The translations under genes and the position numbers were made by a program. From assembly GCF_003918875.1 (NCBI RefSeq), contig NW_025766692.1, positions 248,001 through 312,000 on the forward strand: a stretch of 64,000 nt of DNA. The letters run 5' to 3'. The stretch is from Haliotis rubra (taxonomy: Eukaryota). Shown here piece after piece: positions 1-64,000 of the stretch (positions within the stretch are counted from its first letter, which is position 1; each line of letters opens with the position of its first letter). Under the pieces are notes generated by a model that was given only the letters and a program-made list of their open reading frames with translations, was not told the origin of the DNA and did no database searches.

Positions 1-2999
1 GAGTGCAAATAAATATTTTTTAGATTAGCGTAGGAAATAATTTGTTGTGATGACTTGATGCTCTTATTTATCCATGCTTTTTGATGCGACATTTGTGATA
101 AATATTATTATTAAAGATATTAAGTCATCACTGGACACTATTTCATTAGGTGATCTGAAATATCGTTGACTTGCATTCCAACTTAATGCGTGATGTATGT
201 ATTATTGAAACCATTTTGGAGTGTGTTTTAAAAAATATTTGCAACTACTTTTTAAACTCTAATGTATTGTATAAGCTCTTTAGATCTATTAATTGAGAAT
301 TTGGACATAAAATATGTTCTGTCATTAAGTGGTTATTCCATGGAAAGGCGAGGGATAAATCCATTACTCAAGGATACTCTTATTATAAGTCATGTTTCAG
401 CCATATTACGGCCTTAAATATTACACTGAATCCGTTCGTTTAATTTTGAAATTAGCCGTAATTATTTTGTGCGATCATCATTTATTTATCCTACATCATA
501 GATAATCAAATCTTCCTCAGGGAACAACTAGCGATGGATCAATCTCAGACTGGCTGATTTTTCACACTTGGATGATGAAAGTGATTATCAAACATTTGCC
601 CGCCCTGAAGAGCGGTAGTTTAATTTGTCCTGCTTGGTAAGGGCCATACATATGCTAAGTGTTGTTGTTGAAATACATTTTCCACTGAATTGAGTGCTTC
701 AAAACCGAAGACGGTTTCAGTACTGTTCATTTACACATCAAATACCATAACAATATTGCAATGATCGATTGCATTTCACAAATTGTCATTCCAAGAATAA
801 AAAAGCACGGCTCCTAAGCTGGAAAATGATAGGTTTAAGTATGATTAAATGATTACACATGTAACTGGAATGGTCCCAGGTTTTTGCCTTACAAGGTTGA
901 GATTTTCACCACTGGCATCCCAAAACCATGATTAGCCTGAAACATCCTTTTGATTTATTGATTCTTCGGAATCCCAGCTAGTCCATTGGCAGTGTAGAAG
1001 TCTTTTTGATTGCACTGTTTGGTTGTAGGCTTAAGCCAGTCTCGTCTTTACATGCGTTTCAGTAAACATTGATCAGAGCATTCCCGTTCGTAAATTTCAT
1101 CTCACAAGCCATTTATGGCTTGTTGGATACGGAGACGTCAATTGGATTCTGATGTGGTATACAAAAAGCGTAAATTTGGGAGAGTACTAATCCCAGCTAT
1201 ACTGATATGTTCTCTGTAGTCACGGATCTCTCGACAAAAGCGTGAATTGACAGTTTGACCGAGGCGTTAATCTCTCCGATCTTGATTTGTTTGCTAGTTT
1301 CAGCCTGGTTTGACTCGTGCTTGCACTCTGTACCTAATTCCCATGTGGTCGTAAACGCGTCCCCTAAACGAGGCAATGGAATATTTCTCATAGTCAATCA
1401 GTACTAAGACCCGATTCTCCGTCCAATCAAACTGCAATTCATTCTGGGGATCTAAGGGTTCTTGTCAAAGTGGAAGTGCCGAGATGTGCGCACAAACGTC
1501 TTGGTTATCACTCCATCACAGTTCAAGAGAGATAACTCTCCCTTTTGTGCCTGGCTTCGCTTGATGTGCATTACCACCTCCACTCGTCAGTAGATTGCAT
1601 CTATTTCTGATCGAAGGATCATTAGGATGAAATCATCACTGATACTTATCCAATAGTCTCTGTTGATCTGGTTGCCATGGATATGCATTGTGGGCCTTTA
1701 GTTAATGCCCAGATGTACAATACTGAATGTTATGACATATTAGCCCTCGTCTGCTGGGCAATAAAACTAGGAAGTACTCATTACCGTTGCAACTGTTAAA
1801 GAGGTCCTACATTTGCTGTGTTTTCATGGTGAATTATGTTGATAAATGTGGGATTTATGATGCCATAATGCATGGTTAGTCCCTGATAATGTTGTAGAAT
1901 CTGTACAAGGGATATTTCCTGGCATTAGAAGAGTGAGTGAGTTAGTTTTACGCCGTTTATATTCCAGCAATAACATGGCGGGGGACACCAGAACTTGACT
2001 TCACACATTGATGTGGGGAATCGAACCTGGGTCTTAAGTGTGACAAGCAAACGCTTTAACCACTAGGCTACCCCACCACCACCCTGGCATTAGAAGAAAT
2101 ACATCCAATTGTTATATCAAAAGCAACAGTGAATTTTAGCCAATGGTCGTTTGTCCTTGAAGTCTCAACAGACAGGTCATATTTGTCTGATGGGTCACTG
2201 GGAAAACTTAAGAATATGAAAATATCAAGATTTCTTTTGTTTGATGAAGCCTCTGTTTTGTTAGTCATTGGCAACACTACACTGGACCATCAAAGACTTC
2301 CCTGAAGTGAATTTAATTCAATTAGCAATGAGCGTACTTTCGAGGGGAAATGGATTTGATCAATACATCTGTCAGTGATGACACCAGGTGTTCGCAAAAG
2401 GGGTATGCATGTCCTTCCCTACCAGAAGCACCTGCACACAACTATTTCCATAAAGTGATCACTATACGGCTGAAATAACACTGATGTGACGTTAAAGTTT
2501 AACTCACACATAAAACATGTTTCTTGCCTGATGCCATCAGCAGCAGTCCTGTTTTAGATACCACACAATGTTCTAATAATTAATTTATACTGGCCTAATG
2601 ATGCACGCAGAAATAGTGTTTAGGAAAATAGTTCTCATCCCTCTGCAATAATATTGGTATTTGTTTGGAAAATGGGTTTACCGATTAACAACTGCGACAG
2701 TATTTACACTGCGAAACAAATAATCATTGCTCTCTAAGCAGATCTATTTGTGTGAATTATGAAAGCCATCAGAGAATAAGCGAACAAATTACTTTTGTTC
2801 CCCTTCACTCACCGCACAAGAGGAAACACTTCTCATTTACACAGCTATCAGTTTTTTAGGATAGTAGGATTAACAATACACTAAGTCCAAGCCAATGTCC
2901 TGTACTTTCATTGTTAGTGATAAACTCGATAATAAAAGTCACGTTTTCTAAACAAATAATTCTACGCACGATGTCGTTTACAGTACTAATCCAATGAAA

Positions 3000-3700
3000 T
3001 TCCACCAACATGATGGCGGAGCTCTCATTAATAACCTCTGACTAATGAACAGAGTAAGCTCGCGACATAATCCCTGGCCAAATATCTGCTTTGAACGCGG
3101 ACTGCGTCGTCATGGCAGGAGAGTGCGGAGATTGATCCGAGTGTGTTTTACCCTCCTGTGGCCTGTCATAGCTTATTTGGTCATTATCAAATTTCATGCT
3201 GCAAAAAACTATGTGGTCACAGTTTGTCACGCTGCTCAAATGCATAGTCTTGTCCCTAATAACAACGAATTGATCCAAATGCACCAATATTACTGTCAGT
3301 AATTACTCGTCGTTGGTGATGTATGGCACTACTGGGGAGGGGGGGGAGGAAAAACTTTTAAGAAAAATTCAATTTTATGTTAGAAAAGTGGTTGTGTCCA
3401 AACTATGTAGTGTTAGAAACTGGTCTGCCTCGAGACTTTCAGCTCTAGAGTACAGACAGAGCAAGATATATTTGAAATGTCGAATTCCTTCTTTTGTGCT
3501 TCAATTTACTGGTCTGCTTCGACGGTAACTAGCTCAGGAGTACCGTTATTGTATTAAAGGCCTCTTAATCAATGGGTTAGGTTCACACGAGGACTAAAAC
3601 ACATAGATTAACAGAAATCTGGCGCCATCTTGAAAGACTTTTCTCAGCTTCCCTCAGCACCAAGGGATTATGGGAAGTATTCCCTGCTATCTAATTGCTT
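3000..3700. promoter_or_regulatory. CpG-enriched putative promoter
   Basis: YY1-type CAAGATGGCGCC on the - strand (3621-3632); ZNF143/SBS-like TTCCCATAATCC on the - strand (3665-3676); local CpG enrichment. Confidence 0.45.
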
Positions 3701-4825
3701 GTACCAAGTAAACTCTATCACTCACTGGATTAAAACTAGTTTGGAAATTTTGAAGCTTTGAAAAAAAAAAAGGAATATATTCTACTCAAAATTTGCTAAG
3801 GACTAGTCATGTTTAAGCAAAAGAGTGGTTCTACGCAAATGTTGAGCTATATGTTATCAAACATGTGGTTATGTTTTTTAAGCAGACGTTCTGGTAGCTA
3901 TGGAAATGATGGAATGTGCCACTGAATACGGAGTGTAATGGTTGGTTGTCTTTTTGTTTAACACTATATGGCAGCAGTCTGTAAATAATCTGGACCAGAC
4001 AATCTAGTGATCAACAACATGTGCATCGTTCTATGCAATTGTGATACGATGACATGTGTCAACCAAGCCGAACCCGATCCAGTTGTACGGCTTTAACGAC
4101 AAGCATGGGTTACTGAAGACCAATTCTAACCCAGATCTTCACTTGTCACAGTGTAATGGTGTTGGGGCACGCACATGGTCATCAGGGTGATATACTAGCT
4201 GATAATTTCCAGATTTTATGGAATATTTAAAAGACAAGTGTGAAATTTGTCAAGTACAGGCCGTCATATGTAAGATCCATCATTCACTGAGGATTACCAC
4301 CTGCATTCAGTGCATTGTCATGTTCTTCTTTGAGTAGGTGGCACTGGGGTAGCCCAGTGGTTAAAGTGTTTGCTCACTGCACCAGAGACTGGGTTTGATT
4401 CTTCCCATGGCTAAATTTGTGAAGCCCACTTCTTGTGACATCTATGATAATGCAAAAATGGCCTTAAAACATAAGAGTTAGTCTCTGATATGTGCCTATT
4501 AGGGGCACTTTGCAGGGTTACCTCCCTTGCTGTGCAGAGTTACCACTCTAGCTCCCACTGGTGTGGGTACAAAGTTGAGATTTAAGCCTGATTATGATGC
4601 TTGATCTCTAAGCACTTTGTCACTGAGCTTTGATCACCATTAAGCCAACACAAGATATACTGCTCAGAATAGAGTGCCTACTAATAACATGTGAAAGACG
4701 TCACTGTTTCAGTGGTGTGGGATTGGTCCAGAGTCCATTGCTTAAAGGTCACTATAAAATACAGTAAAGTATACTTATAATGAACATACAGTATAACAAA
4801 CTTGTTTTTTGCTCCAGCCTCATGC

Positions 4826-4995
4826 GGGGCGGTGGGGTAGCCTAGTGGTTAAAGCGTTGGTTCGTCACGCTGTAGACCCGGGTTCGAATCCCCACATGGG
4901 TACAATGTGTGAAGCCCACTTCTGGTGTCCCCCGCTGTGATGTTGCTGAAATATTGCTAAAAGCGGCGTAAAACCCAACTCCAGTCAGTCAGTCC
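4826..4995 (+). mobile_element. Short tRNA-derived SINE (family A), representative copy
   Basis: A/B boxes (GGGGTAGCCTAGTGG, GGTTCGAATCCC) and tail GCTGGAATATTGCTAAAAGCGGCGTAAAAC plus tetranucleotide repeats. Other copies at about 1933-2080, 5105-5255, 9594-9757, 13261-13426, 22037-22190, 26203-26362, 27410-27575, 37076-37240, 50452-50587, 53259-53425, 55405-55563, 56214-56375, 61947-62120 and 62735-62903. Confidence 0.9.
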
Positions 4996-5080
4996 AGCCA
5001 CATGCTGTATGTTTAAGTTGAAGTGCACATAAGAAGCTATGATTACCGGTCTCCTCAAATTCATGGTGATCGTAGTTACT

Positions 5081-5609
5081 CAGGGCTCGATTTTAAGCAT
5101 TTAGAGTGAGTGAATTTAGTCTTGCAATATTCCAGCAATATCACGGTGGGGGACACCAGAAATGGGCTTCACACGTTGGGACCCATGTGGGGAATCGAAC
5201 CCGGGTCTTCGGCATCACAAGCGAACGATTTAACCACTAGGCTACCACACTGCCCTTTCAAACATTTAGAACTTTGTGCAACCTGAAACTGCAAAATGCA
5301 ACCCAGTGGATGTTAATATTTTGCTTTCCAAAGACTTCAGCTGGGATTCTGATGAAGACCTGGCTTGGAGCATTGAGTGTGATGATTACAGTGATGGAAT
5401 AACTTACTGGTCATGTCATGAAAGTTTTTGAAGCAAGATAAAATGACCTATCAAACCCTGAATAATATTATCATGATGTTCTAAATAAACAACACAATGT
5501 AATTATATGTAATTAATGTAACCTGCCTTTTTTTTGTCTGGTGCAACAAGGTTATTACCGGAGGTTGCACCAAGTGCAAGCAGGTTTCATCTCCTTATTT
5601 CCGGCCCTG
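5081..5609. mobile_element. Non-autonomous DNA transposon, hAT5-like (5-bp TSD)
   Basis: CAGGGC...GCCCTG termini, TSD TTACT; contains a nested SINE. Confidence 0.7.
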
Positions 5610-7074
5610 TTACTGTAGCATACTACTGAGTGCAGCATTAATCCATGAACAGAGCTGATATCTTGTTTTAAGTTTTTCCTTTAGTATTTACAAACTGTCA
5701 TCATATGGCTGGATCATCATATACGTCCTAACTGTGGAACAAGAAGACAAAGTCATCAATATCCCCCGCAATGGCAAAATACTTTTCATGATTATGTCTA
5801 CGAGTTATGACTATGTCAAATATTTAGGTGTGTATATAGAAAAGTGGAAGGAGAGTATTGAAAGGTTCTTAAAGTTCTGCTCCAGAAAGCAGCACAACCA
5901 CCAATTTCAATCAACGTCGAACTTGTTGCCATTGAAACGCCAAAAATATTTAATTCAGAATTCCCAAACTACCAAAAGGCACCAGTACACCACCAGATCC
6001 ATGTATGTGCCAAGTTTGGTGAAGAAATATTGAACGGTTTCAGAGTTCTGCTCGAAAAAGCACTACCATAATTTCAGCAACGCCGAACTTGTTGCCATTG
6101 AAACGCCAAAAATATTTAATTCAGAATTCCCAAACTCAGTACACCACCAGATCCATGTGCCAAGTTTTAATACCCCTGCGAAAAAAACGGACGGACGGAT
6201 GGGGATAACAAAACCCGCTATGGGGATAACAGTACTCATGCTATTGATCAATGGATTGTCTGATACAGACTTGATTACTTACGCCGCCATATAACAGGAA
6301 TATTGCTGAGTGTGGCAAACAACAAACCAACCAACATATGGCTAGAATGTTGCTTGCTGAGGGAGACAGCAATATTCACTCCACTGGGCATGTTGAGGGA
6401 TGGCTTTATTAATGTATTGCACCAGATCGTCTCTCCCCTATGACTGGACACAAAGGAGCTGTTCACAGCACAGGATAGTCCACTATTGTCCTGCATCAGT
6501 TCATTGCAAGTGGACCAAATTGAATTGACCATAATTAGCCAAAATGTCAGGAGTAGATTGCAAATATTCATCAGCAGACCAAATGAAAGTAATTCTCCAT
6601 GCGCCATTTCAAGTCTTTTAACATTGCTTCCTTGAGGTCATCCGGTCTGTGAACTTGAACTGATATCATGTATTGTCTTGTTACATCTGACGTTATTAGT
6701 TGTCGGTGCACTGGTATTCCCAAGAAAGTGTAAAAAAAAAAAGTGGTCATAGGCATCGACTGATCATGACCTTCACGTTTCATGTTTGTAGGTTCATATG
6801 CTGTTCTTTTTTTAGATTGATTGATTGATTAAGCTATTCCAATCAACCAATTGCTTTCTCATTCTTTGATCGACGTTCTAGAAGCTGATGAGTCATTAAT
6901 AAAGCATACTTTATGGATAACTTTTTGTTTATTGCATAGAGCGACCTTTTGGTGTAGATTCTTACACTGTTTTCAAGTTAAAAGTCTTATGCTGTATTAT
7001 ATTTTTTCATCACATATATTCCTCCTTTCTGATAGTGGGGTAGACTAGTGGTTAAAGTGTTCCCTTGTCATGCC

Positions 7075-7398
7075 AGCGTCCGCCCGGAGAGCGGAAGGTC
7101 GCAGGTTCGATCCCCGACCGCGTCATACCAAAAGACGTTAAAATATGGTACTCATTGGTCCCTGCCTGGCGCTCGGCATTAATGGGTACAACAAGGACTG
7201 GTCGGCTCAGAGTCAGTATAATGTGTCTGAGTGGGGTATTCATGCTTCACTGCAGCATGGTATCTCAGTGGGCTAGCACTATAAAACCAGCTTCAGTCTG
7301 GGCTAGTACAAGCAGCCGCACATACACATACACACGCATGCACGTCGTCATATGAGCGAAATATTCTCAAGCACGACGATAAACCCAATTTCACCTCA
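7075..7398 (+). mobile_element. 5'-truncated Meta-SINE nested in a family A SINE
   Basis: TSD CCTTGTCATGCC at 7063-7074 and 7399-7410. Confidence 0.85.
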
Positions 7399-8044
7399 CC
7401 TTGTCATGCCTGACCAGGGTTTGATTTCTCTGAGTGCAATGTGTGGTGAAAAATCGTTTTTGTTGTCCCCAATGTAAAATTGTTGAAACAGAAGACACGG
7501 CTCCACCCACGCAGCTCAAATGTGTAGGACCAGATAGAATCTGGTCCCAAGAGCCTAAAGCATGTGTGGGCAAGTTAGAGGAATATTGTGCAATAGTTGC
7601 AGTTCGGTGCACTGCAGCTGTAGACGAGAAGACAATATAGCCTCTTTTGTAACAGAGGTCAATGTTTGCTCGTTGCTTGTGTGTTAATGTTGCAATGTCA
7701 GCAAAGAAGGGGAGCCTGTTTCCAGGTGGTCCTTAGTCACAGGGTGGTCCATAGCAGCTCATTGCAGTTCTCTACCTAGTGATTCATACTCAATATTTGA
7801 TCCATATTTTGTCAGCAATGAAAACAAAATTTGAGAAGTTTGAAGAAATATGTTCTGTGAAGGAAAACTGCATTTGCACATTTGTGAAGGAAAGCTGCAT
7901 TTGCACATATGTGAAATCATCTTGCATTTTTTGATGTTATGGCATTTTTTAATGCAAAAAGATAACATTTTTATAATATTTTCATAAAACTTTTCAAATA
8001 ACTTTTATTTTATGTTATGCACAGTTACTTTTTTCCATCAGTAT

Positions 8045-8637
8045 CAGGCCTAGCAAAGAAAACTTTGCCACTGTGCAGAAAAACACAGAAAAGCCCACAT
8101 TAATCGTGGAAATAGCAACATAAACATAATAGGTCGCCACTGAAACAGTAAAATCGGCAACTTTAAATCACTAAAACTGCATAAAAAAATGAAGAGCCTG
8201 CAACTTCGATTTTGCGCATGGGGAAGTCTCGACTGCATGTTGACATTTTCCAGCTTGGTCAAAAGTTACATTTTCTTTTTAAGTATTTCTGTTGTGTTAA
8301 TTGGCATTTATCATCATGATACTTGTGTGCACACTTGTTTAGTTTACTTTCCATTCATATGAAATGATTGACAGTTATTATTTAGACATATTTAATACTT
8401 TTTCTACGCGAGGCGATCCACGGTTGCTCGGAAATTAGAAAGAAGCGCGGATTGTAATGCGCATGCGCAGTAGAGGTCAAAGTTCGTTTATATAAAAATG
8501 TTGCAGTTTCACAGTCTTTCGTTGCCGTTTTTACTGTTTCAGTAGCGAGGTATTATGTTTATGTTGCTATTTTCACGATTAATGTGGGCTTTTCTTCGTT
8601 TTTCTGCACAGTGGGAAAGTTTACTTTGGTAGGCCTG
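8045..8637. mobile_element. MITE with long imperfect TIRs, hAT5-like
   Basis: CAGGCCTA...TAGGCCTG, TIRs over 100 bp, TSD AGTAT. Confidence 0.8.
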
Positions 8638-9423
8638 AGTATAGATCGTTGAATGCAGAATTTCTGTGGAAGATTTTATCACAATATTTGAAAACCTGGA
8701 GTCTTCATGAAAACAATGGCTGACATGCAGGCCCAGTTAATTGTTTCACTTACAAAACCTCAATGTGAGAGGGTTTTAGTTTGCCAGCTAAGTTAATCTT
8801 TAAACTGAATTGCTGGAAATAATTCATGTGAGGCACATCAAGCAACATTCATACTTATCACCAAATGCATGTACATATTTTAAGGGACCCCTGAAGATGC
8901 AGGTTAAAATTTGTCTTCATATACTCATGGTTTGTCAAATGAGATGGGGCAGTCAGGATTACTGACTTGTTTGACACATGTCATCGTATCCCAGTTTTGT
9001 AGATCGAATTTCATGATCTCAGTCACTGAATTGTCTGGTCCAGATTTCATTATTTACAGACTGCCGTCATAGGAGGAATATTGCTGAGTGAAACATTAAA
9101 TATCAAATAAACAGCCAAAAAATCTATTTTAAGTTGTGATCGACTAATGTCAAGATATTTCAGTTTCTCAATGTCAAACGATACCAGGCTTTCACAGATC
9201 AACATGGTGATCAACAGCAACTTGTTAATTTATTGAAACCAGCTGAATGTATGTGTATGTTATCCACAAGATGATGTTTATTTTGTGTTTCGAGTGTCAT
9301 GGTAAACAATAGATTCACCTGACTGATATGAGACTGTATTACTACCATTGCCTGACTGTGATATGAGACTGTATTACTACCATTGCCTGACTGTGATATG
9401 AGACTGTATTTCTACCTCTGCAG

Positions 9424-9518
9424 GTCACGTGGGAGCTGAGACGTTGTGGACCACATTGAGAGGGGAATCAGAGTCAAAACTCCTCAGAGAAGATGGAAGA
9501 TTTCCTCACGTCCTCAAG
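9424..9518 (+). CDS. TSGA13: TSGA13-like protein, internal exon A (upstream coding exon not located)
   Basis: ctctgcag|GT...AAG|gtaatt; 95 nt, phase 1 to 0; (G)HVGAETLWTTLRGESESKLLREDGRFPHVLK joins in frame to the next exon. Confidence 0.6.
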
Positions 9519-10899
9519 GTAATTATCTAAATGTTATAAACATTTATACACTGGCTGTACTCATGACACAGTTTGATATACACATCTAGGGGGAGTGAGT
9601 GAGCAAGTAAGGTTATACACCACTTTCTGCAATATTCCAGGAATATCATGACCAGGGACACCAGAAATGGGCTTCACACATTGTACCCATGAGGGAAATC
9701 GAACCAGGGTCTGAGGCTTGACAAACGAACACTTTAACCACTAGGCTACCCCACCTCCAATAAAAGCATCTATAGTACGCTTCTGCTCACAATCTTTACT
9801 TGTTTAGCATCTCAGCTTAGCCACAGCAGCTCACAAGCTTTTGTGAAGGTTTTAAGTCAGGATCTGTCAATTTGCCCAACACTGAGAATATAGTGTTCAG
9901 CACTTGTGTTCATATATATTTTTCTGTGACAAACTATTTAACCTCATCATCACCATGAATAAACTCCACACACAGTAGTGCATGCACTGTGTGGATTCTT
10001 GTAGGTGGGAGCTCATTGAGATAACGGCAGCCAGCAGAGGCTGCCTTTCACCAAGGTCGACCTCTGTTCTCAGAGCTGTGTCGGACAACAGCCCCAGGCA
10101 GTAATGGAACATTTTTTCAATGAACTTCTAACAAGCAAAACCAGGCGTTCCACAAACCACCACATAAAGTCAATAAACAGAAGCGTTATGAACATCTGGT
10201 ATGATGTACTAAAATATTTACACATAAGCAATGAAAACACTACACATGAATAACTAAACACGTCTTTCTAAAGATGAACGTGTCAACGAATGTCCAAGCT
10301 TATCCTAAGGAAGTTGTGCTCTGAATAGCATTGTAAATCCTTAGGATATTGCCTCCTTCAGAAATCTTGTCAGTTTGCATTTCCGCTACAATGATCAATA
10401 CTTGTCAGTCAACGTCAGATGTTAAACGATTATCATTGGTTTTTGGAATCCATTCCATCATGAATGATGATGGTGATGATGATTGACCCAGTTTTCTCCC
10501 CTTGAGAATTCTCCATCTTTGGGATAACGCCTCCAGCATTGTCTTTTCCAGCAGATCGGTCATTGACCTCGCTGGATTTGGGCCTCGGGAATGAAGAAAG
10601 ATTATATTTCAGTTCAAATCAAAGAAATTTGGGTCCCTTTTATTGAAAAGAATTGGCAATCCAAAAAGTATTTAATCTGTGGAGTGGAGTGATTCCTGTT
10701 TGGAGAATTACAGAACTAATCAATTCCGGTTGAACAGATTTTGTGAGCAGGCTAATACAAATACTGAAGACGAATCACCCTGTCGTCCATTTTCCTGAGT
10801 GAAGTATGGGGCTGGTGTAGGGAGTGCCAGTTGCAGACTGCTTAACTCACATCACATCAGGTCTATATCAACAAGGTTCAAGTGTAGTAGTATACAACA

Positions 10900-11610
10900 C
10901 TAATGCAGCCAATCATTGTGAAGCAGACTCCCTAGCTGCATCCTACTTCAGGGTAGCTGATCGTAGACTCCCCAACTGCATCTTACTTCAGGGTAGCCAA
11001 TCATTGTGAAGCAGACGCCCTAACTGCATCCCACTTCAGGGTAGCTGATCGTAGACTCCCCAACTGCATCTTACTTCAGGGTAGCCAATCTGCATCTGCA
11101 TACTTCAGGGTAGCTGGGACTCCCCAACTGCATCTTACTTCAGGGTAGCCAATCATTGTGAAGCAGCCCTAACTGCATCCCACTTCAAGGTAGCTGCATC
11201 CCACTTCAGGGTAGCCAATCATTGTGAAGCAGATCCCATTGCAGGGTAGCCAATCATTGTGAAGCAGGCGCCCTAACTGCATCCCATTGCAGGGTAGCCA
11301 ATCATTGTGAAAGCTAAGCATCCCACTTCTAACTGCATCCCATTTCAGGGTAGCCAATCATTGTGAAGCAGACGCCCTAACTGCATCCCATTGCAGGGTA
11401 GCCAATCATTGTGAAGCAGACGCCCTAACTGCATCCCATTGCAGGGTAGCCAATCTTTGTGAAGCAGACGCCCTAACTGCATCCCACTGCAAGGTGGCCA
11501 ATCCTTGTGAAGCAGACTCCCTAGCTGCATCCCACTTCAGGGTGGCCAATCCTTGTGAAGCAGACTCCCTAGCTGCATCCCACTTCAGGGTGGCCAATCC
11601 TTGAGAAGTA
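10900..11610. repeat. 48-bp minisatellite
   Basis: Unit GCAGACGCCCTAACTGCATCCCATTGCAGGGTAGCCAATCATTGTGAA. Confidence 0.9.
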
Positions 11611-11874
11611 GAAACTTCCCAACTTCATCCACCATATGTGTTTAGCCATCTTTATGCCCCATTGAAAGCATTGCAACTGATATTGTCTACTTTAAAAGAT
11701 CTATACATGCATGTAATCCTTTAATGTGAAATCAGTGTTAATATTCCGATGCTCCTGTGAGTGCTTATTCTCAGCAAGCCAGTTGTGTAATATTATAATA
11801 AAGTGACATTAAGCCGACACCGTTCTCCCGTTCTTGTCTGCATGTTCACTAATGTATGCGTTTTGTGTGTGCAG

Positions 11875-11955
11875 GATGCGTACAGCGCCTTTGTGCGGGA
11901 GTCACTCACCCTGGGCCAGAAGCCAGTAACACGGAACTACACTGCCACGGATGAT
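11875..11955 (+). CDS. TSGA13: TSGA13-like protein, exon B
   Basis: gtgcag|GAT...GAT|gtatgt; 81 nt; DAYSAFVRESLTLGQKPVTRNYTATDD; GC-rich codon usage. Confidence 0.7.
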
Positions 11956-13437
11956 GTATGTATGCTGTCACTCTACTCTGACCCCCACCAAACTCCCAAC
12001 TCCTCTAAGCACCATTACAGTGCCCTACCAACCAGCAACCCTCAACCACCCCTGACCCAACTCAAAACTCCACGTATGCTCCCCTACTTGCCAACTCCAC
12101 GTCCCTCTATGAGCCCCGACCTATGCTCCCCTACTTGCCAACTACACGTCCCTCTATGAGCCCCCACCACTTAAGAATAAAGGAAAAACAAAAGAAGCGA
12201 TAAAGTGACAAAAAAAGCCCAACAACGTCTTGATTAATTTTTTTGTATTTAATAGGGCACCTCACAAATCATGAATGGGCGTCAAACAGGAGTAGAAATT
12301 CATGATGTAAATCAAAGTTAACTTCCTGGTCGAAGTGTTACACAACACATCAGGACATTTCAAGGCAGATATCGTGTGGTCACTGGCCCAGTGGCATAGC
12401 CAGTGTTTATTCGGAAAACAAATTTGAATTGACACCTCTTTACTTCAGGTTCTTTTAATATGTCTATGGACATGGCATATATTAACTTCAAGCCGACTAA
12501 TTGCAAGTCACCCATGAAGCTCCAGGTTAGAATTGGTATTCTGCAACCCATGCTTGTCGTAAACAGCGACAAACAGGATTAGGTGGTCAGGCTCACTGAC
12601 TTGGTTGACACACGTCATCGTATCCCAGTTCCATAGTTCATGATCACTGGATTGTCTGGTCCAGACTTGATTATTTACAGACTGCTGTCGTATAGCTGGA
12701 ATATTGCTGAGTGCGACAACAACCAACCAACCAACCACAAACCCAACTCATTGCGAGTAAGATGTCCCAATGTTATCTGGAATCACCAGCTTGGTCTGCA
12801 GAGTTGTGCCCCTTAGCTGTCAACTGATACATCTTCAACTAATCTGATAAAACAAGAAGAGCAGTCACCTCCCCCTCACATAATGACCAGGTTTTATGAT
12901 GGTTGAAATGATATAGAAATTAACAATGAAACCAATGTCCAATAGCATATTCTGTGTCTTCAAAGACGACACCTGTTTGAAAACATTTTGGCGAGTCAAT
13001 TGTATTGTTGACAATGGTATGAATAGGTCTTTGATGATGCTATCACACGTGGAGCTGCCAGGATTCCTCATTTGTGGGATCATTTGACTTGTGACGATCT
13101 TAAATACCACAGCACTGCATTTTATGTTTATTTGAAGCTTTTAAACTGTGTACTGCCCCAATCTTGTCCCCAAGACAAGCAGTAGTCAGGAACAATTCAA
13201 CATTTACTTTTGGACAACCACAATTCTGTAGACCTGATCATTTCTAGGCTGTCATGATATGGGGCAGTGGGGTAGCCTAGTGGTTAAAGTGTTCGATCAA
13301 TACGCTGAAGGCTCGGGTTCAATTCCCCACATGGGTACAATGTGTGAAGCCCATTTCTGGTGTCCCCTCGCCGTGAGATTGCTGGAATATTGCTAAAAGC
13401 GGTGTAAAACTAAACTCACTCACTCATCCTGATTCAG

Positions 13438-13644
13438 GTGCCGGACATGAAGAAGCTGCTGGACCAGAAGCTGCTGTACAACATCCGCAAGTATCGCCAC
13501 AAGACCGGCCTGATGTACCGCTCCTCCCAGGCCAACAATGATCGCACCAACATCCTCCTCTTCAACAACCCACTCCCAGACATCACCGACGGGGACAAGG
13601 ACAACATCGCCAGATACATGCCATCATGGGTGGAGAGTATGTCA
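13438..13644 (+). CDS. TSGA13: TSGA13-like protein, exon C
   Basis: ttcag|GTG...TCA|gtaagt; 207 nt; RHKTGLMYRSSQANNDRTNILLFNNPLPDITDGDKDNIARY resembles recalled human TSGA13 [43 protein letters not shown]. Confidence 0.8.
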
Positions 13645-14215
13645 GTAAGTGGACTTGTATGTCACACAAGACCTGCTCTAGTGGGTAGTCTAGAGCAGAA
13701 TTAGTCCAACACAACCCATTTTGTCCTACAAGACAACCGCACTAGATGGATCAGGTGGTCAGGCTCATTGAGTTGGTCTTTTGTATCATCATACCAAACA
13801 TTTCGGAAGCTGTAATAAGGATCACTGGATTGTTGTTAGATGTGTGTCATTTACAGGCAACCACACATTAAGTGATATGGTTTACTCATTTTTGTTCAGG
13901 ATGCTGAGATATTTCTTACTGTTAGAGAGGAAATACATTGCACATTTGCATGTTTGTTTTAAATCTAAAATGCATTTGTTGCATGGTTGGATGAAACATT
14001 TCCAACCAGTTTGATGCACTTAGTTTATCATTTTCAAATGTTGAGATGTACAGATGAAATAAACAATATTTTCAAGTCATGTTACTTAAGTCTTAAGATT
14101 ATTATGTGGAATGTGATCAAGAGTTGATGTTTGATGATAGATCCAAGTATCACCTCTGTAATGGGCATAGGTAGAAATGAATTTGAAATCTAAATACTGA
14201 TCTCATGAGAAACCC

Positions 14216-14775
14216 CATTCTCTTCCCACAGAGGTTACTCCTGTCATATCTTCCTACGTAACCTCTGTTCTAATACGGCACTTTCATGGTGTGAGCGTTC
14301 AAGACTCGTGATTGGAGACAATCAGATTTAGTTGTGCAATCAGCGACGTTGTTTCAAAAGTGATCATTCGCAAGGCCTCGGTAATTTCCGTATGCTTCCA
14401 GAAAACTAAACTTCTTCCCCTGCGCGATGCGTAAACGTTTCTTCTAGACCGAACTCAGTCATGTTATGGCGGATCAGTGGCGTCTCCATCGCCCTCGTTG
14501 ACAACGGACAAGCTAGCCATTAAACGTCTTGTTTGTAACATCAACACAAGTCCCCGGCAGATGGGGGATATTTGTGGCCCCACATTTGCTTGTGTTAGTC
14601 AAGTTGAATCTAAGTCGATGTAACAGGTGTTCTGATTGGATAGAAAGAAGGGAGATAATTCGTGTTGCGATCTTTTGCCGCTAGGGGATTTTACGAGAAC
14701 ACGGAAATATGGCCGTATTAGAACAGAGGTTACGTAGGAAGATATGACAGGAGTAACCTCTGTGGGAAGAGAATG
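14216..14775. mobile_element. MITE with ~63-bp perfect TIRs
   Basis: CATTCTCTTCCCACAGAGG...CCTCTGTGGGAAGAGAATG; 9-bp TSD GAGAAACCC (MULE-like length). Confidence 0.9.
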
Positions 14776-15052
14776 GAGAAACCCTTAAAAATATTAAATT
14801 CTTCTGACTTAAGAATAGTTTTCTACTGGTTATTCGTTGTTACTGTCCTTGTTAATGGACAGGAGATGCAGTTTCGAGTGGTACACACACAGAATACCTA
14901 CCAGCCATATTGTTTAGTGTCACGTCACCCAAACCCGACATTTTTTGTGAAGTTTTAAGATAAACTTGCTTGCTTTCAAAGATGGCAGAAGGTATCCGTA
15001 GTCTTACCTTTCATGTTATGGAGGTTCACAGTGGCATGTGTCTTAATTCCAG

Positions 15053-15404
15053 GATACATCGGAGCCAGCATATGTAAAATGGTTGACAAGCAGAACTGAG
15101 AAGATTCTGGCAGACGGCAACTCCGACGCTAGCCTCCATCTCAAAGCAGATGAAAAGGAGCGTGAGGAATCACCCATCCCGGCAGACTCCATCCTGCCAC
15201 CTCCTAGGCAGACGGACAGAGAGAAGTTCAAGCTTCAGTTCCTCACTGAGAAGGATACTCAGGTCCCCGGAGAGTTTGCAAAGAAGTTCCGTGAGCAGAG
15301 AGATCGAAAGGACCTGCCGACTGCTCACAGTCGTATGCCATCCGTCAAAGCTCAGTCCAGCTTGGGTTTCATGGAGTCTCGGTTGTCGGAGCCTGAGGAG
15401 AGAG
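15053..15404 (+). CDS. TSGA13: TSGA13-like protein, exon D
   Basis: ttccag|GAT...AGAG|gtacac; 352 nt, phase 0 to 1; REKFKLQFLTEKDTQVPGEFAK resembles recalled TSGA13 [21 protein letters not shown]. Confidence 0.8.
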
Positions 15405-15634
15405 GTACACACATCTTGATGCTGCTTTCTCTATTAGCTGTCAGACTCATGAACTCATGTGTCATCTTCTGTCATAACCCTTGTAGGGACCCAGGGGTGG
15501 TTTTGGGGTAAATTTGGTTCCTGATCCAATATGCCCAGGAGTAATTCAGAAACAGATCAGGTCCCAAGTACCCAGTCCAAAACTTATGTTTCTGACGTAG
15601 ATAAGGTTACTGATCTGGTCTGATTCCAAAGCTG

Positions 15635-16310
15635 GTGAGATCCCTAGCACCAAGATCTGGTCTCACCAGCGTGATTGCAAGGCATGCCAGGTCTCACCAT
15701 GAAGGTGAAGTCCTCAGCACCCAGATCTGGTCTCACCATGCATGCCACATCCCCCAGATCTGGTCTCACCATGAAGGTGAGGTCCTCAGCATCCAGATCT
15801 GGTGTCACCATGCATGCCACGTCCCCCAGCACCCAGATCTGGTCTCACCATGAAGGTGAGGTCCTCAGCATCCAGATCTGGTGTCACCATGCATGCCACG
15901 TCCCCCAGCATCCAGATCTGGTGTCACCATGCATGCCACGTCCCCCAGCATCCAGATCTGGTGTCACCATGCATGCCAGGTCCCCCAGCACCCAGATCTG
16001 GTGTCACCATGCATGCCACGTCCCCCAGCACCCAGATCTGGTCTCACCATGAAGGTGAGGTCCTCAGCATCCAGATCTGGTGTCACCATGCATGCCACGT
16101 CCCCCAGCATCCAGATCTGGTGTCACCATGCATGCCACGTCCCCCAGCATCCAGATCTGGTGTCACCATGCATGCCACGTCCCCCAGCACCCAGATCTGG
16201 TGTCACCACGCATGCCAGGTCCCCAGCACCCAGATCTGGTCTCACCATGCGTGCCAGGTCCCCCAGCACCCAGATCTGGTCTCACCAGCATGATTGCAAG
16301 GCAGGTCAGG
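15635..16310. repeat. 39-40-bp minisatellite with two interspersed unit variants
   Basis: Unit CCAGATCTGGTGTCACCATGCATGCCACGTCCCCCAGCAT. Confidence 0.92.
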
Positions 16311-16390
16311 TCCCCAGTATATATAACGAAAATATTATTCAAGCCTCAAGCCATGATAAAAATAACTATACAACTGCTGTTCTCTTCCAG

Positions 16391-16581
16391 GTTCTTCTCA
16401 GGGACTACAGCGGTCTGTGACCAATACATCTAAACAGGACATGATTCGTCGCTTCACCTCAGACTGGCAGCCCCTCAGCATGAATGCTCTGGTGGAATAT
16501 AAGAAAGAAATGGCCACCGAGGGAGACGGCGAGTTTCAACATGGCCGCATGAAGATGTGGCCAGTCGTCATGTCATCCTAA
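16391..16581 (+). CDS. TSGA13: TSGA13-like protein, terminal exon
   Basis: ctcttccag|GT...TAA; WQPLSMNALVEYKKEMATEGDGEFQHGRMKMW resembles the recalled TSGA13 C-terminus [31 protein letters not shown]. Confidence 0.8.
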
Positions 16582-18301
16582 TCAATGGACGCAAGTGGCC
16601 GTGAATGGTCATGACAAATATACAACGCAAACTGACATTTTGACATAATAAGCTTGATAAAATCATGACTGAATGTTTATACTGTATCCAATATTCATTA
16701 TCCCAGTATTGTATTCTATATTTTAGCATTATCAGCAAGTATTATTGATGTGATACATATATCCATGCTTAAGCCATTTCTTATCTATTTCACTGCTTTG
16801 TTGCTATATACATATAGAAATTGGTCGATCCGAAAATAATTTTTATGACTCCACATCTTCATTATTTGTTTTGGTTTGAAGCATATAAGATAAATTGTAA
16901 ACAGTTTGCAATATAAGTATTAAAATAATTTAATGAAACAGCAACAGTAAATAAGGGTGTGGTATTTTTTACATTTAACTATTGTCAGCTGAATTTGAAA
17001 AACATGCTTCATATTGTGTACTTCATGCTTTTCTTAGGTATATTTTATACATTTCAATTATTTGGAGCCAACAGATTCATAAACCATACAAATACAAAGT
17101 CAGACCCAGGTGTTCCAATAGCCTCAATAACAGTTTGTAGGGATGCTTAGTCTGCAGTGGTACCAATGACTTATGACAAGGAATAACTGTAGTTGTAGAC
17201 TGAGATGCCAACCCAAATAGAAGCAGATAGAGACAATTGGGTTGAAAATAAGCAATTTATCAAGTAAACAATAATAATTGACTGTATGTCGTTGTTATAA
17301 AATGCAATGAATTGATTTATGTTCATCAGACTCCTCAGCATGTGTAAACATCACAAGCTCAAAAAATGACAATTGATTGTGTATGAGAATGCCTGTAGTA
17401 ATGCCAGGAGGAGATTGGAATGACTGGAGATGCTTGGTTTGTTATTAAGTTGTTAAGGTATTATTTCTTATTAATTGGTTTTTCAAAATGGTGGCCTAAA
17501 GTTTCATGGTAAGTGGCAAGGTAGAGAGGAAACAATTTTTTAATTCTAAATTAGTTCTGCTGCTCATGATGACAATTTAAACTCTTTTTCACGAAATATA
17601 GAAATTTTGCACATATACTATCTTACTAGCAATCATGACAGAAAACAGAGACTAGTCCAACAAAACAATATTCAAAAGTCGTTTTCTCTTTTTTTTCTAA
17701 ATAGTGGTTTCAACGGTCAATTTCGTAAACCAACAGAAAAACAATAAGTACCATCATATTGACAGGTTCAAAGTATTAAAATGGCATCTCAGTAACCACA
17801 GTTTTGAGTAATTCCTGAGCTTATAGATTGTACATATTTGAGTTAAGTTTTAGAGGAACAGAAATTACATTTCTTTGATAAAATAGGTACATAAATATGT
17901 ATTTGTGACAGTTTTTCTGTAGTGCTTGCCAGCTTTAAACCCCCATGTACTCCTACAGCTAATTCAGTATAGTATATATATTAACACTGTTTTCAAGGAC
18001 TTCACATTGCTTTCAAAGGAACTGGATGAATTGAGGGGAGGTAACTCTAATATTTACTTTATGATTTATAACCCACTGGTACATGCTAATCAATTGCGAG
18101 TCACATTTTTTTGGGGGGGGGGGGACTCCTCTAGATTACCTGAGAAAACCAACCCTTTAATTAACCAGTCCCTTCGCTGTATTTTTTTAAAACAGTATAC
18201 CCTTATCACAAATACTGAAGTCTGAAAATAATTCATCCTTTGAATCATATTTGTACAAATTTGATATTGTGACTGATGAAGAATGTGTTATGAATGTTTA
18301 T

Positions 18302-18637
18302 TAGGCCAGACCAATTTTATTTCTTGTTTTATGAATCCTCCAGTCATATTTTCTCAAGAATAAGAAAAAAAATAAACATTCATTTTCTCCGCTCAAAAAA
18401 GTAAAATCTTTATATTTTTATTGGCCAAAAATGTAAACTTACAAGAAAGTGTGTTTGTAATTGTTTGTTGTCCCATATACACTGCATAAATTGGCAGAAG
18501 TACAATACATGTACTTTTAATATTTAGAAGGAATATTACTTTTACTAGTGATTTTATTATTATTATTTTTCCCTCCTGCCCTTAGGTTTTCTGAGGACAA
18601 AAATCCGTAAAACAAGAAATAAAATTGGTCTGGTCTT
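18302..18637. mobile_element. MITE (Kolobok-like ends); second copy in opposite orientation at ~46741-47066
   Basis: AGGCCAGACCAATTTTATTTCTTGTTTT...AAAACAAGAAATAAAATTGGTCTGG inverted termini. Confidence 0.75.
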
Positions 18638-20748
18638 TCCTGGGACTGCCAAAAAGCCCAAGCCAAACCTCTTATTAAGGGTAGATACAAGATTCATGTA
18701 TGTACGGTATACTAGGATTATAATGAACTAGATAGGAGCACTTATTTTGGTTCGTAATAACCATGGTTTGTTATATGCTTTGGGGCTAATGTAAAAAAGT
18801 TCATTATATACATCAGTTCATCATAAGCGTGTTCACATTAAACGTAGTTTACTATTCATGTTCTATCAGTATTACCTGCCAATTAGTATTCCACTGGGAC
18901 CTTATTACCAGGTACATGAATTTACTAAAGTTATAAATACCAAAGACAAAACTCCCACATACTGTAAACTGGCACAAATTTTGCCAAGTATTCCATAACT
19001 TCTATTGTCTTCAAATATGGCGAGGTTTTAGACAGGTTGTGCTCCTTTCCATGTTGTCTTCCTGAGCGTGTAAAATATTTGTCCATGGGATCACCGACCT
19101 GCACACACCAGCTCATGTCGCTGTATAATTAGCTAACACACCTATTAGTGCAGAGCAAATACCATGGTGTGGAGAAGATGGATTTTACAGATCAGGCAGA
19201 ATTTTTATTCTAACCTAATTTTCAAACATTTTCCATCTTGATCCTTTGGCAAGTAAATGGTACACAGTGCTTAGTATTAACTGTAACAGCAGATTTTTAA
19301 GACAACCCAAATTTGAAAATTCAGACTTGAAAATCACATAGAATCCAGAAGTGGATGTTAAAAACATCACGGCTCAGGGTTCTGCATTCATGGATAAAAA
19401 AAACCAAAAGGCTCTTCATGTTGTGAAATGTTTTGTCAATATTGTAGCCTCTACTTCATCAGGTCTCAGATTTTGAAACCCAGCTGGGAATATTCTTAAT
19501 GTAATGTGTCTTCATAAATTCAGAAAGTAAATATTCCATGTACATGGATAATATTTAGATTTGTATTTGCAATTATTTATTCAGCATAAATAGTATTATT
19601 GATATTATTGTATTTGTGTATAGATTTATCGTGGTTATGTACAATGTATATTACATATATTTGTTATTGTATTTTGCTTTGCACTGAAAAGCTTCCTGTG
19701 ATATGTTTCTTTTATCATTTGAAATCAAGTATCTTATAGACACATTACCATAGAATGCCAAAGATTTGTCCATCAAGAGTTGTCCCCCTTTCCAATGAAA
19801 AACGCAAAAATGTTATTTGAATGCAAGCATCATCATTGTGCATGATTCGACTTAACATTAATCAGTTTAGAAGGGATTGAATTGAAAAAAATTATATATT
19901 CGATGTAATTAATGAACCTTTTGGTTGGATGGTGGTTTATATTTTATATATAAATAAGATGACATGCTGAAGAAAAAAGCAGTTTGCGAGAATTTCAATT
20001 GTTATTAATTATTAAAACAATGTTAAAAATCGTAAACTGTTATTTAGAATCATGAAACGGGTGGATACAGAGTGAAGATACTGCATCTATGTTTTGTATG
20101 ATGAGAATTCCTCCGTCCAGTCCTCGCGGCAGGCAGCGTCCCCGCCCAGTATACTGATGTCTGGTGCTAGACTCAGCACCTGGCACCGCACGTGTACAAC
20201 ACTCTGCACTTGTTAACGGCTCTGGTTGATGGGCAATAAAGATATACAACTCATGCAGAGTCTTTGTTATTGCAAGAGGTTTGGTGCAGATGGCTTAGCT
20301 TGGAGGTGATTGGTTGGTTTGTTGTTTAATGCCACACTCAGCAATATTCCAGCAATATGCCGTGTCTGTAAATAATCAAGTCTGGACCAGCCTATCAAGT
20401 TATCAACAGCATGATCATCGATCTACCCAATTAGAATACGATGACATGTGTCAACCAAGTTCACGAGCCTGACCACCTGATCCTGTCAGTCGCCTCTTAT
20501 GACAAGCATAGGTGCTGAAGACCAGTTCTAACCCTGATCTTCACAGGCAGCTCTGAGTTGACGTGTAGTAAAATATATCAGTTTCATTCTGGGTAATTAA
20601 CAGTGTTTGTATTCCTTGGCTTCAGACTCCCAAAGTCCAATGGACGTTAACTCACTCTCACAACTGGAAGTGAAAGCTCTTTATGTCAGATGAAGACCAT
20701 CTCCTTTTACAAACGCTCTCACCAAATAACGTATACACCCAGTTCTAC

Positions 20749-21690
20749 TAAAGTACTGTCGAAATAGAAAAAACACTGTTTTTAGGCTGTTACTCTGTAT
20801 CCCTACAATTTACAGAATTACAAATAGCGTATGTCGAAATAACCCACACTGGTCTAACTGGGGGTTCAGTGGGATGTGTAATAGGATATCCAGAAAAGCA
20901 TGTTTACTCGTCAAATCTCTTAGAAAAATACCAAATCGTTGCAATAGATATGCTGCCTTCAGGTAGGTGCTTTTCATGTGTGAAAGTCTTTCTTTCATAC
21001 AGTTTATGTTGAGAAATGTAAAAGAGTATGATACTCATAGAAAAGCTTAAATCAGCCTTTGTATTAAATGTCTCAAAACATATAGGCGGCATGACCACCC
21101 GAAGATCGACAGGACTGGATATTATTTGTAAATTGTTATGACATGCCGTTTACTTCCCCAGTTTAATTCCCCTAAAGGATTATCTTATCTTAGCTGATAT
21201 CTATATCCCCCAGCCCGACCCCAACCACCGCCTGGGACACCTGTCTTAGTTTTGCTTTTGAGACGACCCCTCCTACCTGTTTGTTTTTATAGTGATAGTG
21301 AGACTCCATGCCAGCTACATCCTTCATAGTTTCAGTATTAAAGTTATTATTTTTTACGTCCGTTATCGTTTATAATGAAGCTATGTCTAATTTCAAAATG
21401 GGCATTTAAAAATTGGCCTTTGTAATATAACATCATTGCAAACTAATTTGCATAAAGCCATGGTCTGTTCCAGGTAAGTCGCATTGGACTTCGAAAAAAC
21501 CCTCATTGTTCATTTCTGCACTAATCTCTCCTCAGTAAAATCCTTCTTTTACGTTTCCTATCTCCCTGCCACTGAGACTGTAGTTAGGCCGAACTTAGTT
21601 TAACAGATATTTCACTTTCACATATTAACTACTTAAATTTTAGATATACGTGTGAAAAAGCAGTTTTTTCTATTTCCGACAGTACTTTAA
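20749..21690. mobile_element. Non-autonomous TIR element (Kolobok-like)
   Basis: TAAAGTACTGTCGAAATAGAAAAAAC...GTTTTTTCTATTTCCGACAGTACTTTAA. Confidence 0.65.
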
Positions 21691-22887
21691 CCCACTCATT
21701 TATTCACCCATCCATCCTTCCGGCTGTCTGTCCAAACAAAACCACTCCCATGTCCATTACATTACTGGCATCCTCTTAATCTCTCCCTTATTAATTCAAC
21801 TTGGCGTAAATATTAATCCTCATTGTGTAAACATCCATCACACTTTGTGCATTAACCTGATCTACTGTGCAAACATCAATTAACATTCTCAGCCTGTACC
21901 TTAACTGTATAAACATAACTTTACCCATGTACTTAAATGCTTTACCTACAGTACTATACATCACTTGCTTGTTTACAGTGTTGGTTTATACACAGAGACA
22001 TCACTTATACTGTAATAAGAAGATGTGGGTCCATGGAGTGAGTTTAGTTTTATCCTGCTTTTGGCAATATTCCAGCAATATCACGGCAGGTGACACCGGA
22101 AATGGGATTCAGATATTGTGCTCATGTGGGGAATTGAACCCAGGTCTTTGGTGTGATGAGCAAACGCTTTATCCACTAGGCTACCTCACTGTGCGTCCAT
22201 AGAACTATCTCCCTTGTGTATCACACCAACATCCATTCGTACCATAGACAAAATGAGACAAGCTATATTCAATGGTATTTTGCTGAATAATTTCTGACAA
22301 TGTCCTAAAAATACACATATGAACTTTATCACTTCCTGACTAATTTATTAACACCCCTATCAGACAGACAGAAATGCATTAACTGTCATGCAAAAGACCC
22401 AGAATCTATTTCTACTTACATAAAATGTGTCACATTTTTGGCATCCTTGAAATGTTATATAGTTGAAATATTGCCAAGGGCAATTTTGACAGAGCATCAC
22501 ACGAAAAGGTGCTTTTTCACCCTGGCACAGTGAGAGTGAGTGTAGTTTTACGCCACACTCAGCAATATTCCAGCTATGTGGCGGCGGTCAATAATCGAGT
22601 CAGGACCAGACAATCCAGTGATCAACAGCACGAGTACAGGTTTACACAATTGGGATACGATGACATGTGTCCGCTAAGTCTGACCACTCGATCCTGTTAG
22701 TTGCCTCTTACAACAAGCATGGGTAACTGAAGATCAATTTTAACCCAGAGCATTAAGTTGGTAAGACAAGGACGTGTCAGCTCCGAGTCTGTTTGCTGTC
22801 TGTGAGTGGCGTGTTCCTCATGAACAGTGGCATGATATCTTACCGGGCAAGCACACTACAACCAGGTATAAACATGTGATTAAAATG

Positions 22888-23930
22888 CGGAAGGAGGTGA
22901 TGGGACCATAGGGCAGAAGGAAGGAGGTGATGGGACCAAGGAGAGGTGATTGAAGACATGGGACAATAGGGTGGAAGGAAGGAGGTGATGGGACCATAGG
23001 GCGGAAGGAAGGAGGTGATGGGACCATAGGGCCGAAGGAAGGAGGTGATGGGACCATAGGGCCGAAGGAAGGAGGTGATGGGACCATAGGGCCGAAGGAA
23101 GGAGGTGATGGGACCAAGGAGAGATGATTGAAGACATGGGACCATAGGGTGGAAGGAAGGAGGTGATGGGACCAAGGAGAGGGATGACTGAGGACATGGG
23201 ACCATAGAGTGGAAGGAAGCCATAATGAAATGGGACAAGGAGAGGGAGGAAGGAAGAGACAGGATTAAGGAAAAGGGTGACTGAGGAGATGGGGGTAAAG
23301 GGAAGCCAGGATTGAGATGGGACAAGGAGAGGAAGGAAGGAGGAGATGGGACGAAGGGATGGGATAATCGAGATCGGGGTCAAGGGAAGCCAGGACGGAG
23401 ATGGGACAAGGTCAGGAAGGAAGGAGGAGATGGGATGAAGGACAGGGATGATTGAAGAGATGGGGGCCAAGGGAAGCCAGGATAGAGATTGGACAAGGAG
23501 AGTTATCTGTTTGATTGGTATTTTAGAAGTTAGTAATAAGAAAGTAAGATTCTTTATGGATAACAATTTCGTTATTACATATGATGCGACATTCCGGTAT
23601 AGATTCTTATACCATTGTCTTGCTTGACGATGGTATAAGAATCGATACCGAAACAGCACATCATATATAATAAAGAAGTTGTTATCCAAACAAAATCTTA
23701 CTTTCTTAGGACAAGGAGAGGATGGGAGGAAGGAGGTGATGGGACAAAGAAAAGCCAAGGTGCAGGAGATGGGACCAAGAGATGCCAGGATGGAGAAGAT
23801 GGGACCAAGAGAAGCCAGGATGGAGGAGATGGGACCAAGAAAAGACAGGATGGAGGAGATGGGACCAAGAGAAGACAGGATGGAGGTGATGGGAGAAAGG
23901 AGAGACAGGGATGAGGAGATGGGTACAAGG
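22888..23930. repeat. Purine-rich 30-bp minisatellite
   Basis: Unit GGAGGTGATGGGACCATAGGGCCGAAGGAA with degenerate flanking units. Confidence 0.9.
23536..23708. mobile_element. Small palindromic MITE inside the purine-rich array
   Basis: TAAGAAAGTAAGATT...AATCTTACTTTCTTA with extended imperfect inverted arms. Confidence 0.7.
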
Positions 23931-25214
23931 TGTAATGATTGCGGAAATGGAATATTAGTGATGTCATCTAACATAGCACAATTTAAACTCTGTACAAAAT
24001 TATAAAATTCAATAATATATTTCCCAGCACAATTTAAACTCTGTACAAAATTATAAAATTCAATAATATATTTCCCAAATTAGTGTTGTAATAACTAATG
24101 TGACGTTTCTGTGCAGTCAAACATGACAAATTCAATAACATTTTTTTTTTCCTACACTGCCCGCTCATAGCACTTTGGCTGGAATCTTGAACAAATCCCC
24201 GACTATGCCATCCACAAATCCAGGGAAATGTCCCAAACACAAACAAGGGGACTTGGTTGTGTAATTGACCAATGTGAACTAATAAGATTGTAGAAGTGAA
24301 TTAATGGCTGACCAGCAGAACTAACACAAGGGAGAGAACTCACTCATTAACTTCCACTCCTCAGAATGAGAAAGGATCACAGAATATCAGTGACTCATAA
24401 AATATGAAGCATAGAGCTGTCTGTTGTGGCCTAAGTGGCAAGACAATATATCCCAATACCAGTCTAATGAGGCGAGACGATATATCTTGAAAGTATTGGC
24501 AAGGAACCTGCGAAACGATTATCATGATACAACTGTGGCGATACGATATGTATCCGGGTACTTTACAATTTCTAAAAACAGAACAGATATGAAAGATAAA
24601 ATGACTAAAAATGTATTTGTTATACAGCAGAACTTGTGTTACATTCACACACACTTATAAAGCTATTGATCTTTATAAAATTTCATCTTTTAATGCTTAA
24701 GAAAGTTCAGTCAAACATTCAGTATACCTTGATCTAATATAAATTTGAAACTGAAGTTTCCCAAGGGAAGTTGTGTTTCTACACCAATGCTTTCACAAGC
24801 AAACTTGTTGGCATGGAAACACAAGAAATATTTTATTCAGAATTCCAAAAATACCAAAAGGCACCAGTACACCACAAGACCTATCTATGTGCCAAGTTTG
24901 GTGAAGAAACAGTGAATGGTTTTAAAGTTCTGCTCCGGAAAAGACGAATGTGCACGCGGACGGACGGCATTTTAATACCCCCCACAAAACACGTTGCTTG
25001 GGATAATAATAAAAATTACAGTTGAATGGATATCACAAAATCAGAATAAGATCATAGGAAAAAATAAAATCTTCTTTGAGTTTTGAATGTGAATTAATAT
25101 ATATTTGTAAGAGGACATTGTTTCATTGGTCAAATAAAAAAATCACTTGGAATTTAGCTGAAAAGTTCAGTTCAGGGATATACATGGAGTCCTGTTTTTT
25201 AGGGTCCCTGGGAC

Positions 25215-25363
25215 CACAGGGGCGTGTCACGCTTAGAAACAACTTTGATTGAGGAGGGGGTGGTTCCGTCGTTACATCCCTTTCCTTTTATATAGTACTA
25301 GGGTAGGGTCTATATACCTATATGTCTTTCTAACGCTGTTTCTAAGCGTGACATGCCCCTGTG
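25215..25363. mobile_element. Small MITE
   Basis: CACAGGGGCGTGTCACGCTTAGAAACA...TGTTTCTAAGCGTGACATGCCCCTGTG; 8-bp TSD CCTGGGAC/CCTGGGGC. Confidence 0.75.
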
Positions 25364-27741
25364 CCTGGGGCTCATACTATTAATTTTCAGGGGTCCTGGA
25401 CAACAAAATGGGGATCCCAGACACTTAAATATTCTTATTATTAATACTGTTATTGTATTGTGTATCATGATCATCACATTGTTACTGTAATTAAATTGCA
25501 AATAATACCATAACCCAGCCACTAGCAAACTCACTGATAACGTATTGTCACTTGATTGGAATTTTTACAAAAAGTATTTACACTTATTCTGAGTCCCTGT
25601 GGATGTGCAATAAATTTTGTTGTGTCCATTGTCAATTGCTATGTGTATAGGATGCAGGAATTCGCGCCCTGTAAGTCCCTGTCAGTTAATAAAATAAAAT
25701 AAAATTAAAACTTAACCTTGTTAGCTAATTAACTCTCATATGACAAATTTAACAAATTCAAACTAAGTTGAACATTTTCATGAAGTTCACAATGTTTTCA
25801 GCATTCTCAAAGTAAAAGACATCTTTAGTTTTCTTAGTAAATTAGGCAAGTAGTAACGGGATATATCATGTCTTGTGGCTATGCATCAATGTATCATGTA
25901 CTCTCGCGATATAAATATCCTGATATACGAGTATTGCCTAAATGTGTTTTGTATCGATGCACTCATATTGCGTAGTTGACGATGCAAACATCGATACTAA
26001 CGATGAATCGTTACATCACTAACGCCGCATTGCTCATGCTGAAAAATGAATCCAATTTTTTCTTAGGTTCAACAGCCAACCAGACAGTCTGCCATCTTCA
26101 TCATGCTCAACACAAAGTCATTAGTCAGTGTCTGAGGTTTGTTCGGAAGACATTTTGTTTTTATACTGGTCGTGTCGCATTAACACACTCAGAGAAGGGT
26201 ACGAGTGAATTTGGTTTTAAGCCGCTTTTAGCAATATTCCAGCAATAACATGGTAGCGGACACCAGAAATGGGCTTCACACATTGTACCCATGTGGGGAA
26301 TCAAACTCGGGTCTTCAGCGTGACGAGCGAACGCTTTAACCACTAGGCTGGCCCACCGCCCCCAGAGAAGGGTAAGAGTCAATGTGAAATATGAAGACGT
26401 TTTGGGTATACAAGACGGTGGTAAACAATACACAGGCCACAGACTTGCGAGGCTGATTCGTCTTTAGGTACTAGACGTGTAGGTTCATTATGCTGCTGTG
26501 GCATTATATTAGTGGCCTTTGAGCGTTACATTATTGAAACTATTAGAACATTGTAGTGTTTAGAGGTTAGACAATTAGCAGTATTTAGCGGTTTCATTCA
26601 AAGTTCATTTTCTTCACATAGAATCACTTCAAGAAAATCATGTTTAGTTGATTATAAATCATACATAGTTTCTCACTTGCAATAGTTATCACGTTTAGTT
26701 CCATGTTTAGTTCAAAATTAAGTTCTGGTTTTCAGTTACATTTTTAGACAGGCTCTGCACAAGTTTATTTCCACTGCGTAACTAGGCTCAGCAGTCATTT
26801 TATGTCATCTTATTTGGTGAGCGAGTTAGGTTAATTCCCCCTTTGAACAGACTTCCAGCAATGAAGCTTGAAGGCTTGCACATTTTGAACTGGTGCTGAA
26901 AAACATAACTACCCGGTAGGGGATGGGATTAATGGGATTAAAAGCCATGATCGTAGGGTTCTGGACAATCCATTCTGCGTTGTATGTTACGGTACATCCA
27001 ATCTGTGTATTGCACAATGCACGCATTGCATAGATTGGTTTTAACATATATACAGCACATTAGACTATATACCAAAAATAGAGACCATATACCAATAATA
27101 GCCAACATGTACAGAAAAAAAAGAAATTCAACATTACAGAGGAATAAATTTGATTCAGTAAATCTGGTTCAACAGTTTGAGAGAAGACAAAAAAACCTGT
27201 CTCAAATTATTGTCTGCATCCTCTGAAGCTGAGTGTTCAGTTTTACAAAGTTTTTAAAAAAAGAGGATTATATGAAAACCTAATAAATACCAAATCACAA
27301 GGAGAAATATACTTGTTCAACTTCCAGTTTTGGTCAGTTTCATAGGACATGGTTAAGTACCTACACTTTATCCAGAACTTCTAACAAATTATGCTGACAT
27401 AGTTTTGGAGAGTGAGTGAGTGGGTTTGGTTTTAGACTACTTTTAGCAATATTCCAGCAACATCACAGCGGGGGACACCAGAAATGGGCTTCACACATTG
27501 CACCCATGTGGGGAATCAAACCTGGGTCTTCATCATGATGACTGAACGTTTATAACCAGTAGGCTATCACTGCCACAGTGAGAGAAAGAGTGAGAGAAGG
27601 ACAGTGAAAAAGAAAGTATAAGATTTACTGAGCTTACTTTTTTATTACCATTATTTGGTTTTCAATTCATAGATGTCAAATGATAGTTGACGAGTTCACT
27701 TGGAACATGTTCGCAAAGACAGGAGAAAGGATGACATTATA

Positions 27742-27854
27742 TCAGCTGTAAACGCTGTCTCGATGGGTTTTTCATCACAGCACTCAAGGACAGCAGGCTA
27801 TCTTGAGAGACTGCCCACACGTCCGAATGCTCAGATTTGGCTAGTTGTCATCAT
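27742..27854 (-). ncRNA. Box C/D small (Cajal-body-type) RNA, mgU2-19/SCARNA9 5'-domain-like, copy 1
   Basis: Minus strand reads ATGATGA-caactagccaaat-CTGA-hairpin-GTGATGA-...-tttacag-CTGA. The guide UAGCCAAA pairs with U2 nt 16-23, placing G19 at the D'-5 position. Confidence 0.85.
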
Positions 27855-28325
27855 GGTGAGAGGAGAGGGAGGAGAGAAGGTGAGAAGAAAAAAATGAACG
27901 GACATAAGGAAGGGAAAGACTTCCGCCCGTATCCCCCCTTAAATTTCATTCTAGTCAAATCATATCACCTGAATACATGTTTCTCATCTGAAAAGTATGA
28001 GTTTTAACATGTTTCGTTAATTGTATCTGAACATGCTGAAAGGCATATTCAACTTAACTGCCACTCCAAGAAATTTTCCTCATCGTTAAAATTTACCCCA
28101 AGAGGTTTTTACATATACAGCTGCAAAAGAAATACAGGCATTATAAACCATAAAAATAGAGGTATGAGATTTCCCATTATGGGTTAGGGCTTAAATTTTT
28201 TTCAATTATGATTATGTGGGCTTTCATGATTCTACAGATGTCTACAAATTGTTAGTTAGGTCATATTACAGAACACGGGACATGTTCACAAAGACAAGAG
28301 AAAGGATGACATCATATCAGCTGTA

Positions 28326-28389
28326 CTGACTGACTGACTGAGTTTGGTTTTACGCCGCTTTTAGCAATATTCCCGCAATATCATGGCGG
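28326..28389 (-). mobile_element. 5'-truncated family A SINE tail inserted at the D box of C/D RNA copy 2
   Basis: 14-bp TSD TCATATCAGCTGTA at 28312-28325 and 28390-28403. Confidence 0.9.
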
Positions 28390-28394
28390 TCATA

Positions 28395-28507
28395 TCAGCT
28401 GTAAACGCTGTCTCGATGGGTTTTTCATCACAGCACTCAAGGACAGCAGGCTATCTTGAGAGACTGCCCACACGTCCGAATGCTCAGATTTGGCTAGTTG
28501 TCATCAT
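28395..28507 (-). ncRNA. Box C/D mgU2-19-like RNA, copy 2
   Basis: Core identical to copy 1; a SINE tail is inserted just 3' of the D box. Confidence 0.8.
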
Positions 28508-28793
28508 GGTGGATTAAAGAGTGAGAAGATACAAGGACATTAGTTTACACATATAGCTTTAGACATAAAGAAACATCAAAATCTCGCCAAGGTTCACTAA
28601 ATACAATGTTTATTCCTAATGCAGGATATTAACCAAAACAAACTTGCGTGATAACCTATATACCTATTGCGATATATTGAGAACGTAAGTGTTTGACATT
28701 GAATGTCACTAATTGTGCATGTCAATCCTATTTTCTACATCATAATCCCCTAAACATATATCCCGGTGTCAGGGGTTTTCGACGATGTAAGAC

Positions 28794-30345
28794 AACAAGA
28801 GTCATCAGAAGATGACATATCCCCCCGGCCCCCACATCTTTGAAAGAACAAATCATCTGACAGTTACTTAAAGTCCAGCTTGATTTTAGACTAAGTGCAA
28901 ATCGTTTCCATGGAAATCATGACAAAAATCTGCAAATAGCAAAAGGCACCACTTTGGGATCTGCCTCACATCGGCCAAGTTTTGCTGAAAGATATTAAGA
29001 AGTTTTCGCGTTGTGCTCCGGAAACAAAACCCATCCCTTCCTTTTTGAGACTAAGTTCGAATCATTTCCATGGAAACCGAGAAAATAATAAATCACAAAT
29101 ATCTGCAAATAGCAAAAGGCATCACTTAAACATCTGCCTCACATATCTGCCAAGTTTTGCTGAAAGATATAGAGAGGTTTTTGAGTTGTGCTCCGGAAAC
29201 GAAGCCCACCCCTCACTTTTGGGACTAAGTCCGAATCGTTTCCATGGAAACCGGAAAAATAAAAATGCCAAAAATCTGCAAATAGCAAAAGGCACCACTT
29301 AAGGTTCTGTTTGATATATCTACCAAGTCTTGTTGAAAAATATTGAACGGTTCTTGAGTTATGCTCCGGAAACGAAAGCAATCCTTACTTTTTGAGACTA
29401 AGTTCAAAATGTTTCCATGGAAACCGGGAAAAATAAAAATGCCAAAAATCGGCAAATAGCAAAAGGCACAACTTTAGGATCTGTTTCATACATCTACCAA
29501 GTTTTGTTGAAAAATATTGAACGGTTCTTGAGTTATGCTCTGGAAACGAAGCCCACCCCTCACTTTTGGGAATAAGTCCGAATCGTTTCCATGGAAACCG
29601 GGAAAAATAAAAATGCCAAAAATCTGCAAATAGCAAAAGGCACAACTTAAGGATCTGTTTGATATATCTACCAAGTTTTGTTGAAAAATATTGAATGGTT
29701 CTTGAGTTATGCTCCGGAAACGAAAGCAATCCTTACTTTTTGAGACTAAGTTCAAAATGTTTCCATGGAAACCGGGAAAAATAAAAATGCCAAAAATCGG
29801 CAAATAGCAAAAGGCACAACTTTAGGATCTGTTTCATACATCTACCAAGTTTTGTTGAAAAATATTGAACGGTTCTTGAGTTATGCTCCGGAAACGAAGC
29901 CCACCCCTCACTTTTGGGACTAAGTCCAAATCGTTTCCATGGAAACCGGGAAAAATAAAAATGCCAAAAATCTGTGAAATGCAAAAGGCACCACTTTAGG
30001 ATCTGTTTGATATATCTACCAAGTTTTGTTGAAAAATATTGAACGGTTCTTGAGTTATGCTCCGGAAACGAAGCCCACCCTTCTTTAAGACTAAGTCCAA
30101 AACGTTTCCATGGAAACCGAGAAAAATAAAAATGACAATTATCTGTAAATAGCAAAAGGCACCACCTTAGGTTATTTTTGACATATCTACCAATTTTGGT
30201 TAAAAAATATCGAACGGTCTTTGAGTTATGGTCCGGAAACAAAATGATTACGGACGGACGGACGGACGGACGGACGGACGGACGGACGGACAGACGTACG
30301 AGGCGACGACTATATCCCACCGCATTATATGCCGGTGGGATAAAA
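28794..30345. mobile_element. Helentron-associated (HINE/pearl-like) element with internal ~174-bp tandem array
   Basis: AACAAGAG start, about 8 internal units, (GGAC)n microsatellite, terminal hairpin TATCCCACCG...CGGTGGGATA. Relatives at about 5738-6230, 24760-25010 and 40771-41428. Confidence 0.8.
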
Positions 30346-31319
30346 ACGTAATTTTTATCTGTAATATCATTTAAAGTTTTTATTTTACTAACCTCGAGTG
30401 ATAAAGGATATATTCATCTATTTCACACAAAAATATCAAGTGTTTCCTACAAAAATAGCGTTGATGACATCGTATCAGCGAAACTGTTGCCGCTCGTAAC
30501 ATCTGGGTATTTTGTATGGGTTTTCGACGATGAGCCATACTTTTTGCTCCGCACTGCGAGTTGTGATCGCGTGGCTTCCTATTTATATATTGCCTGTCAC
30601 CAGCAGACGACTGATCTTACTGAATTTTCGCTCACGTACTCACCCGATATAGCGCAAGCAAGGCAATCGTCGAAATCACCAGAACGTCGAATTCAGCTCG
30701 TGTTGGGATATAACAGCTAATGTGATAACCGCAATCTCAAAATTAGGTTGCATAGTCATGGATTCTATTTTCTTTTTTTTATGCAATTTACAGTATTACA
30801 GTGTGCCATTTTGCCATTGAATGACAAAGGAAAACATTTGCTGTGAATGAAAGTATATGTAGATTTTAATTTAAACCATAAAGATAATTACAAAAAAAAC
30901 TTCATATATGTTATTTACCCAATATACCGGTTCTCAGAAAAAATATTGCAATACGTATCGTTTTAAAAGCGTCTTGCAATATACTGGTAATATACTGTGC
31001 AGTCCTACCTCTGATGACAAGCTGGGTTTACTGACCCATAATCTTAGGTTACCATTATGTTAGCCCTTGCATCGCACATTGTGTTGGACCATGTGTCACC
31101 CTTCGTGTCAGCCTTCCAGCAGGTTTTCTTGTTTAGTTTATACTTGAAACCTCAAAGGATGGGCCTGAAAAATACAATGTTCATACAGTGGAATTTAGAG
31201 GTAATCTTAGGCATAGAATGATAAAAACAAACGGGAGTTACAGGTGGAAATCTTTCCTATTTAGGATTGTGGTCCATTGTGTCAGCAAATATAGTCCTTA
31301 GAATGGCACACCTAGTAGA

Positions 31320-31790
31320 GACCGCATCGGAAGTACAATCACGCCGCCTGGTGGCGTGTTTACATAGAAACAGGTTTTGGTTTTCAGAATGGGTTCTGTG
31401 TTACGTTTATTATCACAACGTTAACACTATTGGAAAAAACATTCTTCAACACGTGAAGGTAGAAAATACATTCGATTCGGGTTTGGTGCCCACTGAAACC
31501 AGTTACAGTTGAATATTTGCCGCGATTTTGCAGTCGGACAGTGACAGAACGATGTGAACGTCCTTCATTGAGATATTCGTAAATGTATATACATAAACAT
31601 AACCATTGTCAGCATGTATATTTGATGGCAAACGCAAGTTGGATGTATAGACAAACGATTAAAACCATCCATGACTACATTTGAAGCGTTAAAGCGGCGC
31701 AAAGACACGATAAATAAAAGTTGAAAACTCCGCCCTCGTGGCCAAGATGGCCGACATGTTTATCTTAGATACGTGTTACTTGTCAGGTAT
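31320..31790. promoter_or_regulatory. CpG-enriched putative promoter
   Basis: ETS-like CGGAAGT (~31328); CTCF-like CGCCACCAGGCGGCG on the - strand (31342-31356); GC box and YY1-type CAAGATGGCCG (~31743) followed by a donor-like CAG|gtatt. Confidence 0.45.
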
Positions 31791-32331
31791 TTTAAGTTTA
31801 ATTTTTACTCTTTGCTGGTATTCTTGAGTTAAAACGCCAACTGGTAGTCATCTACAAACCGTGATGAGCTAACTGCACGATTTTGAAGCAACAATTCTTA
31901 TATTTATTCAGATTATTCTGAATATTCATCTCACAGAGACATTTGATTTTGATTTTGTGCAAATTCAGTTGAACACTGTGGAATGGATCGACAGGGAACA
32001 TTTCTTTTGGATGGCATATTGTTCTATGAACTAATGGTTTCAGGCAGAAACCTGGCATGCTTTTATGATTAGAAACAAGTTGCATGAAGCTGCAAGTGAA
32101 GTTGTGATGTTATGGCACCTGTGAGAAGTAATTAAGTTGAGACAATATAATTTTTTATTATTATCACATATACTGATGTTAACATCTGTGTCACTCTGCA
32201 TCAAATGTTACTCAAATGTTCCATTACTGCATCACATTTTCTGTTGCCTTTCAGTTCTTCCAAAACATGTATTTTCGACAATTCCTCACATTATTTATTA
32301 TTATTTATTTATTTTTGTTTTGTTTGTTTCC

Positions 32332-32572
32332 ACCGTGAAGATCCGGGTGAGTTAGAATTGATCTTCAGTCACCCATGAGTCGTATGAGTCGACTACCGGG
32401 ATCGGGCAGTCAGGCTTGCTGAGTTGGTTGACACATGTAATCGGTTCCAAATTGCTAAGACGGATGCTCATGCTGTTGATCACTGGATTGTCTGGTCCAG
32501 ACTCGGATTATTTACAGACCACCGCCATATAGCTGGAATATTGCTGGGTGCGGCATATAACTAAACTCACTC
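32332..32572 (+). mobile_element. V-domain SINE (RUDI-like), representative copy
   Basis: Family consensus CCCATGCTTGTCGTAAGAGGCGACTAA (V-SINE-like core) and the shared LINE-type tail. Other copies at about 3940-4142, 8887-9110, 12510-12737, 20310-20546, 22530-22750, 35432-35648, 40552-40770, 44018-44230, 44826-45030, 46338-46460 and 62356-62567. Confidence 0.8.
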
Positions 32573-33589
32573 TCCCATTTGTAAAGTTTCTTGTCTGATC
32601 AAGAAATCATTGAGACTGCCATTAATGTGAAAGAGATGGACAAAATATTTTTGTTCTTATTGCTGTTAATACTTCATCATTCATAGGGGTCTGTGACAAG
32701 AATAATATAATCAGTAAATTTTGTAAAGTAGGACAGATCTATATGAAGACAATCTGACCACGGGTATGATTTTTGGCTTTAATGCCCAGTTTAGTTATCA
32801 TTAGGGGTAAATTGCATATTTAAATGTTTCACCCTGCTGTCATTCATATGTCAATAATTAAATGTGCTTTTAATCAAAGTCTAATTTATATGTGTTGTCA
32901 AGTGTTGTGATCATTTGCAAATAATTTCTTTCTGTCTATGTTCAGTTGGGACAAGCACTTCCGGCGCATCAACAGAATAAAAAGGTTCTTAAAATGTCAA
33001 TAACAGCAGTTTCCAATTTTTTTGTCATTTGTTGAATTATGTGAAGAACAGAGTTATCTGCCCCTTGTTCTTTATTACTCTCTAATTAGGGTATGGGGAC
33101 TTGTTAAATTTTTTTCCATTTTTTATTTCATTTGTCTCACTCATCAGATTGGAAATAGTATCCAAGTTAGGTTTTATTTATACCTCTCAAAAATGGTTTG
33201 CGGTCTCTACACCTAGCCCACTGAGTAGGGTAAGTTGTGACAGTTCAAAGTGCAGGTTCATGAACTTCATCAATGATTTTCAAGAATTCAATGATTTATC
33301 TTAAACTTTTCTAATTTGATAATTTGCTCTATATTCGAGAGAAAAATCATTTATAGAAATATTACAATTCAACAGACTTGCATCTCAGTTCATAATGTTC
33401 ATCAAATAACATTTTTACAACTGACCCAAACTTACATCTTGAAAAGAAATTGGTCTTGGGGGACAAACTTGAAATCTAATATGTCACTAACAACAATTTC
33501 AAACGGAATCCAACATTCTAAAACGTACTTCTCACTTACTTCAACAGGAACATGTCACTTATATTTTTCCAGCCAACAACAAACTTGAA

Positions 33590-34720
33590 TAGTCACGTGC
33601 TTCGGCTCGTGCTCCAGTTGAAAAGCATGCAACCCGCGTTTGCAGTTGTGTGCTTGAATTATCTCCCTTGCATTCAGTCCCTATCTTTCACGGTCCCTTG
33701 ATAGAAGCGCAGTAGATCGTGTTGACCTCCTCTCGGGGCATTTACTGGTTTAGTTATGCCAGATGTGTAAACGGTTACATGTTTGGATGATGACTAAATG
33801 CCACACATGTCAAATAAAATAAATAAACAGTTACGCAAGCAATATATCAAGAATCATATATATCTTAGACACTGATTACTGATATCAGAAGACTAAAAAG
33901 AGGTTATCCTAATAAATAGCTATCCTTTTACGGGCACATCCAGGAGATTAGATGAATCATTTCCTCGACTAGTTGTCAATACTTGTTTCTGAATAGACTG
34001 GTTCAGGATTTTAGCGCTTGGGATAAGTTTTTATTCTCGAAATGGAGCTGCTCTAACATCCCTCAGCAAGCAGCAGTTATGGAAGAGTTATCGGTCTTGA
34101 TACATCCATTGTCGTAACAAATACGGCAAACCATTATATACCAAAATGCATGTTCATGTTGGAGAGCCGGAGAATCAAATACAGATTCTGGTTCTGGGAT
34201 GACTTTCATCTCGCTTTTTAACTTACTAAACTTACATATGCATTCAATATGTCGTGAAATACATGGAGACGCGACCTCTTTATGACAACCAGAATCCGCA
34301 TGCTAATGCCATCCTGAATTTTTGTGTTTTGGACATCGAGGAGACCTGGTCAAAATGAATATTCGCTGCGCCACTGTGAGTAATTTCGCACAGATATTTA
34401 CATATACGTTTGTGTGATCGTCACTTTGGAACAAACGATTGTCCATCCAAAGCGATGGTGCGAATATTTCTATCAGACACCCAGTATTCGCGCACAGGCA
34501 AAGCATTTGTTCTAGTTTTAGCTTCCGAAACAGGTTGACACAAACAACTTAATTAACATACTCCCGAAAACACCAGCCGGGAAATATAATGTTGTATGTA
34601 CAACGAGCGGTTTACGGTAATTAGCAGCCGAGAGCCGCGAGAAATCATTTATATTTGTAGTGAATTTTGTATCCTTGTATTGTTGGTTTCCGGTTTCTTT
34701 TAACCTGCTTCAGAAACATT
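33590..34720. promoter_or_regulatory. NAA10 promoter region (possibly bidirectional)
   Basis: CpG-rich stretch surrounding NAA10 coding exon 1. Confidence 0.55.
34355..34375 (+). CDS. NAA10: N-alpha-acetyltransferase 10 (NatA catalytic subunit), coding exon 1
   Basis: caaaATG AAT ATT CGC TGC GCC ACT|gtgagt = MNIRCAT, matching the conserved MNIRxA N-terminus. Confidence 0.92.
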
Positions 34721-34839
34721 CGCCCTAATCACACGAATTACTATAAAATAAAAGACAACGTTTTCTCTTGAACAAGCCATCAGTGACCCCGTTGTCACAA
34801 TGTCTGTGTGACCTAACACACCTATTTTCAATTGAGTAG

Positions 34840-35073
<234 letters not shown>

Positions 35074-35078
35074 TGATT

Positions 35079-35319
35079 CAGGGGTGGAAATAACTTTAAA
35101 ATTGGTAGTGTACTCCGGTACAGTGGCACATGTAAAATCACTTGCCCTGATAATTTTTCCACTATACCGGCCGTTTTCTTGTTGATTTTTTAAATAAACA
35201 ACATAATTAATATTGGAAAGTCAACTGGACACCGGTACAGTGTGATATACAAATTTGCTCGCCCGACAGACAAAAACCACTGGACTCGGGCGTTGGGCAA
35301 TGGGTTATTTCCACCCCTG
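35079..35319. mobile_element. MITE, hAT5-like, in NAA10 intron 2
   Basis: CAGGGGTGGAAATAAC...GTTATTTCCACCCCTG, TSD TGATT. Confidence 0.85.
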
Positions 35320-36195
35320 TGATTATATACATTTAAGATGCACATTAGTCAAGATGTGGTGATATGTAATCACTTTTGGGTTAGAATTAAAACACCATAC
35401 CAATTAAATAATATGCTAGAATGTTTTGTCCATTGTTTAACGCCACAGCCATCAATATTCCAGTCATGTGATGGCAGTCTGTAAACATGGTATTTAAGCA
35501 CCAGACAATCCAGTGATTGACGTCATGGGCATGAATCTACACATTTGAGTTACAATGGCATGCATCAACCTAATCAGCGAGCCTTATCTTGTTGGTTGCC
35601 TCTTACAACAAGCATGGATTGGCTGAAGATCAGTTCCAACCAAGATTTTCCGCTTGCCAGCTAGAATGGTTAAGGGGGTACTTATTTTGACCTGATAAAG
35701 GTTAAAATGTTGGGAGGTCCTTAAATTCAACATCAATAGTTTCAAACATAGACTAACGCTTAGTCTCTGAATATATATAATTTTGACAGTAGCAAATAAA
35801 CCCATTTGAATTGAATATAGGCACCCCAGTGAGATGAAGCTGAGGAAATATAGACTTTCTTCATTTAGGGCTTTAGAATTGCAGGGAGTGCCAGGCAGTA
35901 GGGAAAATAATGTGGGACAGGGACTTTGCGACAGTGTGTTGTAATCACTGCATTAATGTACACCACCTATTGCCTATTCAGCAACCTCTGTTCATCGCAA
36001 GAGGCTACTTAATGGATCAGATGGTGAGACTAGGGGCTTGGCTGTCTATCTATTCTATTTGTGAAATTACTGAAAAAGTGATCATTGATCTTTGTAGATG
36101 AAAGTTGTAGTTTCTGGTTGTACTTACATGAACAGCTTAATTTAAACATCGTAACTGGATATAATTTAGTTTTTAATTCCTGTTTTGTCTTCCAG

Positions 36196-36254
36196 TTGTC
36201 CTACGTAGCCGAAGATGAAAACGGAAAAGTTGTCGGATATGTCCTAGCAAAAAT
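36196..36254 (+). CDS. NAA10: NAA10 exon 3
   Basis: LSYVAEDENGKVVGYVLAK(M); ttccag| and |gtaagc. Confidence 0.97.
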
Positions 36255-36661
36255 GTAAGCATCTCCATTTCGCACTACAGTGTTGACAAGTGTGAGAGTC
36301 ACTGTCAGACTGTGTTCTTATCCTTTGGTCAGCATGTTCTAGTATATGGACTGATTAAGTTCCAAAATGCTCAACAATTTTACCTGAATTTGGTAATATA
36401 ATCATGGTAAAAGAACTTCACATCCAAAATCATATTAATGTGATGTTTTCACCAAAATAACTGCCATGGTAGTCTAAATACTCTACACGTTGTGTGCATG
36501 CAAATGTTCAGCATTGTCCAGTTGCTGTTACAGTTGTAGTTGCTGCTGCTGCTTTTGTTGTTGTTGCACTGAAAGTTAGTTATGGTAAAATTGGTCTTAA
36601 TAATAAACATGATATAATTGTTTGTGTATATCCTCAAGAGTTTAGATAGATCTCTTTCTAG

Positions 36662-36710
36662 GGAGGAGGATCCGGAGGACTCGGTGCCACACGGACACAT
36701 CACATCTCTG
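36662..36710 (+). CDS. NAA10: NAA10 exon 4
   Basis: EEDPEDSVPHGHITSL; ttctag| and |gtacgt. Confidence 0.96.
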
Positions 36711-37075
36711 GTACGTAACCATGGTAACACAGTCTTTGATCATGGTGGAATGATACATTTATTCTTTTCCTTCCTTCCTTCTGGATTCTCCTCATGTGCT
36801 AAATATTCAGACAGTAACCACACTAGACTAACATCTAGTCTCTGAAATGAACATACATTACAGAAAAATGGTTCCTAAATTATGTTCCTAAAATATAATA
36901 ACAAGGAACCGAGAGAATTTCTTCATTTTCAGGGACTTAACAAATCTGAGATATTTGATTTTCATTTCCATTACCAGCTCATCAATGTTACTATTTGTTT
37001 TTACCCCTAAATGCCTAAAAAGAAATAGATATCAACCACCTCTCCTTACCAGAGTAACAATGATAAAACTCAAGA

Positions 37076-37240
37076 CTGACTGACTGAGTTTGGTTTTACG
37101 CCGCTTTTAGCAATATTCCTGCAACATCACGGCGGGGGACACCAGAAATGGGCTTCACACATTGTACCCATGTGGGGATTCGAACCCGGTCTTCGGCGTG
37201 ACGAGACAACGCTTTAACCACTAGGCTACCCCACCGCCCT
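37076..37240 (-). mobile_element. Family A SINE, full length, with TSD
   Basis: Flanked by the direct repeat TAAAACTCAAGA. Confidence 0.9.
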
Positions 37241-37559
37241 TAAAACTCAAGAAAATAGAGATATGTCACAATGTTTTATATGAATCCTACATGTTGTCGG
37301 AGTGGGGACGGAGATTGGCAGGGGCCAGCGAGGGAGCAGGAGGTCTGGGCTCAGTCTGGGGTCTTGGGGAGTTCTGGGGAGCTTCCATGTGCTAATACTA
37401 AACGCTGTTGACAGCTAGAGATTAACTGATAATTACAAGCACTGTCGTCGCGTGAATTCATCAGATTTGTACAGACCCTAAAACTGTGGTTATCTTGACT
37501 TGCCACATATTCTAGAGTTTCACGGGCTGTATTGAATATATTTGTTTCAGGGTCTGCAC

Positions 37560-38005
37560 TAGTGGTGGTCCGATTAATTGAAATAATCGAAGATTGGTCG
37601 CAATGACAAAACGACCAAGCAATCGATCATGTTTTCTCATAATCGAACACAAACAATTTTGGACCACTTGTTTGCAATAACAATATTTTTCAAAAGGTTG
37701 ATTTTGTCTCGACATTGCATAAGCACTACAAGCTCGTTCCAAGTCATGATTAAGTTTATCTTAACAACTCCAGGAAATGTATGTTCCTAACACACTAGTC
37801 ATCCTTTAAAGATGTGAAATTTTCAAATGCATTTTGTGCAATTTGCGGAAAAACCCGAGAACTACATGTTTTTCTTTATTTTTTGTGCATTAACAAACAT
37901 AACCAGGAAAGTTTGATAAATGATGCTAACCAATTATTTTCGATGATTGATCGGTTGTAATGAACCAATCATCAATTATGAGATTTACACCAATTCCCAA
38001 CACTA
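37560..38005. mobile_element. Non-autonomous hAT-like element
   Basis: TAGTG...CACTA termini, perfect 8-bp TSD GTCTGCAC. Confidence 0.75.
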
Positions 38006-38219
38006 GTCTGCACTACAGACAACAGTTCGTTTGTTTTTTGGTGTTTTCGCGACACTCAGCAATATTCCAGCAATATGGCAGCAGCGTGCAAATAATCTAA
38101 TCTATACATTACAGCCAATAACCACACTCGTGCAACAAGAAGCATCTTGAGGCTTGTGGGGTTTGCTTTCCCAATAAGCACAAAAAGTATGACCTAACCT
38201 GTAGCTCTACCTGTTGTCA

Positions 38220-38800
38220 TGACAATGACAATACTTTATTACACGTGAGGGAATTCTTGTATAAAGTACAGAGCTCAAACATTGATAAATGATTAAATTA
38301 TTTTCATTTAATAAACAACACACATGCAACAAGCTAACAAGGTAAGACAACCACTAGGAATTGTTTAAAAGATTAATTCTGGCAGGAACAAAGGATATCA
38401 TGGCGCGATTGGATTTAAAACGGGGTAAATTATAACGGCGCCCAGAAGGCAGTAATTTATGCTCATAGTGGATGGGATAATCTGCATCAGATATAATCTT
38501 ACGGGCTGACTTGAGAACTCTTTCTTCATATATTTCATTTAGGTTAGCAAAAGATACACCTGCAATTTTACTGGCTAATAAAACTATTCTGGTGAGACAG
38601 TTTACGTTTTTAAGGGACAAGGTTCCATACCAGCATTGTACAGAAAAAGCCAGAACGCTCTGTATAAAGCACTGTTAGAAAAGACACATAATTGATTGAT
38701 TAACATGGAAAGATCTCAATTTGTGCAAGAAGTGTAACCTTTGTTGACACTTCTTGAATATAGCATCTGTGTTTACATTAAAATTCAGTTTGTTCAGTGT
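38220..38800 (-). mobile_element. 3' fragment of a Rex1/Babar-type LINE
   Basis: ORF end ...LLPSGRRYNLPRFKSNRAMISFVPARINLLN typical of the Rex1/Babar ORF2 C-terminus, followed by AATAAA and a (TTGTCA)n tail. Confidence 0.8.
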
Positions 38801-39949
38801 TCACATTCACTTGAAGATAATTATGTTCCCACCATGATACAAAGTCACTTATATCATCTCTATAATGCTGTTCATCCTCATTCTGTATGAGCCCTACCAG
38901 GGCTGAATCTCAAGAAGAAATATCTGACTACTGATCATATGGTGTTTATAGTAGATAATGCCATTCTTCATGTTGTGTTGTGTGACCATCCAAGGGAAGT
39001 AACTCTATCCACCTCCATTGTGTTACCCGTGGCTTTTCAACCATGTAATTCTGTCAGTGGTTTCTTCAGTGTCTTTTTATATGATTCAAAACACTTTTTG
39101 TACTCCGTGGCAGCTGAGGTTGTACAAAATCAGCTTGAACCCCCGAGAGGACGAATAAGTACTAGAATCTGTACTTTACTGAAAAAGATAAATCCCAAAT
39201 ATAACGTGTAATACAGCATTTAAAATACCCGCCTGCCCGACCGTCCGGAACGGTCTATTTACATCTCGGACGGTCAAATTTCAAAAGTTGCCTGTCCGGT
39301 GGTCTGGTAGATATTTTTACCCCTAAGAGTAAATATTTCATAATATCAGACAGGTTCTCTTGTCGTCAGTTTGAGGTGTTTAAGGTATTATGATAATTAT
39401 GTTAAACTACTTACGATTGGACAGTTCATGTTACGATAACCAATCACAATCATGTACTTTCAGTTTTACCTAAACTCGGTGCATTGCCTGTTAGTGCTAT
39501 GTAATTCATTGCTATGCCTACACACAGTGAATGGAGCTTGCGCGGGAGTTGGAAATGGCAGTCACAGTTTTTAATTGTTGAAAACAGGACAGGCAAGTTT
39601 GTATCCAGACTGGTAATTTTTTTAAGTTACCAGTCCGGCTGTCTGGCTTGGAATTTTGGGAGTTTTAAACACTGTGTAATAGCAAATGAATAAACTTGTC
39701 CGGGAACAAATAAACCACATTTGAGCATATAACAATATCTAAATAAGTGAGGCATATGTATAGATCTATAGGTAGATAGTTTGTGTGTATAGTAATAATA
39801 AGATTATTGGTATGAAGATAATAATAAGATTTTCCATAGACCCACATCTTGAACAGGTGTTATTCTTTCATCACCATGGTTACTAATGTTATTAGTGTGA
39901 AGAATGTTGTGAAATACACAATGCCACTTTAGAAAGTGGTCAAATGTAA

Positions 39950-40049
39950 CATATGTTATATTTGAGATTACACTTTCTCAGTAAAGTACAGATTCTAATA
40001 CTAGAATCTGTACTTTACTGAGAAAGTGTAATCCCAAATATAACATGTG
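39950..40049. repeat. Near-perfect 48-bp inverted repeat with 4-nt loop
   Basis: Arms 39950-39997 and 40002-40049 with two mismatches; a third partial arm copy at ~39161-39210. Confidence 0.9.
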
Positions 40050-40109
40050 AAAAATGTTATTGATGTGAAGAATGTTATTGATGTGAAGGATGTTATATTA
40101 TCCCTGTAG

Positions 40110-40271
<162 letters not shown>

Positions 40272-41592
40272 TAAGTTCTTCATTTGCCATGGTTACTAAG
40301 TTTAATAATATTTTCAGATATATGAGGGTTATATCATAAGATTGAACATTTGTTTCTTTACTGTTTGGTTCCAAACATGGGACTAGTGTTAGTTGTTAGT
40401 GTCTCCATGTGTGGAGCGTGCAAATTTACAGACTCACTTTAACTGCATTGTTTTATATCATGTATATTGGGGCATGCTGTGACTTCTTATGAATTGATGG
40501 CGATAATTAAATATATATATGTTTAATTCAAGTTTTCTATTATTTAAACTCATGGGGTAGCCATTTTCTGGGTTAGAATTGGTCTCCAGCGATGTTTGTT
40601 GTAAGAGGCAAATAATGGGCTCAAGTTGTTAGTTGTTGGTTGAGACATGTCATTTAATCCCAACTGTTTAGATCGATGCTGCCATTGATCACTGGAGTGT
40701 CTGATCCAGACATGATTATTTACAGACCCCCGCCATATAACTGGAATATTGCTGAGGGCAGCATTAAACAAGCATTGTCACTAAGGTGACATAATCCCCC
40801 GCTGCAAATTATCAAAACAAACTTAAAAATAATGAAAGTTTAAGATGAAGTTAAATGTCAACAAAAACATGACCAGTCAACCTCTCTTGATATCTTCTCT
40901 TTAGTTGTTCAAGCACACAAATATTTTCAAGACTGACTTTGACCTTGACATGGATGTCATAGTGTATGAAATATGCAAAAATGGTACTAAAGAAATTGCT
41001 TATTGAAAAACATTCAAGGGAAGTCTTGAAAGTCTATGAAGAAAATCCAGTGAATTCAGGTTAACATGCTGAAATCTTCAAAGTGTTGCAGTGACCTTGA
41101 AAATTATGTGAAGGTCACCATAATCGACTGGGCCCTGCGCCTTCCCTAGATAAAGCTTGGTATTGAATATGAAGAAAATCTAGTGAACGGTTCTTGAGAT
41201 ATCTCGCTGACAAGGTTAAAACGTTAAAGTCCTCTTGTGACCTTGAAATTAAGGTCAAGGTCACCAAACCTGACTTGGACCTTTCTTATACAGTGATGAA
41301 CCTAGGTACCAAATATGAAAAGAATCTAGTCAACGGTTCTTAAGATATTCCAATTCATGCGCAGTACAGACGGACGGAGCCTCATACTATATCCCCCGCT
41401 TCGCGCTAAACGTTCGGTGGGGGATAACAACAAACAGAGAAAAATGTCATTGTACCCTGACAGGATGTTACTCACAATATCAATCACATGTTTGTCTGGT
41501 CCAGTTGCTATATGGCTGAAAATATGCCAGTGCAATGTTAAATTTTAACTCACTCACCCAGATCTGACCTGCCCACATATCACTATTTAATA

Positions 41593-41950
41593 GGACCGCC
41601 TCTGTGGTGTAATGTTTAGAGCGTCCGCTCGGAGAGCGGAAGATCGCGGGTTCAATCCCCGACCGCGTCATACCAAAAGACGTTAAAATATGGTACTTGT
41701 TGGTCCCTGCCTGGCGCTCAGCATTAATGAGTACAACAAGGACTGGTCGGCTCGGAGTCAGTATAATGTGTCTGAGTGGGGTACTCATGCTTCACTGCGG
41801 CATGGTATCTCAGTGGGCTAGCACTATAAAACAAGCCTAAGTCTGGGCTAGTACAAGCAGCCGCACTTACACATACACACGCATGCACGTCGTCATATGA
41901 GCGAAATATTCTCAAGCACGATGTTAAACCCAATTTCACCTCACCTCACC
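41593..41950 (+). mobile_element. Meta/MESC-domain SINE, full length, in NAA10 intron 5
   Basis: tRNA head, central ATACCAAAAGACGTTAAAATATGGTAC...CCTGCCTGGCGCTCAGCATTAA (Meta-SINE-like) and (TCACC)n tail. Confidence 0.85.
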
Positions 41951-42010
41951 TTGTTTTGGTGTCTGTGTTGTGTGTAAAGTCCTACTCACTGGCCTACTTG
42001 TCTTTTGCAG

Positions 42011-42095
42011 GATCAGCGAGATCGAGCCCAAGTACTATGCTGATGGAGAAGATGCATATGCCATGAGACGAGATCTGTCAGAGTTTAGAGAACGG
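42011..42095 (+). CDS. NAA10: NAA10 exon 6
   Basis: [28 protein letters not shown]; ttttgcag| and |gtgagt. Confidence 0.97.
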
Positions 42096-43049
42096 GTGAG
42101 TAAGGCCTGTCTGCCTGGAGGCTGCATTACAAGGCGTCAGTCGCAGATCTATTACTGACAGACTCTCAGAACTTTATATGGTATTGAAAAGACATGAAAA
42201 TTGAGATTGCCTGTATCTTGAACAGAGGCCTTGAATGCCTCCCCTCAAACTAGTCTCAAGTAAATTGCCCACATATTATTTCACACTTTATGAAATTTGA
42301 TTGAAAGATATCTGTTACAGAAACAACCTTTGTACAATATATATAGTCAGTTACCATCAAGCCAATTATCTGCTTCCATAAATATGTGATATTTCTGGGA
42401 ACTAACTAATAGAGGATCTGAAGCAAACCATGTGTCATATGCAGATGCATGATTTATAGTCAAGTGTGAATTCACCATGGCAACTTCACAGTAAAACACC
42501 CAGTGTGTTTACTGACACTACTTTGCAAGCAGCACTTGTGAGAATCTCAAACATTTTTTCACTTACACCATATGTAGCAGTGTGATTACTGACACTACTT
42601 TTGCAAGCAGCCCTTGTGAGAATCTCAAACATTTCTTCACTTACACCATATGTAGCATAAATTTATGTATGTCTTGTGGAATGTGTTTTCAGGCCATAAT
42701 AATCAATTGCGAAAGGTTTTACTACGTCTCTGATGAATGTGTATTGTTTGTTAATCTGATTCAATTGAGATTGCAGACTAACAGAAAATCATCCAACCTT
42801 TCCCTCACTTTCCCCTCAAGCTACTAACAAGACAGTTGAAATATTAGTTAAAGTTGATAAACAATAGAACTAACTTAGCTATGTGAAATGGATTCAGCAT
42901 TATGACATCACCTGTTTGTAAATATGACGGTCAGGTTATCCACTCGCCATTACAACATTTAAGGGTGTGACTTTCTTGTATTTCCCAATGTTGTTCAACA
43001 GCTACACTTATTGGTATCATTTATTGATATTTGTTTATTTATTTTTCAG

Positions 43050-43088
43050 TATGGAGTTAAACAAGAATTAGAAGGCAACACATCGTAG
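43050..43088 (+). CDS. NAA10: NAA10 probable terminal coding exon
   Basis: Strong polypyrimidine acceptor atttttcag|; YGVKQELEGNTS*; AATAAA at 43143; phase-compatible; total CDS 513 nt. Confidence 0.7.
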   Translation, partial: YGVKQELEGNTS

Positions 43089-45189
43089 AATTTCAGCAGC
43101 ATCCAGATTTGTGTGTGTATGTATGTAAAACAAAAACTTCAAAATAAACTGTATATAGACCTGTAGGCGTTTTCTTCACTTTATACACGAAGTCAGTGTG
43201 TGTAACCATGGAGTTGTCTCCCTTAGACCATGGTGCAGCTTACCTAGACGTGTGGATAACCCGAGTTGTCTCCCCCTGCATCATGTTGCAACTTGCCGGC
43301 TGTGCCTTATTCATACGACCAGTCATTATTGTAACCATGGACATGAGGTGTCTTGACTCATTAAATATTGATTTGATTGTTCTGTTTACATTCGTCTCCT
43401 AATCATGGCAACTTTTACTGATTTGACACCAAAATTAAACACATCGATCATTTTCCATATTCACAAAGTAAAAGCAGAGACAATGTAGCTTTATATATTT
43501 GTGGGACAAAAATAAATTCTGACCACATGCTTAAGATCACGCTTATGTTTAGATGTGGCAATATTGCAAGGACTATTTGCACCAAGAACAGGCCTAATTC
43601 TTCAGGAACATATGGCTTCATTACTGATTATTATTGTTCGTATATATTTTACTGCCATTTGTCCTGTTACAAACTCTGGAATATGCTTTTCAGGTTGTCA
43701 AGATGTTTTGTGTTTGAAATTAAATTATATTTCAAGAAGAGCATGTGTCTGTTGAAGACTTCAATGTGGCAATGATATACTGCAGATGTTCCGCAGTTGG
43801 GGGCTTGCAGTTTATTACATTGGACAATAACATTAAACTTATCAAATCGGGGTCAATGTTATAAACAAGCATGACTATATGGTACTAAGAATATTAATAA
43901 TGTTCAACAGAGTTTGATTGGTAAAGGAGTGTAGGTAGTTTTCTTGGAGACATGATTCAACACCAATTGCCAAATTTGCAAAAGGAAGAGCTGTTCAATG
44001 GAGTTGGATTTTTTGTAGTTTTAGTTTTACGCCAGCTATGTGGCGGCGGTCTGTAAATAATCGAGTCTGGACCAGACAGTCCAGTGATCAACAGCATGAA
44101 CATCAATCAGTTGGGATATGATGACATGTGTCAACCAAATCAGTAAGCCTGACCACCCTATCCCGTTAGTTGCCTCTTACGACAAGCATGGGTTACTGAA
44201 GATCAATATTCTAACCCGGACCTTCACGGGTGTACCTATAAAGTAGTTCCTGAACATTTAGTGAAAAATCCATTGATTTTCAGAATTGAGGTACATCATG
44301 TACAACAAAATCATGTACACTTAGAAAACAACAAATACAGCAAGATTCTAAATCTTTACACCAAGCAATGTAGATGGGATTATTTACCAGAAAGATTGAT
44401 GACTTAGCATGTTGAGTGGAGAGGAACCACAATGTCAGTATTTGAATGCAGGAACTTCAGCATGTTACCCTTTGTGTTAAACTGCAGACCACTCATATAC
44501 CTTGTTCTCCAACACTACAGGGGCCGTGGGGTAGCCTAGTGGTTCACTTGTCACACGGCCCATGCCTGTTGCTGGAATATTGCTAAAAGTGGCGTAAAAC
44601 TAAATTCACTCACTCCCTCCAACACTACAAGGAGAAATCTTGTTTGTTAATCCACAGTAGGCACCTGATTGTTGGTGATGACCAGTTGTGTCATTACTCG
44701 CGACAATTTAAAAGTCAGTGTGACAAATTTCATGCAATAAAATTGAAATATAACTCATACAAAAATAACAATATGAACAATACATTAGCAAGTACCATGT
44801 CAGTCATGTACAGAGACAAAGATGCTGGTTAGAACTGGTCTTCAGCAACCCATGCTTGTAAGAGGCGACTAACGGAATTTGATGGTCAGGCTCACTGACT
44901 TAGTTGACACGCCATTGTATCCTAATTGCGTAGATTGATGCTCATGCTGTTGATCACTGGATTGTCTGGTACAGAATCAATTATTTATGGACTGCTGCCA
45001 TATAGCTGAGTGTGGCGTTAAACAACAAACAAATGCATTCATCCAGACTCAAGCCAAGTTTATAGAGCTAGCCCAGTGAGTTATAGTCGAAAATGGATAA
45101 TGCACTCATACACTGAATACTGATCCAGTCAAGTTTTATACCCATAATGCCGAGTACCAGGCAGGGTAATAACATGTACCATCTTTTTG

Positions 45190-45521
45190 GGTGAGGTGAG
45201 GTGATTGGGTTTAACATCGTACTTGAGAATATTTCGCTCATATGACGACGTGCATGTGCGTGTATGTGTATGTGTGGCTGCTTGTACTAGCCCAGACTTA
45301 AGCTTGCTTTATAGTGCTAGCCCACTGAGATACCATGCCGCAGTGAAGCATGAATACCCCACTCAGACACATTATACTGTTATACCCATTAATGCCGAGC
45401 GCCAGGCAGGGACCAACAAGTACCATATTTTAACGTCTTTTGGTATGACGCGGTCAGGGATCGAACCCGCGACCTTTTCTCTCCGGGCGGACGCTCTAAC
45501 CACTACACCACGGAGGCGGTC
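45190..45521 (-). mobile_element. Meta/MESC-domain SINE with 12-bp TSD
   Basis: Reverse complement of the 41593 element with an internal deletion; TSD ACCATCTTTTTG. Confidence 0.88.
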
Positions 45522-46740
45522 ACCATCTTTTTGGATCCAACCTTCAGTGCAGATGGTGCACCAGCTATCCCAGGGAGATGGGATGGGAAACACAGCAACA
45601 GGAGAACCAGTGACCCAATGTGACAAGCCAAGTCATACAGACATACCCCTATGATCAGACACAAAAGGAATCTTTATTTATCACCGATTTATTCACAAAT
45701 CTGTCGCCTTTGAAAGTTGACTAAACCGTGACATTCTCCAACTTCACACTCCTCTTGTCTAGTGAAGCGATCACTGCATGTACCTGCAAGAAGCTAACAC
45801 TCTCTCCTTGTATTTACTCAGTTTTAATGGGATTCATAGTTCACATTCCTTTCTGTCGTTTCATCTTCTCTTTAACAGGTCGTCGATGTATTTGAAATTA
45901 CTCACTGCAAAAAGACTGTTGGTTCAATATTGAGATTGTTAAATACAGCCATCACTGCCTAGTTTGTATCTACCTCTGCTCTGCTTGGTTACATACTGCT
46001 CAAATCTTTCTAAGGATCACCATTTTAGGTGTGCAAATTGTATGTGACTGTTGAAATAGCCCTAGACAGTATTGTATGAAGACATTTTAATGAATAAATG
46101 TCTTGTCATGTGCCACACAATGCCTACAAACGTGTAAACAATATTCAGTCAGACCATCCATCAAAATGAGATCATCTGACCAACCTTGAAAGGTTAAATA
46201 ATCATGAAACGATGTCCATGGTAAAAATAAGTTTTCCGTAGCACTTATGTGATCCACATGATGCAATCACAGCCTAGTTTTCTCACTCCGATTAAGCGTC
46301 AGGATGGTTGTCGCATTACTATTTTTCTCTTCAGGAAGAGTGAGTGAGTTAAGTTTTACGCCACACTCAGCAATATTCCAGCTGTATGGGGGCGGTTTGT
46401 AAAGAATCGAATCTGGACCAGACAATCCAGTGATCAACAGCATGAGAATCGAACTTCGCAATCTGCCCCTAGATGTGAATTTAGTCTGGCTTCATACCAC
46501 TTCTCTCAGTATTTTATTGATAAACCTAAATGTGGGGGAACAAGCTTCAAGTGATGCAGGCATCCTATAATTTACCACTTGGGTTATGGGTCCATGTCTA
46601 ACCAGTGTCATGAAGTATGTGAGTGAGTGAATTGGGTTTAAGCCACTTTGAACAGGGTTTGAAAATGTACTCAGTTTGAGAGATATTGATCTAATTATTA
46701 GTATGAGTGTCTGTTATTAGTATAAAATAAAATCAAGATT

Positions 46741-47066
46741 AGGCCAGACCAATTTTATTTCTTGTTTTACGGATTTTTGTCCTCAGAAAACCTAAAGGCA
46801 AGAGAGAAAAAAATAGAAAATAAAAATCACCGGTCAAAAATATTTTCCGTTTGAATACGTAAGTATTTTATTTTTGGCAATTTATGAAGTGCATATGGGG
46901 CAAACAACAATCAAAAACATATTTTTTGTAAGTTTACATTTTTTTCCAATAAAAACATGAGGATTTTTTTTTTTGAGCGGGAAAATTAATTTTTATTTTT
47001 TTTCTTATTCTTGAACAAATACGACAGGTGGATCTGTAAAACAAGAAATATAATTGGTCTCACCTT
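46741..47066. mobile_element. MITE, same family as 18302-18637
   Basis: Same TIRs; interior is the reverse complement. Confidence 0.75.
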
Positions 47067-48254
47067 AAAAGGAAACTACAGGAAATTAACTTATCTGTAT
47101 GAGAAACATTCTTTTAAGCATTAGAATTTTAATTTAAATAATTTGAAACCTGTTCGTACATATATTTCAGTTATAGCTGGGTACAATGTGTGAAGCCCAT
47201 TTCTGGTGTCCCCCGCCGTGATGTTCCTGGAATATTGCTAAAAGTGGCGTAAAACCAAAACTCAGCTCAGTCAGTCAGTTCAGTTATAGCACAATGCTTC
47301 AAAGTGTCAATGAAGGTCTTAAGAAGTATTCCTTTGGTTAAACACATATCATAATGACAATTGTATTCCATTAAAATTATGTAGCTCTTCATCCAGTTTG
47401 TGATATATTTTGGCTTAATATATTTAAAATATGAGAGATGATATATAAAAGCCAAATAATTCTTAATATCAAATCAAATTTTGCCAAATTTCAAGTGTCA
47501 GATGTACATGTATACAGGTTTTAAAACTCGAATTGAAAAGAACATTTTCTCTGTTTCTTTTTCTTCCGTATCATTTAAAATACAGTACGTGTATAATCAG
47601 TGAATGACCTTCATCTTCGCAGTGAAATGTCATCTGGAAAAAAATATAAATAGATCCTGTGACTCACGATGAAGACAAAAATAACAAAACTGTGACCTGG
47701 TTTATCTCTAGATACATCATGTTACTAAGGAGTCAGTGATGCGTGCTGTCAACTTCAGTGACCTTGAATAGTCTTTCTCATATCTCTTGCACAGGACCAT
47801 GAATGGAGGGATCATCTGCATACACAAGGTTGGACACCATAAAGACTGCTCCATCATCCCTAATATCGAGAACCAACAGGTTTTGTAGAAGGGAACTGAA
47901 TCTCTAGGCCGGGATTTCAGGTGAATATCTTCATCACTAGGCTACTCCGTCACATCAAGAGGGGAAGGAATGCACGGATGATATCACAATCAGCGAGCAG
48001 AGCCCAACTTCCTGTGTATGCTTTTGCCACCAGAATGTAGAGAGATACATAGTCTGGTCTCAGGAATCTTATCACTTATACCATTATGTTGCGACACTGT
48101 TCATCCTGAGCCCTAAATTTGATGGCCACTCTGAAAGTGCAAGAGGTCATTACACAAAATTTAAAAATCAGAAATTCATTGGGGTTTCACAATGCCACTT
48201 CCACAATTCCAACAATTTCTGCATTACTGAGGTATTTTGGACACCAGAATCTCA

Positions 48255-50410
48255 ACAATGGAGCCACCTGAGTTTACCATGGACCCCAGAAACTTGACAA
48301 TGGAACCACCTGAGTTTACCATTTACCCCTAGAAACTTGACAATGGAACCACCTGAATTTACCATGGACCCCCAGGGGTTAAAAAATCCCATCGCCCGAT
48401 GCCCGGGACAAGTCAGTTTTCATTTCGGGCAATCAAATAATGGTATCTTACTTGTCTGTGGGCTACTAGATAATTTCCACTTATGGTTTCAAACTGCAAA
48501 TAAACTTGGATTTCATTTCATATCTGCTCAAAAATGTAGCTATTAAATTTTGCAATGATAATAAAGTAGAGTTATCTTTCTTTGCTATAAATACCATGTT
48601 GATTTCTTCTTTCATAATTACATCATCATAATTATGTCATAAAATCAGGGCAAGTGGAAAATTAGTCAGGACAAGTTACTTTCTTAAAGTCACTTGCCCT
48701 GTGGCAAGTGGCTTTTTAAAAAAAAATTGAACCCCTGACCCCAGAAACTTGACAATAGAACCACCTGAGTTTACCATTTACCCCAGAAATTTGACAATGG
48801 AGCCACCTGAGTTTACCATTTACCCCAGTAACACAACAATGGAACCACCTGAGTTTACCATTTACCCCAGTAACACAACAATGGAACCACCTGAGTTTAC
48901 CATTTACCCCAGTAACACAACAATGGAACCACCTGAGTTTACCAAGGACCCCAGTAACACAACAATGGAACCACCTGAGTTTACCATGGACCCCAGTAAC
49001 ACAACAATGGAACCACCTGAGTTTACCATGGACCCCAGTAACACAACAATGGAACCACCTGAGTTTACCATGGACCCCAGTAACACAACAATGGAACCAC
49101 CTGAGTTTACCATGGACCCCAGTAACACAACAATGGAACCACCTGAGTTTACCAAGGACCCCAGTAACACAACAATGGAACCACCTGAGTTCACCATGGA
49201 CCCCAGTAACACAACAATGGAACCACCTGAGTTTACCATTTACCCCAGTAACACAACAATGGAACCACCTGAGTTTACCAAGGACCCCAGTAACACAACA
49301 ATGGAACCACCTGAGTTTACCAAGGACCCCAGTAACACAACAATGGAACCACCTGAGTTTACCATGGACCCCAGTAACACAACAATGGAACCACCTGAGT
49401 TTACCATGGACCCCAGTAACACAACAATGGAACCACCTGAGTTTACCATGGACCCCAGTAACAGTAAACAATGGAACCACCTGAGTTTACCAAGGACCCC
49501 AGTAACACAACAATGGAACCACCTGAGTTTACCATGGACCCCAGTAACACAACAATGGAACCACCTGAGTTTACCATTTACCCCAGTAACACAACAATGG
49601 AACCACCTGAGTTTACCATGGACCCCAGTAACTCGACAATGGAACCACCTGAGTTTACCATTTACCCCAGTAACTTGACAATGGAGCCACCTGAGTTTAC
49701 CAAGGACCCCAGTAACTCAACAATGGAACCACCTGAGTTTACCATGGACCCCAGTAACTCAACAATGGAACCACCTGAGTTTACCATGGACCCCAGTAAC
49801 TCAACAATGGAACCACCTGAGTTTACCATGGACCCCAGTAACTTGACAATGGAACCACCTGAGTTTACCATGGACCCCAGTAACTCAACAATGGAACCAC
49901 CTGAGTTTACCATGGACCCCAGTAACTCAACAATGGAACCACCTGAGTTTACCATGGACCCCAGTAACACAACAATGGAACCACCTGAGTTTACCATGGA
50001 CCCCAGTAACACAACAATGGAACCACCTGAGTTTACCATGGACCCCAGTAACTGAGTTTCGACAATGGAACCACCTGAGTTTACCAAGGACCCCAGTAAC
50101 ACAACAATGGAACCACCTGAGTTTACCATGGACCCCAGTAACACAACAATGGAACCACCTGAGTTTACCATGGACCCCAGTAACACAACAATGGAACCAC
50201 CTGAGTTTACCATGGACCCCAGTAACTCAACAATGGAACCACCTGAGTTTACCATTTACCCCAGTAACACAACAATGGAACCACCTGAGTTTACCATGGA
50301 CCCCAGTAACACAACAATGGAACCACCTGAGTTTACCATGGACCCCAGTAACACAACAATGGAACCACCTGAGTTTACCATGGACCCCAGTAACTCAACA
50401 ATGGAACCCA
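48255..50410. repeat. 42-bp minisatellite (about 40 units)
   Basis: Unit ACAATGGAACCACCTGAGTTTACCATGGACCCCAGTAACACA. Confidence 0.95.
48373..48737. mobile_element. MITE, hAT5-like, inserted in the 42-bp minisatellite
   Basis: CAGGGGTT...AACCCCTG, TSD ACCCC. Confidence 0.85.
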
Positions 50411-51558
50411 TCAGTGCGAACTGGGAACCTTTGCAACCTGTAAACCAATTGAGCGGTGGGGTAGCCCAGAAGATAAAGCATTCGTCATCATGCAAAGGCC
50501 AGATTCGATTCTATATAGGACATTTGTGAAACCGATTTCTGATGTCCCTCGCTGATATTGCTAAAAGCAGCGAAAAACCCGGCTCACTGTAAACCTTGAG
50601 CTTTATACTTGAAAAATAACAACAAACAACTGATTACATACTGTCAAATGTTTATGCAGTGGCTATCATTTTGAGTTTACTGTTTAAAGGACCACACTGG
50701 TGTATTCGGTACCATCTGTATCCTACACAGACAAGACACATACACAGTGTACAAGCATGCTACTTAAGATCTGTACACAACTCAAACAGCAGGCCGAACA
50801 AGCAGCCACTAGATACGTAACACAATTTCATTTTTCCCTAAGTAAAAACCCTTATACATCTTTAATTTTTATTATGCTACAACAAAAGTGAATTTCATTT
50901 TCATTAAGCTAGACAATGAGCACTTCCTAACAATAAACATTGCATAAATATCACAAGCTTGCTCAACAAGATTTAACACAGGCAGCATGGAACTTGCATA
51001 ATTCATTTTCATCGTTCGGTAACAATTTGTCTACTTCTAAATTTTGCTTTATTAAAATGTAGAAAATACAAGACAACAAAAACAAATAATGATCTCATAA
51101 CAAGACACCAAATATGGTACCAGGGGTCCAGTCTTAGTCTTGACTAGTTAAATGTTTGTGTCGAGGCTTTATTGCAGAGAGATTTAATTGAATATCATTC
51201 AGATTGACTATGGAAACTTCTGTCTATAACAATCCACAAATACATAAAATCATCCATCTACCGGTAAGTTCCATTATATAATTTAAATTTGACCAACATA
51301 AATTAAGATGACTCATTTTAAGATGTTGTCTAATTAAATATACATATATGTTTTGTACATGAATGTGAGTAAATCGAGAGTTAAATAAAATGGATTCCAC
51401 CACCTTTACTTATCACAGTGTTTTGATTCGAGGCTTTGTGTTACACAAGCATATCAGATCATAAGCCAAACACTGAGCATACAATATATCTTTACCAACT
51501 GCTAAATAACTTTACACAATAAATTCATCAGCCACAAAACTATAAACAATGGAATTAT

Positions 51559-52422
51559 TTAGGGAAGAACACCTGTTTTCCCCAAATCATTAAGAGCAAA
51601 TTCAACGTCAATGCTATCCATTTCATAATGAACATCAAAACACACAAAACTTGCTAATGGCAGTTTGCAATGGAATATCATTTCTTGGTAGCATGTTGTC
51701 CTTAATGGACAAAGGATTATTTCTGTGTGATCTGGCATCATTGCGTTGATCAGAGACAAACTTTTGCCATCAAACCGTCCAAGAGCCGATCATGTCAGAT
51801 TGACCATCAGCTCTGATTGAAAGTACATGGTAAAACTGGGTGTAATCTCCGTAAGTGTTATCGCTTTGGTTGGTGTGGAGCAGTCACTTAGTAGTGCGTC
51901 TCTGTCACGTGATTCATGTGGAAGTCTCGCGTTCGGAAAGTCTTTTCTCTTGAGACAGAAATGGAATTTTCTCTTGTCCAAGTTTATGTGGGAACATATC
52001 CTTATGAAGGATACCCGTTGCACAGCCATCGTCCCTGTACTCCATCATCAACAGTGAATTTGTTCCACTGGAACATTTCAAATACAGGGATAAGGGCAAG
52101 TGCATTTCTTGAAGTGACATTCATATCCTGACACCCCTTAATATCAAGGATGGCACAACCCAATCCCACAATGAGATCAGTCTATGTTCCATTTCAGGTT
52201 GAAAGGACAGTTCCACACGAAAAGTCACAGGTATATGAGGATGATGTCAACACCCCTGTATGTGGTGAATGGCAGGGCTCTGTCCCAGCAGGGGACAAGT
52301 CCATATGAGCATACAGGGGGTACAGGCTGTCTACATCTTGTGATCTTCCAGCATTTTGTCCTCCATGAGACTAGTGGTCATGACCTCGCTGCTGCAGCTG
52401 CCAGGGCTACACGACATCAGCT
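51559..52422 (-). pseudogene. Possible decayed coding exon of unknown protein
   Basis: GC-richer block behind a strong minus-strand acceptor (tttctttgtttttctcag|). Frame 52029-51559 is open except for one TGA; the upstream frame has scattered stops. Confidence 0.3.
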
Positions 52423-54344
52423 CTGAGAAAAACAAAGAAAAAAATCAGTAAATCAATAAAATAACAACAATATCATTATTGGATTATTTCTAAATACATC
52501 AGACCACTTGTTATACAAATACAGCAAAGCATCCAAGCACAGAACAATATTAATATTTATGATTAATATGAAATATACTAGTAACCACAATAACAGTCAT
52601 AGCATCCTCTTTTCTATTTAATTCTTGTTGCTTTTAAAAATTTAACCAATAGGAATATATAAGTTCACAATACATTGTTCAAAGGTAAACACATACTCTT
52701 CTCTATATAAAAACAACTACAATTTTAATAAATACAGTACTGTTGTTGAAGTAAAAACTAACTAAATGCAGTCTCTAAAAGCAGTGCAAGACAAAATGTT
52801 CCACATGGATGTCTGTCTTCTGTGAGTGCCTATCACACAGGTGTCAAGTGCCTATCACACGGTAGTGAGGCCCATGTACATCTGCAGCGTAACATCATGT
52901 AGAGAACGTCCCACTCAATCTGGTCTAAGACCCTGGTACACAAGGAACCAAACTACCACCTGACTCTACTTCCTTACAACTGTCCAATCACCTGTCAATT
53001 ACCTTGAACAAATACCAGCCCAAATAGCTGACTATACACCTGAAAGAGACCTGAAACACCATCTCTTCATTTATACTACACAAATGATGTTAATGAATAT
53101 TACTACAGAAAGCATGACAAATACCTGATTTATACACCTGGAAAGAAGTTAAACATCAACCCTTCTACATCTTCATAGATACTACTCAAAATGCTACAGA
53201 AAACCTGATATTACTGCAGTGAATCTGTCTGGGCATGAAACATTAACCATGATCACATGAGTGAGTGAGTGAGTGTGGTTTTACGCCGCTTTTAGCAATA
53301 TTCCACCAATATCACTGCAGGGGACACCCGAAATAGGCTGCACACATTGTACCCATGTGGGGAATCGAACCCGTGTCTTCAGTGTGACGAATGGACACTT
53401 TAACCATAAGGTGATCCCATCGCTCCCATGGTCACATGACAGAATTGCACGTTCTTTAACTTCTTTGGAGCAGAATATTATGGACTTATTTATTTTAGAT
53501 ATCTACATCTAATCATTTTGACAAATGGCCAAGATGTCAAAGATAAAGACTGGTTCAAGACGTATAGATTTTTACAAGTACTATTTCACATAATACACTG
53601 AAGCAGAGAAATTACTATTACTACTGACATGGAATAGCCACAAAAAATGTTGGGAATAGTCACAAAAAATGTTGAAAGTGAACAGTTAAGAGTTTATATT
53701 TCAGTGTGAATGTCACATTATAGAAAAAAAAAAATGTATGACATAAAATTTGAAAAAGGTCACATTCAAACAAAAATTAAACTTTTAATATAACTTTACC
53801 AAAAAGCAGTGTTACACTTTTGTCCAGGTATATATCAATGTTTTCACTTGAGAAAAGTGGTCCTCTGATTAGCCTCTGTATTGAACACTGTACCAGTAGC
53901 TATGGGATTTATGTCTCTTGTTTGAAAAGCTCATTGACAGATATGTCAGTTTATTCACCAAGAGGTTCAATCTGTACACAATTCATATCATGCATCCTGT
54001 GCAAGGGAGGTAACCAGTAGGTGCATGATGGGTATACCACAAAATAGGTCAATAATTCACTTAATCACATGCCACTACACAGTACATGCACAGACAAGAC
54101 AATTGGGTCCACACCCAACACTTCGAATATCAAAGGAACACCATGAGCTGATGGTGAAGACTTGCTTGTAAGTCTATATTTTCATTCACATTTGAACATG
54201 GACTTCAAGAAGAGCAGATTAAATTGCAGAAAACACAAAGTTGTAAATTTAACTTGTGATACACCACTCATGTCAAAAAAATTCTTTAAATTCATGACTT
54301 ATCAACATTACAATGTTTGAGATAAACATGTTTGTGGGGGTTTT

Positions 54345-54812
54345 CATCCTCGATAATCTCCAGGTTATACGGTCCGATAAAATCTCCACTATACCCTGGA
54401 TGCATCTATGGCTCGGCCCGATGATGTTATTACCTCCCTTGGCTGGCTTTTCATCCAATCAGGTGTCTACGCTGGGAAGTTGAGCGTACCAATCACAACT
54501 CACTTTCAATTCTTTTATCTAACCGATTAAACTTGACAACACAATTGCTGCAGAGGTACTCTGAAAGAGGTAGAAGGGGTTCTTGCATATATTTGTTGAA
54601 GGTTTCAGACCTGTCAATTTGTCTGTATGAATTTCCCCAAAATCTCGCACTGCGAACAAACCTTCGCAGCTGCGACCGCTCTCTTTGGCCACTGGTTGTA
54701 ACGCGGCGGCAGCTGACTGGCCACTGTGAGAATGCGGCGCCAGCAAAGGGAGGTAACAAATCTCCACTAGCACCATGGATGCATCTATGGCTCAGCCCAA
54801 TTATCGAGGATG
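54345..54812. mobile_element. Non-autonomous P-like element
   Basis: CATCCTCGATAAT...ATTATCGAGGATG TIRs, 7-bp TSD GGGTTTT, internal direct and inverted subterminal repeats. Confidence 0.75.
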
Positions 54813-57800
54813 GGGTTTTTATGAGAACTAAAACCTGAATCCATGCGTTTTAAACCTCTAAAAGTAAACAAGGGAAAGTGTTATGTCTAACTTACAACCA
54901 CCTGACCCTGACCCAAATAATTTGGAACATGTATCAACAATTTTATTTCAAACATACTTCATGTACACGTCAAGAAATAGATGTAAAATATTTATTGGCA
55001 TACATACACTGAAAAAACCCGAGAATCTTAAAAGCACTGAGATTTATCAGCCACTCTTTAGAAGGGTGGTCCACCACCTACTTGACTATAGATATGAAGA
55101 TTGCAAAGTTGATCCATAAACCAAACAGTTATTTATTTGTCAATAAACAGGAAAACTAACATGTTACAGTATCAGTGAAACATGGAAATGTAAGATCCCG
55201 GACACACTTTCAGATCCCATATGTGTGAGTTAACCTGCCAGGAGAACAGTAGGATGATATAAATGGAGGTATAACATGAGATTGACACTGCTTGTGGCTC
55301 GAGTTGCAACAGTGGAAGACCTTGAGGACTGAGGCCAGACAAGCCACAGGCCAGACTCCTGCTTCTTAAAGGTGAAATGATAAACCCTTAAAATACAACA
55401 GTGGGCGAGTATGGAATTATGCCGCTTTTAGCAATATTCCAGCAATATCACAGCAGGGGACACCAGAAATGGGCTTCACACATTGTACCCATGTGGGAAA
55501 TTGTATCTGGGTCTTCGGCGTGACGAGCGAATGCTTTAACCATTAGGCTACCCAACCACCCCTTTAAGATAAAATAAACATATGAAGTTTCATGTGAACA
55601 CTTGAGACAGCTGTTAAACCAGGAATACCTTCAAGTTTAGTTTTAAGTAATAAAATATATAAATAAATAAATGGTGATTGAGCCAAACAGTATTTTTGGG
55701 GTGAGCATTTTTCTGCTTTGCAGGTAAGTGGCACTTATCACCTCGTCTTTATACATGTTAAAGATCCTGTCCTGCCCTGGGCTCACGACAGGCATCAGGT
55801 ACGAGATATTGGCTGTGGGGAATGTGAGTGGCAGTGACCTTTCCCCGGTCTCCCTAACAGGCAGTAACACCACTCTCAACAGCATTTCACAGCATGTCAG
55901 CGAAATGTGGGAGGAAAACATCCAATGGGCCGCAGGTTGCAGATAATTACCACATTCAGGCAGGGTCCTCAAACATGTCTGAGGCACTGAAAGAATCTGG
56001 ACCAATCTCAGATTCAAACTCCAACCTTAGGAGCCTGGCACTGAACCTTACACTGCATGACCAACCAATGTGACCATATAGTGAATCATGAGCTTGTCAT
56101 TTTAGTTTTTAGCAATATCAGGTGACACCAGAAATGGGCTTCACACACTGTACCCATGTGGGGAATCGAACCCACCCACGTCTTTGGTGCGCTTTACTGC
56201 ACTTTATATATAGGAGTGAATGAGTTGGACTTTACGCCGCTTTAAGCAATAATCCAGCAATATCACAGTGGGGAACACCAGAAATGGGCTTCACACATTG
56301 TACCCATGTGGGGAATTGAGCCTGGGTCTTCGGCGTGACGAGCGAATGCTTTAACCACAAGGCTACCCCACCGCCACTTACACTGCATGAATCCCCTGCA
56401 GTTAGTACGCCTGACAACATCAACACAGAACATTGTTAATGACAAAAGGACAACCTCCTCACAAATTCCGCTCTGCCTATCTTTCATACAGACATATTTA
56501 TAATACCTGGCACCAACTGACACTGAAGGAAAGCATTACCTGTGACCCAAATTCACTCTCGCTATTTATGCTGGACAAATTTATTCATTGACACAGTTAA
56601 CTTCAAATATGCTTTTACGAGAGTTTCAACACACCCTGCCATGTCTACCACAAAGTAGGAGAACCAGTATATGAAGATTCTTAGGATAACAGAATTTACT
56701 GCCTGATGAGTAAGAGCAATTTCACGTGGCCTGTTCAGTTGGGAAAACGTCATACTTTAGAATTAGTAGTTAGGGTGGTACCATTAAGTAATATTTAGTT
56801 CTTGAGTATGTACATAACATTTTGAATAGTATGACTAAAAATTATGTTAGGATAATATGATGTACAAATAAATATTTAATTGTTTGGATGGCAGCAAGTG
56901 TAAAAAAATTGTCAGGATAACATTAAATTGCAAAAATTCTCATTATGTAGTTGAGTTTGATGGATAGTAGCATCAGTGTCATAGGTTAGATACTTGGATA
57001 TCTTTTATTGATCTCACAACATTATTAAGATAATGCTTGTAACAATAATATTTCTTGAACATATTAAATATTTATCTGAAATATTTTGCACTAACATTAG
57101 ACAAGACTCTTCAATGTTGTGATTTCATGAAACTACATCATGGTTGTAAAAAGTTGAACACTTCCTTTGAAAAACAGGCATAGTTACCTACTTTATCTTG
57201 CGATAGAGCAAATTATATCTGTACTCATTATATTACACACCTAGTACATTGTCTTGTTATGAAGGATTTTTAGAAGCCCCAATTCAGTGCTTGACACGAA
57301 CATCATTGTTTACACCAGCTATTTCCTTGTCCCTGACCTACTAATTAGAGATCGGTCCAGGGTCGTGACATGAGACACGATCTCCTCCCACGATTCCTTT
57401 AACTTCCTGTGCATGCATCATGGGACACAGATTCAAGCCGAGTTGAGAATTTAAACATACTATTTGCCTTGAACCTGTATTGTGTTGTTCAAATCAATGG
57501 AATTTTTTTTCTGAATCATTGAGTTGAAGAACTCACAACAACAGGAAAATACCAATAGCATAATTCAATTGCGTCTTCACTCTCTAGTGAGTGAGTTTGG
57601 TTTTATGCCTCTCTTAGCTATATTCCAGCAATATCTATTTTTTCTTCTTTCTTTTTTTAAAATTTATTATACCTGGAAAAAGTACAACATGTTTCAATTT
57701 ATCTCATTCTAGGTGTTTACATGACCAGGATTTTTACATAAGTACATGTATATCATTCACAATCATCCATACACACACTCACACCCACTAGAAGCTTTCA

Positions 57801-58212
57801 GTATTCATGTTGGATATTTTAAAAAACTGCAAAAAAATATTCAGGAAAGTTTTGGGGACATTCCAGCAATATCGTAGCGGAAGACACCAGAATCTTTACT
57901 CCCCAATTCTAATTACGATTCTTACTTGGTATCAGTAGTGGCTCAAATTTAAATTGGTTTTGGATGTTTGTCGGTTGTGAGTTCTAAGCAAGCAACCTTG
58001 TAGAAAGTCGAGCCTGGTTCATATCATGAGCATGGTTTCCTTGTGATGAATTCTAACCTGGAATCCAACCGGATGTAAACATTCGTAAAAATCATTTTTA
58101 TGCGTAGTAATTCTATTATTATTGTTATGAGTATCTCAATATCTTTAGCCACTTGAGGGTCACTCCATCCAACAAACAAGGAACAGGAGTAAAGAGAAAG
58201 GATGACATTATA

Positions 58213-58325
58213 TCAGCTGTAAACGCTGTCTCGATGGGTTTTTCATCACAGCACTCAAGGACAGCAGGCTATCTAGACAGACTGCCCACACGTCCGAATG
58301 CTCAGATTTGGCTAGTTGTCATCAT
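58213..58325 (-). ncRNA. Box C/D mgU2-19-like RNA, copy 3
   Basis: Identical to copy 1 except two substitutions, both in the 4-nt apical loop (CTCA to GTCT). Confidence 0.85.
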
Positions 58326-58679
58326 GGTGAGAGGAGAGGGAGGGACGAGAGAAAAACAGAGTGATACAAAGATGAGGGGATGAAGTCTGTCTCTAAGACT
58401 GAATTGAAATTAAGAATAAATTGAAAAATGAATCTAATTCAAGTGTAGCCAGTTTGTCTAGAAGAGGGTGAGGAATGTCTTGTGTGATTCTTTTCACTAA
58501 TGTCTTAGCTGTGTCACAATCAGGAAAGGCTATTAGGTGTTTACATCAACGATATCCATAGCTACTCCGTTCGGAATCAAACCCTGAAAAGTACATGTAG
58601 TGTAAATGCACTAACCGCTTTGCCACAAATGATTGAAACATCAGTTGAAACAGAGTTGGTGTTAACACTATGAATATGA

Positions 58680-59420
58680 CCTAATATGAAGACAAGGTAA
58701 ATACAGACAGTTGTCCCACACCAGGCAGCCTGTGATCTAAGTCTAGACCAATGATGAAGGCAAGGTAAATATAGGCATTTAACCCACAATATGACCTAGT
58801 GTGACCAATGATGAAGACAAGGTAAATACAGACAGTTGTCCCACACCAGGCAGCCTGTGATCTAAGTCTAGACCAATGATGAAGGCAAGGTAAATATAGG
58901 CATTTAGGCCAATGAGAAACAATAAACCTACAGTGTGACCATGATGAAGACCAGGTATACAGACAGTTATATACACACCAGGCCTGACCCCTGTGACCCA
59001 AGCATTTAGCCCAGAATATAGACCAATGATGAAGACAAGGTAAATACAGACAGTTATCCCACACCAGACTGCCTGTGACCCAAGTCCAGACCAATGATGA
59101 AGGCAAGGTAAATATAGGCATTTAGCCCAGAATATAGTGGTGACCAATGATGAAGACAAGGTAAATACAGACAGTTATACCACACCAGGCTGCCTGTGTC
59201 CCAAGTCCAGACCAATGATGAAGGTCAGGTAAATATAGGCATTTAACCCACAATATGACCTAAGTGGTGACCAACGATGAAGACAAGGTAAATAGAGACA
59301 GTTGTCCCACACCAGGCAGCCTGTGTCCCAAGTCCAGACCCATGATGAAGGCAAGGTAAATATAGGCATTTAGCCCAGAATATGACCTAGTGTGACCAAT
59401 GATGAAGACAAGGTAAATAC
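58680..59420. repeat. ~125-bp dimeric tandem repeat
   Basis: Alternating subunits beginning CCAATGATGAAGACAAGGTAAATA and CCAATGATGAAGGCAAGGTAAATA. Confidence 0.88.
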
Positions 59421-60379
59421 AGGCAGTCAGCCTTCACCACCTGTGTACTTTGTGTAGGTGTAGTGTGTGGCAGAGAGAGAGCAATGTATGATTCACTCTA
59501 CTGCAGTGCGGCTACGGCAGTGGCTGTTGGCGCTGAGTGAGGATGAGTCATTCTCCTCATTACACTGATGCAAACAGTAACACTGTTGCACTTCTTCATA
59601 ACACACATAGCATGTCAGTTTCAGTCATTGTAAAACTATGTTCAACACTTCATCACTGTCATATCATACAGCCACTTACAATCCCATGAGCAGCAGTTTT
59701 TCAAATACCTTTCAATACCTCATGAATACCCATTAGCTGTAATATCTTAGCTATCAAACCCTTAAATAGAATATCAACATCTGATGACATATCCTAGCAA
59801 GTGAATATAGCTTTGTATACCCTCATGATTAGCAAGTGAATATAGCTTTATATATCCTCATACTGAGGCTTTGTGTCCCAGTAGGAAGATATAGCATATT
59901 CATCTGACTTAATACAGCTTTCAGTATCCATGGAAATTGAAGTCAACATAGTGCCTAACATATGAATGCTCTTATGGCTTATAATCTCACCTAATCAGTT
60001 TATCTAACAGTTATTTGGGCTATCATCAGCTGTTTCCGTAAGTTCACAGACAACAATGTTACACATGATCTTATCGCTGTCACCTTGTGTTCCTGGAAGG
60101 AAATAAATAATCACAGTGCATCATAGGAATGGTCACAGGGCACAAAACAACTGATACTCAAAGCTCTTCTGAGTTATACAGCCTAAAAACCACTAGGACA
60201 GACTTGCCACAAAATCACAAATAGCCAAACACATTTCCACACGAACGGAACCATGTATCCCTAAACATTACATAGTTCAAGGCCCATTTATTTCCATGAC
60301 ATGCACTGATGATGGATAGTTCTTCATTCAGAAGCAGACGTTGCTTATTTTCTGACTACCCCTGTCCACTGCCTCCCTA

Positions 60380-61560
60380 CTGTCTTTGACTCTTGTCAAC
60401 TACCTGTCGATTGTCTGTGACTCCTGTCTACTGTATGTCTACTCCTTACTTCTCCCTGTCTACTGTCTGTAACTCTTGTCTATCTACTCCAGTCTTCCCT
60501 TGTCCACTGTCTATTACTGTCTTCCCCCGTCTACTGCCTGTGCCTATTGTCTATCTACTCCAGTCTTCCCTTGTCCACTGTCTATTACTGTCTTCCCCCG
60601 TCTACTGTCTGTGACTATTGTCTATCTACTCCAGTCTTCCCTTGTCCACTGTCTATTACTGTCTTCCCCTGTCTACTGCCTGTGACTATTGTCTATCTAC
60701 TCCAGTCTTCCCTTGTCCACTGTCTATTACTGTCTTCCCCTGTCTACTGTCTGTGACTCCTGTCTATCTACTCCAGTCTTCCCTTGTCCACTGTCTGTCT
60801 ATTACTGTCTTCCCCTGTCTACTGTCTGTGACTCCTGTCTATCTACTCCAGTCTTCCCTTGTCCACTGTCTGTCTATTACTGTCTTCCCTGTCTACTGCC
60901 TGTGACTCCTGTCTATCTACTCCAGTTTTCCCTTGTCCACTGTCTGTCTATTACTGTCTTCCCCTGTCTACTGTCTGTGACTCTTGTCTATCTACTCCAG
61001 TCTTCCCTTGTCCACTGTCTGTCTATTACGGTCTTCCCTGTCTACTGTCTGTGACTCTTGTCTAGTGTCTGTGTCTTCTGTCCACTGCCTGTCTACCCTT
61101 CCCCACATCTATTACTGTGACTTCCCTGTCTACTGTCTGTGACTCCTGTCTACTGCCTGTCTACCCTGTCCCTACATCTGTCTACTGTATGTCTTCCCCT
61201 GTCCCTGTCCACTGCCTGTCTACCCTTCCCTACATCTGCCCACTGTATGTCTAGTGTCTGTGACTTCTGTCCACTGCCTGTCTACCCTTCCCTACATCTG
61301 CCCACTGTATGTCTAGTGTCTGTGACTTCTGTCCACTGCCTGTCTACCCTTCCCTACATCTGTCCACTGTATGTCCAGTGTCTGTGACTTCTGTCCACTG
61401 CCTGTCTACCCTTCCCTACATCTGCCCACTGTATGTTTAGTGTCTGTGACTTCTGTCTACTCCTGTCCACTGACTGTCTACTCTCTGTGACTCTTGTTTA
61501 CCCCTGTCTACCTCTGTCCACTGCTGTCTATAGCATGTCTACCCCTCCCTACACCTGTCC
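60380..61560. repeat. CT-rich compound minisatellite (71-75-bp units, then ~64-bp units)
   Basis: Built from TGTCTACT/TGTCCACT motifs; ORF starts recur every 71 bp. Confidence 0.9.
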
Positions 61561-62734
61561 CAGGTGAAGACAGTGGCTGATCTACTGTTTACATAGTCTA
61601 CCCTTGCAGATTGTTGTTGCCAGGGAACTGCTCCACAATAAACAGTTGCCATGGTTATCCTGCTGCAGTTGTCTTTGCAAGTGTAGATTCATTAAGTAAA
61701 CAAATACTTTCAACAGTGGAATTTCATTCTGCAACCTGAATCATCTAACAATGAGATTGTAAACTTCAACTCTGACTTCAACGATAAACAAACTTCGTAC
61801 TTTAAAACATCTTGATATGATAGTGCATATTTTACTGTTGTACCAGGGCTGCCATTCACATAGATAACGGGAACAATGCAGCTCGACCAGGATTAATTCA
61901 CATTTAGACCATGACTATAATACACTGTGTGGCTACAATTCATTTAGACTGACTGACTGACTGACTGAGTTTGGTTTTACGCCGCTTTTAGCAATATTCC
62001 AGCAATATCACGGCGGGGACACCAGAAATGGGCTTCACTCATTGTACCCATGTGGGGATTCGAACCCGCATCTTCGGCGTGGCGAGCCAACGCTTTAACC
62101 ACTAGACTACCCCACCGCCCCAATTCAGTTAGACCATGGCTACAATTCAGTTAGACCATGATAACAGTCAACTGCAAGGTCATTACATAAGATTATTATC
62201 ACATTACTAATAAATACACCTGGAACAAATCAAGCACTAACTGTACTACTTTTCATACATCTAGAAATTCATGACCTTTTGGGAATATACATCATATTGA
62301 TAATGTCTAACATATCACCGACACCAAGTGATGTAACTTTAGAAAAAGATTTTGCATGTTTATTTGTTTATTAATGCCGTACTTAGCAATATTCCAGCTG
62401 TATGACGATGGTCTGTAAACACTCGAGCGTGGACCAGACGATCCAGTGATCAACATCATGAGCATCGATCTACGCAAGTCAGCGAGCCTGACCACCCGAC
62501 CAAGTTTGTCACCTCTTATGACAAGCATTGGTTGCTGCAGACCAATTCCAACCCGAATATTTATGGGTCTATGGGGTTTCAAAGTGCATCTATTAGTGTA
62601 TAGATTGTCAGAAAAGGAACATGAGATATGAGTACAAGTGAGTGTGTGAATATTGATTAATGCTACATCAGCAATTTTGCAGTTATTCCTGGCAAAGATA
62701 GGAGACATACATGGGGAATCAAAGAGTAGTCACA

Positions 62735-62903
62735 CTGACTGACTGACTGAGTTTAGTTTTACGCCGCTTTTAGCAATATTCCAGCAATATCACGGCGGGA
62801 GACACCAGAAATGGGCTTAACACATTGTGCCCATGTGGGGAATCGAACCCAGGTCTTCGGCGTGGCGAGCCAACGCCTTAACCACTAAGCTACCCCATCG
62901 CCC
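62735..62903 (-). mobile_element. Family A SINE, full length, with TSD
   Basis: Flanked by the direct repeat CAAAGAGTAGTCACA. Confidence 0.9.
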
Positions 62904-64000
62904 CAAAGAGTAGTCACAAATATTATTACAATGGATCAATCACTAAACATTACATAATCAATTTCAGTTACTCAATTTAAAGATGATGTCAGGAGACAGA
63001 AATCTTATACACCTAAAATCGTCCATTTTACTTGAAATTATATAGCAAGCAATGCTTAACATTCTTCCAGGTGTATATATTAAGATAATGTTGAATGGAT
63101 GAATAAGTGACTGGAATGTCTTAAGCACACAGTGATATGAAGAAATAATCAACATAAAGATGTTGTAAACAACTAAAAACAGGGGATGTGTCGCACTTCT
63201 TAAAATCAACGGGAACAATCTGCAGAAGCCTTTTTTGGTCACAACTTCGTGCCAGGAACGATGCTTGCGCTAGACAAAAATGGTCATCATCAAACTGGCA
63301 GGACAAAACTACCTCACATCTAACATCGACAGTGGTAAAATGCAAATAAAAGTGAACAGCACCCAGAGTTGGGGGAACATCATTGGTCCAGAGGTGACCA
63401 ATCAGAGTCAAGAAACTTCTCATTCAATAGCAGCGATATGCTTTTAAGTAAATCTCTTGAGTTATGAAATAAAATACATAGTTTTCATCCACAAATATTC
63501 ACAATCACAAGGCTGATCACAGGACATACGTCACCACAAATACATTGTCATCTTTTTGATTCGTCTAATGCAAATGTTTCCTCGAAATTTAAATGAATAA
63601 TTTTACAGAAAAAAATATTGACATTTGGTTCAAATTTGTAAGAATTTTGAGAAGTACTTTAATTTTAAATACTTCTATGACAGAAAGACAGACTTGTAAA
63701 ATAAATCACAAGAAAATTAGAACACCTCTTAACAAAAACCTGTATCCTTGGATTGTCTCCCTTATAACCATCAATTTGAATTTCCACTCATACATTTTGG
63801 AAGATTCTCAAGGCATTGATACATATTTCCAAGTCATATGAATCATTTAACACGATTCACTAGACCTTCTCAATTTATATGAAATATAATATTTTAAACA
63901 TCTTTACATATCTTACAAATATTAACCTTACAACTTATCTAAACCAAATTCATGAATTAATACAAATTATAACAGATACATCCAACCATGCAGAAAATTA

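Follow-up and report, generated by a model that had tools for sequence, protein, structure and literature searches.

A probable mollusc homologue of the mgU2-19 guide RNA domain, present in three copies in Haliotis rubra

Results

Three copies of a 113-nt core

The window analysed here, a 64,000-nucleotide stretch of Haliotis rubra contig NW_025766692.1 (positions 248,001 to 312,000; assembly GCF_003918875.1), carries a 113-nt core three times on its minus strand, at 27742–27854 (copy A), 28395–28507 (copy B) and 58213–58325 (copy C). Copies A and B have the same sequence (113/113), and copy C matches them at 111 of 113 positions. Both differences fall in the tetraloop of an internal hairpin, at loop positions 1 (58278) and 4 (58275), where CUCA becomes GUCU. 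The preliminary description had placed three near-identical copies at exactly these coordinates and their differences solely in the 4-nt loop, and both statements hold. It further read this pattern as structural constraint, but two changes alone are too few to demonstrate that.

A 37-nt probe from the core gave three matches, against none in shuffled sequence. No further core copy was found in the rest of the 1.38-Gb genome by a whole-genome DNA search together with a pattern search for box C, guide and box D'. The element is therefore present in three copies in 1.38 Gb, not in the hundreds of divergent copies that the preliminary description expected of a transposon fragment. No open reading frames flank the three copies. 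The window as a whole is rich in SINEs and tandem repeats.

Box motifs and hairpin

Each copy has box C and box D near its 5' and 3' ends and the internal order C, D', C', D, with a stable hairpin closing the D'–C' interval. In copy A, box C (AUGAUGA, 27848–27854) aligns with box C of Rfam snoU2_19 and of human mgU2-19, and box D' (CUGA, 27831–27834) is identified both from the sequence and from the Rfam and human alignments. Box C' (GUGAUGA, 27772–27778) and box D (CUGA, 27742–27745) are read from the sequence. The hairpin occupies 51 nt (27780–27830) and comprises 21 pairs, five of them G·U, capped in copy A by the tetraloop CUCA. Its predicted fold is stable (−24 kcal/mol, z about −3.6 to −3.9), and the structure is unchanged between the two loop variants. 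The canonical boxes and the G:U-containing hairpin of the preliminary description are thus confirmed.

A terminal stem beside boxes C and D is absent from the core flanks and is impossible because these flanks read CACC and UAUA. The sole predicted flank pairing occupies box C itself; it involves UGUCAUC, which lies 6 nt past box D and is the complement of GAUGACA in the box C region. Darzacq and Kiss reportedly described, in 2000, some intronic C/D RNAs that lack a terminal stem.

Flanking sequence and conservation

The core is strongly conserved relative to its flanks. Beyond it, about 18 nt upstream are common to copies A and C, and a 3' flank of about 20 nt, which contains the UGUCAUC motif (27722–27741 in copy A, minus strand), is common to all three. 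The likeness of copy C to copies A and B stops sharply about 20 nt outside the core on both sides. Flank divergence within tens of nucleotides, as claimed earlier, describes copy C, but copies A and B can still be aligned over about 150 nt on the downstream side, with about 66% identity, compared with 113/113 in the core. Copy B is parted from the shared 3' flank by a 5'-truncated SINE tail of 64 nt on the minus strand (28326–28389; family D8), which ends in TCAG repeats and lies 5 nt past box D. Its 14-nt target-site duplication (28390–28403 and 28312–28325) includes a duplicated box D. In a DNA-like run from another organism, the adjoining unique DNA differs by about 5–10%, while in the core the loop variant of copy C is the sole change among the differences listed.

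Genomic setting and coverage in small runs

Two small runs from other organisms, labelled as RNA by guess and yielding contigs that give neither ends nor strand, cover the element and leave its unique flanks uncovered: run X25 (125 million letters) with a contig at depth 79, and run X10 (32 million letters) with a contig at depth 2.3. Runs of this size should be too small to cover a three-copy locus as DNA in a genome as large as this one, so the contigs appear RNA-like. Coverage limited to the element in these two organisms tentatively suggests a discrete transcript. Among the runs searched, none was RNA from the same organism as the window.

Candidate host genes were considered and rejected. 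A TSGA13-like gene at 9.4–16.6 kb appears to be plus-stranded, while the copies lie on the minus strand. A gene with an ALMS motif, tried because human SCARNA9 lies within CEP295, maps to a different contig. As to a promoter of their own, no common snRNA promoter element is visible upstream of the three copies, which share only a pyrimidine tract. Eight snRNA genes of the genome have an A-rich 3' box (ATAGA or ATCAGA) within about 25 nt; no snRNA-type 3' box follows any of the three copies. A scan of metagenomes for homologues gave one match, which reads as chance within an apparent bacterial coding sequence.

Predicted pairing with U2

The D' antisense element (27835–27847, minus strand in copy A) ends in UAGCCAAA, which is complementary to U2 nucleotides 16–23. 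With the U2 of the same genome (six loci, identical to one another over their 5' 60 nt), the guide forms eight Watson-Crick pairs from U16 to A23, and position 5 of the guide faces G19. The first 29 nt of this U2 agree with those of vertebrate U2. The selection of U2 G19 by the D'-5 rule, proposed in the preliminary description, is thereby upheld on the genome's own U2; as a measure of chance, U2 nucleotides 1–70 have four other, unrelated matches of 8 bp anchored on CUGA in this window. No documentation of Gm19 in mollusc U2 was met in the literature searched. The pairing points to a mollusc RNA that would guide 2'-O-methylation of U2 at G19.

The 26-nt spacer before box D (27746–27771 in copy A, minus strand) forms a second, orphan antisense element without a canonical target. 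It is as invariant as the rest of the core in copies A, B and C, and in another organism's contig it is intact except for one A lost from the A-run after box C'. No canonical target of at least seven contiguous pairs was found in the genome's own U1, U2, U4, U5, U6, U12, U4atac or U6atac. Against one whole rDNA unit, obtained via the 5.8S locus, the best matches have nine pairs including two or three wobbles, and a genome-wide search with a 14-mer gave target matches at chance level, with none in any Rfam family. A bulged 10-bp complementarity to U2 nucleotides 3–12 has p of about 0.02 when U2 nucleotides 1–15 alone are considered; because p is 0.75 against the whole of U2, accessory pairing with the U2 5' end is a lead only.

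Relationship to mgU2-19

The 5' end of human mgU2-19, taken as the reverse complement of a published probe (PMC5612246), aligns to the core and is identical to it in 39 of 47 columns; none of 5000 shuffles aligned as well. The alignment runs from box C to box D' and about 23 nt beyond. It includes 20 consecutive identical nucleotides covering the guide, box D' and the following four bases, after which the likeness extends for about 20 nt more. The likeness to the 5' domain of SCARNA9, put forward in the preliminary description, is thus substantiated. Homology to the human RNA, as indicated by this alignment, is the strongest evidence for the predicted identity of the guide.

Covariance models place the element less firmly. 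In a scan of 4227 Rfam families no match on the element reached its gathering threshold, and relaxed thresholds gave sub-threshold matches only. The family snoU2_19 (RF00494) had the top bit score on the element, and the guide and box D' are identical to its consensus. The score of 17.8 bits (E 2.3), from the covariance-model check suggested by the preliminary description, is below the gathering threshold of 39 bits. Only the 5' part of the core aligns to the model, whose D box falls on the core's C' region. A whole-genome search with RF00494 gave no match among the 57 candidates scored, which is uninformative because about 360,000 candidates were available.

As the preliminary description held, the element is not fused to an mgU2-30 domain: RF00493 has no match up to about 1 kb from each copy, and the window as a whole lacks a U2-A30 guide. 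A genome-wide pattern search for a separate U2-A30/A31 guide returned five matches, which equals the control level and is not evidence of absence. The best of these is situated in SINE-like sequence.

Discussion

The three cores are probably gene copies for a single box C/D guide RNA, about 113–125 nt long, whose homologue in vertebrates is the 5' (mgU2-19) domain of SCARNA9. This is a known kind of gene, and it appears to have gone undescribed so far in molluscs. By analogy with its class, boxes C/D and C'/D' would bind Snu13, Nop56/58 and fibrillarin, while the hairpin would close the long D'–C' interval. The element just 5' of box D' is predicted to form the 8-bp duplex with U2 snRNA nucleotides 16–23, and fibrillarin would then 2'-O-methylate the U2 nucleotide facing the fifth guide position, G19. 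RNP assembly, localisation and an intronic origin are likewise presumed for this guide RNA.

The RNA could instead be a functional box C/D RNA whose main task is not U2 G19, the D-side element guiding or chaperoning another RNA and the U2 match being a relic. The short U2 duplex of 8 bp, the full invariance of the D-side element in the three copies and its retention, with one A lost, in another organism's contig would all fit. The eight snRNAs searched offer this element no canonical target, however, its best rDNA matches are nine pairs with two or three wobbles, and its genome-wide 14-mer matches are at chance and outside every Rfam family. The part conserved with human is, moreover, the D' guide and its surroundings, and we consider this alternative unlikely.

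Less credible still is that at least one copy is a non-functional duplicate, such as a snoRNA retrocopy or a copy homogenised by gene conversion, so that the amplification has no functional meaning. The sharp end of likeness between copy C and copies A and B about 20 nt outside the core is compatible with this, as is the SINE fragment that lies 5 nt past copy B's box D. Nevertheless, all three copies retain the full set of boxes, the two antisense elements and the hairpin, the cores themselves lack a flanking poly(A) tail or target-site duplication, and the genome contains no better 'master' copy elsewhere. A chance box-C/D-like motif in a low-copy repeat or transposon fragment is very improbable: SINEs and tandem repeats abound in the window, and chance does produce short C/D motifs as well as U2 matches of 8 bp, but this explanation is contradicted by the copy count (three, not hundreds) and by the highly significant human alignment, and the stable hairpin and the small-run coverage restricted to the element also speak against it.

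A more elaborate and speculative extension of the guide RNA reading, which we think improbable as a whole, would make the mollusc RNA the ancestral single-domain G19 guide and the tandem SCARNA9 a later fusion. The second element would be non-methylating and would clamp U2 nucleotides 3–12 through the bulged 10-bp pairing, stabilising the unusually short 8-bp guide duplex, and the conserved 3' flank, through its potential pairing with box C, would serve as a checkpoint in assembly or processing.

Should the homology hold, the U2 Gm19 guide would be older than the protostome/deuterostome split, and its 5' half would have remained nearly unchanged since then. The proposal makes a testable prediction, 2'-O-methylation of U2 G19 in molluscs. 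[quoted passage not shown]

Whether the RNA deserves the name scaRNA can be judged by the Cajal-body signals of box C/D RNAs (criteria from PMC4041459). The cores and 40 nt on either side contain no GUUAnUG motif of the Drosophila-type CAB. A vertebrate-type GU wobble terminal stem of 20–40 nt is also absent: there is one GUGUG run, the wobbles are scattered, and the terminal helix of the hairpin (GUCU/AGAU) is not of the wobble type. The label given in the preliminary description thus keeps its snRNA target, U2, but neither known signal is present, so the name follows from the target alone. Without both signals, the RNA may offer a simple test case for how a guide reaches its snRNA substrate outside flies and vertebrates.

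Compared with Drosophila box C/D scaRNAs, the mollusc RNA is likewise a single-domain snRNA guide in a protostome. In the fly RNAs, WDR79 is bound by the motif cgaGUUAnUg (PMC4041459, citing Tycowski 2009), which is absent from the mollusc cores. A survey of fly scaRNAs mentions no G19 guide (PMC3884663), and no report of a U2-G19 guide outside vertebrates was met in the literature searched.

The vertebrate intron-encoded C/D scaRNAs share with the mollusc RNA the succession of box C, guide, D', long hairpin, C', guide and D, as well as a Pol II snRNA as target. Their hairpin, in contrast, ends in a GU-rich wobble stem of 20–40 nt that binds WDR79. The architecture that the preliminary description regarded as the RNA's own is distinct in being single-domain, but it is less unusual than claimed because a D'–C' hairpin is usual in these vertebrate RNAs.

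The closest comparison is with vertebrate SCARNA9, which is intron-encoded and consists of two C/D domains in tandem separated by a 175-nt GU-rich spacer (PMC4041459). Its mgU2-19 domain has the same antisense element and box D' next to box C, and the predicted target is again U2 G19, through an identical 8-bp duplex. The mollusc RNA differs in being single-domain and in lacking an mgU2-30 partner within the window, and this form provides a natural comparison for how the vertebrate tandem SCARNA9 was built. It differs further in its 51-nt hairpin, clear C' box and second, 26-nt antisense element, and in being present in three gene copies.

Architecture of the element

The 113-nt core of the box C/D RNA occurs three times on the minus strand, as copy A (27742-27854), copy B (28395-28507) and copy C (58213-58325), in a common orientation. 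Read 5′ to 3′, it comprises box C (AUGAUGA), a 13-nt antisense element, box D′ (CUGA), a 51-nt hairpin, a single unpaired U, box C′ (GUGAUGA), a 26-nt spacer forming a second antisense element, and box D (CUGA); the four boxes and the hairpin between D′ and C′ were thus found as the preliminary description had claimed. The hairpin includes five G·U pairs, with a fold energy of −24 kcal/mol (z = −3.6 for A/B and −3.9 for C) and the same predicted structure in both variants. Copies A and B are identical, and the two bases that differ in copy C occupy tetraloop positions 1 and 4, so its changes are indeed restricted to the 4-nt loop.

The RNA with its flanks has no 5′/3′ terminal stem. In the minimum-energy fold with flanks, GAUGACA in the box C region pairs with UGUCAUC, part of the conserved 3′ flank (27722-27741 with 27846-27852, and likewise in copies B and C), a predicted 7-bp stem that would mask box C. 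In copy B, box D is followed after 5 nt by a 64-nt SINE tail, whose 14-nt target-site duplication gives this copy a second box D.

Copy number and flanking sequence

A 37-nt probe from the 5′ end of the core gave three matches and none in shuffles. Copies A, B and C alone were recovered by a whole-genome DNA search for the core, and again when the 1.38 Gb assembly was scanned for the pattern box C-guide-box D′. Strand reading, probe and genome search thus bear out the three near-identical copies, and a copy number of three genome-wide, unlike that of a repeat with hundreds of copies, rules out a dispersed repeat.

Common sequence extends slightly outside the core, by ~18 nt upstream in A and C and ~20 nt downstream in all three copies, in agreement with the described divergence within tens of nucleotides. 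Farther downstream, A and B are alignable for ~150 nt at roughly 66% identity; copy C has no alignable sequence with either beyond the shared short flanks. With 113/113 positions identical in the core but only ~66% in the flanks, either purifying selection or gene conversion must have acted on the element only.

Members of a tRNA-derived SINE family, whose repeat tails are of the TCAG or CTCA type, occur throughout the window (27402-27579, 28326-28389, 62729-62916 and no fewer than 8 other sites), and the family is very abundant in every sequencing run examined. The sole Rfam gathering-threshold match in the window, a tRNA at 62835-62893 (minus), corresponds to the head of a SINE of this family. 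The interval 27910-28057, which separates copies A and B, is a high-copy repeat in X7, a DNA-like run of another organism; its sub-threshold plus-strand SNORD111 match (23 bits vs 46) is most likely due to chance. Long tandem arrays occupy 48238-50500 (period 42 nt), 28967-30260 (174 nt) and 15705-16340 (39-40 nt), the last within plus-strand ORFs of a TSGA13-like region.

Homology and predicted target

No Rfam family matched the element at curated thresholds. At relaxed thresholds snoU2_19 gave the top bit score, with guide and D′ box the same as the consensus, so the proposed model check ranked the expected family first, at 17.8 bits against a threshold of 39. For comparison with human mgU2-19, we used the reverse complement of a 50-nt northern probe for the mgU2-19 domain of scaRNA9, printed in the methods of PMC5612246. 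The alignment has 39 identities in 47 columns, including 20 consecutive identical nucleotides that cover the guide, D′ and four bases past it; it extends ~20 nt more, to a common CAGUCU, and its score was matched by 0 of 5000 shuffles. Because of this alignment, which reaches beyond the guide, the 5′ half of the element is, as judged from sequence, homologous to human mgU2-19 and not merely convergent on the U2 site, which substantiates the noted resemblance to the SCARNA9 5′ domain. The human sequence also contains, 5 nt past D′, an AGAAGU that is potentially able to pair with U2 nt 4-9; as a second match to the 5′ end of U2, at a different place, it lies within the range of chance.

The U2 genes of the genome itself, located with the Rfam U2 model, have identical first 60 nt across six loci. 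Eight Watson-Crick pairs join the antisense element upstream of D′ to nt 16-23 of this U2, placing guide position 5 from D′ opposite G19, as the D′ rule had indicated. Since four unrelated 8-bp matches to U2 nt 1-70, each anchored on CUGA, arise by chance in the window, such complementarity is weak evidence by itself. The RNA is predicted to direct U2 Gm19.

No canonical target for the 26-nt element was found in U1, U2, U4, U5, U6, U12, U4atac, U6atac or a complete rDNA unit. A perfect 14-nt target for it is no commoner than chance predicts and falls in no known RNA family, and its bulged 10-bp match to U2 nt 3-12 stands out nominally only with the test limited to the U2 5′ end.

Neither an mgU2-30 domain nor a U2-A30 guide is present near any copy or in the whole window, consistent with the proposed lack of fusion; a narrow genome-wide pattern search for a U2-A30 guide gave control-level matches only. 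The element lacks both localisation signals defined in PMC4041459, namely the Cajal-body motif of Drosophila box C/D RNAs and the GU-rich wobble stem of their vertebrate counterparts, so the scaRNA label stands on the U2 target and not on these signals. Human mgU2-19, once processed to a monomer, is reported to localise to the nucleolus (PMC4041459).

Expression and transcriptional origin

The element was sought in sequencing runs by word-index search, with reads then assembled into contigs, and was present in runs of several other organisms; the search turned up no RNA run from the animal of the window itself. In X25 (125 million letters), a depth-79 contig begins ~13 nt upstream of box C and stops at the final base of box D, the unique flanks being without coverage; in X10 (32 million letters), a depth-2.3 contig crosses most of the element. 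Because runs so small are insufficient to cover, as DNA, a locus present three times in a genome of this size, both contigs are read as RNA, the run type itself being a guess and ends and strand being invisible. The guide RNA is probably expressed. In X7, ~5-10% of positions differ from the window in nearby unique DNA; in the core, among the differences listed, only the copy-C loop variant appears.

No ORFs were found beside the copies, and the nearby TSGA13-like gene is apparently plus-stranded. Eight snRNA genes of the same genome (loci L004, L006, L007, L011, L014, L015, L031 and L033) carry, 10-25 nt beyond the end of the coding region, an A-rich element that terminates in ATAGA or ATCAGA and is a likely 3′ box. 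U1, U2 and U5 are arranged in long tandem arrays; on contig C324, U4 alternates with U6 in a single array. An independent snRNA-type gene is unlikely, because upstream the three copies have nothing but a pyrimidine tract in common and this 3′ box is absent downstream of A, B and C. Our best guess, and a fairly likely one, is that the copies originate from introns of a minus-strand host, which may be non-coding.

Relation to known guide RNAs

The initial observation and its main inference are both upheld: this is a real box C/D guide RNA, present in three copies, whose vertebrate homologue is the first domain of SCARNA9. Its value is evolutionary, with a clean, testable prediction in U2 Gm19 and no pointer to a new mechanism. 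The guide belongs to a well-understood class, of which it is a new member, with a variant layout that combines a single domain, an extra hairpin and an orphan second guide.
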